Source: a virus (Duplodnaviria; Caudoviricetes). From it: a stretch of DNA of 60,887 nt. Location: the IMG/VR virus record IMGVR_UViG_3300028196_000013, positions 1 through 60,887 of that record; one strand, 5' to 3'. Under the pieces are notes generated by a model, which saw only the letters and a list, made by a program, of their open reading frames with translations, had not been told where the DNA came from and made no database searches. The stretch's first letter is position 1. The number at the start of each line of letters is the position of its first letter. Below are positions 1 through 60,887 of this stretch, piece by piece. Made by a program: the position numbers and the translations under genes.

Positions 1-2
1 AC

Positions 3-509
3 TGGGGCAGTTCAAACCGTGGGGTCCACGCAAAAGGTGAGTACGGAACCGCATCTCTCCGAGCAGACGCAATGGGTCTTCTTGACACCGAAGGTCGCTG
101 GATTCTTCCACAAGACGCTGGTTCAACAAATACTGGCTCTGGACAAGCTGGCGCTGCAAGCGGCTGGATCTCCAAAGCAATTTCAATCAAAACTTTGGAG
201 GAGGCATACTACATGTTCACCGGACTGCAGTACAACACCTCTCCAATCCGAGTCACTGAATCGCAATGGGCAATCGCTGGTATTACTACTCCAGTCCACT
301 CTCACCTGATTCTCTCTGTCCTCGAAGAACCATTCTGTTACATGTCAGAACCATTGGTCATTGAACCAGAAAAATTGGTTGACTGGAACCTTCGCAGCAC
401 ACTCGGAACCGGCACTCTCCAGGGCGAGTCTCTGAGAGTCTTGGGGATGATCGTAGGTCAGCACCACGAGATGATCCAACTTCAAGTCACATCAACGGAG
501 CTTGCTTGA
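3..509 (+). CDS. Partial gene (open to window start); putative virion structural protein, possibly jelly-roll capsid-like
   Basis: Frame stays open upstream of the 72..509 ORF; beta-rich C-terminus (EPLVIEPEKLVDWNL); heads a co-oriented structural-like cluster. Confidence 0.4.
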   Translation, partial: WGSSNRGVHAKGEYGTASLRADAMGLLDTEGRWILPQDAGSTNTGSGQAGAASGWISKAISIKTLEEAYYMFTGLQYNTSPIRVTESQWAIAGITTPVHSHLILSVLEEPFCYMSEPLVIEPEKLVDWNLRSTLGTGTLQGESLRVLGMIVGQHHEMIQLQVTSTELA

Positions 510-549
510 GACCTTTTTGGTCCCCACACACACAATGAGGTGAACAAGT

Positions 550-1146
550 ATGGCACTCGATTTAACAAACGCATTCACCATCGGTGGATTGGACAGCGCC
601 CCTGGGGGCAACTCGGCAAGAATTCTCTGCATGACAGGTGCAGTTGAGATTTCAAGCATAACTCCCGCCGATGCAGGCGGTTCTGCTCTCTTTGACGCAG
701 ACGGCGGCATCACTCTAAAAACCGGAACTGGACTTAGTGGTGATGATTACACAACCGCAGATTTCGCATTGTCCTACGGTGCTGGCACCGTGGGTGTCGG
801 CGCAAACGACGCAGACGACGAAACTGGCGATCAAATCCGACTTAGCTTCACTTTCGGAGACACAGTTGACGACATCTCACAATTTCAAATCGTTGGCGCT
901 ACGGGCTCTTTCGCAGCAGACGCAGACGGCGTAGCAGCTACAATGGCCCCTGGGGCCGCTGGAGTTTCTCTTCTCGGAACCGGAATCGATGTAAACATGG
1001 TTGGTGGAGTGACAAAGATGAAGGGAAATACAGTTTCATTCATTCTGGACACACTAAGCGGTGAAGATGTGGCAAACATCGATCTTGCCGCAGGCACTTG
1101 CATTTCCTTCTCGGTTATTGCTATCGCTTTGCCAGTCCACGCTTGA
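550..1146 (+). CDS. Gly/Ala/Thr/Asp-rich hypothetical protein, putative virion protein
   Basis: 198 aa ORF, GAGGTG SD just upstream. Confidence 0.6.
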   Translation: MALDLTNAFTIGGLDSAPGGNSARILCMTGAVEISSITPADAGGSALFDADGGITLKTGTGLSGDDYTTADFALSYGAGTVGVGANDADDETGDQIRLSFTFGDTVDDISQFQIVGATGSFAADADGVAATMAPGAAGVSLLGTGIDVNMVGGVTKMKGNTVSFILDTLSGEDVANIDLAAGTCISFSVIAIALPVHA

Positions 1147-1217
1147 TTCTGATTCACTCACAATACCTGCTCCTTTGAGCATGTGTGAGTGGAACTTACA
1201 CAAAATGGTGATTCAAA

Positions 1218-1550
1218 ATGGACGGATGGCGAGGAACAAGACTTGGTTATGCTGGTGGTCGAACAGGCTACATGGCAAACTACGGCAACAACGATGCTTT
1301 CAGAGGCACCCTGGGTGCTAACAGCAACTCAAGCGGTTTCAACTATGTCCAGAGCGGCATTCAGCGAAACACAGCTACTTTGATGGCAACCGGCTTCGGC
1401 CTTGTTCTTGGACTTGCGATCCTCACTGGAAACAAAGGACTCAACAATGCAATCAACAAAGTGCCCGTGGTGGGCGACTTGAACAAAGCGGTGCAAAATA
1501 CAGCACCAGCCAAGGCTGCCCAGAACACGGTGAAGAAATTCACGAACTGA
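1218..1550 (+). CDS. Small membrane protein
   Basis: One hydrophobic segment (LMATGFGLVLGLAILTG); GGTGA SD upstream. Confidence 0.6.
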   Translation: MDGWRGTRLGYAGGRTGYMANYGNNDAFRGTLGANSNSSGFNYVQSGIQRNTATLMATGFGLVLGLAILTGNKGLNNAINKVPVVGDLNKAVQNTAPAKAAQNTVKKFTN

Positions 1551-1551
1551 G

Positions 1552-1797
1552 GTGGCCAAGTTGATGACCAGTACCTTCGAGCGTGCGATGGCTCAAAACG
1601 CCAACACGGTGCCGCTAAGGCATGAACTCGCAGGTAGCATGAGCGGAACTGCTTCAACAGTGTCAGGAGGCGTACTAACGGCTCTTGGCATTGGTACTCT
1701 TTTTTACTTCGGCAACGACCGTACATCGGGCTTAGTGCCTTTGATGGTTGCCGGATTGGGTGGATTGGCCATTGGAGGTTATCTACAGAACAGATGA
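1552..1797 (+). CDS. Small two-TM membrane protein (start may be ATG 1564)
   Basis: Two Gly-rich hydrophobic segments; GAGGTG overlapping the previous stop. Confidence 0.55.
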   Translation: MAKLMTSTFERAMAQNANTVPLRHELAGSMSGTASTVSGGVLTALGIGTLFYFGNDRTSGLVPLMVAGLGGLAIGGYLQNR

Positions 1798-1840
1798 AAA
1801 TATTCCCTGAATTCATACACATCAAGGGGGAAGTGATACA

Positions 1841-2611
1841 ATGGCAAGAGTTAATTTTGGAAGAACACCGACTGTACGAGGATACAATCCTTTAGCGAAC
1901 ACACTGAAACCTGGGCATGTTATCCAGATGCGTGGCGAATTTTATGTCGTTGACGCTGTCGAAGGATTAACAGTTGACCTGGTTGTTACCGCTGGTGGAA
2001 ATACTGCTGGAACTGAAATCTCGGATAACTACGATTCAGGATATTTCGAAGATGCGGATCTCGAACCTTACCGAAACCACCTTTACTGTTTGATTCCTTC
2101 CTTGACAGGACAACCAAAATTCATTACACGGTCCGGAACCTACGACGGCGTTGGTTTTCCCGACGATACCGCAGAAGTCACATTGTCTGGAGCATTGAAA
2201 TCCATCGGTGCAGCATCTCGTACTATGGTCGGGCTCATCAGCCCTCGTGTCTATCTCAAGCATCCTGCCGGGATACCCAGGTGGCACCTTGATGAAGCTC
2301 CGGAGAACGACAAGACTGGATTCATCGATGTCACAGTCAGTCCTCACGAAGATCCCAACCCAAACTTCGCAATTTGGATTGAAAGCGGTGAAAATCAACT
2401 TCCACAATTTAGAATGGTGAATACAACTGGAGAGGCAATCTACAACCCTGTAATTCACCTGCAGGGATTCAAAGCTCGGTTGAAGCATCTCAACAAGCGA
2501 GATATCGATGAGGCAAGAAAAGCAAACGGTGGTAAATTTGTCTACAAGATTATCAAGCCACAAGGTCTTCCGCACGCTGGTTCAATGAGCGCTGACTATG
2601 ACCCGAACTGA
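1841..2611 (+). CDS. Putative virion structural protein, paralog of 2626..4023
   Basis: 256 aa; shares GxISP, KxGFxD, PNP and GxFxYKII blocks with the next ORF. Confidence 0.6.
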   Translation: MARVNFGRTPTVRGYNPLANTLKPGHVIQMRGEFYVVDAVEGLTVDLVVTAGGNTAGTEISDNYDSGYFEDADLEPYRNHLYCLIPSLTGQPKFITRSGTYDGVGFPDDTAEVTLSGALKSIGAASRTMVGLISPRVYLKHPAGIPRWHLDEAPENDKTGFIDVTVSPHEDPNPNFAIWIESGENQLPQFRMVNTTGEAIYNPVIHLQGFKARLKHLNKRDIDEARKANGGKFVYKIIKPQGLPHAGSMSADYDPN

Positions 2612-2625
2612 GGGGGGTAGTCTGA

Positions 2626-4023
2626 ATGGCAATCAAAGAACTCACCAAAGGCAAAGATGCTAACCAACTTGCTCGGCAATCCCCCTTTGGCCGCCCTCCT
2701 TATGGCGGTGGCTATGAGTCATCCAAAGATTACAAGACCGGCGAATTGGTAATGCTCTCAGAGGGCCTTTACCGAATCAAACAAGCTGAAACAATCTCGA
2801 CCATCTTTCACATTGGGATACAAGGCACACTGACTGCCTCCGCCACAGGTTCGATCACCATAGATATGACTCAAAACAATCGAAGAGCGACTGAACTCAA
2901 TACAGTAGCAAAGGTATTTCCTGCCGGAATTCAAGTGTTGCTTGGTGAACAGGGTTTCAACAACACAAATCAAATCATCACCAACAGAGCGAACGCAACA
3001 TCATCTACGGCAGGTTTGCTAACAATTACTACAGACGACACTGTAAGAACTGCTCTGTATCCTGTTGGAACGGAATGCACAATCCTGTTCATTCCCAAAA
3101 ACGAAACCCACGCCAAACAATTCTTACTTGACAAAACAACAATGTCTGCACTTGAAAGCCCTTCCTCCGATACCGTAATTTACGAACTTCTATGGGGTTT
3201 GTCGCAACACCCAAAATACATTGGTGAGGATGGGGAAATTACATCGTCGGGGTTAAACAACGCCACGGAGGCGACAATAAGTTCCACCAACTACGGGGCG
3301 CAAATGGGAGGGACTCCAATAGGTTCTGGTGGTGTCAGGTCTGGTGGTGAAGAGGCAGGGGACACAAGTAAGGTAATTACCGGCTCAGGCCATGGTGCAT
3401 CTGGATATGGGACCTCAATGGTGAAATACGCAGGAATGATTTCACCTTCCGTTCGAGTTTACCAACCGGAATCAGTCGTTCGTTTCTCATCTGACCGTGA
3501 AAAAAACACAGATGCTACTATCTCCATTGCTGGAGGCCAATTAAATAAATCCGGATTCTTGGATGCATCAGACACTTCGGCATTGAGCCCCAACCCTTCT
3601 TACCGACTCCTAACGGGTTCTAATGGTAATGATGGCACTCTTCCTTTCTTCGAGACATTGCAGGCGACGGAAGAAGACCTGCACGATCCCCACATTGTAA
3701 TTATTGGAAACAAATTTACTTTGGTTGAGGTAAGCACAGAGGAAGTAAAGCAAATGGTTCGTCGTTCTGGGCGATTCAATTACAAAATCATACAAGACCC
3801 AACTCAAGCTTACAAAGACCTATCAGACGGTGTTACAGGGCCAAGAAACGGGTGGAAAGAGGCAGTAGAAGCAACAAAGGGACGCAGAATGTCTTTTGAT
3901 GATTACAAAAAATTGACTGACAATGTGACCAGCCAAACAATGAACCTTCTATATGGCACATCCACCCAGCAAGTAGCGAAGCGGAGTGGCATAGATCCAC
4001 GACAACGCCATCGGGGGAATTGA
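2626..4023 (+). CDS. Putative virion structural protein, larger paralog with insertions
   Basis: 465 aa; collinear motif blocks shared with 1841..2611; G-rich SD. Confidence 0.6.
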   Translation: MAIKELTKGKDANQLARQSPFGRPPYGGGYESSKDYKTGELVMLSEGLYRIKQAETISTIFHIGIQGTLTASATGSITIDMTQNNRRATELNTVAKVFPAGIQVLLGEQGFNNTNQIITNRANATSSTAGLLTITTDDTVRTALYPVGTECTILFIPKNETHAKQFLLDKTTMSALESPSSDTVIYELLWGLSQHPKYIGEDGEITSSGLNNATEATISSTNYGAQMGGTPIGSGGVRSGGEEAGDTSKVITGSGHGASGYGTSMVKYAGMISPSVRVYQPESVVRFSSDREKNTDATISIAGGQLNKSGFLDASDTSALSPNPSYRLLTGSNGNDGTLPFFETLQATEEDLHDPHIVIIGNKFTLVEVSTEEVKQMVRRSGRFNYKIIQDPTQAYKDLSDGVTGPRNGWKEAVEATKGRRMSFDDYKKLTDNVTSQTMNLLYGTSTQQVAKRSGIDPRQRHRGN

Positions 4024-4643
4024 AAATGGTTGATGTATTGCCAGACGGAGTAACAGACATAACAGACGGAGTAATTGACACGGACACCATAATGCTGTTC
4101 CCAGGTGATATGCACCAAGGGGGGCACAGCCGAGTCCAAGACAACCGGGCCATCGTAGAACGCCGAAGGAACTTGACTATAACATCTAAAGCCACAGAAG
4201 TTGTATTGGATCAATTGGAATCCGGCAACTTGGAATATGTACTCATTAAAGCCTCTCGCACGCTCTCCGATGGAACAGAGGGAGCCGTCCCCGGAAAGAT
4301 AGCAATCTTTCTCCAGTTAGATGGATATGCTCAAGGTGGGTTCGAAAGCATTTACGACGGTGCGGTGGGCGCATCTGTTCCAGGAGTCACAATGGCTACG
4401 ATGAGTGAACTGAACCTGCCGGAGCAATCTGGAATGTGGTATTTGACAGTCGACCAAATCGATACCAAAGTCGCATTGTTCCGCAACCGAAACTACAATC
4501 ACAGAATTCGCTTGAAGATAATGAATACTGACACATCATCTTCTGTACATATTGATTTTATTGAAATTGCCAGAAAACGCCGTATTGCAAAAGAGGGCAT
4601 GTCCAACGCTCGAGGCAACAGCATGGACCAATTAGGCTACTGA
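4020..4643 (+). CDS. Hypothetical protein (putative virion, beta-rich)
   Basis: 207 aa ORF coupled to the upstream gene. Confidence 0.55.
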   Translation: MKMVDVLPDGVTDITDGVIDTDTIMLFPGDMHQGGHSRVQDNRAIVERRRNLTITSKATEVVLDQLESGNLEYVLIKASRTLSDGTEGAVPGKIAIFLQLDGYAQGGFESIYDGAVGASVPGVTMATMSELNLPEQSGMWYLTVDQIDTKVALFRNRNYNHRIRLKIMNTDTSSSVHIDFIEIARKRRIAKEGMSNARGNSMDQLGY

Positions 4644-4644
4644 G

Positions 4645-5205
4645 GTGAATATGATGGGGCAGACTACAGCACAAGCAGACGCATCAGTTTTCGGCGCAAT
4701 CGTTCACCAAGCTGGAACAGGATATCTAACCAACTTGGGTACAACGCTTGCCGTTGGGGCTACATCAATAATCCTCGATACCGGGACCTCCTCGCTTTCC
4801 AAAGGTCAAACTGGAAAATTTACCGGATCAACTCAATTGTACACTATTGTTTCAGTCGATGCGGCGGGGACTCGAGACACTAATTCTGCGGGAATTGGTA
4901 TTCATGGCGTAGATGTAACTCAAATTACAGTCTCGCCCGCACTCGTGGCCACGCTTGCGAACAATGTGGCATTTACTCCTACTGCGGCAGCCCAGGCTTT
5001 ACCTCCTTACCAAGTCACGGATAGTATCGTCGTGTTAGCCGACGCCAGCAACTCAAACAACATCTTCGTAGGCAGCGACAGTGTGACCGTAAGTTATGGG
5101 TTCATGCTTGCCGCTGGTTCCGCTATTGAAATCAAATGCACAGACGCTTCATCTGTTTACATCATAGGTACAACGAACGACCATGTTTACATCACGGGGA
5201 GCTGA
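4645..5205 (+). CDS. Putative virion spike/decoration protein
   Basis: Thr/Ala/Gly-rich; C-terminal NxxxIFVGxxxV...GFxLxAG pattern; GAGGTG SD. Confidence 0.5.
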   Translation: MNMMGQTTAQADASVFGAIVHQAGTGYLTNLGTTLAVGATSIILDTGTSSLSKGQTGKFTGSTQLYTIVSVDAAGTRDTNSAGIGIHGVDVTQITVSPALVATLANNVAFTPTAAAQALPPYQVTDSIVVLADASNSNNIFVGSDSVTVSYGFMLAAGSAIEIKCTDASSVYIIGTTNDHVYITGS

Positions 5206-5209
5206 TTCA

Positions 5210-5887
5210 ATGGGTAAATATTCAGGGGCAGGCGGCGGCGGCGACATAGATGCTGCGACTACATCACTCCAAGGCAAGGTTGAACTTGCAACACAAGCTG
5301 AAACCACCGGTGGCACCGTGGACACGATGGCAGTAACTCCCGCAGGTCTACATACGGGACTTGCTGGCCTAACCGATGTAACAGTTACCGCCTCAGACAA
5401 GATCGTACATATCGATGTGTCTGACAGCGGGAAGCTAAAAATTGACACGATTCAAGGTATTCTTGACCTCGTACCCTCTGTATCTACCGCATCTGACTCT
5501 ACCGCAGGTATAATCGAAATTGCAACAGACGCAGAGACTTTAACGGGAACTGCGACGAACAGGGCAGTTACTCCTGCGAACCTTGTAGCCAAGATTAACC
5601 AACTCGTTGTGGTTGGCAATGCCCAGCCAACACTAACGGCTGGACAGAGTGGCGCAGTGATTTACCTCGACCATGCTAATTCGGGCGTTACCTTGCCGAA
5701 CGGATGTGCTGTCGGCACTCACTTTACAATCATCAACAACACAGGTTCAAGTGAAGCAATTGGGCTAAATACCAACGGGGTGGTTTTGAGTGGCTTGCCA
5801 AACAATACAATCAATGACCACCTTTCTAAAACCTTCATCTGCGTGACGCTTTCGGGCAGCTCCTCAACATGGGCAGTAATTGGGTGA
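5210..5887 (+). CDS. Fibre/spike protein with phage tail-fibre-type repeats
   Basis: Two repeats, ATTSLQGKVELATQAET..AVTP and ASDSTAGIIEIATDAET..RAVTP, resembling T4 long-tail-fibre repeats. Confidence 0.65.
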   Translation: MGKYSGAGGGGDIDAATTSLQGKVELATQAETTGGTVDTMAVTPAGLHTGLAGLTDVTVTASDKIVHIDVSDSGKLKIDTIQGILDLVPSVSTASDSTAGIIEIATDAETLTGTATNRAVTPANLVAKINQLVVVGNAQPTLTAGQSGAVIYLDHANSGVTLPNGCAVGTHFTIINNTGSSEAIGLNTNGVVLSGLPNNTINDHLSKTFICVTLSGSSSTWAVIG

Positions 5888-5893
5888 ACTCTT

Positions 5894-6547
5894 ATGTTTT
5901 CAACAGCAGTTGCCGGAAGCGTATCTGATTCGACAAAATCAGGGACGCCGTCCTTTACTGTACAAAGTATGAGGCTCACCCCCATCAATAATCAAGGTGC
6001 TGTAGTAACTCCAGGGGTCCAAACATTGACTAACGGCCAAACGACAGCCGCTATAGCGATGAGCGATATTGGATTCGGGGGAAGCATCAGATTCCAAATG
6101 CAAGTGAATATCGGAAATAGTGTCGGCGGTGGTGGGCGTTCAACATCAAACGATATCACTTTGAATCCGAAAGGTCATGAACTCTACTCAGGCGAACTGC
6201 AACCGACAGTGTCGCAGACAGATTACGATGGGAGTCCCGGTAAACATGTTGGCATAATGTTAGAAGAGGGACCAGATGGAAGTGGTGGTACTTCCTTCCT
6301 TTCCGCTATAATAAGTCAAGATTCGGGAGGTGCCGGCGGAACCAGTAACGCCGTCCTCACCTTCAATAGCTCCCCCCCGAATTTGCTCATGGAGCAGGTG
6401 GAAGAATTGGCATTAGGTATCATCTCTTCAGCGACTGGATTGTTTGAGATTCCGGATCTCTGTATCGAAATACTTGACAAAAACACGGGGATTTACGCAC
6501 TTGGTCCGAGCGATGCAATGAGATTCACGATAGAGTTGGCGACCTGA
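5894..6547 (+). CDS. Hypothetical Ser/Gly-rich protein (putative virion)
   Basis: 217 aa ORF, GGGTGA SD. Confidence 0.5.
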   Translation: MFSTAVAGSVSDSTKSGTPSFTVQSMRLTPINNQGAVVTPGVQTLTNGQTTAAIAMSDIGFGGSIRFQMQVNIGNSVGGGGRSTSNDITLNPKGHELYSGELQPTVSQTDYDGSPGKHVGIMLEEGPDGSGGTSFLSAIISQDSGGAGGTSNAVLTFNSSPPNLLMEQVEELALGIISSATGLFEIPDLCIEILDKNTGIYALGPSDAMRFTIELAT

Positions 6548-6549
6548 AG

Positions 6550-7011
6550 GTGAATAAAGTGATTGAAGTCAAAGATTTAGGTACGACCAAAAAATCAAGA
6601 CCACAGTTGTTGAGACTGTATCGTAACGAATTCCCCAAACTAACAGTGGAAGTCGTTGAACGATTCACAAACTCATTCAACTGTATAGCCTGGACAATCG
6701 GTGTTCGAGATCGATGGGTCTGGAATGAAGTAGACATGAACAATGATGGTTTGGCGAGCTTCTCGGAATTCATCTCCTTTTACAACAAACACGGATTGAT
6801 GCCAACGACCATTGAATCGGAAGCTGATGTCGCTATATTCGGATTTGAAAATTTTGGGAAAATTGATGTCAAACATGGGGCAGTAAGAGAAAAAGGGAGC
6901 AATTACTGGCTTTCCAAAATGGGGCAAGGCGGGATAATCCGCCATGCTGGACTAAATGTGTTTGGAGATAGTCCCTATGGGGACCTTCTGTTGATGTTCA
7001 AGAGGGTTTGA
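6550..7011 (+). CDS. Papain-fold-like Cys/His protein with EF-hand-like insert
   Basis: FNCIAW, KHGA, WLSKMG and PYG motifs; DMNNDGLASFSEF loop. Confidence 0.5.
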   Translation: MNKVIEVKDLGTTKKSRPQLLRLYRNEFPKLTVEVVERFTNSFNCIAWTIGVRDRWVWNEVDMNNDGLASFSEFISFYNKHGLMPTTIESEADVAIFGFENFGKIDVKHGAVREKGSNYWLSKMGQGGIIRHAGLNVFGDSPYGDLLLMFKRV

Positions 7012-7127
7012 AGTGGCCGGAAGAAGGTAAGCCCATGAAATGCGATTGCGGATGTGAAGAAATCATCCAAGTACCTCATGAGGGTATAGGGGTGCTGGAA
7101 ATTTGCCAAGATTGCGGTTTAACGACC

Positions 7128-8075
7128 CTATTCCTTGGGAATCAATGATGGCTTTTGAGGCTGCACAGTAGACCACTTACAGTAAACACATTGGTGATTC
7201 TTTAGAGTTGTCATAGAAACAGATCGCAGTGAACAAACATTGTGGCATCCAGGGCACACCTTTGTTTCCTCATCCGCAGATACATCGGATATTGGGTGCC
7301 AGTACCCAGATGAAAGAAACTCTTCATAACTCATTTGTTTTACCGGGAAGTCGGGTCGTCCAAATGTCCACGCACCGGCATATTTGTATGAACCGTCTGT
7401 GTATTGAGCCATAAAATAAATGTCGTCTGCAGGATAAATGTACATGCTTGCTTCGTCCACAGTTGTATTATCTACTCTCATGCTCAGCTCCCGAATAAGC
7501 GCAGCATGGTCTTTCTCACTTACATACATGGTGTCCTTGATGAGTTTTGCCTTTGTCCACCCTTTGAATGGAGGCACGACATAGCCGGGGCTGCTCCATG
7601 CCCCGTAACGACTACGATGCTGGCTTCCTTGCACCGTTTGGCCCTCCTTCTCGATGTATTTGGGTTTCTGAGTATGCTCGACCCATCCTATCAGTGAACC
7701 TTTGGGCATTTGGATAAGGCGAACATCGTGGCCCGATTGTATTAACGAATTAGGTGCCCTCTCGAATGGCAATTGCAAAACCTTGTACCACAATGGCGAC
7801 GATGACTGTGCAGTTACGGAACATTTCAAGCACAAGGGTGTGCGTGTTGTTGATTTAATCGTGGAGGTGCCGAATATCTTTTCGTAAATTTCTTCATGGC
7901 CATCCATTCGAATTAAATGTTTCAATTCCGGCCTCCAACTCCTATTCATTGTGGAGCCAAAAGATGCAGGTTTTTCTCCACACCTGGCATCGCCATCAGG
8001 GCTATCGTAAATGTGGTACTCTTCGTTTACCTTTGCAATGTACGGGGTCTTTTGAGGATCTATCATTTGCAACAC
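7128..8075 (-). CDS. Hypothetical protein with CxxC pairs
   Basis: 315 aa; CLKC, CPGC, CVYC. Confidence 0.55.
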   Translation of the reverse strand: MLQMIDPQKTPYIAKVNEEYHIYDSPDGDARCGEKPASFGSTMNRSWRPELKHLIRMDGHEEIYEKIFGTSTIKSTTRTPLCLKCSVTAQSSSPLWYKVLQLPFERAPNSLIQSGHDVRLIQMPKGSLIGWVEHTQKPKYIEKEGQTVQGSQHRSRYGAWSSPGYVVPPFKGWTKAKLIKDTMYVSEKDHAALIRELSMRVDNTTVDEASMYIYPADDIYFMAQYTDGSYKYAGAWTFGRPDFPVKQMSYEEFLSSGYWHPISDVSADEETKVCPGCHNVCSLRSVSMTTLKNHQCVYCKWSTVQPQKPSLIPKE

Positions 8076-8354
8076 TCCTGCAACAAGGGAAGATTATGCA
8101 ACAAGGCGATAAGTTGTATGACTTGTATGCGAGTTGTATTGTGTGCAAGATGTAGGACTGTTTTTCCCATGAACCTACTGACAACCATGCACAGACCACC
8201 TGCTTTGCTTCACATGGACAACCTACATGAAGGCTTCGCTACTCATGGAGTGTGGCCCAATACTTCATGTTCCAAGAAGGTTATAAGGTTCAAGTGCTTG
8301 ATTGCTAATGGGCGGAAGTGTGTATAGCATACAAGCCGTATAGGAGATGTAAAA

Positions 8355-8561
8355 TTGGCAGAACTTGAATCAAACATACATGAAGCATTACTGAACACAT
8401 TGGCTAAAGAGGGTACACTTTCTCCAGAAATCAAGCAGGCCTGCATGATGCTGGGTATCGCAGTAATGAGTGACCTCCGCATGGTAGTTCGAGAAGAACT
8501 CGAACGGTTCGGTTTAGCGGTCCATCTGGTTGGCGAGGAGGAAAAGAAAGATGTGGAATAG
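8355..8561 (+). CDS. Hypothetical protein
   Basis: 68 aa; AGGAG SD upstream. Confidence 0.5.
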   Translation: MAELESNIHEALLNTLAKEGTLSPEIKQACMMLGIAVMSDLRMVVREELERFGLAVHLVGEEEKKDVE

Positions 8562-9429
8562 GCCAGGTCGTCAATTTGACAATTGCGTAACTGCTCTGGA
8601 GTATGCCCTGTTGACAAGGGCTGCAGGGGAACTGTATCGTCGTATCACGGTAGGTGAGCCCACTGAAACGCCCCTGTTCTCCGATTTTCCTGCCCAGCAC
8701 CAAACCTACTATCTGGGATACACTATGATGCATTTTGGCTCTCCGAGGACAGAACCGCCGGAGATAAGCTCACAGGCAGAATCGACCATAGCGGCTCTTT
8801 TTGAGGTTCTTTTTGATCTCTGCCACGACGACGATGAAATGCGATTCCTTCTGTCCTCGGTTTGGGCCGAGCATATGAAGGAGTGTGAAGATGACGATTT
8901 TCTTCAAGAGTGGGCGGATCTGCTGCTCGATGATGAAAGATTTGAACTGTCTCTTGAGAAAATTCTTGAGGCGATTCTCGACACCTTCCTGCATGACGGG
9001 GACTATGAAATACATGCATGGGCTGTCCAAGAGGAATTCTTGCAGTTGGAATTTTCTAAAATCCCTGTGTCGGAAATCAAACGACAAACAGAATTCCTGC
9101 TCAAGCTCTACGATCTTTCCACTAAACCGTTGACGAAGCACTTGGATGCACTTCGGCCACAGGAAGGTGGATGGGAAGTTGAAAAACAACCCGATGGCAG
9201 TTATGCCATCAAGACGGGAAGAGATATCTTTTCCTTAGAAGAAGCAGAGGCTATCGCCAAACTACCTGGCCTTGTTAAGAAATCCTCTAAACCATTGAAA
9301 AAATCCCATTCCGAATGGATCTCGATGATGAACTACATCCAAAAGCGATGCGGTAAAGCAAGGACAATTGAAATCTTGCAGTGTGTTTGGAACGGGATTG
9401 AAATTATCGAAGAAGGTGATGGGGAATGA
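8530..9429 (+). CDS. Acidic helical hypothetical protein
   Basis: 299 aa ORF; start uncertain. Confidence 0.6.
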   Translation: MARRKRKMWNRPGRQFDNCVTALEYALLTRAAGELYRRITVGEPTETPLFSDFPAQHQTYYLGYTMMHFGSPRTEPPEISSQAESTIAALFEVLFDLCHDDDEMRFLLSSVWAEHMKECEDDDFLQEWADLLLDDERFELSLEKILEAILDTFLHDGDYEIHAWAVQEEFLQLEFSKIPVSEIKRQTEFLLKLYDLSTKPLTKHLDALRPQEGGWEVEKQPDGSYAIKTGRDIFSLEEAEAIAKLPGLVKKSSKPLKKSHSEWISMMNYIQKRCGKARTIEILQCVWNGIEIIEEGDGE

Positions 9430-9591
9430 GTATTTGGCCTTTAGTGACTCTTGGATTTGTAATCTATTTGCTTATCCGATTCTCCGGCGCAGATGCATCG
9501 TTAGGGAAACATTGGCGTAACTACATCCGTGCTGTTGGAAATATTTCGGTGGAGGAAGAATGATGAACAACTGCAAATACGGACACGCTGA

Positions 9592-9873
9592 GTGCATCAA
9601 TCGGAATCTAAAGCCGAACCAAAATGGAATTATGATGTGTCCCGTCTGCCTGGACAAGTGGAGAACCAGACGCAACATCATTCGAGACAGGAGTGGCTCA
9701 AAATGAATGCAGGTTTGGGGGGGATTTGGATGATTGAATGTTTGGACATGAAAGGCGATTGGATACTTTACGCAAAAGAAAACACACAACAGACCGCCAG
9801 AAGGACAGCAGCAGAGGCGATTGTAAAAGCGAAGCTAATTTATCAGGTACGGATTAGAAGGGTGAGTGATTAA
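9592..9873 (+). CDS. Hypothetical protein
   Basis: 93 aa ORF; start uncertain. Confidence 0.4.
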   Translation: MHQSESKAEPKWNYDVSRLPGQVENQTQHHSRQEWLKMNAGLGGIWMIECLDMKGDWILYAKENTQQTARRTAAEAIVKAKLIYQVRIRRVSD

Positions 9874-9998
9874 ATGAGATTTACAAACAGCGTGTGCGCA
9901 AGAAAGGGCTGCAATCGACCAACTGTTTCTGGCTCCAAATACTGTATGAATATGTTAGGCAAGCCTTGTGCTGAAATTGCTGTTCGAGGTGAGGAGGA

Positions 9999-10823
9999 AT
10001 GAGAGCCGCAATATACACCCGAGTAAGCACCACCGGCCAAGAATTAGATGGTCATTCTCTCGAAGAACAAGAGAGGCAATGTAAACAACTAATTGAATTC
10101 CAAGGAAACGAACTCGTGAAGATCTATTCCGATGTCGGCTCTGGTGGTTCGTTTGAAAACAGACCGGGGTATCGATTGATGTTGGAAGAGATGAACAAAG
10201 AATGGGATATCGTTTATGTTTGGAAGCTTGACCGGCTAAACAGAAATCTTCGGAACTCAATTCTGTTCTTTGAGACTCTTGGTGACAGAGACGCATACAT
10301 CTCTTGTATAACAGAGCAAGTTGACACTTCGAACCCTATGGGGCGGTTCATAATCAATATCATGTCTTCTCTCGCTCAAATGGAGAGGGAGCAGACAAGA
10401 GAGCGAGTGATAATGGGGAGTGAAGCCGCCAGGAGAGCAGGAAGGTGGACCGGTGGAGTTCCTTATGGGTATGAGATCCCAATTACCTTCGATTCGACAG
10501 GCAACCGCATTGAAAGGGGACTTTTGAAAAGACATTCACAAGAAGCACCTGTTGTTCAAAAGATATTTGAATTGAGGGCTACGGGGTGCAAGGTCTCTAC
10601 AATTTGTAACATGCTGGTTGAAAGCGGAACTCGAACTCGGCATGGAAATTTAATTTGGAATCAAAACACTGTGACCGGAATTTTGAATCGTTACGACCTG
10701 TATGTTCGCGGGCACAACCAACAAAGTCAAGCATTGTGGGAGCCAATCGTATTCTTGACCGAGGGCGAAGCCAATAGAATATTGAAATCATTAGGCAGAG
10801 AACCTGTTTCAGAAGAAGAATGA
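9999..10823 (+). CDS. Serine recombinase (resolvase domain plus recombinase domain)
   Basis: YTRVST catalytic Ser, SG...RPG, KLDRLNR, GGVPYGY; GAGGAGG SD. Confidence 0.93.
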   Translation: MRAAIYTRVSTTGQELDGHSLEEQERQCKQLIEFQGNELVKIYSDVGSGGSFENRPGYRLMLEEMNKEWDIVYVWKLDRLNRNLRNSILFFETLGDRDAYISCITEQVDTSNPMGRFIINIMSSLAQMEREQTRERVIMGSEAARRAGRWTGGVPYGYEIPITFDSTGNRIERGLLKRHSQEAPVVQKIFELRATGCKVSTICNMLVESGTRTRHGNLIWNQNTVTGILNRYDLYVRGHNQQSQALWEPIVFLTEGEANRILKSLGREPVSEEE

Positions 10824-11092
10824 CCAAAAGGGTGAGACGCATGAGACGGAATAAGATGAGGCCAGAAGTGATTGCTGGAATGACTGTTGGTTTCTTATCT
10901 TCCATATGGAATCTAACCGTAGGAGGCACAGTATGGGAGTCAATCGGACTGTTTCTTATCCTCGGCGCTTTAATCGAGTGGCTGGGATCAATCTTTTTGA
11001 AAAGAAGTCACGACCTCACCCAAGAAGATATTTACAAGCAAATGCTGGCGCTTCGAGAAAAAATACGAGGATTTGATGACGATGAAGGATGA
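10820..11092 (+). CDS. Two-TM membrane protein
   Basis: Two hydrophobic segments; ATGA overlap with the recombinase. Confidence 0.6.
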   Translation: MTKRVRRMRRNKMRPEVIAGMTVGFLSSIWNLTVGGTVWESIGLFLILGALIEWLGSIFLKRSHDLTQEDIYKQMLALREKIRGFDDDEG

Positions 11093-11537
11093 GGAAATTA
11101 CTTCTTATTGGGCTGTAAATTTGACCCGAATGGGCAGCAAGCATAGTGCGCATGATTACAGGGAAAAGTTTCACTCATGGCGCAATGAATCAGGAGCGAG
11201 ATGCTATGAATTACTTTTGCCGTTGCTCGGCACAGGTGTAGCTTTTGGCCCCTTCGACGCAGAAAAGAATGCCCTCGCCATGGCCGCATCCGACCTCATT
11301 GAAGAAAAGGATTTCTTTGGGGATCGTTGGGCAATCATAGAAGGAGTTTCCAGCATTAGTACGGATTTCTTCAAGCCTCGAGCCAATGAGTCCAGGGTGT
11401 ATGTCTGCAGCGACCAGAAATGTGACGGTGTTCAACGGTTCAAGGGGTCTTGCTCCAAATGCAAATTCTCCGGAAAAGAACTTGTACCAACTCGAGAGAT
11501 TCGTGACTGGGACGGTAGATTGGAGGGGAGATTATGA
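11073..11537 (+). CDS. Hypothetical protein with C-terminal Zn ribbon
   Basis: CxxxxC...CxxC near the C-terminus. Confidence 0.55.
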   Translation: MMTMKDEEITSYWAVNLTRMGSKHSAHDYREKFHSWRNESGARCYELLLPLLGTGVAFGPFDAEKNALAMAASDLIEEKDFFGDRWAIIEGVSSISTDFFKPRANESRVYVCSDQKCDGVQRFKGSCSKCKFSGKELVPTREIRDWDGRLEGRL

Positions 11538-11704
11538 TCCGTACAATTGAGAATTCTCGGAAACTTATTTTCGGGCGAATCGGCATACTATTGTTGGGGG
11601 CAGGTATGTACCTGTCCGTGATGAGCATCGGGCTGATGGGCGTAGCGATAACAACACTATTTGGAATCGACATTGTAATTACATTAAGGGAGGAATCTGT
11701 ATGA
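11534..11704 (+). CDS. Small membrane protein (56 aa, not in ORF track)
   Basis: MIRTIENSRKLIFGRIGILLLGAG...; GGAGGGG SD; ATGA overlaps at both ends. Confidence 0.55.
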   Translation: MIRTIENSRKLIFGRIGILLLGAGMYLSVMSIGLMGVAITTLFGIDIVITLREESV

Positions 11705-12306
11705 ATAAACCAAAGAAACTGAAAATGATAGACGACGATAAAGAACCGAAACCACAAAATATGTCACTTGATACCGACATCATGATTCAGAAAGCTACGC
11801 AAATTGTCACGAACCGCTACGAAAAAGAAATCAAAAGATTGAAAAGATTTCATGAAAAAGAGATGCAGACCCTTATTGACGGTAGAAAAACATTCAGAAA
11901 ACCACCTTTTTGGTCAAGAATGACACGACGCTACAAGGACATTTACATTTTATACAATCATCGTATGCCAGTTTATTGCCACCGTTCGGACTGCGAAACA
12001 GCAGGGTCAGGAGTTAATTGGGGGATGGAATGCATCTCGACCGATTTAGAAGAAATCATGCAAGCTGCGGATGAATATTTTTACGAGTGGAGGCACCATT
12101 CCGATTACGCTTCGATGAAAATCCTCCACTTGCAAGTTGATAGACGATCATCGAAGGGTGCAATTGTAAAAGATGTGACAATGCTATACAAAGATTGGAA
12201 TCCTGAAACAAAGAAACTGACAAAGGACAAGATTAGTGAAGTCACAGCAGATTCATCGATTGTCAACAGCCTCGTTGCTAACCGTCCGTCTTACAAGAAG
12301 CGATGA
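11701..12306 (+). CDS. Hypothetical protein
   Basis: 201 aa; GGAGG SD. Confidence 0.6.
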   Translation: MNKPKKLKMIDDDKEPKPQNMSLDTDIMIQKATQIVTNRYEKEIKRLKRFHEKEMQTLIDGRKTFRKPPFWSRMTRRYKDIYILYNHRMPVYCHRSDCETAGSGVNWGMECISTDLEEIMQAADEYFYEWRHHSDYASMKILHLQVDRRSSKGAIVKDVTMLYKDWNPETKKLTKDKISEVTADSSIVNSLVANRPSYKKR

Positions 12307-12314
12307 TTATACTC

Positions 12315-12620
12315 TCAATTCAACCCAGCGTAAATGATTGCCAATGGGAAGGCAGAGAAACCAATTGCACTCATTTTCCTGCGGTGTTTCTTAGATGAAT
12401 AGGCTGCATAAAGTCCGCCTAAACTAACGCCGGTTCCGAGAAGCAAAACGAGTTTTTCATTGCCGGACAACTTGTTGACTTGCTTCCCGACAACACTCCC
12501 AAGGGATCTGCCAAGTGAGGCAGGTGGAGCGCCAGGTGCAGAAGTCAAATTGCTGAAATTTACAGGGCCGTTTCCGACATCGAAAGATGGTACATTAAGA
12601 AAATCAGTCATATTACTCAA
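12315..12620 (-). CDS. Membrane protein
   Basis: Two hydrophobic segments at the C-terminus. Confidence 0.6.
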   Translation of the reverse strand: MSNMTDFLNVPSFDVGNGPVNFSNLTSAPGAPPASLGRSLGSVVGKQVNKLSGNEKLVLLLGTGVSLGGLYAAYSSKKHRRKMSAIGFSAFPLAIIYAGLN

Positions 12621-13132
12621 TCCTCGTTGTTCCCTGTGATTGCGTCTATTTCGCGGAACGCGTCGCTCACATCAAGTTGCAAATTAGCCAGTTTGAATCT
12701 CTCTTTCAGTCGGGAGTTGGCGAAATTGGCGGAAAATGCCATCAATCCTGCGCCCACTGCCATTTGCGTAGGATTAGGTTGAGGCTTTTTGGTAGCGCCT
12801 ACCAAAATTGAAGTTCCGCCGGCCCAGTATGCAGCTGTCTTGAACGGACTTGCTGCTGCAGATTCGAAAACCATTGCGGTGTAGCGGGCGATTCCATGCT
12901 GGTCCATTGGAATCTTTCTTTTGCCGCGGCCCTTGTTGAGTTGGCGTTGTAAATCTTTGGCTATCGGTTCGCTCAACATGGCAAGAGGGATTGCACCCAC
13001 AAATGATCCTACAATTGTGATTCCCAAAAGTTGCAAGAATTTGATAACCGGCTCGGGAGTTCGACTGAGGGGGTTCGTACCATAGTGGGCGTCGCCAAGA
13101 CCGGAACCGTTGAGACCAAGGTTTCGCTGCAC
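12617..13132 (-). CDS. Membrane protein
   Basis: Hydrophobic segments; GGAGGTGG SD. Confidence 0.6.
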   Translation of the reverse strand: MQRNLGLNGSGLGDAHYGTNPLSRTPEPVIKFLQLLGITIVGSFVGAIPLAMLSEPIAKDLQRQLNKGRGKRKIPMDQHGIARYTAMVFESAAASPFKTAAYWAGGTSILVGATKKPQPNPTQMAVGAGLMAFSANFANSRLKERFKLANLQLDVSDAFREIDAITGNNED

Positions 13133-13560
13133 TAACCCACCTCCACCAAGCGTCGCTCACCTTGCGTCCCAGATGTCGTGGCCGTGCTTTCAAAAGGATA
13201 TTGGTAACTCATTGGCGATAGGATGGCAAATGAGGCAAGCGCCCCAAAGGCCTGCAACAGTCCTCTTCTTCGTTGCCTTTTATTGGCTTCTTCCCCGCCA
13301 TCTTGGGATTTTAGAAAACTCCGTCCGGAGGCAAAAGCTAAACTTGTACCAACAACGCCAACGCCCAACGAAACAAGTGCATTATTTGAATCAACGCCCC
13401 ATCCAGTATTGGGCGCTGGCATTCCAACGGTGATTATATGCTGCATTACATTGTTTCCTGTCACAGTATTTTTGACGGGCTTGTACCAAGATGAGCCTAA
13501 ACTCCTTTCTACGCCTTTTGCTTCTTTTATGATCTTTATTGCCTGATTTGTCGATACCAT
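13132..13560 (-). CDS. Membrane protein
   Basis: Two hydrophobic segments; AGGTG SD. Confidence 0.6.
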   Translation of the reverse strand: MVSTNQAIKIIKEAKGVERSLGSSWYKPVKNTVTGNNVMQHIITVGMPAPNTGWGVDSNNALVSLGVGVVGTSLAFASGRSFLKSQDGGEEANKRQRRRGLLQAFGALASFAILSPMSYQYPFESTATTSGTQGERRLVEVG

Positions 13561-13569
13561 ATTTTACAC

Positions 13570-13848
13570 CTACAGTTTTCCATAAACGCCGAATGCTCCG
13601 GCGACAAACACCATGAATCCAATTACTGCGAGCATCAACCCATCGGGTGTTAAGGAATCACCTGCAGTAATGATAAGGAACAGCCCAACGATGAAACATG
13701 CAATCATTTGAATAACAATTACATGCTTTATGACCGATGCTCGAGGGTTGAACCATTCATTCATCAAATTAGAAACAGACAAGTTTTCCTCGCCTTGAGG
13801 TTTTGCGATGCTGTTCAAAATATCTTCAATGTCTTTCTTTTCGCCCAT
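13570..13848 (-). CDS. Two-TM membrane protein
   Basis: Two strong TM segments; GGTGA SD. Confidence 0.65.
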   Translation of the reverse strand: MGEKKDIEDILNSIAKPQGEENLSVSNLMNEWFNPRASVIKHVIVIQMIACFIVGLFLIITAGDSLTPDGLMLAVIGFMVFVAGAFGVYGKL

Positions 13849-13852
13849 TTAA

Positions 13853-14578
13853 TCACCGGCCTGGAGGTGGAGGCGGCATGCCTCCTTGTTGAACTGGTGG
13901 AACAGGGACTCCTGCTGTACGAAGTCCAAAATTGATAACTGAGGACATGACTCCTGGCCCCCTCTTTTGGCCTCCGGCAGCTTCGTCCAGCAATTGTGAA
14001 ATGCCTCCTTGCTGTGCGATGATTTTCGCAGCCTCTCTGTGAGAGGTAAGCGTGTGGTTTGCCGATTGCAACAGTTCATTTTGAAGGGTTTGAGTGATAG
14101 AATTTAGATCGGTAGAAACTTCTGCCATGGTTGTCGAAATAAGTTCCTTGCCTCGCTCGGTATCTTGTTCGAGAGCGGGTGCTATGTGCATTGCACCCGC
14201 CTCATCTTGAACAATGGAAAGTTTGAAGTCTTTGAAAAAAGACACAAGTTTGTAATCCATCATGGTCGAAAAGAATTGGGCCAAAACCTGCAATCCAATC
14301 ATGCCACTGTGACCCCCAGTTAGGAATCGAGCGACAGGAGATGCCGAACGAACTATGTCGGAAAATATGTCGATTTCAGAGGGATTGCCATCGCGGTATC
14401 CAAGCTCTTGGAAAATCATCGCAGCGGTTTGTTGTGAATATCGTGGATCATATTGCTGGCCTCCATATTGTTGTTGTTGTCCGTAAGGATTGCCCATCGG
14501 CGGTGCCGGGGCAGTCGAGGGTATGAAACCGTTCGACTGTGCAGGTTTGTCGTTTCTTGAAAGGAATGAATCGGCCAT
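13853..14578 (-). CDS. Pro/Gln-rich hypothetical protein
   Basis: Likely start MADSF at 14578 (GGAG SD); low-complexity Q/P termini. Confidence 0.6.
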   Translation of the reverse strand: MADSFLSRNDKPAQSNGFIPSTAPAPPMGNPYGQQQQYGGQQYDPRYSQQTAAMIFQELGYRDGNPSEIDIFSDIVRSASPVARFLTGGHSGMIGLQVLAQFFSTMMDYKLVSFFKDFKLSIVQDEAGAMHIAPALEQDTERGKELISTTMAEVSTDLNSITQTLQNELLQSANHTLTSHREAAKIIAQQGGISQLLDEAAGGQKRGPGVMSSVINFGLRTAGVPVPPVQQGGMPPPPPGR

Positions 14579-14591
14579 AACATTAACTCCG

Positions 14592-15377
14592 CTATTGTGT
14601 CTCCGAAGCGGTTCCATCGCTTGAGGCTTCCGCATATTCGGCTTCCATCATGCGCATGATTCTCAAGTCCAGATAAATGCCGCAAAAGTCAACTTCATTG
14701 GTATTAGGGTTTGGAAACTCCTGAATGTAAACACCCTTGCCTACATGTTCCTGCAATACCTTGAAGAACGGGTCAAGGACTTCAACAACGGCGGGTTTCT
14801 TTGCCTTCTTCGGAGGTTCGGTGATTGGAATCATTTTGATTCTTCTTCTCTTCCAAAGCCAAAGTGATCTTTCCCCAATCGAGTCCATATGCTGTTGTTG
14901 CTTCCATTGGCTGTAAAGCCAATAAAGCATCAACAACTCAGGGCAGTAGCCAGAACGCAATGAATAGCCACTGTCGATATTTGAAAGTCCTGTGAATGCC
15001 ACTCGCTGCCCAGTCAAAGAATCGGTGAAGAAATGACCAGCCAAAGTTTTCCCGTTTTCCATAGGGTCGTAGGTGTCGGGGTGCAGGAGAGGTTTGTTGT
15101 AAGCTTCAGGGCCCAATGAAGAGAGCCGTATTCCGGTGACACAGCATTGACCAGGTTCGTTATATTGCAACCATCCCCACTTTCGTCGGGGCTTTAGAAT
15201 CCTCTTTGCGTTTGCAATATTCTTTTTTCGACGCTTGGTTGGATCGGGGTCTCTGTCAAAATCAAATTTCACTTGGCCGTAATAGCTGACCGCTTCATTT
15301 GCGTCGTTCATGAACCTGCGAGGCGTTTCAACCGATTCAATGCTTCGCTTGTAGTAAATCCCATATTGTTGCTTCAC
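14592..15377 (-). CDS. Hypothetical protein
   Basis: 261 aa ORF following the GTPase; start uncertain. Confidence 0.6.
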   Translation of the reverse strand: MKQQYGIYYKRSIESVETPRRFMNDANEAVSYYGQVKFDFDRDPDPTKRRKKNIANAKRILKPRRKWGWLQYNEPGQCCVTGIRLSSLGPEAYNKPLLHPDTYDPMENGKTLAGHFFTDSLTGQRVAFTGLSNIDSGYSLRSGYCPELLMLYWLYSQWKQQQHMDSIGERSLWLWKRRRIKMIPITEPPKKAKKPAVVEVLDPFFKVLQEHVGKGVYIQEFPNPNTNEVDFCGIYLDLRIMRMMEAEYAEASSDGTASETQ

Positions 15378-16086
15378 ATTGCCAGTTTCTAAGCGCAGAC
15401 ATCGACCTCTTTATCGTCGGTATCATGCGGCTTTGAAGCCTCGCCAGGTCGACTTTGAATGGATCAAAAATAGGATGGTCGTTCATCCTTAAAGTGCCCC
15501 AATGATGTTCCCACGCATCGTCCAACCACACATCCGCTTTGTTCGCCACCAAACCTACTACTTTTGGTTGGTAATTTCTGGCCTTTTTGAGAAGTTTCTT
15601 ATCCGTAAAGGGGTACTCATTTTTCACGATACAGTCTACAAATTGCTTGAATATGTCCTGCTGTATGGTGTCTTTTGGATTTCTCATGTGCCTGTGGTCC
15701 ACGAGAAATATTACTACCTCTACTTGACGATTAACCATATCTTCAAACCATAAATCAAAGTATTTGGGATGCCCTCCTATGTCAGTCGAAATCATAGTAC
15801 GATTATTAGTTCGTAATGTCTGAGTGTTCTGCAATGCAATACGCTTTCTCGTGGCAGGTGGTGGCAAATACCTTCCCGTATCGGGGTCGAAAGGATGAGT
15901 TGTTGAGGTGTCAAAATCACTGGCATCTAATTCTTCCAGCTCTCCAGTGGTTGATAGTTGTCTTGACAGGGTCGTTTTTCCGACACCAAATACGCCATAA
16001 CAGCCGTATGAGTGTGTTTTCCATGTGTCCCACAGGTGCTTCAAATACAGGAAACCGCCGTAGGCTACGGCAACCTCGAATGTCAT
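15337..16086 (-). CDS. Small GTPase (Ras/Arf superfamily-like)
   Basis: G1 GVFGVGKT, G3 DIGG, G4 NKAD, G5-like SAL. Confidence 0.85.
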   Translation of the reverse strand: MTFEVAVAYGGFLYLKHLWDTWKTHSYGCYGVFGVGKTTLSRQLSTTGELEELDASDFDTSTTHPFDPDTGRYLPPPATRKRIALQNTQTLRTNNRTMISTDIGGHPKYFDLWFEDMVNRQVEVVIFLVDHRHMRNPKDTIQQDIFKQFVDCIVKNEYPFTDKKLLKKARNYQPKVVGLVANKADVWLDDAWEHHWGTLRMNDHPIFDPFKVDLARLQSRMIPTIKRSMSALRNWQCEATIWDLLQAKH

Positions 16087-16087
16087 T

Positions 16088-16858
<771 letters not shown>

Positions 16859-16888
16859 GGAACTCGCAGGTGCTTCAACCGTATAAAA

Positions 16889-17095
16889 TCACAGATTGAA
16901 AAGCCACCCAATCAAGGAAAAATCAAAGAAATACTCTGCTCCGGACAATGTCGCAGCGGTGAGGACGGATGAACCAACAGAATAGCTAATCAACTGTAAG
17001 CGAAACCAACGCATGTCCCATTTATTTTTTTCATGGAAGGCAAGGGCCATTGTTTCAATGGCTCTATCCCCTTCGCTTGGAAATAGTGATGCCAC
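16889..17095 (-). CDS. Small membrane protein
   Basis: 68 aa; hydrophobic C-terminal half; GAGGTGA SD. Confidence 0.55.
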   Translation of the reverse strand: MASLFPSEGDRAIETMALAFHEKNKWDMRWFRLQLISYSVGSSVLTAATLSGAEYFFDFSLIGWLFNL

Positions 17096-17099
17096 CGAA

Positions 17100-17612
17100 T
17101 CACCTCATTGATTCAAGTCCAGGGATAAGTCCACCGCCGTAGTCCTCTGCTGGTTGGGCTGTATCGAGTTTGTCTTGTTGATCTTTCATGGCTGACATCA
17201 ATGCTCGCCTTTGTCCTTCCATTTCGAGGCTCATCTGGAACTTTTGGAGTTCAGCATTCATCTTCTTCATCGAGCGTCTGCTTTGAGTCATCATTGATTG
17301 AATGTATGTTTGGTCTTCCATTCTTTCTTGGAAGAATACTTTGTAGAGCATGAAACTAACCATCTGGACAAATGTGGCGGCCATCATGTAAAGGCCGCCA
17401 ATCTTGAACCAGTTCTCTTCTTGAGGGAACCATAAGCCTTGCTGGTGAATAGATACCGCAGCCCCAATTAGGAAACTGTTCACGAACAAAAGCGTGAAAA
17501 TTCGAAGCGTGTTGAAATCGGATTGTTCTCCGCCCATGTCAACGGCGAGGGAGTTTGACCGTTTGAATGTATCAGTTGACGGAACCAAGTAATCTGTGAG
17601 CGAGGCCGACAC
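17100..17612 (-). CDS. Two-TM protein with coiled-coil-like C-terminus
   Basis: Two TM segments followed by a Q/M/K-rich helix. Confidence 0.6.
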   Translation of the reverse strand: MSASLTDYLVPSTDTFKRSNSLAVDMGGEQSDFNTLRIFTLLFVNSFLIGAAVSIHQQGLWFPQEENWFKIGGLYMMAATFVQMVSFMLYKVFFQERMEDQTYIQSMMTQSRRSMKKMNAELQKFQMSLEMEGQRRALMSAMKDQQDKLDTAQPAEDYGGGLIPGLESMR

Positions 17613-18207
17613 CTACAGCCGAGGAGGCGAGGCCGACATGCAAAGCTGTCATTGTATCGGGCGAAGCACCTACTAAGATGGGAATTCCAACAATCGCTCC
17701 GATGCCTCCTGCGACAATAGCGGGGCCCTTTTGGAATGATGGTGCGACTTCGCTCCAGTCAAGGCCAGCCAGCCCAGCACCCAGAAGACCCAACAATACA
17801 ACGCCTCCACCTGTCATGGCCCGGTAAAAGGGATCTTCAACAACAGGCGCAGGCTCTTCTGCCCGAGTCGAATTGGCAGCAACTGAGGCAGCAACACCAG
17901 CAACTGCGCCGGCTACCGCAGTTGCGGTACGGCCTTCCTTGGAGTCTCCCAATTTAATCCCCCCATCTTCTAACATATTAGCCAGCAATACTCCAGCGAT
18001 ACCCCCGGCGAGGCCGTAGGCTACGGAATCAGTGACAGCTCCACTCCTGGACGGGAGAATGGCAAAACCCATGTTTGGGTTGGTCAAACCGTAATTCATT
18101 GGTTTCAGTTGACTTACTCTCTTCATTCGAGATCTGTGGGTCTCACCGACTCTTTGATTGCCTAAGATGTTGTAATTGTCCTTTCCTATGTGGCTTGCAG
18201 GTATCAT
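17572..18207 (-). CDS. Gly/Ala-rich multi-TM membrane protein
   Basis: Several GxxxG-type hydrophobic segments. Confidence 0.6.
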   Translation of the reverse strand: MIPASHIGKDNYNILGNQRVGETHRSRMKRVSQLKPMNYGLTNPNMGFAILPSRSGAVTDSVAYGLAGGIAGVLLANMLEDGGIKLGDSKEGRTATAVAGAVAGVAASVAANSTRAEEPAPVVEDPFYRAMTGGGVVLLGLLGAGLAGLDWSEVAPSFQKGPAIVAGGIGAIVGIPILVGASPDTMTALHVGLASSAVGVGLAHRLLGSVN

Positions 18208-18659
18208 TCTAAATCCTCCATTCGTGTCAAATCATCCAATTCCGTTTGTAATTGGTCAAGACTTTTTTCTTCTGGCTGTTGCTCTTCATCTATGTCGGCG
18301 TCACCAGTCCAGTCATCATCCTCTTCTAAAACAATCTCGTGGAGTGCGTTTGCAGACATGCGCATGGTTGGATAAACTGGTACGGCAGAAACGCACCGGT
18401 AATGGTAACTAATGCCTGTGTAAGCGGACCGCCTTGTGATTCTTACGACCGAATCAATCGGCCATCGTGCTGATACTCCTTTTGGCCTTGGAACGCAAGC
18501 ACCAAGCAAAGCAGGATCGTCAATGCCGATGAGCGGCAACGCCGATGTTTCGATTTTACCGTCGATTACCAGGCCGAAAGGCTGTAATTCTTGAATGGCT
18601 TCTTGGTCAGTCAGGACCTCGTGCATTGGCACGAGTGCATGATTTAAGACTCCCGCCAT
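18204..18659 (-). CDS. rpo5: RNA polymerase subunit Rpo5/RpoH (RPB5 C-terminal) homolog with insertions and acidic tail
   Basis: HALVPMHEVL, LPLIGIDDP, VVRITRRS..TGISYHYRCV match the Rpo5 consensus. Confidence 0.85.
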   Translation of the reverse strand: MAGVLNHALVPMHEVLTDQEAIQELQPFGLVIDGKIETSALPLIGIDDPALLGACVPRPKGVSARWPIDSVVRITRRSAYTGISYHYRCVSAVPVYPTMRMSANALHEIVLEEDDDWTGDADIDEEQQPEEKSLDQLQTELDDLTRMEDLE

Positions 18660-18697
18660 AGCAATGCCAAGAGGTTTTATCAATTGAAGATGCCGAT

Positions 18698-18856
18698 TCA
18701 CTCGCTGGAATCAGCTTCGAGAATCTTTGCACCCAAGGCCACAAGAGATTCGTATGTGTGGACAACTTGAGATTCTGGTACTTCGTGCTTGAGTACGACT
18801 TCGTTTCCGGCTGCGTTCTTGAATGCATAGACAACTTCGATATTGGTTTGGCGCAT
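18698..18856 (-). CDS. Small hypothetical protein (52 aa, not in ORF track)
   Basis: MRQTNIEVVYAFKNAAG...; TATA-like TTAAAA about 25 bp upstream. Confidence 0.45.
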   Translation of the reverse strand: MRQTNIEVVYAFKNAAGNEVVLKHEVPESQVVHTYESLVALGAKILEADSSE

Positions 18857-18897
18857 GAATCAAGTCAAGGGTTTCAGCCTTTTAATGGGTGCGTCGT

Positions 18898-19581
18898 TTA
18901 ATTTTTCCACCACTTGCTTTTTTTGGCAACCTTTTTGTCCCTACGCAATGGATTGTCGGACTCATCTGCCTCGCTCATGGCTTCTTTGTTTGTCCATTCG
19001 TAAAATCGGGTCATTATTTCTGTCCGTTCGAGTGGTCTCACGCCGTAGCCTAATATGTCCCATCCTGTATCGAGGCAATAATACTGCAATGGTCGGTAAA
19101 ATGCTTCCAAGGCTATTGCAAACCTCGCCTTTGCAAGAAGTTCCTCGTTCTGTTCTCCTTGTTTCAAATGCTCTTCGATTTCTTGTCGAATCTTTTGCTG
19201 ATCCAACTCGGGCGGGTGCTTGTAGGTGACTTTTGCTTTGCCTGTTACGGCATCAACACCCTCGTAATATTGCCCAGTTCCGCAGGAAGGACATGACAAG
19301 AAACGACTGTGTACGACCCCCGAACCGTCTTTGGTTGGCATCGTAAGAAACTCCTCTTTGATTTCTTCGCTGCCACAAGCTAAACAAGGAGGGTGTTTCT
19401 CTCCACGCTTTACTTCAATGTCGTCCATGGACCCACATTGAATCATAATGGGCCATTCTGGTTCATCTACAATTTTCTTGCATATTGGGCAAGCGTCTTT
19501 CCATGCATCAAAAGCTAATGATTGATCGTGTTTCACCATGTTTATCTCTCCGAATTTATTTTTCCTAAAGACTTGTTCCAC
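18898..19581 (-). CDS. Zn-binding hypothetical protein
   Basis: CPIC, CLAC, CPSC. Confidence 0.6.
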   Translation of the reverse strand: MEQVFRKNKFGEINMVKHDQSLAFDAWKDACPICKKIVDEPEWPIMIQCGSMDDIEVKRGEKHPPCLACGSEEIKEEFLTMPTKDGSGVVHSRFLSCPSCGTGQYYEGVDAVTGKAKVTYKHPPELDQQKIRQEIEEHLKQGEQNEELLAKARFAIALEAFYRPLQYYCLDTGWDILGYGVRPLERTEIMTRFYEWTNKEAMSEADESDNPLRRDKKVAKKSKWWKN

Positions 19582-20282
19582 ACAATAAGTGCATCATTGC
19601 GCCACTTGAGTTGGCCGTAAACGAACGCATTGTGTGTAAAATCTGCCTTTGCTTGAATACTTTCATGTCTCTCGTCCTTTTGACACTTTACTTGAGCGGT
19701 CGGTAGCCACGCCATCGCACACCCGTCGAGGAAGAGCCTACGCCCGAAATCGCAATCCTCCCACCCGTAAACACCGTCATAGGAACTATCAAATCCACCG
19801 ATTCGTCGCCATGCCGATTTCAAAAAACCCATGTGCATGCCGTAATAGTGCGATGCAATCCACTTGCCATTCGCTGCATTAGGATTTCCGTATCGACTGT
19901 CCGAGTGTGCTGCGAGGCGACCGTTGAGTGTGTACGAACCCGCCACGGCATCAAAGCCGAGTTCTCCCGCTTTGGAATGAATATTGAGGACCTTGGCATC
20001 GATGGTCGTCAAATCGTCTATGCAAACAATCCATTCTCCTGACGCAGCGGCAATCCCCATATTCCTTGCAGAAGCAGGGCAAGGTCCATGCCCAGTGTCT
20101 TTCAAATGAATGAAGTCTATTCCAAGCTGAGCCATTGCCTGTTCCCAGTGTTCGTTTCGAGAATCCTTCAAGGCGTCGACATAAACCAACTCAATGTCCT
20201 TGGCCCCCTGTAAGGACTTTACCAATTCAACGAAACCGGGCTCCTTTCTGGCAGTAATAACGACTACTGAAATTTTAAGCAT
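19542..20282 (-). CDS. Glycosyltransferase, GT-A fold (GT2-like)
   Basis: ISVVVIT start, ARNMG, CIDD, IGGFD..YGWEDCD. Confidence 0.88.
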   Translation of the reverse strand: MLKISVVVITARKEPGFVELVKSLQGAKDIELVYVDALKDSRNEHWEQAMAQLGIDFIHLKDTGHGPCPASARNMGIAAASGEWIVCIDDLTTIDAKVLNIHSKAGELGFDAVAGSYTLNGRLAAHSDSRYGNPNAANGKWIASHYYGMHMGFLKSAWRRIGGFDSSYDGVYGWEDCDFGRRLFLDGCAMAWLPTAQVKCQKDERHESIQAKADFTHNAFVYGQLKWRNDALIVWNKSLGKINSER

Positions 20283-20283
20283 A

Positions 20284-22677
20284 TCATTCCTCCTCCTGGT
20301 CGTTGCTTGTCGGTTTGTCTTGCATTGAAAGTAATGGGGCGTTCCCGTTCGGTTGCGGAATTAGATACGAGTGGTGGTGAAAAGCCCACGCCGCACATAT
20401 CTTCTCGTATGATTTTGAATGTTGACCTGCAACAATTGTCCAATCTCGGTCTGCTGCCAAGGATTTGACATTAGCGGAAAGATGTTCGTAATATTTCTTG
20501 TCCGATGAAAACACACGGATAGCCTCTATGATTGTTTGACACAGGGATTCCGGCTCGGAAGAACACTTCCAGCCGTGTATGCCTCCGATTATGTCCCTTA
20601 GTCGCCCTTCGTCTGTGGCTATCACGGGTTTTCCTGCAGAAAGTGTTCGCATCAAGGCTCCTGATGTTGAATTTACATCACGCCCAGAATAAGGGAACGC
20701 CACTATGCTGCTTGCATTGAGGTAGAGATCTAATTTCTCTTCTGATACAAATTCCTTTGAATAGTAAACGCCATCGATTTGTTCAGCCAACAACTCGCAT
20801 GCCTTGGTGTATTCATTTTGCCCCGATGCGTTTTCTCCAGCAAAAATAGCCACTTCAAAATATTGGGTATTTTCCTTTGCCTTCTGAATAGCCTTCAAAA
20901 AAGACAAGGTGCCTTTTGCTTTGGATGGGAATCCAAAGTGAAACAGCAAGGGTATTCCTGCTGGCAACCCGATTTCTTTTCGAGATTCGGGATGAGGCGG
21001 TATGTGCAACACGCCATGGGGGATATAGTCAACTGGTGCTGTAACAGTTCCTGCAAGCTCTTTAGCAAGCCTTTCATTGTGCAGAAAAATGCCATCAGAC
21101 AACAATATTGCTTCCTTTACGCAATCATTGTTGAAGTCTGGAGTATGCAGCGTTGTTACAACATGTCTGTTCATGCTCCTTAGAGTGGGATACAAGTCTG
21201 AGAATCGCCTAAGCATCGTTGCTTCGTGTTGCACATGGACCACATCGGGGTTGGAACTTTCAATGGCCGCTGAAAGTGAACCGCCAGATTGCCACTTACG
21301 ATCCCAACAATGTATTATTGTAATGTCGTTGATCGTGGATTTCGAATTCATTGAGTGTTCTTTGGTGGATTCTGCGAAGATAGTGACTTTGTGACCTAAA
21401 GCGACCAAGGATTCCGCTAACATTTGAGTATAGGTTGCAATACCACAATTTACTCCATGCGTGGACACAATACCGACATGGCGTGGTTTCTTTGGTCTAA
21501 CCTTGACTAATGGCGGATAGTAGTGCTTGAACATAAATGCGAGCAACCCATCAAGGTATTCCGGAAAGATATTGTTCGGAGTGTACTTGTCCACGGGCGA
21601 CAAGTTCGCTCCCGAATCAAGTCCATTTTTCCACTCATCGTACAATGTTTCTAAGCGTACTACAATGCCTGGCACATTTGGTAAGCCGTAGTCTTCACCT
21701 TCTCTGTATCCCTCGACTCCGACTATGAACTCCTGCCGGAAATTCAACTCAGGCATTGGGCCGTAGTTGGTATTGATTACCGGAACTCTCTGCATTTGGG
21801 CTTCGATTTGTAAAACTCCAAAACCCTCTTGATTGGAACAATGGATAAGGGCGTCAAGTCCCTTCAAATTAGTGGCAAGTTGTAAATCCGACCACGCCTC
21901 ATTAGAATCGGTGATATGAGCTTCGAACCAAGCCGCTTCTTGAGGTTCTTCCATTTGCAAATGATTGGAGTGATGAATCCACAGTCTCACATCATCCTTG
22001 CCCATCGAAAATTCAGCCCACGCTTGAAGAATTTCATGCGGCGACTTTCGCTTCGAAAAATCCCCCCATAATCCTGCCGTGAAGTGTCCGGGTTCGATAG
22101 GCCAATGCCGTGTAGAGCGAATCGCCGCCTTTGACTTTGGAATGGAGACCTTTTCGGCCACATGGGGCAAATAGAAAGCACCCTGCAATCCGTTTCTTGC
22201 CATTACCTTCTGCCCGAATACTGACATTGCGACGGGAATTGATTGCCTGAGCGTCTCTATTTCTCGTTCAGTCAATGTTTCTCTGTCTACGGGACCAATA
22301 ACTGCAGAAGGGAATTCTGCAAACAAATCGCCCCATTTGTGAAGATCTCCGAGAGCTATCATCACCCATCGATCTATGGACTTTTGAGATAGCCACCGAT
22401 TGACGGTTTCATTGATGTGAGAATTTGTCAAACCTTCTTTCCTTTTTGCCTTCGATGGGCAAACCGGGGCAACGGTGATGCTGTTGTATTCGAATTGATT
22501 CAAATCATATCCGAAATCTGAAATGTGAAGGACTTCGTACTTGGAGCATAGGTATTCGCCCATGAACTTGAGCTGCTTTCCATATCCGGTGGGCAAAAAA
22601 GGAGGATTTCCAATTAGAACAACGCCATCCATGAATCGCTGATGCGTCTCAGCCCTTTCAAGCAAACGCCATGTCAT
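20284..22677 (-). CDS. Double-domain GT-B (GT4-like) glycosyltransferase
   Basis: Domain 1: PTGYG..EGFG..EAQ..PVI. Domain 2: CGIATY..HVQHE..FPY..SG..KPVI. Likely start MTWRL at 22677. Confidence 0.88.
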   Translation of the reverse strand: MTWRLLERAETHQRFMDGVVLIGNPPFLPTGYGKQLKFMGEYLCSKYEVLHISDFGYDLNQFEYNSITVAPVCPSKAKRKEGLTNSHINETVNRWLSQKSIDRWVMIALGDLHKWGDLFAEFPSAVIGPVDRETLTEREIETLRQSIPVAMSVFGQKVMARNGLQGAFYLPHVAEKVSIPKSKAAIRSTRHWPIEPGHFTAGLWGDFSKRKSPHEILQAWAEFSMGKDDVRLWIHHSNHLQMEEPQEAAWFEAHITDSNEAWSDLQLATNLKGLDALIHCSNQEGFGVLQIEAQMQRVPVINTNYGPMPELNFRQEFIVGVEGYREGEDYGLPNVPGIVVRLETLYDEWKNGLDSGANLSPVDKYTPNNIFPEYLDGLLAFMFKHYYPPLVKVRPKKPRHVGIVSTHGVNCGIATYTQMLAESLVALGHKVTIFAESTKEHSMNSKSTINDITIIHCWDRKWQSGGSLSAAIESSNPDVVHVQHEATMLRRFSDLYPTLRSMNRHVVTTLHTPDFNNDCVKEAILLSDGIFLHNERLAKELAGTVTAPVDYIPHGVLHIPPHPESRKEIGLPAGIPLLFHFGFPSKAKGTLSFLKAIQKAKENTQYFEVAIFAGENASGQNEYTKACELLAEQIDGVYYSKEFVSEEKLDLYLNASSIVAFPYSGRDVNSTSGALMRTLSAGKPVIATDEGRLRDIIGGIHGWKCSSEPESLCQTIIEAIRVFSSDKKYYEHLSANVKSLAADRDWTIVAGQHSKSYEKICAAWAFHHHSYLIPQPNGNAPLLSMQDKPTSNDQEEE

Positions 22678-22888
22678 GTTGTGGTTTCTTGGTTTTTTTG
22701 GCCTCGATGGAAAGTTGGAAAATGAGGTATGCGAGGCGATCCGCATCAATATCTGCGCCGGTCAATTGTCGTCTGATGCTTTCGGCTGTCTCCATCAATT
22801 TGAACAATTCCATATCGTCCAGGGCATCTACTTGCTTCGATGCCTTGGATACTGCGAGGTACAATTCGGTGTCTATTTCGTCTCCCAT
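22658..22888 (-). CDS. Small helical hypothetical protein
   Basis: 76 aa ORF upstream of the glycosyltransferase. Confidence 0.45.
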   Translation of the reverse strand: MGDEIDTELYLAVSKASKQVDALDDMELFKLMETAESIRRQLTGADIDADRLAYLIFQLSIEAKKTKKPQHDMAFA

Positions 22889-22986
22889 GTGTTCTGCTTA
22901 GTTGTAGACAGCACATATACCCTTTCCGAACATGATGAGCGATGTAGGGTTTATACGGTTGGTACACATGGAACGGTTTGAGGAAA

Positions 22987-23145
22987 ATGGCTCGAGGAAA
23001 AAGCATACATGTTGACGCCGAAACACATGACAGATTGAAAAAGCGAGGGGTCTTTGGAGAATCATTTTGCGATGTAATCAAAAGACTCTTGGATCAACTC
23101 GAACATTTTGAAGTGCAACCGGAAGATGATTCGGAGGCACTCTAA
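22987..23145 (+). CDS. Small ribbon-helix-helix/antitoxin-like DNA-binding protein (52 aa, not in ORF track)
   Basis: MARGKSIHVDAETHDRLKKRGVFGESFCDVIKRLLD, a typical archaeal RHH pattern. Confidence 0.65.
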   Translation: MARGKSIHVDAETHDRLKKRGVFGESFCDVIKRLLDQLEHFEVQPEDDSEAL

Positions 23146-23544
23146 ATGGCTAAACTGAAAGTATTGAAGCAGATAGAGAAGTTGTTTATCCGCACAGGCG
23201 AAGATGTCCTCGCCTTCAAAACAATCATGTCTAATGTGGATGAAAGGAGAAGCACCCTGCTTGGAGTGCTTTCTTCGAATAAAAAAGTATTTTCTAAAAT
23301 TGCAAAAAATCAATGGCAGTACATTCCGGATACACGAGGCTCCGTTGAGGAAATGTGCCGACAATATGGATTTGACCGTGAAGAAATCGCCCATTTGGTG
23401 ACAGAAGATGGGGGTTTGCAGTATTCGTGGGTACGAGTCAAGCCTTCAGGAGACTTAATCTCCAGGAGGGAGTTTCATTACCTTCTCCATACAATGCAAA
23501 AGCATGGCGAAGTTATTGACGACGAATCCGCCGTAACTGCTTGA
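23146..23544 (+). CDS. Hypothetical protein, possible winged helix
   Basis: 132 aa; GGAGG SD; abuts the RHH gene. Confidence 0.55.
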   Translation: MAKLKVLKQIEKLFIRTGEDVLAFKTIMSNVDERRSTLLGVLSSNKKVFSKIAKNQWQYIPDTRGSVEEMCRQYGFDREEIAHLVTEDGGLQYSWVRVKPSGDLISRREFHYLLHTMQKHGEVIDDESAVTA

Positions 23545-24520
23545 CAACAGTTGAGGGAATCATCTTGTTCTCAGCTTGTTGAGGATTGACCAGAACCAGT
23601 GGACGGTTTAAGTTCCTAAGCGCCTCTGCCGCCCTGTAAACACCCTTTCTGTCTATCATCGCCACTCTTGCTATGGCTGCCCCACTGAATCTTCTTGGCC
23701 GTGTCTTTGCCTCCTTCGATGCAGCAAGCATCAACGCAGCACAGGCATGATCAACTGCCCGAATGTTAGGCACTGTCTCTTTTGCAATTTCTAATGCCTC
23801 TTTCAGCATCTCGGGTGGAGTCTCAATTTTACTTGCGAGGTGTGATACAATCTCGACAGCATCAAGGCGATTGATATCGAATAGGTTGTTTGCCCTTGCA
23901 TCACTTAGAAAGCGATTTACAACTTTGACAGATGGCTTTTCGCTGTGAGCTTTCGCTAATTTTGCCACCGGCACGGGCATCCCTGCATTGAGTGATGCGA
24001 CACGCAAAGCGGCCACAGCAGTGACCTTATGGCCTCTGCCGCCAGAACCACTTCCATACTCGTGAAACAAATTGAATAAGCGAGTGGCCTCTTCAATTCG
24101 TCTCAATGTAAAACCAAATGCGTCAGCGACTCTTTCCATCTCCGTTCTTGCATCCTCCTTTCTTCGCTGAGACCCTGATTTGGAGACGGTCATGTTCATC
24201 GGTGCAGATAGGCCAGTCTCTTTGTCGTATGACTCACTATTCGACTCAAGGATGTCCAAGGGGCGGGACAAGCCACAATGCTTGCATGCAATCTGCCAGT
24301 CAGCGTTTTCATTTTTTGCTGATTTTGATAAAACAGTTTCCTTTTGGATCAATTCATCAAATTTGTATTTCAAAGTTGCATCAGAGATTTCCTTGTTGGA
24401 AACCATTCCATGTTCAGCCATTATGTGCAGCACCGCACAATTTACAGGCCACCCCGATTGACATTCAGCTCCGTCAAAAGCTTTCTTTTCGAGAGTAGTG
24501 TATTCGGATAAGTCGGCCAT
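23513..24520 (-). CDS. tfb: Transcription factor B (TFB/TFIIB)-like protein
   Basis: CKHCG then two cyclin-fold repeats (MERVADAFG..GRGHKVTAVAAL; ACAALMLAA..AIARVA); likely start MADLS at 24520. Confidence 0.8.
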   Translation of the reverse strand: MADLSEYTTLEKKAFDGAECQSGWPVNCAVLHIMAEHGMVSNKEISDATLKYKFDELIQKETVLSKSAKNENADWQIACKHCGLSRPLDILESNSESYDKETGLSAPMNMTVSKSGSQRRKEDARTEMERVADAFGFTLRRIEEATRLFNLFHEYGSGSGGRGHKVTAVAALRVASLNAGMPVPVAKLAKAHSEKPSVKVVNRFLSDARANNLFDINRLDAVEIVSHLASKIETPPEMLKEALEIAKETVPNIRAVDHACAALMLAASKEAKTRPRRFSGAAIARVAMIDRKGVYRAAEALRNLNRPLVLVNPQQAENKMIPSTVVKQLRRIRRQ

Positions 24521-24539
24521 GCTAATGCTAAGAGGTCCA

Positions 24540-25005
24540 TTATGATAAATACCGATGGCATATTTGCATGATGCAATTATACAAATTGCGAATACAGGGT
24601 GCTGCAAATGTAGCAGGAACGCCCGCCATGCAATTGAAGCTGCCCTCGGATCGTGCTTACGAACGAATCCAGGGGCCGGTTATCAAGTCCGATGGCATAT
24701 TTGCATGATGCAATTATATTTATTGCGTAAACAGGCTTGTAAGTCTATGATCTACGAGCCGCACAGCGTAAAGCTGTGTTTCAGGCGAGCATTTGCGCCG
24801 AACAGAGGTCTGTTATGAAGGCCGATGGCGTAAATGCACGATACAATGTTAAACACTGCGTAAACAGGATGCTGATTCAGTACAGAATTGGCTTCAGGAC
24901 ATGAGGGCATGGTGAGATCCACCAAGCTCCTGCGTCTCAAAGACCTCATTTATGAAGGCCGATGGCACAAACGCACGATACAACATTAAACATTATGAAA
25001 TAGGG
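24540..25005. repeat. Four ~60-bp direct repeats at 133-137 bp spacing
   Basis: CCGATGGC core at 24552, 24689, 24822 and 24959, each within TTAT..CCGATGGC..GCAYGATRCAA..AGG. Confidence 0.9.
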
Positions 25006-25640
25006 CAGGGGTTAAGCACCCCGTAGCACATTAGAATGATGCGAGCAAAGAGAGTCCACAAGAGCAACAGACCGTTGCTTAGGGCTCCAATGGCTCATAA
25101 GAATGAAACAACTTAACAACAAAAGCCGGTGAGGTTACGACCTCTCACGAGCCACCTTTGAAAACCCCGTAGCAGGGGATCATCACTGGAATTATGGTTC
25201 ACCGGCTGCACACCAACAGGAAATTGCGATACCAAAGGCTTCGGCCTTCGCACCCAGTTGATGCAGCAAATCGAATACTGCCGTGGTTGCTAACCACGAC
25301 AAGCGCTCCCAGGCATCTTAGTTAGATGCAGAATGGATAGGCGGACTCGAAAGAGAAGAAGATTTGCAGCCCTAAGCCGTTTGGTAGCGGTATGGGCATA
25401 CGGTAAAGTGACCCTGGAGACAGGACGAGGACAGAAAATAAAGAAATACCGTTGCGATTCCGGTCAATTCCGGATGAGCTTACTGTCGACAGACATTTGA
25501 TGAGCGACACTGCAGCAATGCGTGTGTCGTAACAGGATGGGAGTTACTCCGAACTAAACCTCTTGAGGCATGTTCGAGTCATCACACAAGTGCTTGCACT
25601 TGAGGAAATTCCTTACATCTTGTCTCCATAAATGGGTCAC

Positions 25641-25672
25641 ACTTAACAACTTAACAACTTAACAAACTTAAC
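25641..25672 (+). repeat. Tandem ACTTAACA repeat (about 4 units)
   Basis: ACTTAACAACTTAACAACTTAACAAACTTAAC. Confidence 0.9.
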
Positions 25673-25812
25673 CTAATCGGGAATTAGGGGCGCTCTTAAG
25701 CCCCCGAAAGCCCAATAGAATGAGGAGGGATAACACCCAACTCACGCTGACCACTCTAACCGTAGAATACGCACCGAAAGGATGCGACGGGAAACGATGG
25801 AAAGCGACGGCT

Positions 25813-25866
25813 GAAACCAGAGATGGTGGAGGCAAAACCGCCGAAACCAGAGATGGTGGAGGCAAA
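25813..25866 (+). repeat. 24-bp direct repeat, 30-bp period
   Basis: GAAACCAGAGATGGTGGAGGCAAA twice. Confidence 0.9.
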
Positions 25867-26235
25867 CCACTGATACACCCGGCAGCCTAACAGCAGAAGA
25901 CAGGAATGAACGCCGGCCTGCGAAAGAAATCCCCGAAAGGGGGCACCGTAAAATGAATCAGTAACCAACAAAAGAAACAACAGGAGGATTTGGGATCCTT
26001 TCCTTGCGAAATTGCAATCGCTTGGACCGTAAGGACCCTTAACCTGTGAATGCTCTGATGAAGACGATTCCTACGGGATGAAGGCGATTCGGAATGTTTC
26101 GGATGTGAACCATGATGCGAGATGGGGATTTTGAACTCGAAAGAGAACTTAACACAGCAACCGAAAGGTGCAACAATGCGACACACCATTCTGATGGTTG
26201 GTCAGCGTGCGACAGGGTGCGACAGCACCACAACA

Positions 26236-26549
26236 TCACCCCGTAGGGGGTTCTTTCTCTCAAGCAGGTTCGAAAAGTGCCTACGCAAGCAAATCGCAAG
26301 CGGCGAGAAGAGAAAGAAACAAGAGGGCGTTTGCCCAACCGGACCGTGCTTCCGGAGAAAAAATAGTGCAAGCCCCCCTTGAGGTGTAGATAGGGAAAAT
26401 CTTAACATTTTCACCCCATGTGGGGTTTCTTCGTCTCAAGACTGATGTTCGGCGGCGGGAAGCGAAGACAACAAGAGGGCGATTGCCCATACCGGACCGT
26501 GCTTCCGGCAAAAAATAGTGCAAGCCTCCCTTGAGGTGTAGATAGGGAA
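26236..26549 (+). repeat. Two diverged copies of a ~140-160 nt element (putative ncRNA)
   Basis: 26236-26397 and 26411-26549 share AAGAGGGCG..TGCCC..CCGGACCGTGCTTCCGG..AAAAAATAGTGCAAGCC..GAGGTGTAGATAGGGAA; separated by CTTAAC. Confidence 0.85.
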
Positions 26550-26555
26550 CTTTAC

Positions 26556-26813
26556 ATGACCATGAAATTACCCGTAGGAGTAGTGGATAATCAACTTGCT
26601 TGGCACATCGATTCGGTGTTTGCTAAGCGTTTTGATAGAATCCAATGCGCAGAACAGAATAGATTATGGAATATTTGCCAAAAACGAATGGAACAAAAAA
26701 GGTTGAACTCAACCTCAGTATCCTGTCCGAATGGCAAATGGCAAATTGAAATCGATTTCAAAACAGCGGGAGATATCGCATACCAGTGGTGTCTTCTTGC
26801 AGAAGGAAACTGA
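26556..26813 (+). CDS. Hypothetical protein
   Basis: 85 aa; preceded by variant CTTTAC|ATG; stop lies in CTGAAC. Confidence 0.6.
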   Translation: MTMKLPVGVVDNQLAWHIDSVFAKRFDRIQCAEQNRLWNICQKRMEQKRLNSTSVSCPNGKWQIEIDFKTAGDIAYQWCLLAEGN

Positions 26814-26815
26814 AC

Positions 26816-27334
26816 ATGTCTAATTTTAGAGGACGCAGCAGACGAAAGAATGTAGATAAGAGGATAACACCATTTATCGCAAACAAGAACATCGCAATAC
26901 TTCGGTCAGAGGTTTTGGTCGAGGTTCGCATTGGAAAGTCGCATGAAAATTTCACTTTGCCCTGGAGCCGAGTGGTTGGTCAGACTGTTATAGGCAAACT
27001 GCCTTTAGAGAGACAACCAGAATATCTCCAGAAAATAGCCAAGAGTCTTGGTGAGCATTTACTCTGGAACGGGCCACAGACACCACCGTGTCTCAATCCC
27101 GATACAGTTGAAAATTTCATGAGTAACGATGAATTCCTCGAACGACAAGCCCTTCGAAAGATGGGGCCTAACAGTCGAAAAAACAGAGGAAACAAAGGAA
27201 AGAAAATGAAACAAGGAATTAGCAAGAACCAAAATCACACATTTGTGAACAAACATGGAGTGTTGATTCTGAACGGTAGTCAAGCAACTGCCGACAAGAA
27301 AGCGAAAGAACGAGCGCAAGGCGAGTTCTATTGA
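26816..27334 (+). CDS. Basic hypothetical protein
   Basis: First CTGAAC|ATG start (MSNFRGRSRRK); K/R-rich. Confidence 0.7.
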   Translation: MSNFRGRSRRKNVDKRITPFIANKNIAILRSEVLVEVRIGKSHENFTLPWSRVVGQTVIGKLPLERQPEYLQKIAKSLGEHLLWNGPQTPPCLNPDTVENFMSNDEFLERQALRKMGPNSRKNRGNKGKKMKQGISKNQNHTFVNKHGVLILNGSQATADKKAKERAQGEFY

Positions 27335-27357
27335 TTAACTGAACAGGGGAATTTATT

Positions 27358-29307
27358 ATGAACCGAAAAATGAGCGCTGAAGGCGCAATAAAAAGCAATG
27401 AAAAGGACGCACACCTATTTGTGCGAATATTGACCGTTATGGTGAATATGTTGACACTGATGAAGACGGAAACCATGGGAATGTTTTTCCGTCTTGACAT
27501 CAAGAATGACCCAGCCAACCGCGTTGGGTCTGAAACAACCAAGGGTGCGCTTGTTGAGATTCAATTCAACAGCAAACTGGTTGAAAAACTTGTGAAACTG
27601 ACATCAGCAATGGTGAACAAGTTTCATGCCGGCAGAAAAAGTCGGCGCAAAATGTCAACAGACACCGACGAACCAATATCTGCATCAGATGAAACTCCAA
27701 ACTGGGACGATGTTCCGTTTGTAGCTTTCATCGTGAGGCAAGTCTATAGGATCTTGGCAGCACCGAAGTACATTTGTTCCGTCGAAGGGAGCGAATACTT
27801 CAATGAATGCTATTACAAAGTCGGTTGTGAAGCCGGCAAGATAACGATCCAAATACAAGATTGGGCTCGAGGAGAACGAATTGCAACTGGCAGTTCAAAG
27901 ACAGGCTTTAAGAAGAGATGGACCAACAAACATTGGAACCATGGACATCAGCCATTCCTCAGAATCAATCATGCTACCTACAACGAGTTAATCCGAAGTG
28001 GGCAAAAAGCAAGAACAACAACGCCGCGTGGAAAAGTCCTTGAAACAGAGGAAGACGCGCAAAAATACAACCAAGGAAAGAAAGACCGGATGCTGTATAT
28101 GAATGCAGCTTTGGCCGTTCAAACCATCTTGAAGTTTACTCCTGAAAAGGGATTCGTCAAGGAAGGTCACGGCCACCCAGTAGGTTACTACATCGAATCA
28201 GGGAAAGCCCCGAACAGGCACACCCGAGTCGTTGGATACATCTACGCTAACGAAGACACCCGGTTCCGAGTCAAAGGACTCAAAGAAGACCAACTTGAAA
28301 CTGTTTACACATATCCTAACCACTTTGGCGGGGACCGTGAATCGAACGGTAGAGATGCAGCCTTCTTCCTGAGAGACTCCGTCCTTGGAGAGAAAAAGCG
28401 AAATGGTGGCCGAGGGGCCTCCAGTATCAAATTTGGAGACAAGTCAAGCAAGAAGAAGGAAGTCATTGCGCACTTCCAACAACCTGCGAAGGAACTCTTC
28501 AAGAAAGGCAAAGGCGGAGCATTCGTCCTAACGCAAAAAACCGTGGAATATGTATTCAATACAGACATCTGCGGTGGAAAGTATCGGACAATTGCAACGC
28601 AACTCAAACTCAGACAACGACGCGAATCAACAGTGACTCTTGGAGATGCACTTTTGGGGAGCGAAAGGGGCATGTTTTGGAAGATGCTCATGTCGATTGG
28701 CCCGTTCTCATCAACACCTACCCCAGAACACAAGGTTCGTGAAGGCTTCGGCCAACTGAACCCCAAGTTTGCGGATGGCGTGAGAACAGTCCCTCGTAGG
28801 AGTAAGGAGAATGACAAAGGTTGGACCGAGCGTGGTCTACTGAATTCAAAGGTTAGCTGGAAGGCAGGGGCAATTGGGCCTCGTGCCTGCGGCAACGCCT
28901 GTGAATGCTTCTTATGCCAAGGCAACGAAATTTCTGACGAATTGAACGGATTGTTTGACGAAGACTTACGCAGATTGACTGGTTTGGGCAACTACGACGC
29001 CCCTACCTTGATCCCAGTGATGTCTCGAGACGATGTCCCCGTGTTGAATTACGGGACTGCAGGCAATCCAGATGATGACGCCGAGCAAGCATTGATGCTG
29101 AATACCATGAACGCACATTTTGACACCGATACCTTCCCGATGTGGATTGAAGCGGACCAGTGGAATGCCAAGCAAGGCTTCACCATTGGTGCCCAACTCA
29201 TTTCACGACCAGCGACGCCTGCGGACACAGGCAGACCTGGACACCGGTTGGGATCGGACGAAATTGAATTTGTTGAACTTGTAGCATACCCAACTCACAT
29301 CGAGTAA
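27358..29307 (+). CDS. Large basic hypothetical protein (649 aa) with a CxxxCxCxxC cluster
   Basis: Long ORF; CGNACECFLC; no family recognised. Confidence 0.75.
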   Translation: MNRKMSAEGAIKSNEKDAHLFVRILTVMVNMLTLMKTETMGMFFRLDIKNDPANRVGSETTKGALVEIQFNSKLVEKLVKLTSAMVNKFHAGRKSRRKMSTDTDEPISASDETPNWDDVPFVAFIVRQVYRILAAPKYICSVEGSEYFNECYYKVGCEAGKITIQIQDWARGERIATGSSKTGFKKRWTNKHWNHGHQPFLRINHATYNELIRSGQKARTTTPRGKVLETEEDAQKYNQGKKDRMLYMNAALAVQTILKFTPEKGFVKEGHGHPVGYYIESGKAPNRHTRVVGYIYANEDTRFRVKGLKEDQLETVYTYPNHFGGDRESNGRDAAFFLRDSVLGEKKRNGGRGASSIKFGDKSSKKKEVIAHFQQPAKELFKKGKGGAFVLTQKTVEYVFNTDICGGKYRTIATQLKLRQRRESTVTLGDALLGSERGMFWKMLMSIGPFSSTPTPEHKVREGFGQLNPKFADGVRTVPRRSKENDKGWTERGLLNSKVSWKAGAIGPRACGNACECFLCQGNEISDELNGLFDEDLRRLTGLGNYDAPTLIPVMSRDDVPVLNYGTAGNPDDDAEQALMLNTMNAHFDTDTFPMWIEADQWNAKQGFTIGAQLISRPATPADTGRPGHRLGSDEIEFVELVAYPTHIE

Positions 29308-29438
29308 GGTTTGAACGACTGCAGATTTTGGATGAAGACCGCCGCCCTTACAGGCGGTGTAGCCGCCTGTTGCGGGATGCCGAGTGTATGAAAAATGACA
29401 CCGCCCGCAACAGGCACCACTTTCATTACGAAGAAAAC

Positions 29439-29496
29439 AACGAAGAAAACGAGAGAATTACAAAACGAACGAAGAAAACGAGAGAATTACAAAACG
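29439..29496 (+). repeat. 29-bp tandem duplication
   Basis: AACGAAGAAAACGAGAGAATTACAAAACG twice. Confidence 0.9.
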
Positions 29497-29539
29497 AATA
29501 AACGAATGGAGTAGAACATCTACTCAACTTAACAAACAA

Positions 29540-29890
29540 ATTCAATGGCTGACATAGCCAGTGGAGTGTAGAATCTTACCGAAAACCTGCCAACCGACGA
29601 CCCGCACTGCGGGCTTAGATTGGATAACAGGCGAATAAGTCGGAGGAAAGATTGTGATGGCAATCACGAACTGGGTTCGCATAAGGGTGAAGAACCACCT
29701 GTGGAAATGAAGGCGAGAGCCGAATTGGAAACCATGCACCGCACTCTTGGCTGTCGGCTACTGGCCTCACAGGTCAGTCAAGCGTAAGTGAACGCTGAAT
29801 ATCGAATGAGTTAGGTCGCCTTAGCAGGGCACATGGCCGTTTAGATACCTTGAATCGGATGATCCTTCACAGGATTCCCGGATAGAGGAT
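29540..29890 (+). ncRNA. Putative structured ncRNA (~350 nt)
   Basis: Bounded by CTTAAC (29528) and CTGAAC; GGCTGACATAGCCA can pair with TGGCTGTCGGCT; several local hairpins; no + strand ORF. Confidence 0.45.
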
Positions 29891-30453
29891 AACTGAACAA
29901 CTGAACGGAAGAGGGCGACGAAAAGTTTTCGCGGCTGTTGCAATCACCCTCTTCCACTTAACAACTGAACGGAGAATGCCGAATATGCAGTGGGACCAAT
30001 CTGGCTTCATGGGCGGAGGGAGGTAGACCTGATTGCGGCATTCTCCACTTAACAACTGAACGGAGAATGCCGAATATGCAGTGGGACCGCAATTTCCCGG
30101 CATCGGAGGGAGGTAGACCTGATTGCGGCATTCTCCACTTAACAACTGAACGGAAGAGGGCGACGAAAAGTTTTCTCGACTGTTGCAATCACCCTCTTCC
30201 ACTTAACAACTGAACGGAGAATGCCGAATATGCAGTGGGACCGCAATTTCCCGGCATCGGAGGGAGGTAGACCTGATTGCGGCATTCTCCACTTAACAAC
30301 TGAACAGCTATGGGCGCATAGTGTAGCATGGATATCACTCCGGCCTTCTAAGCCGGAAACCCGGGTTCGAATCCTGGTGCGCCCGCCACTTAACGGAGAA
30401 TTCCGAATATGCCTTGCATGCGGAGGGAGGTAGACCTGATTGCGGATTCTCCA
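29891..30453 (+). repeat. Array of terminally base-paired small RNA-like units (A,B,B,A,B,tRNA,B') joined by ACTTAACAACTGAAC
   Basis: A: 29907-29955 and 30152-30200 (GGAAGAGGG..CCCTCTTCC). B: 29971-30046, 30062-30136, 30216-30290. B': 30395-30452 (GGAGAAT..ATTCTCC). Confidence 0.9.
30312..30388 (+). tRNA. trnR: tRNA-Arg(TCT) with encoded CCA
   Basis: Acceptor stem GGGCGCA/TGCGCCC; anticodon arm CCGGC-CTTCTAA-GCCGG; T loop GGTTCGAATCC; 3' GCCA. Confidence 0.95.
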
Positions 30454-30476
30454 CCTGTGAACACAGGAAACAACTT

Positions 30477-30514
30477 AGAACCAGTCTCGAGTGTCGAGAC
30501 TGGTTCTTTTTTTT
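30477..30514 (+). terminator. 14-bp hairpin plus T8 tract (terminator-like)
   Basis: AGAACCAGTCTCGA-GTG-TCGAGACTGGTTCT then T run. Confidence 0.6.
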
Positions 30515-30542
30515 GGCCTCTGTGAAAGGAGGGTAACTGAAC

Positions 30543-30959
30543 ATGGATTGGATTGAATTACGAGACAATGTCAAACTTATTGACGAAGAAACGGAAACAC
30601 CATGGTTTGAATCGCCATTATTTGTATCATATGAAGAATGGGAGACTAAATGCCCATATGTATTGCTTTACTACGATGGCGAATTGAAGGGGAAAATAGA
30701 AGTTTACACCGATGTAAGCCATGAAACCCGTATGGAAACAAAAACCGCTGAATACATCATTTTGAATAACACGATGTATTACTTGAGCGATTTAGAAGAA
30801 GAAATTGATTGTGAGTGTATCACAACAGACATGGGTGGAAAATGCACCCATTGTTTGAGGGGACCAAGGGATGAGACATACATCACGATGGATGAGACAT
30901 ACATCACGATTGAGAATAAGTCGCCACCTAAACGCCGATTCGGGCGACAGAATATCTGA
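30543..30959 (+). CDS. Hypothetical protein
   Basis: CTGAAC|ATG start; stop in next motif. Confidence 0.75.
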   Translation: MDWIELRDNVKLIDEETETPWFESPLFVSYEEWETKCPYVLLYYDGELKGKIEVYTDVSHETRMETKTAEYIILNNTMYYLSDLEEEIDCECITTDMGGKCTHCLRGPRDETYITMDETYITIENKSPPKRRFGRQNI

Positions 30960-30961
30960 AC

Positions 30962-31336
30962 ATGACTGACAGAATACTATGGATGAATCCCTATGATGGG
31001 AAAGAATACGAAGTAGGCGAGACAATCCCGGTTTACCGAACGGGCGATGGAGGCCTCGTACACAATTCAACTGTTGTGAGACTTGAAGACCCAGGTTTCC
31101 CCGGTGTGGTGGAGATGAAGGATGGCGGGAGATACGAATACAATCATGGAATGGGTGTTGCCCAAGTTAAGAAGTGGTTGATCCCGGCGCTTGAGCCTGA
31201 TATGGATTGGTTCTACCTTGGTCCATCCGAGCAAGGATGGAGAATGTATTACGCAAGAAAAGAACTCAATAAGAGCAAAGCAATAGAAATGGCATCATTT
31301 AACGCCCTCGTGGGAGAAGATGATGAAGATAACTGA
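30962..31336 (+). CDS. Hypothetical protein
   Basis: CTGAAC|ATG start; stop in next motif. Confidence 0.75.
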   Translation: MTDRILWMNPYDGKEYEVGETIPVYRTGDGGLVHNSTVVRLEDPGFPGVVEMKDGGRYEYNHGMGVAQVKKWLIPALEPDMDWFYLGPSEQGWRMYYARKELNKSKAIEMASFNALVGEDDEDN

Positions 31337-31338
31337 AC

Positions 31339-31569
31339 ATGAAACATCTGAAAGACGCAAGATGGAGGGTATTGAAGGACTGGATAGATAATCCGGTCAT
31401 CTATACCCACAAAGAAATGAAGAAAATCGTAAAGCCAGCCTTGGTCACAAAAGAAAGTGATGTTAAGGCTAAGAAAAGACGATGGAACATAATTATGAAT
31501 CTCGAAATAGGACAAACATGGACCTACATCAACATGTCCGGAAAAACCACCTATACGAGAATTGACTGA
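31339..31569 (+). CDS. Hypothetical protein
   Basis: CTGAAC|ATG start; stop in next motif. Confidence 0.75.
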   Translation: MKHLKDARWRVLKDWIDNPVIYTHKEMKKIVKPALVTKESDVKAKKRRWNIIMNLEIGQTWTYINMSGKTTYTRID

Positions 31570-31571
31570 AC

Positions 31572-31832
31572 ATGGGACTTACAAATAGAAAACCGATAAA
31601 GGGCGTGAAGAAGGGTGACTCCATCACGACAAAGAAATTGAAAGAGCATAATCTGTTAAGGGATTCTCCCTTGACAAAGACCGTAAGAAGTTGGAAGGTA
31701 GAATCCGTGAAAATCTCGGATGTCAGCCTTACTAAGAAGAAGAAGATAATCGCCAAACAGAAAACGGTGATTGTTTTGACAAACGGTAAAGGCGAGAAAT
31801 TGAAGAGGACACGAACCTTTTGGATCAACTGA
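31572..31832 (+). CDS. Lys-rich hypothetical protein
   Basis: CTGAAC|ATG start; stop in next motif. Confidence 0.75.
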   Translation: MGLTNRKPIKGVKKGDSITTKKLKEHNLLRDSPLTKTVRSWKVESVKISDVSLTKKKKIIAKQKTVIVLTNGKGEKLKRTRTFWIN

Positions 31833-31834
31833 AC

Positions 31835-32788
31835 ATGAGAGCAAAAAGAAAAGTGACAAAGAAAAGAACACTGAAACCTTCTGACTTTCTGAAGCTGTGG
31901 ATAAATTATTGTGAGGAATTTCTATCGAGTTACTTAGGATATCCGATAGAAGACGAAATCACCGCAGAGACTCGAGATGAGTCATTCGGCATTTGGTTGC
32001 TGTCTACTCCTCACTTTAGCAAAGTCCCCACAAATAGCGAGTTGGAGACACTTGAAAAGGAGGAGCAAGAAGAACGACTACGAGCGATGGCGTTGGTGGT
32101 TGTGGCCGAATACTTCGGAACGGATATACTGGATTCAATCCCGTGTGTAGATGGTGAGAGTTTTGGCGACAAAGAGGCTTACGACAAGTTCTTTGAGAAT
32201 GAGGAGTGGGCTGAAGCAGCCATATTCTCAGAATTGATGCACGATGAAAGCGACCACCAGGTTCGTAGTTATCCGCATGACTCGAAGATTGACTTGGCAG
32301 ATGCGATTACAGAGAATGCAATTGCGCAGAACGCAGTCGACCTTTTGGCAAAGAAGGTAGAAGAGAAACAAACAGAAGAAGAAGCCATTCCTGACGAAGA
32401 GTTGGTTATTGGCCTCGCAGAAGAAACGGGCATTGAATATCCGGAGATACCTGCGGATGTCGATTCGTCTGTTGATGAATTTATGAGCGAAATCGAAGAA
32501 CATGTGCATGATGAAAATTGCATGCATTCGCATGAAGCGAAGGTTCCTGTAATTGCTCATACGCATGACGCTGTTCCTTGGGCGACCTTGGCGGCGATTG
32601 AAAAACACAAGAACGCTATTGCAAATAACGAGAATTCTGTCTTGGCCCTGGCTAACGGGGTTGAGGAACTTGTTGATAATGGAGGCGTTCAGACCAAGAG
32701 GGGATTGCTCGATGCGATCCTCATCTTGATAGAAGCAAAACCAGCAGAAGCCCTAAGAATTGTGGCGAGTTGGGAAAAATTGAACTGA
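31835..32788 (+). CDS. Acidic hypothetical protein
   Basis: Start reassigned to the CTGAAC|ATG (MRAKRK). Confidence 0.75.
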   Translation: MRAKRKVTKKRTLKPSDFLKLWINYCEEFLSSYLGYPIEDEITAETRDESFGIWLLSTPHFSKVPTNSELETLEKEEQEERLRAMALVVVAEYFGTDILDSIPCVDGESFGDKEAYDKFFENEEWAEAAIFSELMHDESDHQVRSYPHDSKIDLADAITENAIAQNAVDLLAKKVEEKQTEEEAIPDEELVIGLAEETGIEYPEIPADVDSSVDEFMSEIEEHVHDENCMHSHEAKVPVIAHTHDAVPWATLAAIEKHKNAIANNENSVLALANGVEELVDNGGVQTKRGLLDAILILIEAKPAEALRIVASWEKLN

Positions 32789-32790
32789 AC

Positions 32791-33024
32791 ATGGATAACA
32801 GAACAAAATTGAACCGAGATGGCGTATTGAAACTCAAGACTATCAATGCCCGAAAGGCTGGAAATGCGATTACAAAATTGATGATAAGGAATGCAACCAA
32901 AGCAGATAGAGAGGCGGTCTTATTGCGCCACGATGCAATTGGTAAAGCTCTTGATAATCTAATCAAAGAATTGAATACGACCGAAGTTCTCAAGTTAGAA
33001 CTGACACAAAAATACGAAAACTGA
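32791..33024 (+). CDS. Hypothetical protein
   Basis: CTGAAC|ATG start (MDNRT). Confidence 0.7.
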   Translation: MDNRTKLNRDGVLKLKTINARKAGNAITKLMIRNATKADREAVLLRHDAIGKALDNLIKELNTTEVLKLELTQKYEN

Positions 33025-33026
33025 AC

Positions 33027-33470
33027 ATGGCATTTAATCAACCGATTGACGGAAAAAATTGCGTGAAATACAAAATCGCAAAGACAAATCGACAAAGTTG
33101 TTTGCTGTGTGGCCATCCCATGTTTGAAGGAAGCATCGGAGTGTCTATGACAAACTCACATACTGAGGCTGTCAAATCAAAGAAAGCCAAATCAACAAAC
33201 CTGTGGTTACACGCAGAGTGCATGGCTCGACTCAGTAAAGAATTGAGGCGTGAAGACTTTGAAACAAACCAGCGAATAAACTTGAAAAAATGCACTTCGA
33301 AGAAACAATCGTGTATTTGGTGTGAAAAGAAAATTACACAAAGCATACAGATTGAGTTCAACAACAAAAATGACGCGATTACTTCAAAAAAATCGTTATG
33401 GATTCACAGAAAGTGCGCAAAAGAGATGGGAAGATCCCTCCACTGGAGGAATCGAAACCTGCCAAACTGA
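33027..33470 (+). CDS. Protein with two PARP-type-like Zn finger repeats
   Basis: Two CxxC...W(L/I)HxxC repeats. Confidence 0.65.
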   Translation: MAFNQPIDGKNCVKYKIAKTNRQSCLLCGHPMFEGSIGVSMTNSHTEAVKSKKAKSTNLWLHAECMARLSKELRREDFETNQRINLKKCTSKKQSCIWCEKKITQSIQIEFNNKNDAITSKKSLWIHRKCAKEMGRSLHWRNRNLPN

Positions 33471-33472
33471 AC

Positions 33473-33775
33473 ATGAGCATTAGAAAAATGGAAGAAGGTG
33501 AGAAAACAGTAACACTCCTGAAGCGCGAACATTTGATGAGTTTAGGCGTTCACGAAAGAACATGCAATCGTTTGATTGTGTCTTCAATAGGAATCGCAAG
33601 AGCGATTAGGGTGATTGAGGGTGCGTTCCCAATCCGTAGTGACTTTGAGGCGCTTCTCCTCAATATTTTGAAAGAAGCTTTGCATAAATCGGAAATGAGC
33701 CACATGGATGTGGATGTAAATGAAATTGAGGACCAGCAAGCTATCTACAAATCAGCGTGTAAGGCGCTTGAATGA
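33473..33775 (+). CDS. Hypothetical protein
   Basis: CTGAAC|ATG start (MSIRK). Confidence 0.7.
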   Translation: MSIRKMEEGEKTVTLLKREHLMSLGVHERTCNRLIVSSIGIARAIRVIEGAFPIRSDFEALLLNILKEALHKSEMSHMDVDVNEIEDQQAIYKSACKALE

Positions 33776-33782
33776 ACTGAAC

Positions 33783-34232
33783 ATGACAGAGAAAGAATAC
33801 ACTTGGACAAAGCTGATGGACGCTGTAGGAGACAGGGTGGACAAGCATCTTAACGATGCAATGATGGTCGACGGTAGAGACGATGGTTTGGACGGTTGGT
33901 TCAAACCTGCTGCAAATGGATGGGGAGGTTTCAGAATCGTAGAACCAAACACGATTGCAAAATGTCATGGATACACCATGGGGTTGAAAGAAGACCTCTA
34001 CAACGATCATACATACATCGCTCTTCCGCAAGAGAAGAAAAAACTGATTCCAGAAAAGGATACACTTTTCTTGCTGCTCGGGACTCTCAAGACCGGAGAA
34101 ACCGTTTACACACACTGGCTTGATGAAAGTGCGAGATTTGCACAAAAAGTCGCATGCGAATGGTGGGACAGCTCAGAAGGCGAGGTGTTGCAAGAATGGG
34201 GAATCAAATACGAGGATGTAGAAGAAAACTGA
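33783..34232 (+). CDS. Hypothetical protein
   Basis: CTGAAC|ATG start (MTEKE). Confidence 0.7.
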   Translation: MTEKEYTWTKLMDAVGDRVDKHLNDAMMVDGRDDGLDGWFKPAANGWGGFRIVEPNTIAKCHGYTMGLKEDLYNDHTYIALPQEKKKLIPEKDTLFLLLGTLKTGETVYTHWLDESARFAQKVACEWWDSSEGEVLQEWGIKYEDVEEN

Positions 34233-34234
34233 AC

Positions 34235-35239
34235 ATGGGATTTTGGAAAAAGAAAGAACCAGAAATAGTCGGGTCATGGGATGACGAAGAGGAAACTCCA
34301 GTGGTGGAAACCACGATGGAATCCGTGGAATTCGTTGACCAGCCCGAAACGAACCAAATACCCGTGCAAACGGTTGTAGTGAAAGGGCAAATGAGAGCCA
34401 CTGGATCTACGAGCAAACCAAGGAAAACGAAAAGCAAAGCGGAGATTGCAGCAGCACTGCCCATCAATGAAAGGATGCAACTGCTGATTGACTTCTATGC
34501 TGCTGTGTTGGCAGGGACAATCCCCTCCTTCATGGTGCAGGGTGGACCTGGCCTTGGAAAGACATACATTCTGCTTGAGATGTTCAAAAAACAAGGGTGG
34601 ATTGAAGGAAAGGATTACTTGATGATTAAAGCAGGTGTGTCGGCATTCGGTGTCTATGGCATAATCTGTAAATGGGCTGATAAGGCCGAGCAGGCAATCC
34701 AAGATGCAAAGAGCAAAGGTAACAAGGCATTCAAGCCGAAAATCCCTGTTCTTGTGTTTGACGATGTCCCGATGTTTAGTGCGGGTAAGGAACACCGCCT
34801 TACAGAAATTATCAAAGCTATGACTGATTCAACTTCTGGAGAGGAAGGCAGATTGGTCAGTTGGCGAACGAACAAAACCAAGGATGATCCTGCCGAGGCT
34901 AAAGCCGCAGGAACTTATCCTTCAGAAGTCCGCTACAAGGGCGGAGTAATCATCATCACAAACGAGGATGCCAAGAAAATCGACAAACCGATGCAAGACA
35001 GGTCGGGAGGTCCGTTATTCTTGACTGTGACTCAAGATGAAATGATTGAAAGAATGAAACTTCTTGCTCCTTCGATGGGGCCGAAAACGATGGACCCCAA
35101 GTTGAAACAGACTGTTCTCAACTGGCTGTGTTCGAGCGAATTCGAAGGAGAAGAACTGAGTATGCGAACATTACACAAGGCGCTGCTGATTGCAAACGCC
35201 AATCCAAAGAGATGGAAATCAATGTGCGTAATTCTATGA
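34235..35239 (+). CDS. AAA+-type P-loop ATPase
   Basis: Walker A GGPGLGKT; Walker B VLVFDD; sensor IIITN; DRS. Confidence 0.85.
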   Translation: MGFWKKKEPEIVGSWDDEEETPVVETTMESVEFVDQPETNQIPVQTVVVKGQMRATGSTSKPRKTKSKAEIAAALPINERMQLLIDFYAAVLAGTIPSFMVQGGPGLGKTYILLEMFKKQGWIEGKDYLMIKAGVSAFGVYGIICKWADKAEQAIQDAKSKGNKAFKPKIPVLVFDDVPMFSAGKEHRLTEIIKAMTDSTSGEEGRLVSWRTNKTKDDPAEAKAAGTYPSEVRYKGGVIIITNEDAKKIDKPMQDRSGGPLFLTVTQDEMIERMKLLAPSMGPKTMDPKLKQTVLNWLCSSEFEGEELSMRTLHKALLIANANPKRWKSMCVIL

Positions 35240-35247
35240 AACTGAAC

Positions 35248-35529
35248 ATGAGCAAGAATAAGAGGAACCGAAACGCGATAAAAACGATATTGGAGGGTAA
35301 GGAACTTACCACGATTGATGTCCACGACGCTCTAAATCTCAAATTTAGGCAAGGGCCGACGATGAACCAAGTGGGGAACTTGCTGTCAAGAATTCCAGAG
35401 GTTGAAAAAATCGGTATGATTGACATATCAACGAGGCGATTCAATCGCAGAACGACAACAAACTACAACAATTACAACAACTACACGGGACGAGTTAGAG
35501 TTGCTTTGTGGAGAATGAAAACAGACTGA
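35248..35529 (+). CDS. Winged-helix protein, paralog of 55323..55562 (DUF3860-like)
   Basis: GPTMNQVGNLLSR vs GTTSQQLGNVLAK. Confidence 0.6.
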   Translation: MSKNKRNRNAIKTILEGKELTTIDVHDALNLKFRQGPTMNQVGNLLSRIPEVEKIGMIDISTRRFNRRTTTNYNNYNNYTGRVRVALWRMKTD

Positions 35530-35531
35530 AC

Positions 35532-35849
35532 ATGACGGACGAACGAACAGATGAAGAATTCATAGCCGAAGTCATTCGAAGAGGGAAGCAAAAACCCGAA
35601 GAGTGGAAATTAGAAGAACTGATTAGATTGTATGATATCCCCGAAAACGAGTTAGAATTAGTGCTTGCCATGGAAGGGAGAGAAGGACTTCTTACGATCG
35701 GGCACTATACTCGCATCGAAGTTAGAGGTTGCACCAACAAGTTGTGTGACGGAAAGGAAAGAAAGCCATGTAGGCTTCTCCAATACATTGAGACCTGTAC
35801 AAAGTGCTTGGTTAGAATTGGAGATGTGCCAAATAGCGCATGGGAATGA
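35532..35849 (+). CDS. Hypothetical protein with Cys cluster
   Basis: CTGAAC|ATG start (MTDER). Confidence 0.7.
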   Translation: MTDERTDEEFIAEVIRRGKQKPEEWKLEELIRLYDIPENELELVLAMEGREGLLTIGHYTRIEVRGCTNKLCDGKERKPCRLLQYIETCTKCLVRIGDVPNSAWE

Positions 35850-35856
35850 ACTGAAC

Positions 35857-36087
35857 ATGTCTAAGAACGATATTGATGTAGGAATAATCCTTCAAAAAGA
35901 AGAATTGAAAGAATTGATTGAAGCGATCTCCGCAGCACAATTTATTTCGAACATGATGGTATTCCCGACAAACCAAAGGGCTGAACTTAATGAGGTCATG
36001 GAGAAATGGGAAAACGAGGAAATGGGAAAAAAGGTATGGGCGCATTTGGGTGTATTACAAGAAGTGCTTGATAACGAAACAAACTGA
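35857..36087 (+). CDS. Hypothetical protein
   Basis: CTGAAC|ATG start (MSKND). Confidence 0.7.
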   Translation: MSKNDIDVGIILQKEELKELIEAISAAQFISNMMVFPTNQRAELNEVMEKWENEEMGKKVWAHLGVLQEVLDNETN

Positions 36088-36089
36088 AC

Positions 36090-36434
36090 ATGACAATTCA
36101 ACATATTGATAAGTCGAAGAGACTGCAAGTATTGGCAAGAGCGATCTTTGAATCGAAGAAGGAAAAGACCGAAGCCAGCAGAGCAGTAAAAAGAATTGAA
36201 GACGAAATAAAGAAGTACGAAGAGGAAGTCAAAGGACTTCTCGGGAACGGGATTGGAGGATATAGCCACCATCTCCTCGAGGAAAAGATTGACAGTAAAA
36301 TCATAGGGATTGCAATTGGAAGCATCTCTGGAGGAAACCATTGGCAACCGCATTGGGAGAAACCGACAGTCGTTTTGGCGACTGCGAAATACCTGAATGG
36401 GAAGGGCTTGTCAAGCAAGCCTAAAAATGATTAA
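36090..36434 (+). CDS. Hypothetical protein, coiled-coil N-terminus
   Basis: CTGAAC|ATG start. Confidence 0.7.
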   Translation: MTIQHIDKSKRLQVLARAIFESKKEKTEASRAVKRIEDEIKKYEEEVKGLLGNGIGGYSHHLLEEKIDSKIIGIAIGSISGGNHWQPHWEKPTVVLATAKYLNGKGLSSKPKND

Positions 36435-36435
36435 C

Positions 36436-36651
36436 ATGCCACGAAATGTATCAAACCCGTTACGAAGAGGAACGCCGAAACCCAAAGTGGGTGAAGTGGC
36501 TAAAGTAATCGGCGGCGATGGGCCATTTCCTATGAATGAATTTGTAGAGGTTCTGTCAAAGCAATCCGGCGGGCAATATTTAGTGGAATCTCTCATTACA
36601 GGAGTGGTCGCCACTGTAAAAGGTAGTTGCCTTTTACCCGCAAAAAACTGA
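36436..36651 (+). CDS. Small SH3-like beta protein
   Basis: Variant junction GATTAAC|ATG; PKVGEVAKV pattern. Confidence 0.6.
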   Translation: MPRNVSNPLRRGTPKPKVGEVAKVIGGDGPFPMNEFVEVLSKQSGGQYLVESLITGVVATVKGSCLLPAKN

Positions 36652-36653
36652 AC

Positions 36654-36962
36654 ATGGAATTCATTATTGCAAAGAATTACTGGAATGAAATGAACCAAGA
36701 CGGAACGGAAGTAAAAGTAATCAATGTGTTGAAATTTGATAAAATGGAGTGGGGTTATCTTCATGGTGAAAATGAAATTCCCCTCATACCCAAATTCGAT
36801 TTAATTGACACAATTTATTTTGAAACGGAGGCTGAGAGAGAAAAAGAGTGGAATCTTATGAAAGTTGATGGATACACCAGCGTAAACGACTTTCAACCTC
36901 CAGCATATACACATGACCATGCGAGCAGTCTAAGAGAGGCTGTTACGGGAAAGGGAAACTGA
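36654..36962 (+). CDS. Hypothetical protein
   Basis: CTGAAC|ATG start (MEFII). Confidence 0.7.
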   Translation: MEFIIAKNYWNEMNQDGTEVKVINVLKFDKMEWGYLHGENEIPLIPKFDLIDTIYFETEAEREKEWNLMKVDGYTSVNDFQPPAYTHDHASSLREAVTGKGN

Positions 36963-36964
36963 AC

Positions 36965-37558
36965 ATGCCAACACAATACCATGATGGAAGAATATTTAGA
37001 TTGAGAGCAGACCCCGTTTACGGGAGTGAGATCACTCTTAAAATCACAGAAGAAGAATTACAAGCATTGCGGCAAATTGACCAAGAACAAATTGGAGGAA
37101 AGCAGCGCAGAGGCTTGGGATTGCTGATTGATTTTTTGATTACGGGTTCAACGAATCCAGCACTTGACCGGCTTATGCCGAATGTGCAGGCAAGGACTCA
37201 TGATGTCGAAACATCTCGAGCAGCAATTCCGAATTCGAAGAGATGGACGCAAAACCTTCACGATGCATACCAGATAATTGCTAAAGGGGAAGGACTTACA
37301 GATGAAGAAGCGCAAGACATTTACGCTCGAGCGCATCAAATTGACCGCAGGGACATCGGAAATCGATGGAGGCCTGCCAGAGTAGCCTTGGTGGCCATTG
37401 GTGCCGTGAAAAATACTGGGAGAAAGCGTCGAGTGCGTTCACAAAGGGAGGCAATCGTTTGGGCCGCAGTGGATGACACTTGGGCACCGCCGCAGATAAA
37501 TGAGACTATTCAAAAAGAACAAATCCTTGAGATGTTAAACAGAATCGAGGAAGAATGA
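36965..37558 (+). CDS. Hypothetical protein, probable winged-helix C-terminal half
   Basis: GLTDEE..RPAR..L...G.V..TG..R..AIVW pattern. Confidence 0.6.
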   Translation: MPTQYHDGRIFRLRADPVYGSEITLKITEEELQALRQIDQEQIGGKQRRGLGLLIDFLITGSTNPALDRLMPNVQARTHDVETSRAAIPNSKRWTQNLHDAYQIIAKGEGLTDEEAQDIYARAHQIDRRDIGNRWRPARVALVAIGAVKNTGRKRRVRSQREAIVWAAVDDTWAPPQINETIQKEQILEMLNRIEEE

Positions 37559-37565
37559 ACTGAAC

Positions 37566-38747
37566 ATGACAACAATGGAAAATAAAACTCATTGTGCATG
37601 GTGTCGTAGGGGATTGGGCGAGAAAAACCGAGGGAAAGGAATCGGACCCGAGTGTAAAACCAAACTTCCCGACACCATCAATGTCGCTTTGTTAAACAGA
37701 AGTGAACACGGGTATCACGCAAGATCCCATGAAGCAAATGATTTGCATGATGCTTTCAAGCATTTTGGAGATTCAGTTGACATACTTATTTTCGCTGACA
37801 CTGATGGATTCGGTGTGCAAAGCGAGGAATGGCAAGGTTGGGAGACTTACTTCAAATCCGAGGATGGAATCATTTGTATTGACTCCAATTTATCAAGATA
37901 TGAAGGAGAAGCTATGCCCGCAGTTGCAGATGAAGTGGCAAAATGGAGAAGAAGGGTTGCAGTTATGTGTGACCCCAATACGACTACGAAAGTTGAACTT
38001 GTTCACATAGATTCCGATTTGGGATACTTGATGAACAGAGGATTCTATAACGGACCCTATCCGATAGGCATGGACCTTAAGGAATGGGCGACAGAAATAT
38101 ACGGAATTGACTCGAGTAAGATCCCTCAATGTATGGGATGCGGCTTGATGCAACACCGGCTTGAAGAAAAATCCCTCGATGAAGAGGAGATTGAACTTGT
38201 TCAGCAGATGATTGAGCAAGCTGACCTACGATTTGGGCACACTTTGTTCTGCAGAGTGATGCGAAATCATAGAACACAATTGGAGGAGATGCTACAGACT
38301 AAATGGGCTTACCTCAGTGACATCACGCAAGACCCCCTAAATGATGGTTCAAAGGCTTTCATCGGAGGTCCGCAACATTATGATTGGAGTGAATCTTACG
38401 AACATTTTTACGAAACAAACATTGTAAGAGCAGGTGAACTGGTGTGGGATAGCGAATATGGGAGACGAGTATTCGAATACTGCTTGTTGCCGTATCTGAT
38501 GAAAGGATTGTCTAAGGCCTACCATGATGATTGGGAACCTGCCGATGAATGGAGCCATGATTACGAGGGATACCTCGACCATAGCCTTCCGTTTTGGGCA
38601 GGAGAAGCGACCCAACACGGCAGATGGTGTTCCGAGGATTCAGATTTGAAAATTCGGGACGGTCTTATCATGGACATGGCGGAATATTATCCGCATTCCT
38701 ATGGTGGAGTGCTGCTGTCCAATGGAAAAGCAGCCGAAGATAACTGA
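37566..38747 (+). CDS. Protein with N-terminal DUF6011-like Zn finger
   Basis: CAWCRRGL...GIGPEC. Confidence 0.65.
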   Translation: MTTMENKTHCAWCRRGLGEKNRGKGIGPECKTKLPDTINVALLNRSEHGYHARSHEANDLHDAFKHFGDSVDILIFADTDGFGVQSEEWQGWETYFKSEDGIICIDSNLSRYEGEAMPAVADEVAKWRRRVAVMCDPNTTTKVELVHIDSDLGYLMNRGFYNGPYPIGMDLKEWATEIYGIDSSKIPQCMGCGLMQHRLEEKSLDEEEIELVQQMIEQADLRFGHTLFCRVMRNHRTQLEEMLQTKWAYLSDITQDPLNDGSKAFIGGPQHYDWSESYEHFYETNIVRAGELVWDSEYGRRVFEYCLLPYLMKGLSKAYHDDWEPADEWSHDYEGYLDHSLPFWAGEATQHGRWCSEDSDLKIRDGLIMDMAEYYPHSYGGVLLSNGKAAEDN

Positions 38748-38749
38748 AC

Positions 38750-39187
38750 ATGACTGATAGAAAATTTAGAAATAGAGTGCAAAAAGCACGAGAAATGAGA
38801 GAAGAAATTCGAAAAAACAGATTCCTCGGATTAGACGGAGACGGCGCAGTGATTCAAGACAGGAGTGAGGAATTGAATAATTTACTTGCCTTGAATAAAC
38901 ATATGAGCGAAGTCCAAATAGAATTTGGAATTAGTCCCGACGATCTTAATCATCTTAGCGAGGGAAATGCTTTGATTGAGGACATGTGTGCCACCAAAGT
39001 ATCGTTTGATGGCAAGAATTGGGATGTCGTCGTCAATGAAAAGAAACTTGAGGCTCAAGGGAAAGAAATAACCAAACTGGAAAACAAGCTTAAGAAACTC
39101 TTGAAAAAAGAGGAATTATGGGGCTCGCTGGACGCCGATGACGAGATTATGGTAATCGCACTACAAGGCGGGTTGTCTAATAGTTGA
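38750..39187 (+). CDS. Hypothetical protein
   Basis: CTGAAC|ATG start. Confidence 0.7.
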   Translation: MTDRKFRNRVQKAREMREEIRKNRFLGLDGDGAVIQDRSEELNNLLALNKHMSEVQIEFGISPDDLNHLSEGNALIEDMCATKVSFDGKNWDVVVNEKKLEAQGKEITKLENKLKKLLKKEELWGSLDADDEIMVIALQGGLSNS

Positions 39188-39196
39188 AAACTGAAC

Positions 39197-40231
39197 ATGA
39201 CACTAAGATTACCAGTGATTAGAAATGAGCCGATTCGCAAAGAATCAATAGGCAAAAATGGAGAGATAATCCCGAAGGCTAACTTTGATGTGGTCTTTGC
39301 GAGAATCGGAGGTAACAACAAGACAAGTGACAATGTCACAGATACGACGAGAGGGTGTAGCGGCGGCTGTTATGGCTGTTATGCTGCACGCTCCATGGGT
39401 GTATTCCAGGGTCGGAGAAGATTTGACCAACCAGAGTCGCAATGCGTGTGTCACGAGATGGTACAGCACGACCTGTTGGAGATGGTGCGAAAAGAACCGT
39501 TTCTTGACTGGGTCCGCAACGGTGTGATGGGTGATCCATCGCTCGATTGGGACAATGCCGTTCGGCTTACAGAAGCCGCAGGCCGAGTCGGAATAAGAAC
39601 TGTGATTATCAGCAAGTTCTGGAACATCCCTACGGATGAACACTTGATGAGGATGGCCCTTGCTGGCGCTATTCTGCATTTCAGCTTGATACCGGGCTAC
39701 GAATGGGCTCCGGATTTGAAGGTTGCACGCAGGCCAGACGGAAACCGTGTTAGGAACATCATGAGTGCGCTTGTTGCATTTGATAAAATGACGAGGCCGA
39801 GTAAAGCCAAGGAATCAGATTCCGTTTACATGAGAATCTGTTCTGCGGACTTTAACATGGACCACGAAGAAGGCGCTTTGCTTGGGCACACCCAAACATT
39901 CTTCAAGAAATTTGCAGTAAAACAGGGATTCCGTATATTGGAAACCCCGTGGAAATTTGAAGGTAAGAGCGACCCCCGATGGGAATACCTCAATCATGAG
40001 AACATGAATAGAACAAAGTCATACACAACTGGTGGCGCAGGACGCAAGAAAACTGCAGGTCCTTTGCTGGCAGCCGATGGCTTTGACAAATACTCGGAAT
40101 GGAAACCGTTCGTTATTGCTTGCGACACTACATGTGATGTGTGTCCAAACCAATGCGGGACTGTTGATTCTGAAAATGGAGCCAAAATTCGCTTGATGAT
40201 TCAAAAAGGCGAAACGATAGGCAGAAACTGA
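39197..40231 (+). CDS. Radical SAM-like protein
   Basis: GCSGGCYGCYA (CxxxCxxC); RNGVMGDPS; C-terminal CxxxCxxCxxxC. Confidence 0.7.
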   Translation: MTLRLPVIRNEPIRKESIGKNGEIIPKANFDVVFARIGGNNKTSDNVTDTTRGCSGGCYGCYAARSMGVFQGRRRFDQPESQCVCHEMVQHDLLEMVRKEPFLDWVRNGVMGDPSLDWDNAVRLTEAAGRVGIRTVIISKFWNIPTDEHLMRMALAGAILHFSLIPGYEWAPDLKVARRPDGNRVRNIMSALVAFDKMTRPSKAKESDSVYMRICSADFNMDHEEGALLGHTQTFFKKFAVKQGFRILETPWKFEGKSDPRWEYLNHENMNRTKSYTTGGAGRKKTAGPLLAADGFDKYSEWKPFVIACDTTCDVCPNQCGTVDSENGAKIRLMIQKGETIGRN

Positions 40232-40233
40232 AC

Positions 40234-40638
40234 ATGGTATTGACTGTAAACGAAGAAAAACAGAGAATGTGGGTGGTTAAGGCAGATGGTTCTGCTATCA
40301 CTCAAGACGAATACAAGAAATTAGGGGCCAAACTCACGGTATATCTTGGGGGGCCGGCGAATTCAAACTGGGAAATAGGAATGGATCACTGGGACACAGT
40401 ATCTCCGATTCATATCAAGCCAGTAAAAATAGAACGAGAACACCACGAAGGAATGTTCTCGGACTTGACCGAGGCGATTTACCTTTGCGGACAGAAAGGA
40501 TACGAAATTTTTGGTATCCTGGAGTGGAAAGAGTCAGGAAACTGGCATGACGAACACTTCAGAGTCCAGGTATTCGAGAAAACGGGGTTCATCCAGATCT
40601 ACAAGATGAAAATTGCGTATGAACCATATGAAGACTGA
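40234..40638 (+). CDS. Hypothetical protein
   Basis: CTGAAC|ATG start. Confidence 0.7.
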   Translation: MVLTVNEEKQRMWVVKADGSAITQDEYKKLGAKLTVYLGGPANSNWEIGMDHWDTVSPIHIKPVKIEREHHEGMFSDLTEAIYLCGQKGYEIFGILEWKESGNWHDEHFRVQVFEKTGFIQIYKMKIAYEPYED

Positions 40639-40640
40639 AC

Positions 40641-40823
40641 ATGAATAAGAAAGATATATTGAGACCGATATTCGGAACAATAGCGTTCCAACCATTTGCA
40701 TATATGTGGGCATTATCAACAGGCGCTCCGTTTTGGACGGAGATTGGGCCTTTTGTGGTTTATTCCACTGTGGTATTCATTCCAATATATGCAATGTATG
40801 AGAAATATTATCCGACAAACTGA
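40641..40823 (+). CDS. Small two-TM protein
   Basis: CTGAAC|ATG start; hydrophobic. Confidence 0.7.
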   Translation: MNKKDILRPIFGTIAFQPFAYMWALSTGAPFWTEIGPFVVYSTVVFIPIYAMYEKYYPTN

Positions 40824-40825
40824 AC

Positions 40826-41392
40826 ATGCCTTACAAGGATGAATCGAATGAAATCATCAACAGGATGAAAGACAAACAAAATGAGAAAGTCAAAACCATT
40901 AGCATTTCGTTACCGGGATTGAGAGTTCCTCGAGTTTGGATGGAAAGACGCTGGGCGACTTTGAGTAGTCTCGCAGACCAACCATCTTACATCAACACGG
41001 TTGGTGCAAAGCATGAAGCGACAATACGGGATGCTGAAAAGCTGTTAAACCGGAAAAAAACAATGAATGATTTCATTGAATTTATGGAATTTGACATTGA
41101 GGAATACTTCGAAATGGTAACTGAGATTCGTGACTACACGAAAAAGGTGAACTCAAAGGAAGTGAAAGCCAATTATCAAGAATACATGACCGTAATCAAT
41201 TCTATTTTGATTGCATACGGGCACAAATTCGGATTGGTAGAGCCGAGCGTTGAAGAATGGCTCGCAAGAGAAGATGATACGGAAACTGATTACAGCGGAA
41301 GACAAAAGAAAAGGTCTGCAGATGATCCTCACATGAGAAATGTGGTTGGAGAAGGCGGACTTTTCCCTTGGACATTTTCCGATAGATACTGA
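40826..41392 (+). CDS. Hypothetical protein
   Basis: CTGAAC|ATG start. Confidence 0.7.
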   Translation: MPYKDESNEIINRMKDKQNEKVKTISISLPGLRVPRVWMERRWATLSSLADQPSYINTVGAKHEATIRDAEKLLNRKKTMNDFIEFMEFDIEEYFEMVTEIRDYTKKVNSKEVKANYQEYMTVINSILIAYGHKFGLVEPSVEEWLAREDDTETDYSGRQKKRSADDPHMRNVVGEGGLFPWTFSDRY

Positions 41393-41394
41393 AC

Positions 41395-42246
41395 ATGAAT
41401 AAGTCGTTAAAATTGAGACTATGGGAATATCTGAAAGAGAACAAATCAACTTTGTTTGAAATCTATGAGGAATTCTCAAATGAAAAAGAAACAACGATTC
41501 GTGGTCGCTTGAACGAGAACCTTGGTTCTTGTTTCAAAAGACTGGGGCGTGGCATTTACATTGCTACAGATGGTGAAATCACCGCAGTATTCCTTGAAGG
41601 GGATGCTCGGAAGATTGTCCAAACCCTTGAAGATGAAAGCATTGATGCAATCATTATGGATTCGCCGTATAGCGCTCTCGACAAGCAAATGACTGTCGGA
41701 AGTACGCGTCAGCGAAACCTCGATGGGGGCTGGGGATTCCAAACTTGGGATCTTGATGAGGCATTCTTGAAAGATCTGTATCGGGTAATGAAGCCAGGAG
41801 GACACATGTTCTCATTCATGCCCGCAGCAAAAGCGGACACGGTAGATTACAATCACAATCAAGTTCTACTTGCACGAAAGGCAGGTTGGAGATTTCAAGC
41901 GACATGGGTATGGGACAAAGTGCTGTTAGGGATGGGTTATACCGGACGCTGTCAACACGAATTGATTCACTTTTTCTCTAAAGGAAAGAGGAGATTCCCG
42001 CTTAGCTTGAAGATAACAGATGTGAGAAAGCACCAAAGGGAGCATAGTAGCAAAAAGATTCACCAAACGCAGAAGCCTGTAGGTTTGATTGCTGACATTA
42101 TCGAGTTCAGCACAGATTTAGGTGATGTAGTGTTAGATCCTTTTGCTGGCTCAGGCTCAACTGCAGCAGCAGCACTCCAGACAAATAGGAATTCTATTTC
42201 TATCGAACTGGATGGTGCGATGCTTGCAAAGGCGTGTGGAAACTGA
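41395..42246 (+). CDS. N6-adenine/N4-cytosine DNA methyltransferase (beta class) with N-terminal HTH
   Basis: DSPY catalytic motif before VLDPFAGSGST; HQTQKP. Confidence 0.9.
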   Translation: MNKSLKLRLWEYLKENKSTLFEIYEEFSNEKETTIRGRLNENLGSCFKRLGRGIYIATDGEITAVFLEGDARKIVQTLEDESIDAIIMDSPYSALDKQMTVGSTRQRNLDGGWGFQTWDLDEAFLKDLYRVMKPGGHMFSFMPAAKADTVDYNHNQVLLARKAGWRFQATWVWDKVLLGMGYTGRCQHELIHFFSKGKRRFPLSLKITDVRKHQREHSSKKIHQTQKPVGLIADIIEFSTDLGDVVLDPFAGSGSTAAAALQTNRNSISIELDGAMLAKACGN

Positions 42247-42248
42247 AC

Positions 42249-42545
42249 ATGGCAACGACTAATGATTTGAAGATAGCCGCCGAAATTTTAGGCTACGGAG
42301 ACGATTACGCACATTACATGGGTAAATACAATGGACGATTTTACCACAAGGGATTTGCGATAAGTTATGATGGAACACCAAGAAGTGAAAGAAAGCTGTT
42401 TGAGATACTGAAAGAAAACGGCTGTGATGATTTGGGGCAACCCGACCAAAGAGATTCGTTGGGACTGGGGGCAGTGCTTTCATGGAACCGTGATAGGTTC
42501 GATGATGCAGATGACCCTGAGAAACCCGATGAAGAGGAAGAATGA
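42249..42545 (+). CDS. Hypothetical protein
   Basis: CTGAAC|ATG start (MATTN). Confidence 0.7.
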   Translation: MATTNDLKIAAEILGYGDDYAHYMGKYNGRFYHKGFAISYDGTPRSERKLFEILKENGCDDLGQPDQRDSLGLGAVLSWNRDRFDDADDPEKPDEEEE

Positions 42546-42552
42546 ACTGAAC

Positions 42553-42780
42553 ATGGCAAAAAAGCCCAAAAAAGCAATTGTATTTACGGATTCAAGAACA
42601 GGCAAACGAAGGTGCTGGATTGATCCATTTGATGATGATGCAAAGGTATTCGCACGGTGGTTGATGTATGAAGAATGGGTAATGGACCTTGAAATCATTG
42701 ATATTGACAGCGAATTACCTGAGATGTCATGCAAAAGGATGCTGACTCAAGAGTTACCGAACTTGTTTGCAAGAAGATAA
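42553..42780 (+). CDS. Hypothetical protein
   Basis: CTGAAC|ATG start (MAKKP). Confidence 0.7.
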   Translation: MAKKPKKAIVFTDSRTGKRRCWIDPFDDDAKVFARWLMYEEWVMDLEIIDIDSELPEMSCKRMLTQELPNLFARR

Positions 42781-42787
42781 ACTGAAC

Positions 42788-42979
42788 ATGGGAAGAGAAT
42801 TGAATGGACACAAGACCCAATACGCACGATACTGGGCTTCTGGTAAGCGGAAGCAACACATTGCTGCGATAATCGAGTGGGGAGAAAAGATACGACACCA
42901 TTGGTTCATCAAGTGCAGCGTCAAGAAATTGTCGCTCGGAACGGACAAGGGTTGCATTTGTGGATTATGTAAAAACTGA
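42788..42979 (+). CDS. Small Cys/His-rich protein
   Basis: CTGAAC|ATG start (MGREL). Confidence 0.7.
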   Translation: MGRELNGHKTQYARYWASGKRKQHIAAIIEWGEKIRHHWFIKCSVKKLSLGTDKGCICGLCKN

Positions 42980-42981
42980 AC

Positions 42982-43632
42982 ATGGCAATTATGCAAAACA
43001 GTACGCATCTATTCGATAGAGTGATGCGAAAGGTAGAAGAAAGAGAAGAAGAAGCAAAGCCAATGTTAGAAGCTTGGAAACAAGGTCACACTGAAGTCGA
43101 TTTTAGAGTGATGAATGGTGAAGACCTATGGAGCAGAGATTACAATCGAAATGTGCTTCCAAATCATTGTAAAAAACATGATTTGTGGCTATCAACCATC
43201 GTCGCTCACGAGAGACAATTTCAAGATTTGGCAGACTGTGGAATGCCGGCTGTATCAATGATTGGTGCAAGTGAGGCGACAGAATGGACTGTGTTTTTCT
43301 TAAAGCACAAAACATCCAAATGTCACCTACATCGAAATCTGATTTTGTATTCCAACGGAATGATGAGTCAGGGGCACGAATACGGATATAAAGACTCAGG
43401 CGGCAGTGGTGGAGCATGGCTCCCATACTATTTGGACAGTAATGCCAGTGATGGTAGAGGACCGATATTCGTGAGTGATTACACAAAAATCATAGAAGAG
43501 ATATATCAAGAAGGGATTGACTGGATCGATAAAAATTTCAAAGACAAACCGCAAGTGAAAAAGAAAATGCTGGCTTCACTTAATGAGCAGATGAACCACG
43601 ACAGATTTCGTGGTCTGCATTGGAAAAACTGA
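42982..43632 (+). CDS. Hypothetical protein
   Basis: CTGAAC|ATG start. Confidence 0.7.
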   Translation: MAIMQNSTHLFDRVMRKVEEREEEAKPMLEAWKQGHTEVDFRVMNGEDLWSRDYNRNVLPNHCKKHDLWLSTIVAHERQFQDLADCGMPAVSMIGASEATEWTVFFLKHKTSKCHLHRNLILYSNGMMSQGHEYGYKDSGGSGGAWLPYYLDSNASDGRGPIFVSDYTKIIEEIYQEGIDWIDKNFKDKPQVKKKMLASLNEQMNHDRFRGLHWKN

Positions 43633-43634
43633 AC

Positions 43635-44021
43635 ATGGGAAGAGAATTGACTCAAGTAGATGATGAAGAATGGTGGATTACGGAAACACATAGCGGCTAT
43701 TTTTACAGAGTTTCGATATCCTTCAAAAGTAAGGAAGAAGCAATTGAAACACTTAGAAAAGGGAATTGTGATGAACAAATCCTAAAAACATTTGAAGGCA
43801 GTAATGGAATACATTCCATGACAATATACAAGAACGGACAATTTAGAATGAATGGGGTGCAAATAGATGAAGCATTGCACAATGCAAATGCGCTTTGTCC
43901 TGATGGAGAACACTCTTTGTTTGAGGATGTTGAGTGCGCTGTCGAAGACTGTGAGAACTTAACTCTCGGACATTACACTGACCTGAATGATGAAACAATA
44001 TGTGGAGAATGCCAAGACTGA
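43635..44021 (+). CDS. Hypothetical protein with C-terminal Zn finger
   Basis: CTGAAC|ATG start (MGREL); CxxxxC..CxxC. Confidence 0.7.
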   Translation: MGRELTQVDDEEWWITETHSGYFYRVSISFKSKEEAIETLRKGNCDEQILKTFEGSNGIHSMTIYKNGQFRMNGVQIDEALHNANALCPDGEHSLFEDVECAVEDCENLTLGHYTDLNDETICGECQD

Positions 44022-44023
44022 AC

Positions 44024-44260
44024 ATGACTGATTTAGCAGAACATATTGAAAAATGTAAACAAAGAGCGCTAAAAGAATTGAATGAAAACGGAATTGTGTC
44101 AGCATTGACTCAATTAGGAGAGGAATTCAAAGAACACGATGAAATAGCAGGGTTGCATTATTGGCCCGAGATGATGTGTGAAATGGGAGCAAAAGGATGT
44201 AGAGATGTTGAGGAAGCAAGAACATTCATCCATCAATTTCACAAGTATTGGGAGGACTGA
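44024..44260 (+). CDS. Hypothetical protein
   Basis: CTGAAC|ATG start (MTDLA). Confidence 0.7.
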   Translation: MTDLAEHIEKCKQRALKELNENGIVSALTQLGEEFKEHDEIAGLHYWPEMMCEMGAKGCRDVEEARTFIHQFHKYWED

Positions 44261-44262
44261 AC

Positions 44263-45354
44263 ATGACTGATAGTATTATTGAAATGCTCTCGTTAGGAGG
44301 TGGCGTGGATTCGTCTTGTCTTTTGGCAATGAATCTATGTCCCGAATTAGCGGCGGAACATCTTGGGATTACGGTTGAGAAACTGCGTGAAAGCATACCT
44401 GAATACGAATGGGTTGTTTTCGCTGATCCCGGAAGTGAATGGCCACAGACCTACGAGAACTTGGATTATGCAGAAGAGATTTGTGGGAATGCAGGATTGA
44501 AGTTCCAGCGTGTGATGCACACGCAGGGATTTTACCGGCACGACGAAACAAATGAAAGGATATTTGTCACCGAATGGAGGCAAATGGAAAAGGAAGAACA
44601 AGAGCAATACACACATACCGTGGAACCTTTCACGATTTATGAGTGGCTAACGAAGACTGGTGTTTTACCAACTCTTCCAGGTCACAACCATGTATGCTCT
44701 GAAAAATTCAAAGGAACCCCGCAAAGAAAGTGGGCTGACGAAACCTTCGGAAAAGAGGCGACAAAAGTATGGTCGCTCGGAATCGAAGCAAATGAGAAAT
44801 ACCGCTCGGAAAGATTCACGATGAATAAGAAGGCGGGTGAAAACAAATTGACTGGTCACGAATTCCGATACCCGCTCATTGAACTTGATATGAACCGTGA
44901 GGATTGTATTGAGATGCTCAAAGTGCTTCAATGGGATTACAAGGGGGACGGCAGTATGGTGGAGAAATCCTCTTGCATGTGGTGTCCTTATCTCAAGGGT
45001 TGGGAAATCGACCGGTTGATTGAAGCAAATGGCGTGGGTCTTGAAGAAGCTCTCGCTATTGAGAAGAAATTCACAGAAACAGACAAACACAAGCGATGGC
45101 ATGCAGCAGGCATGCCCGTCAACAAAAAAGGCGGTTGCCAAGGTCTCAAAGGTCCAGATGGACTTGGATATCACAAGCGACCGTATGTTGAAGGTGATTG
45201 CGATCACCCTGCTTGTGCTGCTGACAAGAAGAAAAACCAACAGCAAGGTAGGGCTCAACTGATTCAGTTGAAGTTCCGTGACAAAGATGGTAAGACAAGG
45301 AGATGGTCGATTCAAGAATATGTTGAACACGGCGGCGCTCCAAATAAAGACTGA
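44263..45354 (+). CDS. PAPS reductase-like / PP-loop (HUP) protein
   Basis: SLGGGVDS; FADPGSEWPQTY; RYPL; KSSCMWCPY. Confidence 0.8.
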   Translation: MTDSIIEMLSLGGGVDSSCLLAMNLCPELAAEHLGITVEKLRESIPEYEWVVFADPGSEWPQTYENLDYAEEICGNAGLKFQRVMHTQGFYRHDETNERIFVTEWRQMEKEEQEQYTHTVEPFTIYEWLTKTGVLPTLPGHNHVCSEKFKGTPQRKWADETFGKEATKVWSLGIEANEKYRSERFTMNKKAGENKLTGHEFRYPLIELDMNREDCIEMLKVLQWDYKGDGSMVEKSSCMWCPYLKGWEIDRLIEANGVGLEEALAIEKKFTETDKHKRWHAAGMPVNKKGGCQGLKGPDGLGYHKRPYVEGDCDHPACAADKKKNQQQGRAQLIQLKFRDKDGKTRRWSIQEYVEHGGAPNKD

Positions 45355-45356
45355 AC

Positions 45357-45522
45357 AGGGCAGGCTGATTTAGAATCAGTCTGCCCTCAAATTTAGGCCT
45401 CGGTGAAAAGAGGGTAAGATCCAAAAGGCATACACTCCGTACCGTTAAGTGGGCAGAAGGAGGGGCGTTCGGGGAGGTCGACACACGCAAAAGTGCAGAC
45501 CCCGATACTCCTTCTGTCCACC
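45357..45522 (+). ncRNA. Structured non-coding unit inside the ORF array
   Basis: 14-bp hairpin starts at the base after CTGAAC; second long stem 45449-45462/45508-45521 followed by CTAAC. Confidence 0.55.
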
Positions 45523-45571
45523 TAACACCAAACATCAACGCCAACCGTTTATGATTTCATCCCTCAAAATC

Positions 45572-45601
45572 GCTTAGGGGTGCGGTGGCTGATTAGAGTG
45601 A
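45572..45601 (+). promoter_or_regulatory. Putative internal promoter, copy 1
   Basis: GCTTAGGGGTGCGGTGGCTGATTAGAGTGA; 23/30 identical to 49709-49738. Confidence 0.5.
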
Positions 45602-45723
45602 TGAAAGAGTGTGCGACATGTGGATACAGTTTGAGATTGTGGGAAGGACTACACAACAACAGAAAAGACGGAGGGGCCTGCTGCCCTATCAAAAGGTGCA
45701 TAGATGCAAGTGCAAGTGACTGA
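45601..45723 (+). CDS. Small Cys-rich protein (40 aa, not in ORF track)
   Basis: MKECATCG...; stop falls in the next CTGAAC motif. Confidence 0.55.
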   Translation: MKECATCGYSLRLWEGLHNNRKDGGACCPIKRCIDASASD

Positions 45724-45725
45724 AC

Positions 45726-46160
45726 ATGAGAATGACGAAAGAAAACAGAGAATGGATCGAATTCGACCATGATGGTGAGAAAGAGCAAACCTTTGCGGAT
45801 TGCTCAAAGAAGGGGCAAATGGTCTTCCTTTTGCGGAGGGGAGATAAGCAGCACCCAGGTGGAATCCTTGGGCAGCATTCACATTCAACGATTTGTCCGT
45901 GGTCAAAGCCATTTTGGACTCTTGAACCAATTCAAGAAGGCGAGCCTATCTTGATAGTAGATGCAGGGGGCAGCATGCGGGTTGTCGATTACACCCACAT
46001 CACGACAAATTGGAGTTTTGCAAAGGACTACTGCTACGGTGAAGAATACACTCTGGAACTCGGTGTGGGTTTTTCACAAATCGAACAATTGAAATTTTTC
46101 AATGAGGGAAGCGTCGAAGGCATGACCTACGGCAAACAGCTGTATGGTGCTAAGAACTGA
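45726..46160 (+). CDS. Hypothetical protein
   Basis: CTGAAC|ATG start (MRMTKENREW). Confidence 0.7.
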   Translation: MRMTKENREWIEFDHDGEKEQTFADCSKKGQMVFLLRRGDKQHPGGILGQHSHSTICPWSKPFWTLEPIQEGEPILIVDAGGSMRVVDYTHITTNWSFAKDYCYGEEYTLELGVGFSQIEQLKFFNEGSVEGMTYGKQLYGAKN

Positions 46161-46162
46161 AC

Positions 46163-46453
46163 ATGAGAATGACGAAGGAAAATAGAGAATGGATGAGATG
46201 GGCTCTCTTCTTGGGTGAAGATCAAATGATACTGTTTGCTGAAGACAGGTGGAAATGGATTAGTGAACCTATGACTGACCTACCTCTCAATGAACAGTGT
46301 GTATTCTACCAAGCGTATGCAAAGAATGGTGGAAAGGACAAGGGTTACGACAACCGAGAGGCTCTCAATAAGGCGATTGAATATGCAGAGCGTAAAATCA
46401 ACGACGCTTTCAAAGAGATTGAAAAGCGATTCAAATTAGATGAAGATAACTGA
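46163..46453 (+). CDS. Hypothetical protein
   Basis: CTGAAC|ATG start (MRMTKENREW). Confidence 0.7.
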   Translation: MRMTKENREWMRWALFLGEDQMILFAEDRWKWISEPMTDLPLNEQCVFYQAYAKNGGKDKGYDNREALNKAIEYAERKINDAFKEIEKRFKLDEDN

Positions 46454-46455
46454 AC

Positions 46456-46743
46456 ATGAATGACATATTGAATATATTGAATTTAGATTTTAGTCAGCCC
46501 ATCGGTTCCAGAATTGGATTCAATGGCCCCGAAAGATGGACGCTGAAAACTCCACTTGACCTGTCAAACGATGCAATCCATAAGGCATTCATCAAAACAA
46601 CGGCAGTTATTGACGAAGGAGCCGAACCGATAGAGATAGTGTGGACATTCACTAAACTGGTGCTTCTTGAGATGAATGAATACATCGTAAGAGGATTTCC
46701 AGAAGTGTATGACCTCGCTGTGATTGACCGGCCAACAAACTGA
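46456..46743 (+). CDS. Hypothetical protein
   Basis: CTGAAC|ATG start. Confidence 0.7.
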   Translation: MNDILNILNLDFSQPIGSRIGFNGPERWTLKTPLDLSNDAIHKAFIKTTAVIDEGAEPIEIVWTFTKLVLLEMNEYIVRGFPEVYDLAVIDRPTN

Positions 46744-46745
46744 AC

Positions 46746-47867
46746 ATGGAAAATTATGCAAGTGACAATGCAGATATGATTGCCCAAAGAACGGTGAATA
46801 TCGCCAATCTTACCGACACAATACTGGTGACACTCAAAGAAGGGTTGCCGGACATGTGGCACCAAAAGACATTCAAACGCAAAACCAAAGTGGCAAAGGA
46901 CTCAGGGGGATTTCAATTCCTTATGAATCCAGAAAAGGCCGTTGGTTTTGATGTAGACCGTCTGATTCACGACCACCATAGAGTTGGTTTTGGAAATAAT
47001 GACATCATCATCACGGCGGATGTGCCGATTCCAACAGGTATCGCACTCGAAGCGTCTGTAATCAAAGAGAGACAGCAACAAACTGTCGATTGGTTTGACC
47101 GAATGAGGGAATCAATCTCTCAAACGGTTCCTGTGCTACACGGACAAACTCCTGAAGAGGTGAAAGAACACTTGGTCATGTATGGCCTCAATGACAAAGA
47201 AATGGTGTGCCTGGGTTCAAACCTTGCGCAAGGCCAAACTCGAGTCATGGATCGTGTCGGTGAAGGCAAACAAAGAGGAAAAAAGACAACAAAGAAAATT
47301 CCGAGAGGGAAACTGTGGGCACGAAACATCGAGTGTGTCAAGGAAATCGGAGACAATCCGCTTTTCTTGCTTGGCGCTGGTGGAATGAACGCAGCACCTA
47401 TCGCAGCCTTGTTGGGTGCGAAAGCCGTTGATGCGAGTAGCTGGCGGCTAAATGGGATGATGAGGCAAATTTACGATACAGAACACGGGCGTTTTATCAA
47501 ATGTGGAACGAAACAAAGAAACATCGAGCGCCCCCTGTTTCAAGACTTTTTGAAACAACGATTGAGTGAAGACGATTATCCGTTTCACGGAATGACTGTT
47601 GACAATCTAACGAAAGCTTTCAGCGCAGACGGGACAATAGGGACTGAAATGCGTTGTTATCACAACCTTTGGGAATTGGACAAAGATGCGAAAGTAATTT
47701 CGACATTTGAGGACGACCCCGATGGGCTGGTGAAAATGCTTGAGAAACGATGGAGGTCAAGTGGATGGACAGACCATCAAAACTTGAAGATATTGAAGAT
47801 GGCCGCAAGTGCAGTAAAACATGCAAGCGTGCCAGGAGAACTCGCTAATTTTGCGAGAGCGAACTGA
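46746..47867 (+). CDS. tRNA-guanine transglycosylase-family (TGT/DpdA-like) protein
   Basis: DSGGFQ; ADVP; VPVLHG; LLGAG; VDASSW. Confidence 0.8.
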   Translation: MENYASDNADMIAQRTVNIANLTDTILVTLKEGLPDMWHQKTFKRKTKVAKDSGGFQFLMNPEKAVGFDVDRLIHDHHRVGFGNNDIIITADVPIPTGIALEASVIKERQQQTVDWFDRMRESISQTVPVLHGQTPEEVKEHLVMYGLNDKEMVCLGSNLAQGQTRVMDRVGEGKQRGKKTTKKIPRGKLWARNIECVKEIGDNPLFLLGAGGMNAAPIAALLGAKAVDASSWRLNGMMRQIYDTEHGRFIKCGTKQRNIERPLFQDFLKQRLSEDDYPFHGMTVDNLTKAFSADGTIGTEMRCYHNLWELDKDAKVISTFEDDPDGLVKMLEKRWRSSGWTDHQNLKILKMAASAVKHASVPGELANFARAN

Positions 47868-47869
47868 AC

Positions 47870-48190
47870 ATGGTTTTGATGAAGCGAATTCAAAAAAGAA
47901 TTGAGGAGATTAGACCGTGGACTAAGAATTTTACTTTGTACACAGAGAGATGGACCGATGGTAAGTGCTTTGCACCGATTTGGGAATGCAACGATCCTAC
48001 GGGGAAATGCAAAGGAAACGCACGGTGGGCGGCAACATTCCCTGCAGGATATACTGTAGTGGACAAAAACAACATTTGTGGACAATATCCACTTGGAACC
48101 GTTATCTACGGAAAGAAATTTATTTACGACGAGAAATACGGGCCAATGATGAACGGTGAATGTATCACAGAATGCCCGTATTGCAACTGA
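47870..48190 (+). CDS. Cys-containing hypothetical protein
   Basis: CTGAAC|ATG start. Confidence 0.7.
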   Translation: MVLMKRIQKRIEEIRPWTKNFTLYTERWTDGKCFAPIWECNDPTGKCKGNARWAATFPAGYTVVDKNNICGQYPLGTVIYGKKFIYDEKYGPMMNGECITECPYCN

Positions 48191-48192
48191 AC

Positions 48193-49701
48193 ATGAAAAA
48201 ACAATGTAAGAATTGTGGAAAGAAACTGAATGATGAAGTTTCGCTAAAGAGGGGTTTCGGGCCAGAATGCTGGAATAAGCAAAAGGCCAAAGGAACTCTT
48301 CCAATCTTAATTACACTCGCAACTGGCGTCGAGAAACTCGATTATGAGCTGTTCAATCAGCGTTTGCCAGGGGGGGAAAGTTGCGATTTTGTAATCGCAA
48401 TCAACGCCCAAGACATTTTTCCCGCTACCTACAACAGCGGTTACGCTACAGGCGGTTTGGATGTCGAAGATAAAATCAACTCAGAGTGGAAGGGTCCAAG
48501 GGATTTTTACGCTTGGATGGTTGATCAGATAGTGACGACTCATGTAATGGGTAGCTGTGAAATTGTCCTGTATGGGAGAAAGACACAAATCCCGGAAAAT
48601 ATATTGCCGGAACTACCCCCTAATATGATGGGAAAGAAAAGCGAAGCATTAACTGATTTTGAAGAAACTTGGGAGCCACTATTGATGTGGAACTCAAAGC
48701 GAATCGAACTCATGTCTCTCAAAGCGAAGGCATGGGAAATGAAAAATGAAATGGTCAGACTCGTGAAAGAGACTGTGTTTAACACAGGCACGATGTTCAT
48801 CGATGATGGCTACGAAGAGGAAGAGTTACTTTGGGAGAAAAATATGTACGAATATGGGACAGATGATTGGTATCCTACAAATGAATTTGGGAATTGGATT
48901 GAAGGCGATAAAAATCGTTTTTGGAAAGAAAACCCACACTTTTCTTTTTTGAAAAGAAAAATAGAGTCAACGAATGTCGTGTTAAAAGTATCAGATGATA
49001 TGATGGACATCATAATTGGAGATCGTTGGCAAGAATCACATAAAGCACAAATGATTGAATGGGCGGAACATGAAAGATACGCACGAGACATGGCGATCCA
49101 TGACACCTCCGATTTCTTGGAAGCTGAATTACCCATTGAAGAATGGGAAAAAGACTGGTATGAAAATCCGTACAGATGGTTAAACAGAGATTACATTTGG
49201 ATGGAACACTCTTGGGACGACCTCTCGATGGAAGACCAAGAAGAATTAAGAATGGCATCTTTATTTTCATTCTCAAGTGACCTGACAGCAATCTGGGCAG
49301 AACTTGAAATGACGAGGGATGCAAGCAAAGACGCATGGGAAGGGCCTATTGAAAAATATAGGTCGGAAACCGAAGACTCGATTATCACGCAAAGCATCAA
49401 GATTGGCCTATGGCGAAAATTCTCCGGGGACCTACAGAAAACTTTGGAGAGTCAAGAACAAGCCAACCGTGACACAGAGTATATGGAATGGTGGGACGAT
49501 GATACTGGTAATGAAAGGAACCTGATGTCGGTCCTCGTAAACAACGAAGGCGACCCTTACAATAATGAGGGGTATGACATAATGGCTCAAAATCATGTGA
49601 AGTCTGCGTTGAAAAGAATCATAAAAGAAAGTTTGACTTTGATTGAAAAAAGTATCCTCAAGATGGATATTGAGATATTCGAGTTTGACGATTATAACTG
49701 A
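48193..49701 (+). CDS. Acidic protein with N-terminal DUF6011-like Zn finger
   Basis: CKNCGKKLNDEVSLKRGFGPECW; CTGAAC|ATG start. Confidence 0.7.
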   Translation: MKKQCKNCGKKLNDEVSLKRGFGPECWNKQKAKGTLPILITLATGVEKLDYELFNQRLPGGESCDFVIAINAQDIFPATYNSGYATGGLDVEDKINSEWKGPRDFYAWMVDQIVTTHVMGSCEIVLYGRKTQIPENILPELPPNMMGKKSEALTDFEETWEPLLMWNSKRIELMSLKAKAWEMKNEMVRLVKETVFNTGTMFIDDGYEEEELLWEKNMYEYGTDDWYPTNEFGNWIEGDKNRFWKENPHFSFLKRKIESTNVVLKVSDDMMDIIIGDRWQESHKAQMIEWAEHERYARDMAIHDTSDFLEAELPIEEWEKDWYENPYRWLNRDYIWMEHSWDDLSMEDQEELRMASLFSFSSDLTAIWAELEMTRDASKDAWEGPIEKYRSETEDSIITQSIKIGLWRKFSGDLQKTLESQEQANRDTEYMEWWDDDTGNERNLMSVLVNNEGDPYNNEGYDIMAQNHVKSALKRIIKESLTLIEKSILKMDIEIFEFDDYN

Positions 49702-49708
49702 ACAATTA

Positions 49709-49738
49709 GCTTAAGGGTGCGAAGGCGTAATAGATTGA
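49709..49738 (+). promoter_or_regulatory. Putative internal promoter, copy 2
   Basis: GCTTAAGGGTGCGAAGGCGTAATAGATTGA between two CTGAAC motifs; TATA-like CTTAAG. Confidence 0.5.
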
Positions 49739-49744
49739 CTGAAC

Positions 49745-49957
49745 ATGGGAAAGCGATACAGATTAAAATGTAGGTTTTGTTTGACGACATTTGATTGGCC
49801 TGGTAAGGGAGAGAATGTCGAACACGATGATGTAAATGAGATAGCAATAATATGCCCGGGTGATGAGAAAGCGATGATTGCTTCTCATGTTGAAATCTTG
49901 AGAGATGGTGATGTAATGAACATCAAAGAACGATTTTGGATAATGGAAAAATACTGA
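49745..49957 (+). CDS. Small Zn-finger-like protein
   Basis: CTGAAC|ATG start; CRFC. Confidence 0.7.
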   Translation: MGKRYRLKCRFCLTTFDWPGKGENVEHDDVNEIAIICPGDEKAMIASHVEILRDGDVMNIKERFWIMEKY

Positions 49958-49959
49958 AC

Positions 49960-50718
49960 ATGGAAAATGATACATCTGTAGAATGGACTTATGAAGTGTC
50001 GGGGAAAGCCCTAATGACATTTGTAAAAGAAGTGAACAACCTCGATTGTGACGCAAAATTTGAGCTATTGGAGAATGGAATCACAGTAAATGTGGTTGAT
50101 CCATCTCATGTTAGCATGAGTTCCGTTACGCTTGGAGGAGGAAAACCCATTGGGCTTTCCTACGGAATGGAATTGCGTAGATTGAGAGAGTCCCTGACGG
50201 GCCACACGAAAATGAACGCAAAGGAAACCAGTATGGTTACAATGAACTGCGATGGAGAGATTATGTATGTAGATCTTCAAGACGGAACCAAGTTTTCGTG
50301 GAGAGGCCTCGACCTTTCGACTCTATCGCCACCCACACTACCTGAAATGGAATTGAATGCGTCGATTAGCGTCACAGGTCAACAATTTGCGTTGGGGATT
50401 CAAAGGCAGAGACGGATTGGGGATTTGGCAAGAGTAATGATTACGAAAGATAATTTGGAACTTTCTGTGAATGGCACCACAAGCCGAGTTGTTACGACAA
50501 TTAGTGGCGCTGGCAAAATCAAGGACAAAACCGAGTCCGTACACAGCAACTACAGCCTTACTTATTTGGCTGGTATTGCGAAAGAATGGAAGAATGTTGA
50601 CACAATAACTCTTGAATTAGGAGAGAATTATCCGTTGTTAGCAAGAAAAGTAAACGAAATCGGAGGTGTGGAGATAAAAAGCAAATTTTTCCTCGCACCA
50701 AGAACCGAAGATTACTGA
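49960..50718 (+). CDS. pcn: PCNA sliding clamp homolog (archaeal type)
   Basis: VDPSHVSM; YSLTYL; LGENYPL; C-terminal FFLAPR. Confidence 0.9.
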   Translation: MENDTSVEWTYEVSGKALMTFVKEVNNLDCDAKFELLENGITVNVVDPSHVSMSSVTLGGGKPIGLSYGMELRRLRESLTGHTKMNAKETSMVTMNCDGEIMYVDLQDGTKFSWRGLDLSTLSPPTLPEMELNASISVTGQQFALGIQRQRRIGDLARVMITKDNLELSVNGTTSRVVTTISGAGKIKDKTESVHSNYSLTYLAGIAKEWKNVDTITLELGENYPLLARKVNEIGGVEIKSKFFLAPRTEDY

Positions 50719-50729
50719 TATAACTGAAC

Positions 50730-50918
50730 ATGGCGAAAAACGCACGATGGATGATGATTGAAGGACCATTCCCTACTAACGAACCGAAGGGTGTCTTGAT
50801 GAATGAGAACATGATTGATGAGAAATACAAAGAAGAGGTGTTGAAGTTGGAAATTGGTGAAGCTTCACCGATTTACCTTCACGAAGGCAAGGAATTAGTA
50901 TTCTTGCGAACTCAATGA
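50730..50918 (+). CDS. Hypothetical protein
   Basis: CTGAAC|ATG start. Confidence 0.7.
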   Translation: MAKNARWMMIEGPFPTNEPKGVLMNENMIDEKYKEEVLKLEIGEASPIYLHEGKELVFLRTQ

Positions 50919-50925
50919 ACTGAAC

Positions 50926-51180
50926 ATGGAAAAAAGTGAAAGACTTTACGAAACAGTGATGAAATTAGCAGCGGTGCAAGAGTTGAGAAAAGAACTACCT
51001 CTCTCTTGGTGTGACCTTGAGGGTCTGACTAAGAAACAACTGATGGATCAGTACATCATCAAGCATCAAATACCGTATCCGAATCGAGGTCCGATGGCAA
51101 ATAAGCCCATTTTCGAAAATACGAAGAAGAACAAGAAGTGGTTGATTGACCGAATTCTTGAATTTTCACGCAAAAACTGA
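50926..51180 (+). CDS. Hypothetical protein
   Basis: CTGAAC|ATG start. Confidence 0.7.
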   Translation: MEKSERLYETVMKLAAVQELRKELPLSWCDLEGLTKKQLMDQYIIKHQIPYPNRGPMANKPIFENTKKNKKWLIDRILEFSRKN

Positions 51181-51182
51181 AC

Positions 51183-51395
51183 ATGGAAATATTTGATGTA
51201 AAGAGGTGCGAGGATGGGCACGAACTTCATAGGGTAATTACGGGTTTTAGAAAATGGAAGGCTTGGAATCGACTGATAGAAAAACAATATCTGGTAAAAG
51301 AGGTGTGCGCAGCATGCGGCAAAGGAGTTTCGCTTACGAGAGAGATTGATTGTTGCTGGTGCATAGAGAAATTGCTGTGCGGTTGCCGGAACTAA
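51183..51395 (+). CDS. Small Cys-rich protein
   Basis: CTGAAC|ATG start. Confidence 0.7.
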   Translation: MEIFDVKRCEDGHELHRVITGFRKWKAWNRLIEKQYLVKEVCAACGKGVSLTREIDCCWCIEKLLCGCRN

Positions 51396-51402
51396 ACTGA
51401 AC

Positions 51403-51684
51403 ATGGAAGCAAAATTCGAAGTGACAAGAACAATTCGATACGAGAATTCTTTCGGTTGGGTTGGAGATGCGCATGAAAATGTAAAATTCAATGTGACCGT
51501 TAAAGTGAACGATGAGAAAGAGAAAGGATGGTGGGAAATCTCTGGTGGCGAGCATTATGCCAGTGGAGAACTATTGTTTGAAGGCAAGAGGCTGTGTGAT
51601 TACGATGGCATATTCAGCTTGCCCGACTACATCGCAGACAAACTTGAAGAAAACGGGTATGATGTAAGTTACCTGAAAAACTGA
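51403..51684 (+). CDS. Hypothetical protein
   Basis: CTGAAC|ATG start; LCDYDGIFSLP. Confidence 0.7.
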   Translation: MEAKFEVTRTIRYENSFGWVGDAHENVKFNVTVKVNDEKEKGWWEISGGEHYASGELLFEGKRLCDYDGIFSLPDYIADKLEENGYDVSYLKN

Positions 51685-51686
51685 AC

Positions 51687-51872
51687 ATGGAAAAATCAGC
51701 AGAAAGAGAAGGAAGAATGATGATAAAAGCGAAGTATGATAAACATACAGACCAATACTTAGTGCGTTCTGTTAATTCACATGAACAAGGTGAGTGGTAT
51801 TATTGTAGGGGCTGTGAAATGAAATGGGTAAAACCATGCAATCATCATATGAATTGTCCAAGAAGTAACTGA
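51687..51872 (+). CDS. Small Cys/His protein
   Basis: CTGAAC|ATG start. Confidence 0.7.
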   Translation: MEKSAEREGRMMIKAKYDKHTDQYLVRSVNSHEQGEWYYCRGCEMKWVKPCNHHMNCPRSN

Positions 51873-51874
51873 AC

Positions 51875-52642
51875 ATGGGAACATTACATTATGGACTTAG
51901 AGGAAGTAAAAGTAACGATGACGGAACTTTCACGGAACAAGAGATGGATGTGGTCGCTGGACTTGGCTTAGGATTTTTATCTGGAGCCACCGGCGTAGGC
52001 CACATCGGAGCAGGAGAGAAAGGCTACACCGCCCCTTGGGTGGTTACACCGGAAGAAGCCCAAGCAAGATTCGAGATATTCAAAATCTTAGATCCACAAG
52101 CCTGGGAAGAGTTGAAAACTCACGGACCTGGGGGAACTGGGGGTATTGGTGAGGGCAAATTAGAATGTTGGGAAAGACTTCTTGACATTGACTTCTTGGA
52201 AAACCTTGAGAAAAAAGAATGGAGTACAAATTGGGGCAACTGGTCGACGGAAGAATTCGTTTACAAGATGGGCTACAAATTTGGCTTCGAAAGAATTGCG
52301 AACTTCAAGCAGGGCTACTTCAGAAAATTCATCCCGATCCATAGTGAACATAGATGGCATCGAGATGGAATGGAAAAGGTGAAGCGAACAATTGTGATGC
52401 TGAATCTGCAGACAAACGGGCGAAAATTGGAAGACGAAGAAGTTGAAGATTGGTTTACCGAACTGCAAACAGATGCATGGAATTACTTACAGCAACGATT
52501 GATGCCGAACAGCATGGTCTCCGAAAGGGATTACAACTACTGCGAAGTCGCAGGCTACTACGGCGTATTCGATGTTAAGATTGATGAAAAGACAAACCGC
52601 TTGACAATTAAAGAGCGACTTGAAGAGGAACACGAAAACTGA
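51875..52642 (+). CDS. Hypothetical protein
   Basis: CTGAAC|ATG start; 255 aa. Confidence 0.75.
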   Translation: MGTLHYGLRGSKSNDDGTFTEQEMDVVAGLGLGFLSGATGVGHIGAGEKGYTAPWVVTPEEAQARFEIFKILDPQAWEELKTHGPGGTGGIGEGKLECWERLLDIDFLENLEKKEWSTNWGNWSTEEFVYKMGYKFGFERIANFKQGYFRKFIPIHSEHRWHRDGMEKVKRTIVMLNLQTNGRKLEDEEVEDWFTELQTDAWNYLQQRLMPNSMVSERDYNYCEVAGYYGVFDVKIDEKTNRLTIKERLEEEHEN

Positions 52643-52644
52643 AC

Positions 52645-52983
52645 ATGGACAATAGTGAAACTATGGACAAACTGCATAAAATGGTAGATGAAAACGGATA
52701 CCACAGGGGATACCCCAGTGGACCAAATGATGACCGGCTGATGAATCTTAGCGATAAAGACCTGCGCTTGATGGTGTGGGCCTACAGCAACGAAGTACGA
52801 GTAATGAAAGAGGACATGGCAAACATACAAGCAGACATGTGGCATGAGGCATTATATGACCACGAAGAAAACATCATACGCATACCAAAGTCGCCTGGAA
52901 GCAAAGCAATCATTCGTTGTTTTGCCATTAAAGAGACGACAGTAGAAAGCATACACTCGCTGTGTGCGAAGCGAGGAAACTGA
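52645..52983 (+). CDS. Hypothetical protein
   Basis: CTGAAC|ATG start. Confidence 0.7.
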   Translation: MDNSETMDKLHKMVDENGYHRGYPSGPNDDRLMNLSDKDLRLMVWAYSNEVRVMKEDMANIQADMWHEALYDHEENIIRIPKSPGSKAIIRCFAIKETTVESIHSLCAKRGN

Positions 52984-52985
52984 AC

Positions 52986-53291
52986 ATGGAACTACACGGA
53001 AAGCGAGCGATTGCATGGAATGGAGATTTGACCGACGAAAACGGCTTCATCTGGTGTACAGTCAAAGAAGACACACCAGGATACATTCCGATGACCGGGC
53101 AAGATGAATACCAAGCACCTTGGTATCTATGCCATTTTGAAAACCACAGGAAAGAAGACGGGACGATTGATTACACCTCCGCTCGAGAACGAGCAGAGAA
53201 AACCGCCGCACGATGGAACGAAGAACAAGGATACACGGAGGAGCAAGTACACAAAATTCTGGCTTCATCAATGAGACTTGGAAGAAACTGA
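52986..53291 (+). CDS. Hypothetical protein
   Basis: CTGAAC|ATG start (MELHG). Confidence 0.7.
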   Translation: MELHGKRAIAWNGDLTDENGFIWCTVKEDTPGYIPMTGQDEYQAPWYLCHFENHRKEDGTIDYTSARERAEKTAARWNEEQGYTEEQVHKILASSMRLGRN

Positions 53292-53293
53292 AC

Positions 53294-53491
53294 ATGAAAC
53301 TTGAGAAAATCAGAGATGGTGAATACAAGTGGGGTGGAAAATTGATACTGAAAGAGGACCACCCTCACAATCACACCTACTACATGATATGGGGTGAGGA
53401 CGGAGAACTTGAAAGAGTTGCTTTAGCAGGGTTGAATGAAGTCCGGTCATACTTGACCGAAAAAGACCGAACCGTTGGTTCCACGCCCTAA
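53294..53491 (+). CDS. Hypothetical protein
   Basis: CTGAAC|ATG start (MKLEK). Confidence 0.7.
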   Translation: MKLEKIRDGEYKWGGKLILKEDHPHNHTYYMIWGEDGELERVALAGLNEVRSYLTEKDRTVGSTP

Positions 53492-53508
53492 ATGCGACTG
53501 AACTGAAC

Positions 53509-54012
53509 ATGGACAACAAATTGATTGTACGGATCATGTATTGTGTAGAGGATGAGTTTCCTCCGAAGTTCAAATTCGGAGACACTCTCCCAAATGTGAA
53601 AGAATTACGGGAGAACTGGAAGGTTCTTCCCGATTGGGTATATGAGAACTTGGCCGAAGATGGAATAAATCTTGAGTATGGCGACGACATGGCGAAAGAC
53701 ATCGAATACGGTTCGGTTGAACGCTTTGGAAACCTCATGGAAAACATATTTAGAAGGATGAATTCCTACGAAACGAATCCTCTTGCCATTGAATATCCTC
53801 ACAGGATTGACTGCTATGAGGATGGAGAAACGCCTAAGCTGCTCGAACCAGATAATCCGAGAATTGGGCAGGAATGGATGAAAGAACACAATGTCCATCA
53901 TACTTCGATGTCCGTTGGAGACATCGTGGAGATAAACGGTAAACTTTGGCATTGTCAAAGTGCCGGATGGAAATTGATGAATATAGAGGCCCATTGTTGG
54001 GACAATAACTGA
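53509..54012 (+). CDS. YodL-like domain protein
   Basis: HTSMSVGDIVEINGKLWHCQSAGW. Confidence 0.65.
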   Translation: MDNKLIVRIMYCVEDEFPPKFKFGDTLPNVKELRENWKVLPDWVYENLAEDGINLEYGDDMAKDIEYGSVERFGNLMENIFRRMNSYETNPLAIEYPHRIDCYEDGETPKLLEPDNPRIGQEWMKEHNVHHTSMSVGDIVEINGKLWHCQSAGWKLMNIEAHCWDNN

Positions 54013-54014
54013 AC

Positions 54015-54149
54015 ATGGAAAAAGAATGCTTTGCATGCGACCACGAAAGAAAAGTCCTCATCGTTGTACGAAAAAAGCCATTTTGTAAATGGTGCGTTGC
54101 GGATATATTGAAGGAACATATAGGTGATGATGGAGAATGGTTAAACTGA
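54015..54149 (+). CDS. Small Zn-finger protein (44 aa, not in ORF track)
   Basis: MEKECFAC..FCKWC; motif at both ends. Confidence 0.65.
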   Translation: MEKECFACDHERKVLIVVRKKPFCKWCVADILKEHIGDDGEWLN

Positions 54150-54151
54150 AC

Positions 54152-54961
54152 ATGGCAGAAATCGTAAAAGAAGATGAGTTCGATAAGAGCGAATACTACG
54201 ACGAAAATGGCGAGGTCATATACTGCAAAGACACCGAGATTTTAATTCAAGGTGAAGCTGGCGGTAGAGGCGAAAAGACAGAAATGAAAGATGGAAGCAC
54301 CATATCCACGATTACAATGGGCATCTACAGTGGGAATCTGTGGAAGTACAAAGTAGCCGAGTGGCCATGGAGTCATGCTATGATTGAGAGTGAGAGAGGG
54401 CCGCCGTATTGGGGAGTCACAGACGAACCTGCGGATTACTTCGCTCACAAATACAACTTTTACTGTGGAATTACATGGGTACAGAGAATGCCTGCGGAGG
54501 TTGCAATGTTTTTATTGTCAAGACCATTCCGATTGATACCACATACAGATGGAAGTGTAGGGCTACACGCAGCGATCAAAATTCACGATGACCCAGAAAA
54601 GGGTAAGGAATTGATTGAAGCATTGAGTGAATCCACAAAGTCATACAAACAATTCATCGAATCGTCCAGGAAACTGGGCATTCATGGATATGAAAGCGGT
54701 CCAAGAAGGCCGCGTACAATGATCTTAGACGCAGCAGTGCGATTGAGGGAAAAACTCGAAAAGATAGAAACTCAATTCAATAGAATTCGATGGTTGGAAT
54801 ACAACATCAGATTCCGAAACAACATGGATGAGTGGCATGATATGTTTGACACGCGGATGCACAAGGAATTTGTTGCTGATACGGCCAAAGCATTTGAAAA
54901 GATAGGAACCCTCCTCGGGCAAGAAACACTTGCAAACGAGGAAGAGGTAGACGAAGACTGA
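54152..54961 (+). CDS. Hypothetical protein
   Basis: CTGAAC|ATG start (MAEIV). Confidence 0.75.
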   Translation: MAEIVKEDEFDKSEYYDENGEVIYCKDTEILIQGEAGGRGEKTEMKDGSTISTITMGIYSGNLWKYKVAEWPWSHAMIESERGPPYWGVTDEPADYFAHKYNFYCGITWVQRMPAEVAMFLLSRPFRLIPHTDGSVGLHAAIKIHDDPEKGKELIEALSESTKSYKQFIESSRKLGIHGYESGPRRPRTMILDAAVRLREKLEKIETQFNRIRWLEYNIRFRNNMDEWHDMFDTRMHKEFVADTAKAFEKIGTLLGQETLANEEEVDED

Positions 54962-54963
54962 AC

Positions 54964-55320
54964 ATGGGATTATTGAAAACAGAATGTAAATCCTGCCAGC
55001 GTCCGTTGCAGGACATCAAATCCCAACTAAGGGGTATTGGCCCAATCTGTTATGAAAGGCCAAGATGCTCAAAATGCCATAAGCCAATAAAACGGTATGC
55101 GCATGCCGGATGGCACAGCACTCTCCTTTCTTGGAATGTATGGGGTGTCTACGGAAATCAAGCTGATAAGCGAAATCCAAACGGGATGTATTTTTTTGCA
55201 TTGTCGATATGCTGCAGTGCAGATATCGACAATGTTCAAATTATCTACGACGAATATGAAAAGGCAACGATGGATCACGAATTGACCCAGCGAGAATTGG
55301 CCGAGGCAAGAAGAGACTGA
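54964..55320 (+). CDS. DUF6011-like Zn finger protein
   Basis: CKSCQRPLQDIKSQLRGIGPIC. Confidence 0.7.
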   Translation: MGLLKTECKSCQRPLQDIKSQLRGIGPICYERPRCSKCHKPIKRYAHAGWHSTLLSWNVWGVYGNQADKRNPNGMYFFALSICCSADIDNVQIIYDEYEKATMDHELTQRELAEARRD

Positions 55321-55322
55321 AC

Positions 55323-55562
55323 ATGGCTAAGACAAAACGGATTAGAAGTTTAATCGCAGCATATTTGGAAAAAGAAGGTAAAGCATCTTTTACGAGGATA
55401 TTGACGCACATCAACGATACTACAAAGCATGGGACAACATCTCAGCAATTGGGGAATGTTCTGGCAAAGAACACAGAATTTACAAAGTGTGGAATGGTAT
55501 TCCAAGAATCAATGCTTACTGGCGGATATGAAGTAACAATATGGGAAATGAGCAAAAACTGA
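55323..55562 (+). CDS. DUF3860-like winged-helix protein
   Basis: HIN...HGTTSQQLGNVLAK...GGY...W; family recalled from Thermoplasmatota. Confidence 0.7.
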   Translation: MAKTKRIRSLIAAYLEKEGKASFTRILTHINDTTKHGTTSQQLGNVLAKNTEFTKCGMVFQESMLTGGYEVTIWEMSKN

Positions 55563-55564
55563 AC

Positions 55565-55747
55565 ATGAAAACATACGAGTGTCAAAAATTATGGCAGCCC
55601 TTGATTTGTGCTACGCACGGGGCTCAGTGGGTTGCAAACATACACGATGAAACGGAAGAAGATGAAAATGGCGAAACTTACACAATTCGAAGCATAAATT
55701 GTGCGGTTACGGGTTGCCATAATCTAATGAGAGAAATAAGAATCTGA
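55565..55747 (+). CDS. Small Cys/His protein
   Basis: CTGAAC|ATG start (MKTYE). Confidence 0.7.
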   Translation: MKTYECQKLWQPLICATHGAQWVANIHDETEEDENGETYTIRSINCAVTGCHNLMREIRI

Positions 55748-55749
55748 AC

Positions 55750-56091
55750 ATGACTGAATGTGAATTGTGCGACGATGTAGATTGCAGTCCAGGTTGCCCC
55801 AAATCTCAATGGAAGAGGGGGCTTGACTCGGGCTCGATTTTACGAGACAATTGGCAAAATGGAAGGACTGCGATATTTATTGGCGATCCACCTTACTTGG
55901 CAAAGGGTCTCGGAAATGGGAAATGCGAATTGCATGGAGAAAGAGAAGGATGCGAGGGTGCAGGCGAATTGTATGAATGGAAAGGACAAGACCCCTACAC
56001 TCTGCGAATGGTTACAAAATTAGCTTGTTCAACCTGCTTCTTCCAGCTTGAATTGGTAAGAAATGAAATAGAAAGCATAGATGGATACTGA
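55750..56091 (+). CDS. Cys-rich hypothetical protein
   Basis: CTGAAC|ATG start. Confidence 0.7.
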   Translation: MTECELCDDVDCSPGCPKSQWKRGLDSGSILRDNWQNGRTAIFIGDPPYLAKGLGNGKCELHGEREGCEGAGELYEWKGQDPYTLRMVTKLACSTCFFQLELVRNEIESIDGY

Positions 56092-56093
56092 AC

Positions 56094-56333
56094 ATGGAAG
56101 AAGACATTTTGGTGTTGACCGTAGTGAGTCTCCTTGTATTGACATGGATAGTTTACAAGGTGAGAAAAATGATTGAAAGAATAGATGTAATGGACCAAAC
56201 ATATTCAACGATGCTGAATGAATTGGGCTTCATGCTTGGAGCAACAATGGATCATCTGAAAGTGGTCCATCCTGACGACATCCCCAATGCACCGGATTTG
56301 AATAAGCTGGTGAGCGAGTGGGATAACAACTGA
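56094..56333 (+). CDS. Single-TM protein
   Basis: CTGAAC|ATG start; N-terminal hydrophobic helix. Confidence 0.7.
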   Translation: MEEDILVLTVVSLLVLTWIVYKVRKMIERIDVMDQTYSTMLNELGFMLGATMDHLKVVHPDDIPNAPDLNKLVSEWDNN

Positions 56334-56335
56334 AC

Positions 56336-56656
56336 ATGACGACAAGTGTTGATCTAAAAGGAGTGAAGAAGATTCACAGCCTCCCGTTCGAAGCAGAGGA
56401 CTGGGAGAAAGCTGAAATCTTCGCAAAGGAACTTGGATATGAGCAGACGGCTTACACCTCGCACGGGGTATTCAATGAGCTGGCTTGCATACCAGACCGA
56501 GAAGACTACGATATGGGGAAAAGAGAAGGAAGAATCATCAAGACGGCTGAACTTGGGTTCTTGTTTGTGCAAACAGACGAGAATTTGCTTGGCTGGCAAT
56601 TGGATGATTTCATCAATGAGAAATACGAACGAAAATTGATTCGTAATGAAGACTGA
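56336..56656 (+). CDS. Hypothetical protein
   Basis: CTGAAC|ATG start. Confidence 0.7.
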   Translation: MTTSVDLKGVKKIHSLPFEAEDWEKAEIFAKELGYEQTAYTSHGVFNELACIPDREDYDMGKREGRIIKTAELGFLFVQTDENLLGWQLDDFINEKYERKLIRNED

Positions 56657-56658
56657 AC

Positions 56659-56916
56659 ATGACAATTATTGATGATTTGCAAACCATAATCGATGGAGCA
56701 GAGGAAGGTTTCTTCTCTATTGACGATTTGAAAGATATTGTGGAAAAAGAAAAGGGTCAAATGAAGACTCTTGGCGAGTTGATAAAATCCGCCAAGGAGT
56801 TAATCATTTACGATGAAGAAGACGATATGTGGGGTTATGACGAGGAAAGATGGTCGAATCCACCGTTGGATGCTATGGATCTTATTGTTCACATAGCAAC
56901 GCTTGACGAGAACTGA
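56659..56916 (+). CDS. Acidic hypothetical protein
   Basis: CTGAAC|ATG start. Confidence 0.7.
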   Translation: MTIIDDLQTIIDGAEEGFFSIDDLKDIVEKEKGQMKTLGELIKSAKELIIYDEEDDMWGYDEERWSNPPLDAMDLIVHIATLDEN

Positions 56917-56918
56917 AC

Positions 56919-57053
56919 ATGGAATGCCCGGAATGTGGAAAAGATATGCAATTCAAATTGTCAGAAGAGCAAGAAGGATGGAGAGATGAAAAGGGATACC
57001 TTTGGATAACTGTTGAAGACAGTTTCAGGTGCCCGTGGTGCAAACAAAACTGA
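56919..57053 (+). CDS. Small Zn-ribbon protein (44 aa, not in ORF track)
   Basis: MECPECG..RCPWC; motif at both ends. Confidence 0.65.
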   Translation: MECPECGKDMQFKLSEEQEGWRDEKGYLWITVEDSFRCPWCKQN

Positions 57054-57055
57054 AC

Positions 57056-57304
57056 ATGACTAAAGAAGCCGAAGAGAGTTGGACGATTAGAATGAATGAT
57101 TTGATAACCAAATTGAATTTTGATGAAGAATTGTTTTTTGAATACCTAAGCGAAGATTGGACCGTTAGCGAATACATGGATGCAGTAGCCGGATTGGGCG
57201 AAGGTGGCCCTGTTGGAGAATTGGCAGAAGGATGGGGACGAGCAGAATATGTGAATTCCCTCATCATTGATTTCCTCAAGAACGGAAAAAGAACCGAATT
57301 ATAA
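57056..57304 (+). CDS. Acidic hypothetical protein
   Basis: CTGAAC|ATG start (MTKEA). Confidence 0.7.
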   Translation: MTKEAEESWTIRMNDLITKLNFDEELFFEYLSEDWTVSEYMDAVAGLGEGGPVGELAEGWGRAEYVNSLIIDFLKNGKRTEL

Positions 57305-57310
57305 CTGAAC

Positions 57311-57601
57311 ATGGACACTTTGACAAAATGGCTTGAATGGGAAGAACCGAATGTTTGGGATGTCTGCGGAGATATTCATTTCCGAGACTGGGAATGGAGC
57401 AGATTTTTCGGCAAAGATTTTGAAACATTGATCTCTGGCGGTTGGCTTCTCGAAGTCCTGCCATGGCAACTGGATTGCTACACATGCTATATGCTGATTT
57501 GGGGGACAGATCACGCTTATGCTGAACCAATGGGCCTAATCGGAGGTCCTGAGAGTTATCACCGAGACCTTGATGGTCGCCGGTCCGCAGTTGACGGATG
57601 A
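57311..57601 (+). CDS. Trp-rich hypothetical protein
   Basis: CTGAAC|ATG start. Confidence 0.7.
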   Translation: MDTLTKWLEWEEPNVWDVCGDIHFRDWEWSRFFGKDFETLISGGWLLEVLPWQLDCYTCYMLIWGTDHAYAEPMGLIGGPESYHRDLDGRRSAVDG

Positions 57602-57609
57602 AACTGAAC

Positions 57610-57879
57610 ATGGAAGAACCAAATAAATTCGAGGATTTAGTTGAAGGAAAGGACTACATCTTGCTTGACGGCGAGGAAATGGAGTCTTTGCTTCGTGCAG
57701 AAAGAGAGGGAAGGCCCATAGATGAGACCCCAGTAGAGCCCGATTGGGACGATACGAAAAGAAAAGAAGAAATCATCAAGTGGTTCATGGAGAGGATGGA
57801 GAATGTCCCCGATGGAACTTACATGGATGTGAAGATTGCACTTTCCTATGAGAAAGACGGTGTCTTTTACGATGTATAA
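57610..57879 (+). CDS. Acidic hypothetical protein
   Basis: CTGAAC|ATG start (MEEPN). Confidence 0.7.
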   Translation: MEEPNKFEDLVEGKDYILLDGEEMESLLRAEREGRPIDETPVEPDWDDTKRKEEIIKWFMERMENVPDGTYMDVKIALSYEKDGVFYDV

Positions 57880-57886
57880 ACTGAAC

Positions 57887-58309
57887 ATGGCTGAAATTAG
57901 AATAATTTACCAGATAGACAATGCGGCGTTCGATGAAACCCCATTGCCAGAGACAAAGAGAATATTGAATGAAATCACGGAAGCAATGAGCAATGGTTCG
58001 CAAGGCGGACTGATTCAAGACATAAATGGCAATGGCATTGGTGCCTGGGTCATTGAAGGTGGCGATGAAACATACCCGTGCGTAAAGTGCGGTAAGGACG
58101 CAACAGAAGACTACCTTGTTCCAGAAGTAGGGATGACTTGTGACGGGTGCATGACCGATGCCGATTTAGAAGCATGGCACGCACATAACAAACTGCACAA
58201 CCCCGAATCATACGACGAGGAAGAGCCGTGGACCGGCGATGCTTACAACCCATCCGAAGATGAAGAATTTGGCTTTGGCCGCAACGACGGCCCAAGAGAT
58301 GATAACTGA
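57887..58309 (+). CDS. Hypothetical protein with Zn finger
   Basis: CTGAAC|ATG start (MAEIR); DNAAF..DINGN; CVKC..CDGC. Confidence 0.7.
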   Translation: MAEIRIIYQIDNAAFDETPLPETKRILNEITEAMSNGSQGGLIQDINGNGIGAWVIEGGDETYPCVKCGKDATEDYLVPEVGMTCDGCMTDADLEAWHAHNKLHNPESYDEEEPWTGDAYNPSEDEEFGFGRNDGPRDDN

Positions 58310-58311
58310 AC

Positions 58312-58479
58312 ATGTCACAAGATGAAAAGAGCAGCGTGCCCTGCGAAGCCTGTATGGGAACAGGAGGGCTGGAAATGAATGGAGGACTTTCGCTATCAAA
58401 CGAATACTTCGAATGCGAAATATGTGAAGGCGTAGGTGAAATCGAGGTGATTCCAACCTACAAAAATACAACAGAATAA
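58312..58479 (+). CDS. Small DnaJ-type CxxCxGxG Zn-finger protein (55 aa, not in ORF track)
   Basis: CEACMGTG and CEICEGVG. Confidence 0.7.
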   Translation: MSQDEKSSVPCEACMGTGGLEMNGGLSLSNEYFECEICEGVGEIEVIPTYKNTTE

Positions 58480-58485
58480 CTGAAC

Positions 58486-58686
58486 ATGGAATTTAGACAT
58501 CACTTGATGAGAAATGACGGAGAGAGAAAGATGTGGGTAATGAATGATCAAGGAATGTATGGATGGTTCACTTCTCAAAGACCGAGGGTTGGGATCTCCA
58601 CCTTCATCCGAAACCACCGACAAGAAATCGATGAAGCGATTGAGATGTATATGAGGCGAAGTGCCGAAAATGCACGAAGATACTGA
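58486..58686 (+). CDS. Hypothetical protein
   Basis: CTGAAC|ATG start. Confidence 0.7.
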   Translation: MEFRHHLMRNDGERKMWVMNDQGMYGWFTSQRPRVGISTFIRNHRQEIDEAIEMYMRRSAENARRY

Positions 58687-58688
58687 AC

Positions 58689-59102
58689 ATGAGTGACATT
58701 GGAAAATTGAATGAAGGAATAGAAGTATTTGTGATGCCAAAGGATTCACATACATTGCTGAAGGAGGCATTAGGATGTATTGCCGCCACGATTGATGCTG
58801 CGTTAGAGGCTTGCTTCAATAATGAAGAAGAATGGAAGGCCACACGAACGGAAATCTTCGATTCGTGGACTTTGATAACAGGATTCTTTGAAACCACAAT
58901 GAATATCGAAGGCAAGACCCTCGACGAAGGGAAAAAAACCTGCTGTGTTCGTGAAGAATGCGAGTGGATGGATGGGAAAGGAGAAAATGACCACGGGTGC
59001 ATTGGATTTGTTCAAGATGCAATCTTCGCACAGATTGAAGACTTGCCTCACGAACAAGGTATCCTGGTGCTAAAATCCGCATTGGATTTATTGGAAAACT
59101 GA
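58689..59102 (+). CDS. Hypothetical protein
   Basis: CTGAAC|ATG start. Confidence 0.7.
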   Translation: MSDIGKLNEGIEVFVMPKDSHTLLKEALGCIAATIDAALEACFNNEEEWKATRTEIFDSWTLITGFFETTMNIEGKTLDEGKKTCCVREECEWMDGKGENDHGCIGFVQDAIFAQIEDLPHEQGILVLKSALDLLEN

Positions 59103-59104
59103 AC

Positions 59105-59440
59105 ATGATAGATGGAAAAACGATAGCCGACATGGTGTTCTTAATGGAAACATGGAACATGAATAATGGAACAGATGGATTTATTGATTTCTATGCAAAT
59201 CACCATCCGAATTGCCGATACGACGAAGAACAGGTTGAAGATTTATTGAACTTGGGAAGTATGATGGAAGCATGGCCGGATAAGTGGATGCAAGAGCAGT
59301 ATCAAAGATGGTTCAAAAACGATGACAGATTTTTGACAATGTTTCAATATTGTGCAGCGGATGGTCGAGGACTATTCACCAACTGGTTGCAAAAGATTGG
59401 AAAAGCGCAGAAAGTGATTGAAGATATCGCTGGAAACTGA
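59105..59440 (+). CDS. Hypothetical protein
   Basis: CTGAAC|ATG start. Confidence 0.7.
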   Translation: MIDGKTIADMVFLMETWNMNNGTDGFIDFYANHHPNCRYDEEQVEDLLNLGSMMEAWPDKWMQEQYQRWFKNDDRFLTMFQYCAADGRGLFTNWLQKIGKAQKVIEDIAGN

Positions 59441-59442
59441 AC

Positions 59443-59829
59443 ATGGATAATTGGCTGAATACAAGAGCAGGAAGGGATTTCTCAATGAGAACCATTCCTG
59501 ATATGACGAAAGCGATGAACAGATTGGCAGATGCCTTACTTGTTCAAAACGATTTGACAATAGACGAAAGGCAACCAGTAGATCGCCCGACACTCGAAGA
59601 TATTGTAGAGTCGGAACGAGACTGGGAGGGTGATGCGAAATTGCTCTACACAGCGTTAAGCAGAATGCACCAAGCGGACAATGAAGACATGGAAATTGCT
59701 ACAGAAATGGCGTTTGATGTATTATCAAGCGTCTCAATGGATTTCCGAAACGAATACGCAGCCTACACATGGGAACGCTGTGGGATGAATACTATCTTTG
59801 TTTCCCGACGAACACAAACGATGAGATAA
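59443..59829 (+). CDS. Hypothetical protein
   Basis: CTGAAC|ATG start. Confidence 0.7.
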   Translation: MDNWLNTRAGRDFSMRTIPDMTKAMNRLADALLVQNDLTIDERQPVDRPTLEDIVESERDWEGDAKLLYTALSRMHQADNEDMEIATEMAFDVLSSVSMDFRNEYAAYTWERCGMNTIFVSRRTQTMR

Positions 59830-59836
59830 ACTGAAC

Positions 59837-60004
59837 ATGGTAAAATGGAGCGACGGACATCCGAGAAAAACAATCATGAACAAAATCATCAATGGGAAAC
59901 TTCCCTATGATTGCCCCGGTTGTAAGCGGGCTAAATGGTTTGAACCACTTGATGACGGGAAGTGGTCTTGCCCGAAATGCAAGACAATATTGGAATTTGA
60001 CTGA
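59837..60004 (+). CDS. Small Zn-ribbon protein (55 aa, not in ORF track)
   Basis: CPGC..CPKC; motif at both ends. Confidence 0.65.
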   Translation: MVKWSDGHPRKTIMNKIINGKLPYDCPGCKRAKWFEPLDDGKWSCPKCKTILEFD

Positions 60005-60006
60005 AC

Positions 60007-60297
60007 ATGACGATAAAGTTGACAAAAAAGAATCTAAAAAAATTAGCTAAAAAAATGAAAGATGCAGACCCCGAACTTATGGATGAGTCAGCAACACATC
60101 GTTCTTCTGCAATTGCAGAATTCGGACGGGTCCACTTTAGCGAATATTTTGAATTTGTTCCTGCGCCCGATGCAGACGACAATCTAATGGAAGCAGACTG
60201 CAACGCCAAAATAACCGGATACACAATAAACGGAATTTACTTTTCAGAAGAAGAAGTAAGGACCATAGTACGGCTGCACAGCCCGCATAGAAACTGA
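60007..60297 (+). CDS. Hypothetical protein
   Basis: CTGAAC|ATG start. Confidence 0.7.
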   Translation: MTIKLTKKNLKKLAKKMKDADPELMDESATHRSSAIAEFGRVHFSEYFEFVPAPDADDNLMEADCNAKITGYTINGIYFSEEEVRTIVRLHSPHRN

Positions 60298-60299
60298 AC

Positions 60300-60887
60300 A
60301 TGGAAGACGAAGAAAAAAGAGATTGGCAAAATTGGAATAAAAACAATCGACACCCATTCAGCCAGAAGAATGACTTTTGGACACCGAATGAAGTGTTTAA
60401 TGCTCTTGAAGATAGATTCGGACCTTTTGAAGTAGACCTTGCAGCAAGTGATGAGAATCATCTCGTTGACAAATACTACACTATTGACGACAATGCCTTG
60501 CTAATGGAGTGGAATGGCACCGCTTGGTGCAACCCACCGTATGTGAAGCAAGCAGACAAAACCACGCTGAAACATTGGATAACGAAAGCCCGTGAATCAG
60601 TAATTGAGGGAGACGCCCACAGAATTGTAATGCTGATCCCTGCATACACCTCAAATGGATACTGGCACACGGAAATTTTCCCGTATGCTTCGCATCTCAT
60701 TTTTTTTAGATACCGCCTTGATTTTGGTGGACCATTTCAAAGAACTGGCGGAGCTTCGAGGCAACCTTCTGTTGCTGTTGTTTGGTCAAAGGTGTGGAGT
60801 GGAGCCAGCACGCAATTGCTGACAATGTCAAACAAAGGTGAATGGCTGACCGAAGAGGTTTGGGATAGAGAATTGCTTTCCCTGCGT
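60300..60887 (+). CDS. dam: Phage-type Dam N6-adenine DNA methyltransferase (3' partial)
   Basis: My translation: FWTP..FGPFEVDLAAS..AWCNPPY..VMLIPA; runs off the window end. Confidence 0.88.
   Translation, partial: MEDEEKRDWQNWNKNNRHPFSQKNDFWTPNEVFNALEDRFGPFEVDLAASDENHLVDKYYTIDDNALLMEWNGTAWCNPPYVKQADKTTLKHWITKARESVIEGDAHRIVMLIPAYTSNGYWHTEIFPYASHLIFFRYRLDFGGPFQRTGGASRQPSVAVVWSKVWSGASTQLLTMSNKGEWLTEEVWDRELLSLR

Follow-up and report, generated by a model that had tools for sequence, protein, structure and literature searches.

Large structured noncoding RNAs and an octamer motif shared with gene starts in a marine virus of probable archaeal host

The block at 25110-26230 of the window (the whole stretch of viral DNA analysed here, 60,887 nucleotides) is neither protein-coding nor mere spacer. 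It holds RNA1, a large virus-encoded structured noncoding RNA, over 400 nt long, whose multi-helix fold is supported by covariation, and a second conserved noncoding unit, RNA2. The motif that fences these units, AACT(G/T)AAC, recurs in a second RNA cluster and directly before the start codons of 71 genes; a preliminary description had supposed a common punctuation system. We propose that this motif is an RNA-processing signal at which polycistronic precursors are divided to free noncoding RNAs and leaderless mRNAs, a proposal for and against which the case is, in our judgment, evenly balanced. The arrangement of the sequence is consistent with release of the RNAs at the motif. The features on which the argument rests are collected in Table 1.

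Table 1 Positions of repeats, motif copies, RNA units and motif-led gene starts in the window
Feature	Position	Strand	Basis or detail
~60-nt direct repeat, four copies	24533-24992	+	TTATGAAGGCCGATGGC...GCACGATACAA...; spacing 133-137 nt; repeat families D1/D2
43-nt module, two copies (hairpin, CUUARG loop, then AGAAUGA)	24997-25106	+	Family D3
AACTTAAC motif, 5' edge of RNA1	25110-25117	+	CTTAAC columns invariant in 6 of 6 aligned sequences
RNA1, 524-nt structured noncoding RNA, five domains	25118-25641	+	Covariation, conservation, MFE
Long-range pair GCCGGTGA/TCACCGGC in RNA1	25125/25199		
GNRA-capped stem CTCGAAAGAG	25346 and 26136		
Four tandem motif copies between RNA1 and RNA2	25642-25672	+	CTTAAC at 25642, 25650, 25658, 25667
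RNA2, ~475-nt conserved noncoding unit	25673-26147	+	Motif-bounded homologues in 4 of 4 genomes
Stem CCCCGAAAGGGG	25931		
CTTAAC, 3' edge of RNA2	26148-26153	+	CTTAAC/CTGAAC, single or double, occupies the orthologous position in all 4 genomes
Duplicated element	26154-26406 and 26407-26555	+	Repeat families D4, D5, D7
Stem ACCGAAAGGT	26160		
Motif-led gene starts, 71 in all, reading AACTGAAC-ATG (RNA form AACUGAAC-AUG)	26810-60302	+	
RNA-C, ~360-nt motif-bounded structured RNA, second gene-free block	29534-29892	+	Outside 25110-26230
Array of 56-83-nt hairpin units, with tRNA-Arg(TCT) at 30312-30388	29893-30515	+	

The gene-free gap and the structured RNAs

The virus is of the tailed dsDNA type and has archaeal-type genes (TFB-, RpoH- and PCNA-like). 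In a profile comparison against PDB, the TFB-like protein matches TFIIB over both cyclin repeats (E = 1e-6); the RpoH/Rpb5-like protein has a Pfam match at E = 4.6e-10 and also matches PDB Rpo5. A tail-fibre-like protein (PHROG match), the PCNA-like protein and a DNA methylase complete a DNA-virus gene content. Judged by gene content alone, the host of this marine virus is probably archaeal. Searches for relatives beyond those aligned here were unproductive. Scans of IMG/VR with a 649-aa neighbour protein, the TFB-like profile and the RpoH-like profile gave no further relatives, and two RNA1 17-mers gave 0 and 2 matches there, the 2 remaining unmatched in blastn of the window. The 117 single matches of a 14-mer motif scan are at chance level, and we take all 17 matches of an RNA1 17-mer in genome contigs as chance as well, because nhmmer confirmed just 2, locally around the 17-mer. 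Among phage records, neither blastn of the gap nor tblastn of the PCNA-like protein returned a match.

The block was correctly taken to be noncoding, but its extent was understated: the gene-free gap measures ~2 kb (24521-26555), with divergent gene arrays on either side, and the TFB-like gene most likely starts at an invariant Met at 24520. The accompanying statement that the block has no credible ORF also needs qualification. The longest ORFs span 110 aa on the - strand (26039-26371) and 86 aa on the + strand. Substitutions relative to homologous sequences nevertheless lack three-base periodicity in all 10 comparisons made (p 0.06-0.87); in our coding control, the adjacent TFB-like gene, it is present in 3 of 3 (p <= 4e-15).

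The gap sits where the divergent arrays switch and the cumulative GC skew is at its low. Upstream of RNA1 are the four ~60-nt repeats, which may serve as promoter elements, as regulator sites or as iterons of an origin; the last copy is conserved in all 6 aligned sequences. The paired 43-nt modules stand just 5' of the first motif, are conserved in the alignment of relatives and have a third copy that opens RNA2 (25681-25723). This location and the iteron-like repeats would suit a DNA-level origin or regulatory region in which hairpins and transcripts are incidental. We consider that account of the block very improbable: the repeats lie outside 25110-26230, substitutions within it preserve RNA base pairs, including G-U, the block is more conserved than the flanking gene, and contigs from RNA libraries match its units. 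Because RNA-type covariation lies inside it, the block is not purely an origin; an origin may lie nearby, but it would not account for the block.

The suggestion that the block encodes large structured RNAs is borne out by strong covariation in RNA1, by motif-bounded units in 4 of 4 genomes and by RNA-library contigs. The RNA1 consensus has 157 pairs in 27 helices, with 93.8% of cells paired as against 35-43% when the partners are slid. Double-change pairs number 36, compared with 17.8 +/- 2.8 in shuffles (0 of 500 reaching it) and 3-6 when slid, although the shuffle comparison overstates the significance because the 5 sequences represent about 3 lineages. The MFE z-score is -5.65, and 33 G-U cells favour the + strand (93.8% versus 89.6% paired). 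A long-range pairing noticed from the letters alone proved real, being helix 1 of the consensus, in which one pair changes from C:G to U:A in relatives. RNA1 is 96, 80, 80 and 76% identical in nucleotides to its counterparts in the related sequences L119, L120, L121 and L122, respectively; the TFB-like gene, at 74, 64 and 57% to L119, L120 and L122, falls below it. Most conserved is the near-invariant 3' domain, which contains long invariant single-stranded stretches. Because this domain is near-invariant while neighbouring proteins diverge to 46-76% identity, we suppose, as a working guess, that the RNAs do not act as antisense regulators but bind or imitate conserved components of the host's translation or RNA-processing machinery while the virus takes over.

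RNA2 is conserved (82, 67 and 75% identity to relatives), and its fold is weakly supported. Its 5' module and its 3' module (26044-26147) are conserved, the middle is variable and carries a tandem repeat of 30 nt (25807-25866), and CCAACAAAAGAAAC is invariant. Its MFE z-score is -3.42, and its consensus folds have compensated pairs at 9 of 71 and 9 of 45, with covariation terms of +3.06 and -1.19. The duplicated element that follows, of which only the first ~77 nt fall in 25110-26230, occurs in this window only: none of the motif-bounded units in relatives is homologous to it. The CTTAAC at 26401 separates its two copies, and directly after the second comes the ATG of an 85-aa ORF.

In the second gene-free block, RNA-C has 95% of cells paired as against 26-41% when slid, 16 double-change pairs compared with 6.3 +/- 1.9 in shuffles (0 of 500) and 1 when slid, and homologues in 4 of 4 genomes. 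The array beyond it consists of minihelix-like hairpin units ending ...CC-A, with CTGAAC or CTTAAC before each, CTTAAC after and no terminators between; it closes with a 14-bp hairpin plus T8. Its tRNA-Arg, 4.7 kb downstream of RNA1, is the sole tRNA in the window, and in L119 the tRNA shares a gap with RNA1. When Rfam 15 covariance models were applied at gathering threshold to the window and L119-L122, a test that included GOLLD, ROOL, HEARO, OLE, RNase P, SRP, tmRNA, group I/II introns, and hammerhead and other small ribozymes, only tRNA passed. E-value scans of 24500-30600, 25100-26160 and 29520-29900 gave sub-threshold noise only (CRISPR-DR12, 19 bits against 37 needed; sR10, 9.5 against 45). 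RNA1, RNA2 and RNA-C therefore match no Rfam family.

The motif at RNA boundaries and gene starts

Besides the four tandem copies, CTTAAC lies on the + strand at 25112, 26038, 26148 and 26401; these sites and the hairpin strings are where they had first been placed or a few bases off. The block contains 7 copies against 0.17 expected (Poisson 8e-10, rate from shuffles). There is no enrichment of CTTAAC in the window as a whole (27 on both strands versus 18.7 +/- 4.2 in shuffles, 3 of 100 of which reach 27), and 15 of the 27 are on the + strand within the two gene-free blocks. In all 4 related genomes, clustering of the segments that lie between motifs recovers RNA1, RNA2 and RNA-C, and G and T forms of the motif interchange at orthologous boundaries. 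For example, the RNA1/RNA2 junction has three motif copies in L119, degenerate copies plus CTGAAC in L120, and two CTTAAC plus CTGAAC-ATG in L122. The motif stands at the edges of RNA1 and RNA2. The copy at 26038 probably marks no boundary, because it is unconserved in 3 relatives and is crossed by contigs in 4 of 4 RNA runs.

The motif also flanks the tRNA, the small hairpins and the third structured RNA, and it directly precedes hairpins that start at the next base (CTGAAC then GGAG, five times; CTTAAC then GGAG, once). Because it abuts hairpins and flanks a tRNA, we conclude that it acts at the level of the RNA or transcript, beyond translation. At gene starts, the preceding gene ends on the TGA within the motif at 50 of 70 junctions (TGA-AC-ATG), and gaps at 66 of the 70 are no longer than 17 nt. 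Shine-Dalgarno-like 5-mers occur upstream of 3 of the 71 motif genes, compared with 11 of 30 other gene starts. The TGA-AC-ATG junctions and the scarcity of Shine-Dalgarno-like sequences speak for leaderless messages. All these properties would also suit a motif that served chiefly for translational coupling or re-initiation (UGA, two nucleotides, AUG) on uncut polycistronic mRNA, its copies around noncoding RNAs being by-products or serving another purpose. The full motif is nevertheless kept at the 20 junctions whose stop codon lies elsewhere; untranslated RNA1, RNA2, RNA-C, hairpins and tRNA are flanked too, by copies conserved across genomes; and tandem arrays stand in untranslated sequence. 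We therefore rate coupling as the chief role improbable.

A second alternative is that the motif is a DNA-level initiator or mini-promoter, with polymerase starting at the next base and each RNA or leaderless mRNA being a primary transcript. The enzyme could be host RNA polymerase reprogrammed by the TFB- and RpoH-like proteins that the virus encodes, or an unseen viral polymerase. Some large DNA viruses do use short, ATG-abutting motifs as promoters or initiators, and here a purine always comes next after the motif, whether at the 71 ATG sites, at the hairpins (G) or at the tRNA leader (A). However, in a logo of the 71 sites information is confined to -8 to +2, and the ~0 bits at -20 to -40 indicate that there is no canonical promoter at each gene, a TATA/BRE-like signal being absent there. 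Moreover, RNA2 would begin with C, a promoter role hardly explains the tandem array of four that follows RNA1 or the CTTAAC-AA-CTGAAC doublets, and the hairpin units follow one another with no intervening terminators. We regard initiation at the motif as unlikely.

According to the processing model that we prefer, transcription would run rightward from the repeat region at ~24.5-25.0 kb into one long precursor, which would comprise RNA1, RNA2, the duplicated element, three protein genes, RNA-C, the small hairpins and tRNA-Arg and would end at the hairpin-plus-T8 at ~30.5 kb. A putative sequence-specific endoribonuclease would cut this precursor at or beside AACUKAAC (K = G or U). The same cut just 5' of AUG at 71 junctions would yield leaderless mRNAs from polycistronic RNA; these mRNAs would still carry UGA as their stop codon, with only two bases left beyond it at the 3' end, and the leaderless form would suit the probable archaeal host. 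The 649-aa neighbour was considered as a candidate for the enzyme and set aside: it matches no Pfam or PHROG family, has only 4 homologues found, folds poorly (AlphaFold2 pLDDT 44) and has uninformative atlas neighbours, all under 0.8.

The cutting activity might instead reside in RNA. On this view the punctuation nuclease would be a viral ribozyme or RNP resembling RNase P, with RNA1 or RNA-C as the RNA that catalyses the cut or recognises its target. The long invariant single strands of the RNA1 3' domain, the conservation of RNA1 above that of proteins, and the presence in the punctuated clusters of a tRNA and of hairpins ending like minihelices in ...CC-A could all be read in this way. Yet the isolated RNAs match no Rfam ribozyme or RNase P at E <= 10, and a motif complement is not conserved in RNA1, RNA2 or RNA-C, leaving this a long shot. 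The last result also tells against an earlier suggestion that one of the RNAs might be a guide: among sites in RNA1, RNA2 and RNA-C of 4 genomes that could pair, G-U included, with CUGAAC, CUUAAC or the 8-mers, none, and hence no CUKAAC complement, is conserved.

Contigs from marine RNA libraries

Part of 24600-31400 is contained in 20 of 24 listed runs, 16 of them, from 15 studies, recorded as RNA. Four marine RNA-library runs (X1 and so on below) were examined as Logan contigs, which cannot show RNA starts, ends or strand. Contigs cover RNA1 and RNA2 in 4 of 4 runs and mostly stop near motifs. For RNA1 the first base covered is 25130, 25131, 25134 or, in X4, 25191, and in all 4 runs the contigs reach as far as 25615-25642; among the contigs listed none bridges 25112-25117 or 25642-25672. 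RNA2 is covered at 25837-26070 in 4 of 4 runs. Similarly, the CTTAAC at 29528 falls in the gap between an mRNA contig, which runs no further than 29465-29504, and its successor, which begins at 29553. This clustering of contig ends near motifs is at most a weak hint of boundaries. Depths, which cannot rank genes, are 19-70 for RNA1, 51-216 for the 25837-26070 contig and 12-38 for the mRNA contig. DNA carry-over in the RNA libraries has formally to be allowed for as a source of contigs; the zero depth over 22000-24400 in 4 of 4 runs, being an uncovered stretch, says nothing on that score.

Other motif copies are bridged: those at 26148 (X1, X2), 26038 (4 of 4 runs), 27339 (3 of 4) and 30956 (X1), as well as an internal AACTGAAC at 28754-28761, which lies inside a long contig over the 649-aa gene in 4 of 4 runs. 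Because contigs bridge motif copies, the internal one included, cleavage, if real, is partial or needs more than 8 nt of context. Contigs also bridge gene junctions, extending over 30774-31275 (X1) and from 26843/26906 to ~29500 across 27339 (3 of 4 runs), and polycistronic RNA therefore exists. Bridged junctions count in favour of translational coupling on uncut mRNA and, where several are involved, against separate initiation at each motif.

The same contigs bear on the proposal that a leader might be joined to downstream bodies, which they do not uphold. They contain no leader-body joints; each of the 3 joints found in the 4 runs is a skip inside 25751-26412; two lie at the tandem repeats or next to them, and the X4 joint from 26157 to 26412 connects both copies of the duplicated element. 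Nidovirus-type discontinuous transcription was rejected on these grounds and on the DNA-virus gene content. The gammacoronavirus transcription-regulating sequence is CU(U/G)AACAA; its core letters are alike, but here they belong to a DNA virus with no leader-body joint among the RNA contigs, and the likeness is coincidental.

Relation to known systems and implications

In the literature searched, the motif strings occur nowhere, and work on archaeal viruses, leaderless mRNAs and processing yielded nothing relevant. Several known systems have parts in common with the arrangement described here. In mitochondrial tRNA punctuation, long precursors are cut at near-spacerless junctions and mRNAs start at or next to AUG. 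By contrast, the signal here is a linear 8-nt motif, and there is 1 tRNA in 60.9 kb for 71 motif junctions; tRNA punctuation as a class was rejected because the 71 coding junctions carry the linear motif only. MazF-type endoribonucleases and phage T4 RegB cut a short RNA sequence near the start codon and so alter translation, and MazF-type sequence-specific enzymes create leaderless mRNAs. The present motif differs in being 8 nt long and invariant at 71 sites, and a scan of the window proteins found no MazF-, RegB- or other nuclease-family match. Poxvirus late TAAATG and the nonamer before many coccolithovirus genes are short, ATG-abutting promoter or initiator motifs. Like these, our motif is short, invariant and placed before the start codons of dozens of genes in one region; unlike these monocistronic systems of eukaryotic hosts, stop codons overlap the motif, noncoding RNAs are bounded by it and tandem copies occur.

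For the RNAs themselves, the closest likeness is to GOLLD and ROOL of phages and prophages, large RNAs of hundreds of nucleotides with an elaborate fold, frequently encoded close to tRNA islands and of unknown function. RNA1 resembles them in its length of 524 nt, its cluster with a tRNA and its most conserved 3' domain, but it has no covariance-model match, stands among archaeal-type virus genes and is fenced by an 8-nt motif common to gene starts. Tan1, an abundant 229-nt RNA of unexplained role, is ascribed to marine group II archaea in the passages that describe it (PMC5069720); it is another unexplained structured RNA of marine metatranscriptomes, is linked to the same probable host group and could be related to one of the units here, for example the one represented by the 25837-26070 contig.

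If our reading is true, there are several implications. First, RNAs of ~520, 475 and 360 nt would constitute new families of large structured RNA in an abundant, uncultured group of marine viruses with transcription and replication genes of archaeal type, and the puzzle of 'ornate' viral RNAs would reach beyond bacteriophages. Second, a single invariant 8-nt signal would organise both noncoding RNAs and ~70 genes, and Shine-Dalgarno-led genes would coexist in one genome with an apparently leaderless block, offering a tractable system for asking how archaea make polycistronic RNA translatable. The motif would also be a handle for finding related viruses and true gene starts and a defined substrate in the hunt for the nuclease or factor. 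Were the motif instead a mini-promoter, read by a polymerase that the virus has reprogrammed, it would reveal a new mode of archaeal transcription initiation. In the remoter event that viral punctuation is self-contained, with an RNase-P-like enzyme built on RNA1 or RNA-C cutting AACUKAAC to free the other noncoding RNAs and to turn polycistronic early transcripts into ~70 leaderless mRNAs, the system, of which we are highly doubtful, would represent a new class of ribozyme or RNP and a new gene-expression strategy for DNA viruses. More broadly, the punctuation motif points to an undescribed way of splitting one long transcript into working pieces.

Structured RNAs bounded by a shared motif

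A preliminary description had proposed, from the sequence alone, that the hairpin-rich block at 25110–26230 encodes large structured RNAs delimited by one common punctuation motif. Covariation in RNA1, the first unit of the block, and conserved families running from motif to motif now support this proposal. The underlying observation held as a whole: every hairpin or motif string named there occurs in the window, and CTTAAC does punctuate the block, with seven copies against 0.17 expected. CTTAAC is not enriched window-wide (27 copies versus 18.7 ± 4.2 in shuffled sequences; 3/100 shuffles reached 27), and two gene-free blocks hold 15 of these copies on their + strand. The claim that no credible ORF is present stood with a qualification: ORFs reach 110 aa, mostly on the T-rich opposite strand, but substitutions between the window and its relatives lacked codon periodicity in 10/10 comparisons. 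In the neighbouring TFB-like gene, used as a control, codon periodicity of substitutions was clear (p ≤ 4e-15 in 3/3).

IMG/VR searches found no relatives. Scanning metagenomes with a TFB-like profile yielded ten loci, four of which (L119, L120, L121 and L122), together with a fragment (L123), aligned to the gap at the nucleotide level. Splitting gene-free sequence from the window and L119–L122 at every CT(G/T)AAC and clustering the pieces gave the conserved motif-to-motif families listed in the table. The CTTAAC at the 5′ edge of RNA1 is invariant (6/6 sequences), and its 3′ edge carries four tandem motif copies in the window, three in L119, degenerate copies plus CTGAAC in L120, and two copies plus CTGAAC-ATG, which opens an inserted gene, in L122. 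RNA2, the second unit, ends at a motif of G form (CTGAAC) or T form (CTTAAC) in 4/4 genomes; the CTTAAC at 26038 occurs in the window and not in relatives. Cassette order varies among genomes, with the L119 tRNA in the first gap, and because relatives carry extra units in that gap, the RNA clusters behave as shuffled cassettes. These extra motif-bounded units, which have no window counterpart, lie within reverse strand 7751–8838 in L119, where one is tRNA-like (100 nt), and reverse strand 3458–4811 in L120.

As a single sequence, RNA1 folds better than any of 100 shuffles (z = −5.65), and its five-sequence consensus contains 157 pairs in 27 helices, with 93.8% of cells paired versus 35–43% when partners are slid by 1–3 columns. 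Pairs changed on both sides number 36 in RNA1, versus 17.8 ± 2.8 shuffled (0/500) and 3–6 slid, and 16 in RNA-C (95% paired), versus 6.3 ± 1.9 and 1 when slid, counts that rest on ~3 lineages and denote real constraint rather than probabilities. G-U cells in RNA1 (n = 33) are mildly in favour of the + strand. This RNA-type covariation rules out a block that acts at the DNA level alone. RNA2 also folds better than shuffles (z = −3.42); its conserved blocks flank a variable centre that contains repeats, and the consensus fold obtained for it is weak. RNA1, RNA2 and RNA-C matched no Rfam family, even when each was searched alone at E ≤ 10. The extreme conservation of the RNA1 3′ domain suggests a conserved partner. 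A simple guide role, as had been suggested, is unlikely because RNA1 and RNA2 contain no conserved complement of the motif.

The second gene-free block (29310–30540, +) contains RNA-C (360 nt, well supported), hairpin units, tRNA-Arg(TCT) and a closing hairpin. Hairpin units of 56 nt and ~83 nt alternate, each ending ...CC-A and then CTTAAC; stems start at the first base after a motif, and the next motif follows the hairpin's last base plus one A. The tRNA has an encoded CCA with CTTAAC immediately 3′, and a strong, terminator-like 14-bp hairpin plus T8 (30477–30515) closes the RNA-rich unit. Elsewhere, a 363-nt motif-bounded noncoding unit (45357–45719, +), with a 14-bp hairpin starting right after CTGAAC, lies inside the rightward gene array, and there is a further gap of 219 nt at 36435–36653.

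Features of the window and contig cover in four RNA-library runs
Feature	Coordinates	Basis or extent
Serine recombinase	9999–10820	family searches
RpoH/Rpb5-like protein	18207–18701	Pfam E = 4.6e-10; PDB archaeal Rpo5 E = 3e-4
TFB/TFIIB-like gene	23516–24520, leftward, left of gap	profile match to TFIIB chains
649-aa protein gene	27358–29304 (+)	between two RNA clusters
PCNA-like protein		family searches
Glycosyltransferases, two DNA methylases		family searches
Tail-fibre-like protein		family search
RNA1 family	25118–25641	5 members
RNA2 family	25673–26147	present in 4 genomes
RNA-C family	29534–29892	4 members
~80-nt hairpin family		8 copies
56-nt hairpin family		motif-to-motif clustering
tRNA family		motif-to-motif clustering
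Cover of RNA1	25130–25134 (25191 in X4) to 25615–25642	4/4 runs; few bases short at each end
Cover in RNA2	25837–26070	4/4 runs
Cover	26041–26366 and 26041–26733	2 runs
Cover of three protein genes	~26843/26906 to ~29500	
Cover of RNA-C start	29553–29714	

Gene content and probable host

The entire window is an IMG/VR record of 60,887 bp with a completeness rating of ~48%, and its genes run rightward (1–7011), leftward (7128–24520) and again rightward (26556 to the end). Its gene content points to a dsDNA virus with a tail and a marine archaeal host, because tailed viruses of marine group II archaea are known to encode TFB, PCNA and tRNA-Arg, as described in excerpts of PMC10768690 and PMC5434244. 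A profile of the TFB-like gene and 10 homologues matches TFIIB chains (E = 1e-6) across both cyclin repeats. The 42 RpoH-like homologues are metagenomic without exception, from contigs as long as 133 kb, and one carries the source label ‘Euryarchaeota archaeon’. Tan1, an abundant 229-nt RNA, is ascribed to the probable host group in an excerpt of PMC5069720.

Conservation of the gap exceeds that of surrounding genes: identity to L119/L120/L121/L122 is 96/80/80/76% for RNA1, identity to L119/L120/L122 is 74/64/57% for the TFB-like gene, and the downstream 649-aa protein diverges fast, with 46–48% identity to its counterpart in L119, where RNA1 stands at 96%. This protein matched no family, and its four clustered cysteines (C511, C515, C517, C520) are invariant; its gene has its own 13-nt leader after CTGAAC, with a G-rich stretch.

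Four direct repeats of ~60 nt, 133–137 nt apart (24533–24992), separate the TFB-like gene from RNA1 and are candidate tandem promoters, regulator sites or origin iterons. As the TFB-like frame, when extended to a TTG, takes in the first copy, the gene probably starts at the invariant Met at 24520. The serine recombinase and small ORFs lie in a rightward island (8530–12303, +) within the leftward array, and this island may represent a mobile-element insertion or an integration module. An N-terminal DUF6011 motif (Pfam E ~5e-8 each) is common to two proteins unrelated in length (48193–49698 and 54964–55317, +).

The motif at gene starts and RNA boundaries

CTGAAC occurs 98 times in the window versus 36 ± 6 expected (0/100 shuffles as high); 90 copies are on the + strand, 87 of them at or beyond 26810, and 71 of the + strand copies are followed directly by an ATG that opens an ORF (26810–60302). 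The logo of these gene-start sites, AACTGAAC-ATG, has information from −8 to +2 only and essentially none at −20 to −40, so motif genes lack a TATA/BRE-like element; this rules out canonical promoters in front of the individual genes. At 50 of 70 consecutive junctions, the upstream gene terminates at the TGA within the motif. At the remaining 20, its stop codon is placed elsewhere (6–17 nt ahead of the ATG in 16) and the motif is complete anyway. Shine-Dalgarno-like upstream 5-mers precede 3/71 motif genes versus 11/30 other candidate gene starts, which are unrefined. Translational re-initiation is improbable as the explanation of the motif, and a purely translational role leaves the noncoding boundaries unexplained; re-initiation may well coexist, however, with RNA processing or transcription initiation at the motif. 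The motif is strand- and position-specific, marks coding and noncoding boundaries alike, and is kept at orthologous boundaries while G and T forms swap.

Part of 24600–31400 is contained in 20 of 24 listed runs; 16 runs, drawn from 15 studies, are recorded as RNA. Logan contigs of four runs, each from a different study (X1, X2, X4 and X5), were compared over 22000–34000; such contigs report presence but not ends, strand or level. Adapter sequence adjoins 25134 and 29553 (X1), 25622 (X4) and 26128 (X5), and none of the contigs listed for the four runs crosses 25112–25117, 25642–25672 or 29528–29533. Contigs do bridge motifs at 26038 (4/4), 26148 (2/4), 27339 (3/4) and 30956 (1/4), and an internal AACTGAAC at 28754–28761 (4/4). 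Leader joining, raised in the preliminary description, finds no support in these runs, whose only contig joints are three internal skips within 25751–26412, none of them leader-body-like. The RNA contigs also record strain variation: an 18-nt insertion after 26155 (X1, X2), a form in X4 without one copy of a duplicated element (26154–26555; joint 26157 to 26412), and 6- and 7-nt deletions near 25882–25889 (4/4).

With translational-only, canonical-promoter and DNA-only accounts set aside, the simplest remaining account is that the motif is an RNA-processing signal, which we judge about evenly poised between right and wrong. Release by cleavage is plausible: a cut after AACUKAAC (K = G or U) would leave the upstream message its UGA stop, would give the downstream message a 5′-terminal AUG, and would free RNA1, RNA2, RNA-C, the hairpins and a tRNA precursor. 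The bridging of several motif copies by contigs counts against cleavage, and we found no nuclease for it. The main rival seems rather unlikely: here the viral TFB-like and RpoH-like proteins would reprogramme a polymerase to read the motif as a non-canonical initiator.

None of the motif strings occurs in the literature searched. GOLLD and ROOL RNAs, which viruses encode, are large and ornate, have no known function and often occur by tRNA islands, and the GOLLD 3′ region is conserved, according to an excerpt of 10.1101/2024.12.08.627333. The RNAs here resemble GOLLD and ROOL in kind but fall outside both families. If the motif is an RNA-processing signal, its punctuation recalls that of mitochondrial transcripts by tRNAs and MazF's production of leaderless mRNAs, but differs in using a linear 8-nt signal.

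Follow-up and report, generated by a model that had tools for sequence, protein, structure and literature searches.

The record analyzed here, IMGVR_UViG_3300028196_000013, is a 60.9-kb fragment (~48% complete) that derives from a marine DNA virus, probably an archaeal one; the window is this whole stretch of 60,887 nucleotides, and the array with its flanking RNAs lies on its + strand. Behind a 359-nt conserved structured "leader" RNA (29534–29892), which starts after CTTAAC (29528–29533) and extends as far as the array's first CTGAAC, and ahead of a hairpin plus T8 terminator, small units follow one another in the order A (50 nt), B (77), B (76), A (50), B (76), tRNA-Arg(UCU), and B′ (59), joined by CTTAACAACTGAAC; direct reading and recomputation both reproduce the order and the common joiner given in the original prediction. 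The head of the array is the tandem signal CTGAACAACTGAAC (29893–29906), identical at 12410–12423 of L001, an independent metagenome contig whose neighboring protein is only 46% identical. Unit A1 (29907–29956), a 50-nt candidate hairpin RNA gene, has a 9-bp terminal stem and a 3′ A (51-nt fold, MFE −21.4 kcal/mol, z −3.56) and is followed by the 14-nt linker (29957–29970), which recurs at 30048, 30138, 30202, and 30292. Unit B1 (29971–30047, 77 nt) has an 11-bp terminal stem (MFE −33.4 kcal/mol, z −3.49; 79.1 bits with covariance model R1); then come B2 (30062–30137, 76 nt; R1 75.7 bits), A2 (30152–30201, 50 nt; MFE −20.7 kcal/mol, z −4.09), and B3 (30216–30291, 76 nt; R1 75.7 bits). The next segment (30306–30388) consists of a 6-nt leader (30306–30311) and, by ARAGORN, tRNA-Arg(UCU) with an encoded CCA (30312–30388), followed by CTTAAC (30389–30394). 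Unit B′ (30395–30453, 59 nt; R1 81.3 bits) has a short inner loop and has lost one stem pair. The non-coding module is closed by a terminator read from the sequence, a 14-bp hairpin and then T8 (30477–30515), and the first CTGAAC directly joined to ATG (30537–30545) stands ahead of a chain of 70 further genes, as the only chain start with a clear Shine–Dalgarno-like sequence (AGGAGGG) upstream.

The analysis confirms the array as a real + strand module of non-coding units. All five A and B units begin at the first base past CTGAAC, and their ends pair perfectly over 9 bp in A and 11 bp in B; B′ begins directly after CTTAAC. Both placements had been anticipated, with the correction that B′ is one stem pair short. 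Perfect 9-nt terminal pairing within 30 to 90 nt is found at just 39 of the 60,787 start positions of the record, and five of these 39 lie exactly at +1 of a CT[GT]AAC site, each then ending in A plus CTTAAC (counted from the motif, 5 of 107 CT[GT]AAC sites); a chance origin of the unit register is excluded because such pairing is so rare and yet falls five times exactly at +1 of the motif. The objection that the array might be an assembly artefact, raised in advance, is not upheld, since L001 independently shows the same layout: the same leader RNA, then the same double signal, then three B units whose stems are identical but whose interiors differ. B′ is 91% identical to L001 12506–12551, and further motif-framed hairpins are found in L001 at 7765–7853 and 8021–8342. 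Unit order, copy number, and tRNA position differ between the two viruses, the L001 tRNA lying at another motif-flanked place. The array itself contains recent segmental duplications (96–97% identity) and 13 copies of the hexamer within 500 nt. As a side observation, the region is not AT-rich, and its GC skew merely tracks gene orientation and is uninformative on a replication origin.

The B units combine their terminal stem of 11 bp with an inner hairpin, whose loop is variable, and with a conserved 3′ segment rich in purines; B also carries a conserved GGAGG-type segment. When five B units are aligned, a single loop varies and the stems stay constant. B3 repeats B2 exactly, and B1 differs from B2 solely between about positions 27 and 44, as expected from the claim that the copies vary mainly in one internal segment; their lengths of 77, 76, and 76 nt agree with the anticipated ~76 nt for B2 and B3 and miss it by one for B1. 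The record has three B variants, with one identical pair among five copies; A1 and A2 differ by two substitutions, and all hairpin units start with GGA. The folds of A1, A2, and B1 (z −3.49 to −4.09) cover one half of a proposed folding and covariation check; the other half yields no covariation in the A or B stems, which are sequence-identical in the two genomes compared. Neither A nor B has an Rfam match (E ≤ 10 over 29300–30560, where the tRNA is the sole match), and B is kept in L001, in line with the proposal that both are new small RNA families. A covariance model of B retrieves no copy beyond the six already known, and the hit that ranks next scores 13.3 bits. Searches of all six units with blastn-short against the rest of the record and L001 return just 10- to 12-nt chance matches, so the variable B segments have no targets in the virus or L001 by complementarity; this result, the small number of B variants, and the lack of a Nop domain or Cas6 in the record leave the idea that B is a guide without support.

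ARAGORN finds one tRNA in the window (30312–30388, anticodon tct), and Rfam RF00005 scores the same interval at 62 bits against a threshold of 29, which places it in the tRNA family. The tRNA start is separated from the hexamer by its 6-nt leader and so does not lie at the hexamer; the same tRNA sequence occurs at L001 8756–8832, also with CTTAAC directly after it. The suggestion that A and B are tRNA-like is not borne out, as the cloverleaf models (ARAGORN and the Rfam tRNA model) find the true tRNA only. The five A and B units and the tRNA do all end in CCA followed by CTTAAC, as claimed, but this register is not strict, since L001 units end in CCAC ahead of CTTAAC. In the A and B units the "CCA" is explained by the CC pairing with the 5′ GG and by the final A being position −7 of the 8-mer in which the hexamer is embedded, (A)ACT(G/T)AAC; A occupies position −7 in 69 of 71 gene junctions.

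Upstream of the array, the same 8-mer delimits three large non-coding RNAs, which are conserved and structured. The leader RNA shares 94% nucleotide identity with L001 12052–12409 next to a protein of 46% identity, has a predicted MFE of −115.1 kcal/mol (z −2.94), and has no match in Rfam; of its 110 predicted pairs, none is broken, five are changed on one side, and two are compensatory between the two genomes. RNA-1 (25118–25641, 524 nt), with CTTAAC on each side, is ~95% identical to L001 6620–7145, and its 157 pairs show none broken and two compensatory changes (z −5.65), again from two genomes, on which the covariation analysis as a whole rests. RNA-2 (25673–26147, ~475 nt) lies between four tandem CTTAAC copies (25642–25672) and a CTTAAC at 26148. 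The new RNAs are extremely conserved, at 94 to 95% nucleotide identity where neighboring proteins are 46 to 78% identical.

Across the window, CTGAAC occurs 98 times (90 on the + strand, 8 on the − strand) against an expectation of 35.9 ± 6.4 and a maximum of 56 in 100 shuffles. On the + strand, 71 of the 90 copies stand directly before ATG, and 15 of 17 CTTAAC copies lie in non-coding stretches. The stop codon is the TGA within the next motif, 2 nt ahead of the next ATG, in 52 of the 71 motif-started genes; where another stop is used, the next motif is ≤12 nt away in 17 of 18 cases. A also predominates at position −8 (56 of 71 sites). Among the 98 ACT[GT]AAC sites, C is invariant at −1, and the following base is A in 86, G in 6, T in 3, and C in 3, i.e. 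a purine at +1 in 92. No TATA-like signal precedes the 71 sites (positions −60 to −14 all ≤0.12 bit), and the chain genes show no Shine–Dalgarno enrichment (GGAG or GAGG at 11 of 71 sites against a 10% background). The 649-aa gene has the motif 12 to 16 nt upstream of its ATG in both viruses, and the motif is retained in L001 despite diverged flanks. At one corresponding site G and T are swapped (CTTAAC at 29528 of the window, CTGAAC at L001 12046), and L001 has CTTAAC directly before ATG at 7855 and 8833. CTTAAC lacks TGA, and neither CTTAAC nor CTTTAC trails an ORF for which it could provide the stop, yet both precede ATG. The contention that translation coupling alone cannot explain the motif is supported: boundaries of non-coding units are marked independently of translation, and the marks are kept at corresponding places in L001. 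In literature searches on archaeal viruses, leaderless mRNAs, and processing sites, we found no description of such a signal, and a search with the motif letters returned primer sequences only, among the matches listed.

Sequence words of 29500–30560 are present at 0.23 to 0.26 in six metatranscriptome runs, and RNA contigs (contigs rather than reads, from four runs of four studies) relate expression to the motif. None of the 32 contigs listed touches any of nine motif sites, where random placement gives a mean of 12.1 and none in 0 of 20,000 trials; 22 more contigs exist beyond these 32, and contigs of one RNA across runs are not independent. Among the contigs listed, the RNAs occupy the inter-site intervals nearly end to end. 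The leader RNA is represented in four runs by contigs running from 29547, 29563, or 29570 to 29880, 29888, or 29891, and RNA-1 by contigs 25118–25541, 25129–25640, and 25133–25637; being bounded by CTTAAC and covered by RNA contigs, RNA-1 shows that the same signal bounds expressed RNAs. RNA-2 is likewise covered, with a depth of up to 58.7 in X17. All three large RNAs are thus present in marine metatranscriptomes of several studies. RNAs end ahead of the next motif without oligo-T, and the discontinuity at motif sites is seen for the RNAs neighboring the array and for three genes, with contig ends giving neither exact 5′ or 3′ ends nor a distinction between a cut and a transcription start. 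One contig (29097–29465) extends from the 649-aa ORF into its 3′ region, which fits a leader RNA cut from a longer transcript. Over the array, cover is zero at 29925–30145 in the four runs (standard libraries lose 50- to 77-nt RNAs, and repeats hinder assembly, so that this gap does not speak against transcription of A and B), and the cover at 30146–30587 comes from foreign tRNA fragments, the pieces at 30341–30377 being T-arms of foreign tRNAs with loose ends on both sides. Past the terminator, no RNA contigs are found on 30588–31000.

Pfam scans of 70 ORFs and six-frame searches (Cas6, EndA, RNase III, PIN, ToxN, and PemK) reveal no nuclease in this record of about half a genome. A Nop domain is likewise lacking (six-frame PF01798 at E ≤ 1 over the 60.9-kb, ~48% complete record, and Pfam scans of 70 ORFs), and a search of the record for TROVE (PF05731) returns nothing. 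The 649-aa protein has no Pfam, PHROG, or PDB-sequence match and only 13 relatives among 1.84 billion representatives, and AlphaFold run on five sequences of this family gives a pLDDT of 36 and no usable structure; the first gene past the terminator (30543–30956) has no Pfam or PHROG match. The virus does encode an Rpb5_C-type (RpoH/Rpb5-like) protein (39.6 bits against a cut-off of 23.5) and, adjoining the non-coding RNA region, a TFIIB-like (TFB-like) protein that scores 21.9 bits, under the cut-off, and has a homologue carrying PF00382; members of the TFB-like family occur on contigs as long as 53 kb. A serine recombinase is encoded at 9999–10820, and the record also contains a PCNA-like gene. 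A scan of metagenome contigs for relatives retrieves L001 only; exact or gapped DNA patterns from the array, leader, and RNA-1 have no match in the viral contig collection, protein-guided scans with the 649-aa and TFB-like families find nothing in the viral or genome contig collections, and the phage collection gives no match at the DNA or protein level. The virus itself is detected in seawater metagenomes of 18 studies, which makes the system ecologically widespread.

Several known systems resemble parts of this locus. TIGR stem-loop arrays occur in viruses, including archaeal ones, and a tested array is processed at its linkers by an RNase that the report leaves unidentified; dual-repeat arrays are often closed by a terminator, and each unit has two 8- to 12-nt variable spacers flanked by box C/D motifs, variable palindromic stems, and an adjoining Nop-domain Tas protein, according to that report (PMC12045711). 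The likeness lies in the layout, tandem stem-loop units with linkers in a virus; here, in contrast, the stems are constant, one loop varies, the linker motif is shared with gene starts, and no Nop domain (PF01798) is found in the ~48% complete record, and with A1 and A2 only two bases apart we do not assign the array to TIGR-Tas. The SAS of Cluster K mycobacteriophages is a 13-bp repeat with a Shine–Dalgarno core, placed 3 to 7 bp upstream of starts (PMC3203893). It is similarly a short asymmetric repeat of one orientation in the nonstructural half of the genome, upstream of many (mostly ATG) starts and sometimes including the stop of the upstream gene, and was not reported before non-coding RNAs; the signal analyzed here instead has 8 nt and no Shine–Dalgarno core (11 of 71 sites against the 10% background), abuts ATG at 71 genes, and frames hairpins, a tRNA, and large non-coding RNAs, and is not an SAS (PMC3203893).

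Other systems share the logic of a common mark. In the polycistrons of mitochondria, folded tRNAs are cut out by RNase P and RNase Z, and FASTK proteins act at non-tRNA junctions. The proposed cutting of a precursor at marks into leaderless or near-leaderless mRNAs and structural RNAs is the shared trait; in the present virus a short linear sequence serves as the mark, and the tRNA is one of the units that it punctuates. In ToxI/ToxN, a sequence-specific endoribonuclease cuts an array (repeats of ~36 nt) and mRNAs at the same short motif, and a tandem RNA array, a terminator, and protein genes follow one another as they do here, but the present hairpins are of 50 to 77 nt and two families, and the motif stands at gene starts rather than being scattered; the record lacks PF13958, and with no Pfam or PHROG match for the first gene past the terminator the locus does not classify as a type III toxin–antitoxin system. 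RNA-virus gene-start, gene-end, and transcription-regulating sequences act on RNA templates via viral RNA-dependent polymerases; they too are single short sequences heading every unit, but the present signal stands in a DNA virus with PCNA-, TFB-, and RpoH-like genes. CRISPR arrays alternate identical repeats of ~23–50 nt with unique spacers, and the present array is not one of them: its constant part is a 14-nt linker, the "spacers" would be repeated hairpins, no Rfam CRISPR-DR matches the array, and Cas6 (PF10040) is not found. In archaeal bulge–helix–bulge substrates, the splicing endonuclease cuts at a 4-bp helix that lies between two bulges of 3 nt. The units do not fit this pattern: they have perfect 9- or 11-bp terminal stems, the linkers are identical rather than complementary, and EndA (PF01974) is absent from the record. 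Box C/D sRNAs carry a C box and a D box by the terminal stem that form a kink-turn; B does not match this, having CUGA near its 3′ stem and no C box past the 5′ stem, with no Rfam match. Y RNA or YrlA with Ro60 is set aside as well, with no PF05731 in the record and no Rfam match.

We favor, at about an even chance, a reading in which the 8-mer punctuates RNA: long transcripts would be cut there, which would set free the hairpin RNAs, a pre-tRNA, the large non-coding RNAs, and near-leaderless mRNAs. Evidence that the RNA contigs start just past motif sites would also suit an initiator or mini-promoter, from which each unit is transcribed separately, beginning with the purine after AAC, by a host RNA polymerase re-targeted by the viral TFB-like and RpoH/Rpb5-like proteins. 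The invariant C at −1, the purine at +1 in 92 of 98 sites, the GGA start of all hairpin units, and the presence of both proteins fit this model. It is nonetheless unlikely: archaeal-type initiation normally needs TATA- or BRE-like information, and there is none 20 to 40 nt upstream of the 71 sites; terminator-less independent promoters would yield nested read-through, but RNAs end before the next motif without oligo-T and no read-through is seen among the contigs listed; and contig 29097–29465 continues from the 649-aa ORF toward the leader RNA. A purely translational function, as a termination–reinitiation spacer or a translation-factor site that the array reuses as a sponge or decoy or retains by descent from gene junctions, with RNA ends unrelated to it, would account for the TGA that stops 52 of 71 genes 2 nt before the next ATG, for chain genes lacking a Shine–Dalgarno sequence, and for 13 hexamers in 500 nt, as a titrating RNA would have. 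We judge it improbable, given that the motif bounds non-coding RNAs with no ORF behind, that it stands 12 to 16 nt from the ATG of the 649-aa gene in both viruses, that CTTAAC has no TGA and that CTTAAC and CTTTAC precede ATG without supplying a stop, and that RNA contigs begin and end at sites.

Three further explanations concern the array itself. Phage tRNA clusters hold extra small stable RNAs, and A and B share a cluster with a tRNA and have 9- to 11-bp stems from the first base followed by one unpaired A; they could be tRNA-like minihelices matured by host enzymes, with RNase P cutting before the first G, RNase Z after the unpaired A, and CCA then added, the hexamer having no part in the ends. 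This seems to us quite improbable, for no T-loop or cloverleaf is seen on reading the units and the tRNA models recognize only the true tRNA, the "CCA" is base-paired save its A and is replaced by CCAC in L001, and it would remain unexplained why this signal also stands ahead of 71 ATG codons and flanks RNAs of 359 to 524 nt. A DNA-level element, be it a boundary of recombination or of cassettes or a replication origin that has iterons and inverted repeats, is very improbable in the face of the strict strand bias (90 versus 8), the exact placement at start codons, the tRNA, terminator, and expressed flanking RNAs all on one strand, and a region that is not AT-rich and whose GC skew follows gene orientation; what it would explain are the differences between the two viruses in unit order, copy number, and tRNA site, and the 96–97% duplications in a genome with a serine recombinase. 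Least credible, and extremely improbable, is a guide-RNA array of CRISPR or TIGR type with the 649-aa protein as effector and the leader RNA as accessory RNA. The layout does run from a protein gene through a conserved non-coding RNA to tandem stem-loops with linkers and a terminator, B copies vary in one inner segment, and linker-processed stem-loop arrays are known in viruses from the TIGR report (PMC12045711); however, no Nop domain or Cas6 is found in the record, the 649-aa family matches nothing in Pfam, PHROG, or PDB sequences, a single variable segment between constant stems replaces two 8- to 12-nt spacers between twice-repeated box motifs, and the B units comprise just three variants, two of the five copies being identical, with no targets in the virus or L001.

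In the punctuation reading, the + strand block would be transcribed as long precursors, and a sequence-specific endoribonuclease, viral or host, would cut at or beside (A)ACU(G/U)AAC, after which exonucleases would trim back to the terminal stems. The products would be stable hairpin RNAs from A and B, a pre-tRNA with a short leader, the large non-coding RNAs, and mRNAs starting at or near AUG that could be translated without a Shine–Dalgarno sequence. The original prediction had offered CT(G/T)AAC as a processing or recombination boundary: RNA contigs that stop and start beside sites, with 0 of 32 listed touching one, support the first part. Recombination probably does occur at the repeated linkers, given that the two viruses differ in their order of units and in where the tRNA sits, but it looks like a by-product rather than the function. 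As to what the hairpins do, our guess for A and B is small RNAs that bind proteins, acting as decoys or sponges, for example for the factor that reads the signal; alternatively, B may act on ribosomes via its GGAGG-type segment. A broader proposal, which we advance tentatively as possible, is that this lineage runs its whole + strand program on an 8-nt RNA code: a dedicated sequence-specific endoribonuclease would act on each (A)ACU(G/U)AAC of a transcript of >35 kb and so divide it into ~70 leaderless mRNAs and stable non-coding RNAs, and the array RNAs would regulate the system, either as decoys for the nuclease or signal reader or as Shine–Dalgarno mimics that divert host ribosomes and so favor viral messages lacking a Shine–Dalgarno sequence.

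At least five RNA families that lacked annotation come from this locus, namely A, B, the leader of 359 nt, RNA-1 of 524 nt, and RNA-2. Should the 8-mer prove to be a signal for cleavage or start, one short linear code would let a DNA virus split a giant polycistron into stable RNAs and leaderless messages, which would be a third solution beside mitochondrial tRNA punctuation and spliced-leader trans-splicing and would imply a new initiation factor or sequence-specific RNase that might serve as a tool.

The array on the + strand (29907–30453) is entered through a double copy of the signal CT(G/T)AAC, CTGAACAACTGAAC (29893–29906, +). Reading of the sequence with recomputed coordinates places unit A1 (50 nt) at 29907–29956, B1 (77 nt) at 29971–30047, B2 (76 nt) at 30062–30137, A2 (50 nt) at 30152–30201 and B3 (76 nt) at 30216–30291, all on the + strand and connected by the 14-nt linker CTTAACAACTGAAC. 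A tRNA-Arg(UCU) with an encoded CCA and a 6-nt leader in front (30312–30388, +; ARAGORN; Rfam, 62 bits) follows, and then CTTAAC (+), the 59-nt unit B' (30395–30453, +) and a 14-bp hairpin with T8 (30477–30515, +). The original observation that the A and B units begin right after CTGAAC and have paired ends is borne out by these coordinates: the first base of each is the base after the hexamer, and terminal pairing is perfect over 9 bp (A) or 11 bp (B). Since perfect 9-nt terminal pairing within 30 to 90 nt begins at just 39 of 60,787 record positions, five of which are exactly hexamer +1 and are each then followed by A+CTTAAC, chance does not explain the register. The motif likewise joins the A/B units and B', as proposed, whereas the tRNA itself starts after its leader. 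B2 and B3 share one sequence, from which B1 departs only at approximately positions 27 to 44; A1 and A2 differ at two bases, and all array units fold better than shuffled sequences (z of −2.3 to −4.1).

The record, a linear contig of viral origin, spans 60,887 bp and has an estimated completeness of 48%. A 649-aa ORF upstream of the array (27358–29304) has four relatives among 5.8 billion proteins, one of which is encoded on L001, an independent metagenome contig of 12,610 bp, with 46% amino acid identity. Downstream of this relative are found a 359-nt noncoding sequence (94% nucleotide identity), the same double CTGAAC and three B-type units, the third interrupted by the contig end; these have the 11-bp stems of the window, different inner parts and the connecting sequence CCTTAACAACTGAAC. 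The tRNA is identical in sequence and lies at another motif-flanked site. Recurrence of the layout on L001 excludes the array as an assembly artefact. A covariance model built from five B units scores the six complete copies at 67 to 85 bits and finds no further copy above 13.3 bits in the window or L001. Fourteen DNA runs each contain 0.56 or more of the words sampled from 29500–30560, which exceeds what the non-array part alone could give; whole or partial, this region is found in 20 runs from 18 studies, all marine or seawater.

In B units, the 11-bp stem is constant, the small inner hairpin (UAUG/CAUG) has a loop of 5 to about 20 nt depending on the copy, and a conserved purine-rich 3' segment, replaced in one L001 copy, holds a GGAGG-type core. 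Membership tests rejected A/B as tRNA-like, CRISPR, TIGR, ToxI, box C/D or Y-RNA elements. Our guess is a protein-binding, decoy-type role.

CTGAAC occurs 98 times in the window (90 +, 8 −; 35.9 ± 6.4 expected) and directly abuts ATG at 71 + strand copies. The stop codon of 52 of these 71 genes is the TGA within the next CTGAAC; 18 use a different stop, with the next CTGAAC no more than 12 nt away in 17, and one extends past the record end. The conserved word is an 8-mer, with A at −8 in 56 and at −7 in 69 of the 71 sites. No position from −60 to −14 exceeds 0.12 bit, and thus a TATA-like element is absent; Shine–Dalgarno cores are unenriched upstream (GGAG/GAGG in 11/71 versus 10% background). 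The chain of + strand genes at 30543–60887 comprises about 70 mostly tiny genes (44–502 aa), in a single direction, nearly spacer-free and with database matches nearly nil; fifty junctions are exactly CTGAACATG, with TGA serving as the stop codon, and the contig terminates inside the chain. CTTAAC is the noncoding counterpart, with 15 of 17 + strand copies within noncoding 25112–26401 and 29528–30389.

Three large motif-framed RNAs accompany the array: the 524-nt RNA-1 (25118–25641), RNA-2 of about 475 nt (25673–26147) and the 359-nt leader RNA (29534–29892), none of which matches an Rfam family. RNA-1 and the leader are 94 to 95% identical between the two viruses, and the neighboring proteins 46% and 78%. 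From window to L001, 110 predicted leader pairs include none broken, five changed on one side and two compensatory, and 157 predicted RNA-1 pairs include none, three and two, respectively (folding z of −2.9 for the leader and −5.7 for RNA-1). The L001 counterparts of RNA-1 and RNA-2 lie at 6620–7145 and about 7165–7750; a 30-nt tandem repeat in RNA-2 (25807–25866) has two copies in the window, three in L001 and other counts in RNA contigs. Four direct repeats of ~135 bp (24533–24992) separate the divergent TFB-like gene from the noncoding block; within each, a palindrome (TTGCATGATGCAA or a variant of it) precedes an A/T-rich, TATA-like stretch, and the repeats possibly serve the entire + strand block as promoters or operators. 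A ~152-nt noncoding element occurs in two copies at 26240–26550 (84–98% identical blockwise); CTTAAC closes the first copy, and CTTTAC|ATG of an 85-aa gene the second. The 3' region of the 649-aa gene, shortly ahead of the leader, contains a 29-nt A/G-rich tandem repeat (29434–29491; two copies, 93% identical).

Six metatranscriptome runs contain 0.23 to 0.26 of the words of 29500–30560. Logan contigs from four runs of four studies, mapped against 24400–31000, cover RNA-1 at 25118–25541, 25129–25640 and 25133–25637, and the leader at 29547–29880, 29547–29851 and 29563–29888, with the furthest end at 29891; by these coordinates, they nearly fill the motif-to-motif intervals and halt there, with exact ends, strand and 5' chemistry beyond their resolution. 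None of the 32 contigs listed (22 shorter ones left out) touches any of nine motif sites, compared with a mean of 12.1 under random placement of the same lengths and zero in 0 of 20,000 trials; contigs of one RNA from different runs are not independent of each other. One contig (29097–29465) covers part of the 649-aa ORF and continues into the adjoining 3' region. Metatranscriptome contigs overlie both RNA-1 and RNA-2, at depths of up to 58.7. Cover of the array in the four runs is zero over 29925–30145, pieces at 30341–30377 were rejected as foreign tRNA T-arms, and no contig maps to the post-terminator region 30588–31000. Contigs of related strains in RNA runs X16 and X17 depart from the window sequence at 29844–29859 and continue differently; the leader 3' part or the sequence after it therefore varies among relatives.

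The simplest account is punctuation, in which long + strand transcripts would be cut endonucleolytically at the signal and trimmed back to the terminal stems, releasing putative stable A/B hairpins, pre-tRNA and large noncoding RNAs, as well as mRNAs starting at the AUG or a few bases upstream. We hold this reading with moderate confidence because every unit, coding or not, is headed by one signal, the RNAs begin after the signal and end before it, and neither a T-run terminator before the signal nor a TATA-like element upstream is found; mRNAs starting near the AUG would fit the lack of Shine–Dalgarno sequences. No nuclease candidate was found in the record, about half a genome. An initiator for a virus-modified RNA polymerase is a possible but doubtful reading of the signal; a purine follows ACT(G/T)AAC in 92 of 98 copies. 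That the signal is purely translational, with the array as a sponge, is unlikely. In L001, two ATG codons come immediately after CTTAAC (7855 and 8833), and for the second gene the homologue in the window reads CTTTAC|ATG; the signal ahead of the leader is CTTAAC in the window and CTGAAC in L001; and a signal 12 to 16 nt upstream of the 649-aa gene ATG is retained in both viruses despite diverged flanks. Further L001 hairpins (7765–7853) and a 322-nt RNA (8021–8342) have GGA at +1 and paired termini, then CTTAAC. As anticipated, translation coupling alone is insufficient, since the motif frames noncoding RNAs and is conserved off start codons in L001; on these comparative grounds, the signal is independent of translation.

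Processing of A/B as minihelices by host tRNA enzymes is quite unlikely: the "CCA" ends consist of a CC paired with the unit-initial GG and an A that belongs to the next signal (position −7), and L001 units terminate in CCAC. A DNA-level element is very unlikely, and a guide array highly improbable; for the variable B loops, no complement above chance occurs in the virus, and the proposal of guides or tRNA-like RNAs gains no support from this or from the negative class tests. Also in L001, a 48-codon Cys-rich ORF (7861–8007), with no counterpart in the window, lies between two motif-framed RNAs, directly after CTTAAC and followed by a double CTGAAC. An ~86-nt element with paired ends occurs there twice (8357–8442 and 8669–8755), one copy free between CTCAAC, which may be a third signal variant, and CTTAAC, the other as the tRNA 5' leader.

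Mitochondrial tRNA punctuation, ToxI/ToxN arrays and RNA-virus gene-start signals are among the nearest described systems. Stem-loop TIGR arrays, in the available text of PMC12045711, are similar in appearance but differ in content and partner. The start-associated sequences of Cluster K mycobacteriophages are likewise a start-linked repeat but, in the available text of PMC3203893, contain a Shine–Dalgarno sequence and are coding-only, unlike the signal here. Searches of the literature, exclusive of supplements, yielded no short linear signal common to all gene starts and to the stable RNA genes of a DNA virus, and we rate the system, with putative RNA ends at the array, as new in kind.

Pfam scans of 70 ORFs identified an Rpb5_C/RpoH-type protein (18204–18701, −; E 4.6e-10), a PCNA marginally over the cut-off (49960–50715, +) and a TFIIB-like protein below it (23513–24607, −), with PF00382 in one of 11 relatives; glycosyltransferases, a serine recombinase, an N6/N4 DNA methylase and little beyond also matched. 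Two proteins are encoded between the noncoding RNA blocks, the 649-aa one and a highly basic one of 172 aa (26816–27331); their genes are transcribed in the RNA runs and their families are tiny. The former has 13 relatives among 1.84 billion representatives, an invariant Cys cluster near residues 511 to 520 and a low-confidence AlphaFold model (pLDDT 36). A protein atlas places Rpb5 and PCNA look-alikes among viruses labeled Uroviricota and Methanobacteriota archaea, and TFB with PCNA is documented in marine archaeal viruses in the available text of PMC10768690; on both grounds, an archaeal host is likely from sequence. The hairpin with T8 and an AGGAGGG ahead of the first chain gene would be compatible with a bacterium as well. 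The RpoH/Rpb5-, TFIIB- and PCNA-like set points to an archaeal host and to possible interference with the transcription of that host.

Follow-up and report, generated by a model that had tools for sequence, protein, structure and literature searches.

A lineage-specific heptamer adjoins the start codons of a long gene array in a probable marine archaeal virus

Organization of the window and placement of the motif

The window, by which we mean the whole 60,887-nt stretch of record IMGVR_UViG_3300028196_000013, probably belongs to an uncultured marine virus of archaea. Its probable host is an archaeon of marine group II; the virus family encodes TFB, RpoA''-like, and thermosome homologs, and one homolog carries the label Euryarchaeota archaeon. 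No capsid families were found in the window with Pfam or PHROGs. The co-oriented gene array that fills its downstream part (Table 1) is likely an early or accessory region; it includes two DNA methylases and DpdA/TGT-, PAPS-reductase-, radical-SAM-, and PCNA-like genes, most of its genes being without assignment.

Table 1. Features of the window and their coordinates
Feature	Positions	Strand	Remarks
Serine recombinase	9999..10823	+	Conserved in 4/4 compared genomes
TFB/TFIIB homolog	23513..24520	-	N-terminal Cys pairs and two cyclin repeats
Single reverse-strand CTGAACATG	24409..24417	-	Lies out of frame in the TFB-like gene (23513-24520)
Four tandem AACTTAAC copies, control region	25637..25672	+	
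Non-array motif copy at the start of gene 26816-27334	26810..27334	+	TGA ends ORF 26556-26813
ACTGAAC, AGGGG, 8 nt, then ATG of a 649-aa gene (27358-29307)	27338..27357	+	
Abundant non-coding RNA just 5' of the unit array	29548..29838	+	Metatranscriptome contigs
Two kinds of stem-closed non-coding units, all with CCA at the end	29891..30460	+	Fold z = -6.05
Hairpin, then T8, 20 nt 5' of the first array gene	30461..30523	+	
Gene array, 70 genes starting with (A)ACTGAAC and ATG, one with a variant motif	30537..60887	+	Motif/ORF count
Array gene with variant motif TGATTAAC before ATG (at 36435)	36427..36653	+	
ACTGAAC within the array, then a structured non-coding stretch of 371 nt	45350..45725	+	
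ACTGAAC, 37-nt non-coding mini-unit, then the next ACTGAAC and ATG	49697..49744	+	

Exact matches to CTGAACATG number 72 in the window, 71 on the plus strand and one on the minus strand, whereas 100 dinucleotide shuffles averaged 1.06 and never exceeded 4. Seventy of the plus-strand copies fall within 30537-60302, and the remaining one lies at 26810. An earlier note, made by reading the letters alone, had placed the motif at the starts of 70 array genes, with one more copy at 26810, and had proposed a count on both strands; the figures agree with its description (71 copies where about one is expected), and the lone minus-strand copy is best taken as a chance occurrence of the kind that the shuffles predict. 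Array starts are exclusively ATG. Position -7 is A in 68 of the 70 array sites and position -8 in 55, and further upstream, -35 to -20 included, these sites hold no sequence information. C at -1 and A at +1 are found at 70/70 array sites, and the base following functional copies without ATG is A or G. All plausible functional copies are preceded by C and followed by a purine at this boundary, like a transcription start, and the pyrimidine -1/purine +1 arrangement of archaeal promoters is present in the window.

At 50 of the 69 junctions, the TGA of the motif is the stop codon of the upstream ORF, which leaves a 2-nt gap and, wherever the stop lies within the motif, a C-terminal N, D, Y, or I. 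The other 19 junctions comprise 15 gaps of 6-17 nt and four of 43, 219, 371, and 3208 nt, the 219-nt one being occupied by the gene at 36435-36653, whose ATG follows the variant TGATTAAC. The stop within the motif, the 2-nt gap, and these C-terminal residues had been described in the earlier note, as had the lack of intergenic room for promoters, which the coverage of 30543-60887 by the 70 motif-started ORFs (97.2%) bears out. The same is true of its remark that no Shine-Dalgarno (SD) sequence recurs in the array, since SD-like 4-mers at -17 to -5 precede 5 of the 70 array genes, compared with 16 of 33 putative starts elsewhere and 15.5% of positions drawn at random from the array. An AGGAGGG is situated between the hairpin-T8 and the first array motif, and at 27338-27357 the order is motif, SD, ATG. 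In archaea, first cistrons are leaderless and internal cistrons SD-led; an array without SD sequences, together with the array of the relative G006, in which several genes lacking the motif carry an SD instead, fits this rule. A role of the motif itself as an SD, which would be a purine-rich word 5-10 nt ahead of the start and complementary to the 16S 3' end, was rejected in view of the motif's zero spacing to ATG and its variation between relatives.

The motif is also used before RNA genes. Among the 19 plus-strand CTGAAC copies without ATG, 8 precede non-coding units or a tRNA. The units of 29891-30460 are separated by ACTTAAC-A-ACTGAAC, and a tRNA-Arg(TCT) at 30312-30388 has ACTGAAC plus 6 nt before it and CTTAAC after it, while G006 has a tRNA with a variant of the motif and ATG directly after it. 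The non-coding RNA at 29548-29838 reaches contig depths of 195 (X18) and 28 (X15), with adapters adjoining 29548 and 29553; it has no Rfam match and no homolog in the relatives by nhmmer or blastn.

The motif and the gene complement of related viruses

Words abutting the start codon were also found in relatives (ACTGACC, ACCGCTC, TTGAAC, TTTGAC, CTGATC, and others), and at 62 of 71 metagenome loci a hexamer adjoins ATG at least four times. The alleles are CTGAAC, TTGAAC, TTTGAC/TTTAAC, CTGACC, CTGATC, and CCGCTC/TCGCTC; most alleles share a G at -4, which is missing from ACTTAAC, ACCACTC, and TTTAAC. On a 54-row tree, the allele label changes 6 times (minimum, 4) against a mean of 29.4 for shuffled labels. 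The word differs between relatives, is inherited by lineage, and is a trait of the whole family. Copies of the motif number 44 in G001, 60-61 in G006, and 98-104 in G007, all of them on the coding strand and adjoining ATG, and they are intact although gaps of at most 2 nt occur at only 3 of 43 (G001), 4 of 59 (G006), and 3 of 100 (G007) junctions. The TGA stop within the motif is incidental, and the signal is not bound to a stop codon, because G001 shares the motif of the window but ends the upstream gene with its TGA at no more than 3 of 43 junctions, and ACCGCTC, the word of G007, contains no stop codon.

The family encodes several transcription proteins. The TFB homolog of the window matches Pfam TFIIB with an E value of 1.8e-4, under the cut-off, and a profile of four family members matches TFIIB and Pyrococcus TFB chains with E values of 1e-10 to 2e-9. 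An Rpb1-domain-5 protein (RpoA''-like) of 843-844 aa is present in G006 and G007, and homologs of the TFIIS zinc ribbon and of the thermosome are also encoded in the family. A search of G006 and G007 for an Rpb2-like subunit found none at an E value of ≤1, and there is accordingly no sign of a complete viral polymerase.

These viruses resemble Magrovirus group D (Philosof et al. 2017), described in the accessible parts of its literature as elements of marine group II archaea (PMC5434244, PMC10160649, PMC11706807), in being marine, in having no recognizable capsid genes, and in coding for thermosome, resolvase, and RNA polymerase A (PMC5434244); G007 and G006 both have thermosome, resolvase, and Rpb1_5. 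They differ in that group D is defined, in the part of the description available, by its PolB gene (PMC5434244), which was found in G010, a distant relative, and in neither G006 nor G007. The accessible portions of these papers make no mention of a start-codon motif (PMC5434244, PMC10160649, PMC11706807).

RNA units of the array and their possible origin

In four metatranscriptomes, none of the 31 array contigs among the matches listed (32 of 139 pieces, of which 31 lie in the array) crosses a junction by at least 31 nt, against 19.8 expected from random placement, and 0 of 20000 trials gave a count as low; this evidence on RNA boundaries is at the contig level, with exact ends, strand, and 5' chemistry beyond its resolution. 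Beyond the listed contigs, one contig of a variant strain in an RNA run spans the junction at 42985. In several runs contig starts are clustered 12-23 nt past the ATG, and contig ends lie within about 0-70 nt of junctions. By crude depths, neighboring genes differ several-fold, and the depth 5' of the hairpin-T8 exceeds that of the array, which is consistent with read-through from an upstream promoter. Runs of five or more T residues are able to terminate archaeal RNA polymerase; the array shows no avoidance of them (21 observed versus 14 expected), and this argues against very long transcripts.

We tentatively favor the view that the heptamer is gene-start punctuation giving separate leaderless mRNAs, most likely by way of sequence-specific RNA cleavage. 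The interpretation offered in the earlier note is partly supported. The cutting of a long polycistron into leaderless messages, one of its four models, is the one that fits best: the contigs that stop at junctions, the exclusive use of ATG, the lack of SD sequences, and the motif before tRNA and non-coding RNA all support it, while we infer the cleavage itself, the exact position of the cut, and the existence of a cutting factor. Against cleavage, no RNase families, MazF/PemK and RegB included, were found with Pfam at an E value of ≤0.005 among 71 array proteins of the window and 99 of G007, and a search for a guide-like anti-motif found none. Most of the array proteins searched for RNases match no Pfam family.

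The main and a serious rival to cleavage, possible even if we hold it to be somewhat unlikely, is an initiator-type core promoter, with transcription starting at the A of each ATG and stopping before the next copy. The host polymerase would then be reprogrammed by the viral TFB, RpoA''-like, and TFIIS-like proteins, or replaced by an unrecognized viral polymerase, and the word would coevolve with the viral factor. The presence of these three proteins in the family is in keeping with such a promoter, as are the C at -1 and purine at +1 of all plausible functional copies, the tolerance of T-runs, the depth differences between neighboring genes, and the use of ATG only, which suits leaderless starts. 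In G010, moreover, 17 sites with GGTTCACAG before ATG are preceded by a conserved box, GAATTACA, which looks like a promoter and lies at the usual TATA distance (-29 to -22), and the unit box-N15/16-CAYAG is found in tandem. However, the box is missing at 15 CCATAG-ATG sites of the same genome, no upstream box exists at the 70 sites of the window, and no Rpb2-like subunit accompanies the RpoA''-like one in G006 or G007 (E ≤ 1). Promoters alone should produce nested read-through RNAs, but the contigs do not cross junctions, and they end where there are neither terminators nor room for them. In the 15-nt spacers between non-coding RNAs, a pre-initiation complex would cover the previous unit and would have no TATA-like element to bind. 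A canonical archaeal BRE/TATA promoter (at about -26), of which an AT-rich box conserved 23-30 nt before the start would be expected, was rejected, considering that -35 to -20 is uninformative at the 70 sites and that a box is found only in G010.

It is quite unlikely that the polycistronic RNA remains intact and that the motif acts as a signal for termination-reinitiation, as another model had it, or for ribosome loading without an SD. Almost all junctions do have a stop within 17 nt of the next ATG, and the AGGAGGG upstream of the window's first array gene, followed by genes without an SD, would suit such translation. However, no SD precedes the first array gene of either G001 or G007, the stop within the motif is dispensable (TGA stops at 3/43 junctions in G001, none possible in ACCGCTC), the motif also stands before tRNA and non-coding units, and the RNAs are discontinuous (0/31 bridging, at the contig level). 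Variation of the word among related viruses rules against pairing with a conserved rRNA. Reinitiation is thus disfavored.

We consider it very unlikely that the motif serves in the first place as a crossover core in the DNA, be it for site-specific or for microhomology recombination, and only secondarily in expression. This model led the earlier note to propose a comparison of relatives, which did reveal reordering: array gene order differs among the window, G001, G006, G007, and L060, while core modules are collinear, nucleotide homology blocks are single genes running from 7-8 nt 5' of the ATG to the gene end, and one variant strain switches to a different gene immediately past the motif and ATG at 42985. 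Such gene-by-gene reshuffling with a breakpoint at the site is what an integron-like cassette array would show, and a serine recombinase is kept in 4/4 genomes. However, nothing ties this recombinase to the motif, the conserved stretch is only 7-11 bp with no dyad symmetry or second half-site, and the one RNA contig analysis able to show joints contained no circle junctions. A crossover core explains neither the zero spacing to ATG nor the purine at +1; both that spacing and the placement of the motif ahead of RNA genes indicate a signal for expression, of which recombination is a likely by-product.

Finally, leader-to-body joining or template switching (the fourth model) or a DNA-level mark (methylation, 7-deazaguanine, or a primase site) is highly improbable, for although the form of the motif recalls nidovirus TRS cores and the array has two DNA methylases and a DpdA-like enzyme, with G at -4 in most alleles, contigs of the four RNA runs (in which rare forms can be missed) show no leader-body joints, their sole joint being a 52-nt skip inside a gene, the G is missing from three words, and a DNA mark has no need to adjoin ATG on the coding strand.

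Known gene-start systems and expression of the array

The poxvirus late initiator TAAATG and the baculovirus late TAAG are short words at the ATG of many genes, in viruses with a complete RNA polymerase of their own, space between genes, and transcripts that read through. The likeness lies in a short invariant word at ATG that serves as a gene-start signal in a virus with transcription components of its own; here, however, junctions are 0-12 nt, an RpoA''-like subunit is the only one found, the virus has an archaeal host, and even close lineages differ in the word. Early polycistronic RNAs of phages are processed by RNase III in T7 and by RegB, at GGAG, in T4, and MazF cuts at ACA to give leaderless mRNAs, enzymes of its type recognizing single-stranded words of 3-7 nt and being able to leave a 5' AUG. 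Long early transcripts cut at recurrent sites into separate messages are the common element, whereas the junctions of the window have no hairpin, no RNase family was found, and every gene is punctuated (70-100 per genome). A literature search found no comparable RNA processing for archaeal viruses.

The gene-start and gene-end signals of mononegaviruses and the TRS of nidoviruses belong to RNA genomes copied by an RdRp; they too are conserved, lineage-specific words of 6-10 nt at each gene junction, but the present virus has a dsDNA genome, and its RNA contigs gave no leader-body joints. Integron cassettes carry an attC imperfect palindrome after the ORF and are moved by a tyrosine integrase. 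Co-oriented promoterless genes, a recurrent site, and gene-wise reshuffling are shared with them, and ACTTAAC matches the integron inverse core RYYYAAC. However, the site adjoins ATG, and an integron-like array was rejected on the grounds that junctions are 2-12 nt, that a serine recombinase is the sole recombinase found, and that there are neither attC-type repeats of imperfect palindromic form and attC length nor a tyrosine integrase. Halovirus HF2, as far as the accessible part of its description goes, has AT-rich intergenic repeats of 29-58 bp that carry promoters and thus shares conserved repeats before many genes of an archaeal virus (PMC8707807). The 56-nt junction module of G010 resembles this kind of repeat, while the signal of the window is 7-8 nt long, lacks any element upstream, and in many cases overlaps the stop codon of the preceding gene. 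Our literature search found no description of such a gene-start system, in agreement with the opinion of the earlier note that no described system matches.

Under sequence-specific cleavage, the array would be transcribed from upstream into long precursors, and a sequence-specific factor, presumably encoded by the virus and coevolving with the motif, would cut these wherever the motif occurs. The lineage-specific heptamer would set the 5' boundary of the RNA unit at the AUG or a few bases from it; with the boundary fixed there, each array gene would be expressed from its own leaderless mRNA without an SD, and the same signal would also set apart the tRNA and the small non-coding RNAs. As a by-product, the common 10-12-nt junction would make every gene an exchangeable cassette.

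The start word and its genes in the window

We found 72 copies of CTGAACATG in the window, 71 of them on the + strand, against a mean of 1.06 and a maximum of 4 in dinucleotide shuffles. Seventy copies span 30537 to 60302 and one more lies at 26810; an open frame follows each of these copies, and the frames started in this way make up 97.2% of 30543-60887. The conserved start word is (A)ACTGAAC directly before ATG(R), with A at -7 in 68 of 70 sites and at -8 in 55 of 70, and no conservation was detected upstream of -8 at these 70 sites, specifically none at -35 to -20. The preceding gene uses the TGA of the motif as its stop codon at 50 of 69 junctions, and at 15 junctions the stop lies 6-17 nt ahead of the ATG; an apparent gap of 219 nt within the array contains a gene starting with the variant TGATTAAC before its ATG. 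Counts, positions and junction structure thus agree with the earlier note, which had described from the sequence alone about 70 co-oriented ORFs directly after CTGAAC, an extra copy near 26810, and upstream stops usually supplied by the motif. The lone reverse-strand copy is the chance copy predicted by the shuffles and is out of frame within another gene (it was rejected as the start of the TFB-like gene, the frame being wrong). The window comprises an entire IMG/VR record, which is linear and has an estimated completeness of 48%.

Shine-Dalgarno (SD)-like 4-mers at -17 to -5 precede 5 of the 70 array genes, below the 15.5% found at random array positions, versus 16 of 33 putative starts outside the array; the earlier note had likewise seen no recurrent SD there. 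Genes outside the array carry GGTGA/GGAGG-type SD sequences, consistent with a prokaryotic host, here an archaeal one. The array of the related genome G006 includes about 16 same-strand ORFs that do not have the motif, several with a clear SD. Since SD sequences are scarce at motif genes and present at motif-less ones, motif-led genes behave as first cistrons and SD-led genes as internal ones. Leaderless first genes and SD-led operon-internal genes are a known pattern in archaea, and leaderless translation requires an ATG start; all motif genes begin with ATG, which belonged to the search pattern.

CTGAAC also occurs on the + strand in 19 copies that are not joined to ATG, 8 of them ahead of non-coding units or tRNA, mostly among the stem-closed units listed in the table. 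The tRNA-Arg of the window has ACTGAAC plus 6 nt ahead of it and CTTAAC behind, other copies stand ahead of a 371-nt non-coding stretch and a 37-nt mini-unit, and one precedes a gene whose SD lies between the motif and the ATG. The next base after all plausible functional copies of this kind is A or G. In two relatives, G001 and G006, the CCA end of a tRNA runs straight into a motif variant and ATG. From these positions, the motif appears to be more than a translation signal, being used before non-coding units and tRNA as well.

The units of the second kind contain a strong SD-like word; it is pure speculation that such a word in a CCA-ending, stem-closed RNA could in principle bind the ribosomal anti-SD. 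Sequencing adapters adjoin the left end of the very abundant non-coding RNA, and a by-eye impression of RNase P-like identity for 29548-29890 was rejected, with no Rfam match even at E<=10 on a short stretch. Searches of G001, G006 and G007 with nhmmer and blastn for homologues of this RNA or of the unit array found only tRNA. Between the TFB-like gene and the array, the window and G001 (L013) carry 4-7 copies of a unit of about 65 nt, spaced about 135 nt apart; each has the core CCGATGGC and, behind it, an AT-rich stretch that is palindromic in part. These copies possibly form an origin or an array of promoters/operators.

Features of the window and of related virus genomes
Record	Position (strand)	Feature	Details
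Window	15337-16086 (-)	Conserved small GTPase-like protein	GxGKT, DIGGH and NKAD motifs; weak Arf match; within the collinear core of all four genomes
Window	23513-24520 (-)	TFB-like gene	
Window	24533-24992	Repeat units of about 65 nt	
Window	27358-29307 (+)	Gene of the 649-aa protein	
Window	29548-29838	Very abundant non-coding RNA	Contig depth 195 and 28 in two metatranscriptomes
Window	29893-30300	Stem-closed RNA units	Each with CCA end; separator ACTTAAC-A-ACTGAAC
Window	29953-30455	Non-coding RNA units of a second kind	Four copies; carry GGAGGGAGG
Window	30537-60887 (+)	Motif array	
Window	36965-37558	Gene with an RNA end inside it	Contigs of three RNA runs end at 37504-37506, one with adapter; 53 nt before the stop, immediately before ACTATTC
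Window	39197-40231	DpdA/TGT-like	Atlas score 0.93-0.97
Window	41395-42246	DNA methylase	
Window	44263-45354	PAPS-reductase-fold	
Window	46746-47867	Radical-SAM-like	
Window	60300-60887	DNA methylase	
G007 (L031; L032)	19140-19230; 185-362	Two tRNAs and the next core-strand gene	Each behind GGYTGAACC plus exactly 14 nt
G009 (L047)	3958-4183	Tandem 24-27-nt repeat	With CCACCTAACAAC, recalling the CCACTTAACAAC spacer of the window; may be coding
G010 (L053-L054)	80570-80700	Example of the junction module	Hairpin, CATAGAG, box, CATAGAA, second box, GGTTCACAG before ATG

Lineage-specific words and gene turnover among relatives

A search of viral contigs with a two-copy pattern gave 11 loci, of which L003, belonging to G001, carries an array; L001, L005 and L010 have tightly clustered copies resembling tandem repeats, and the remaining loci have 2-4 copies (2-7 in the whole records behind L002, L007, L008 and L009). 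The same pattern revealed no motif arrays in the cellular genomes of the species collection, only 47 single matches scattered over unrelated taxa, with about 34 expected by chance (an estimate). G001 has 44 copies of the window's word, all on one strand, and a syntenic core, with proteins only 21-63% identical to those of the window. Its upstream stop typically lies 8-10 nt ahead of the ATG, so the TGA within the motif is seldom used there.

Other relatives have their own version of the word. The genomes of G006 (128.8 kb) and G007 (127.6 kb), both complete with terminal repeats, carry ACTGACC before ATG 60 times and ACCGCTC 87 times plus ACCACTC 11 times, respectively, and two further records carry ACTGACC 35 times (L060) and nCGCTC 30 times (L057). 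A search with one array protein led to 71 metagenome loci; in 62 of them a hexamer adjoins ATG at least four times, and each of the other nine is less than 4 kb long. At these loci the alleles are CTGAAC, TTGAAC, TTTGAC/TTTAAC, CTGACC, CTGATC and CCGCTC/TCGCTC, some loci carrying two neighbouring alleles side by side. On a tree of the array protein (54 rows; a quick search with one gene and a midpoint root), the five commonest alleles require 6 changes, the minimum being 4 and the mean for shuffled labels 29.4, and CTGAAC falls in three clades, one of them nested among CTGACC clades. The few changes indicate that the word is a stable lineage character that occasionally switches over the whole array. 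The G001 and L060 clades are sisters whose words differ by a single base. In a comparison of four genomes, no conserved protein stood out as tracking the allele in its identity; no relatives were found via the 649-aa protein, and a 465-aa protein had no match in the phage collection.

The more distant relative G010 (140 kb) has longer junctions. Seventeen of its genes start with GGTTCACAG before ATG; they stand behind a conserved module of 56 nt, in which a GAATTACA box occupies -29 to -22. Another 15, operon-internal genes, start with CCATAG before ATG and do not have that box. The junction module contains a box-N15/16-CAYAG unit in tandem. A second conserved start-proximal signal, GGYTGAACC, is present in G007 and includes the CTGAAC word of the window.

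The order of homologous array genes varies among the window, G001, G006, G007 and L060, in contrast to the collinear core modules. Nucleotide homology blocks begin 7-8 nt ahead of the ATG and finish at the gene end, and one RNA-run contig of a variant strain passes through the motif and ATG at 42985 into a different gene. The block limits and this variant show gene-by-gene turnover with breakpoints at the motif, as would be expected of the gene-cassette array proposed in the earlier note. This turnover could proceed by microhomology of the identical 10-12-nt junctions or by the conserved serine recombinase. A purely DNA-level site leaves the fusion to ATG unexplained.

An uncultured group of marine archaeal viruses

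Most window proteins have no family match. A profile built from the TFB-like gene together with its three homologues gives matches to TFIIB and to archaeal TFB structures (E about 1e-10). Both G006 and G007 have genes for a thermosome, a resolvase and a protein of 843-844 aa that carries RNA polymerase Rpb1 domain 5, as well as a TFIIS zinc ribbon lying within a 2464-aa ORF; an Rpb2-like gene was searched for in these two genomes and not found. The homologue of one conserved protein, on a 127.9-kb contig, is labelled Euryarchaeota archaeon, and the window sequence is present in marine DNA runs of 13 studies (one perhaps its own source). The motif thus belongs to a group of marine archaeal viruses that is abundant but uncultured. 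Neither the window nor its relatives gave any match to a capsid, portal or terminase family. Philosof et al. (PMC5434244) describe magrovirus group D, from marine group II archaea, as having thermosome, resolvase and RNA polymerase A genes, no capsid module and an undetermined nature. Our family resembles it in its thermosome, resolvase, RNA polymerase A-type gene and marine archaeal setting, but group D is defined by PolB, which among these viruses was found only in G010.

Giant multi-domain ORFs of 983-2947 aa occur in G007 (L033, L034, L036), G006 and G009; one joins DUF5824, an ATP-dependent DNA ligase and a TFIIS ribbon, and another guanylate kinase and DUF7831. A DxDxD search for a hidden polymerase in the giant proteins of G007 gave only two weak matches. 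In the window, the DpdA/TGT-like, PAPS-reductase-fold, radical-SAM-like and methylase genes suggest 7-deazaguanine plus methyl modification of viral DNA.

Transcripts at the junctions and the nature of the signal

Four metatranscriptome runs from four studies contain 21-54% of the window's words. We mapped their contigs on 29501-49500 and considered the 32 longest of 139 pieces, 31 of which are within the array; places not covered by RNA were not counted as evidence. Not one of these 31 spans a junction by 31 nt on each side, a single piece overhanging an ATG by 21 nt, whereas random placement of the same piece lengths gives 19.8 expected crossings and none of 20,000 trials was as low as observed. 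Pieces of up to 1075 nt nearly fill single genes (e.g., 44275-45349 in gene 44263-45354), and contig starts cluster 12-23 nt past the ATG in different runs (e.g., 37583, 37584 and 37585). Contigs give neither exact ends, strand nor 5' chemistry, and graph branching at variable junctions could break them, but it would do so at the motif and not within the gene. The variant-strain contig at 42985, described above, does pass through a junction.

We read the motif as a boundary signal, for which two mechanisms are left. The one we favour, at somewhat under even chances, is that long precursor transcripts of the array would be cut at each copy. Cleavage would account in one step for the lack of RNA across junctions, for the unit array, and for the array having neither promoters nor terminators; among the models of the earlier note, cleavage into leaderless mRNAs fits best. 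Counting against it, no RNase family was recognized among the array proteins of the window and G007 (most of them with no family match at all), reverse-complement copies of the motif that might betray a guide RNA are at chance level and within coding sequence (8 in the window, 13-16 in relatives), and T-runs are not avoided in the arrays, as they might be in one long transcript.

The other mechanism, with the motif as an initiator-type promoter, seems to us somewhat less likely. A transcript start at a purine preceded by C would fit, as would the viral TFB and RpoA''-like genes and the box of G010; however, termination would be required at every junction, where no signal is visible, and the window sites have no upstream element. 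A translation-only signal, including the termination-reinitiation considered earlier, is disfavoured by the non-coding uses of the motif, its allele variation and the RNA discontinuity at junctions. Template switching or leader joining is likewise disfavoured, no leader-body joints having been seen in the contigs of the four runs.

Returning to cleavage, an extended form of it, which we consider unlikely, is a dedicated reprogrammable RNA punctuation system. A virus-encoded, possibly RNA-guided factor would read the 7-nt word and dice early transcripts of 30-45 kb into 70-100 leaderless mRNAs and small RNAs; a change of word would isolate lineages, the common junction would make each early gene a plug-and-play cassette, and expression, host-independent translation and gene exchange would be coupled via one short sequence.

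Poxviruses, baculoviruses, mononegaviruses and halovirus HF2 are known to have conserved words at gene starts. Closest in form to the present signal are the poxvirus TAAATG and baculovirus TAAG initiators, mononegavirus gene-start signals, HF2 intergenic promoter repeats and phage early-RNA processing. In none of these systems does an archaeal virus carry 60-100 copies of a 7-nt word joined directly to ATG, with lineage-specific alleles and junctions of 0-12 nt. This group also differs from the known cases in leaving no space between genes, in its discrete alleles, which change from one lineage to another, and in encoding homologues of TFB and an RNA polymerase subunit. Full-text searches of the literature and passages of magrovirus papers, including PMC5434244, gave no such motif, in line with the earlier statement that no described system matches. 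We place the signal among viral gene-start signals; in mechanism it may realistically prove to be new.

The motif is a simple marker with which to recognize and gene-call this virus family in metagenomes. If confirmed, the signal would point to a new factor that reads RNA or DNA by its sequence, provide a defined handle on the making and use of leaderless mRNAs in archaea, and suggest why viral early regions turn over so rapidly, gene by gene.
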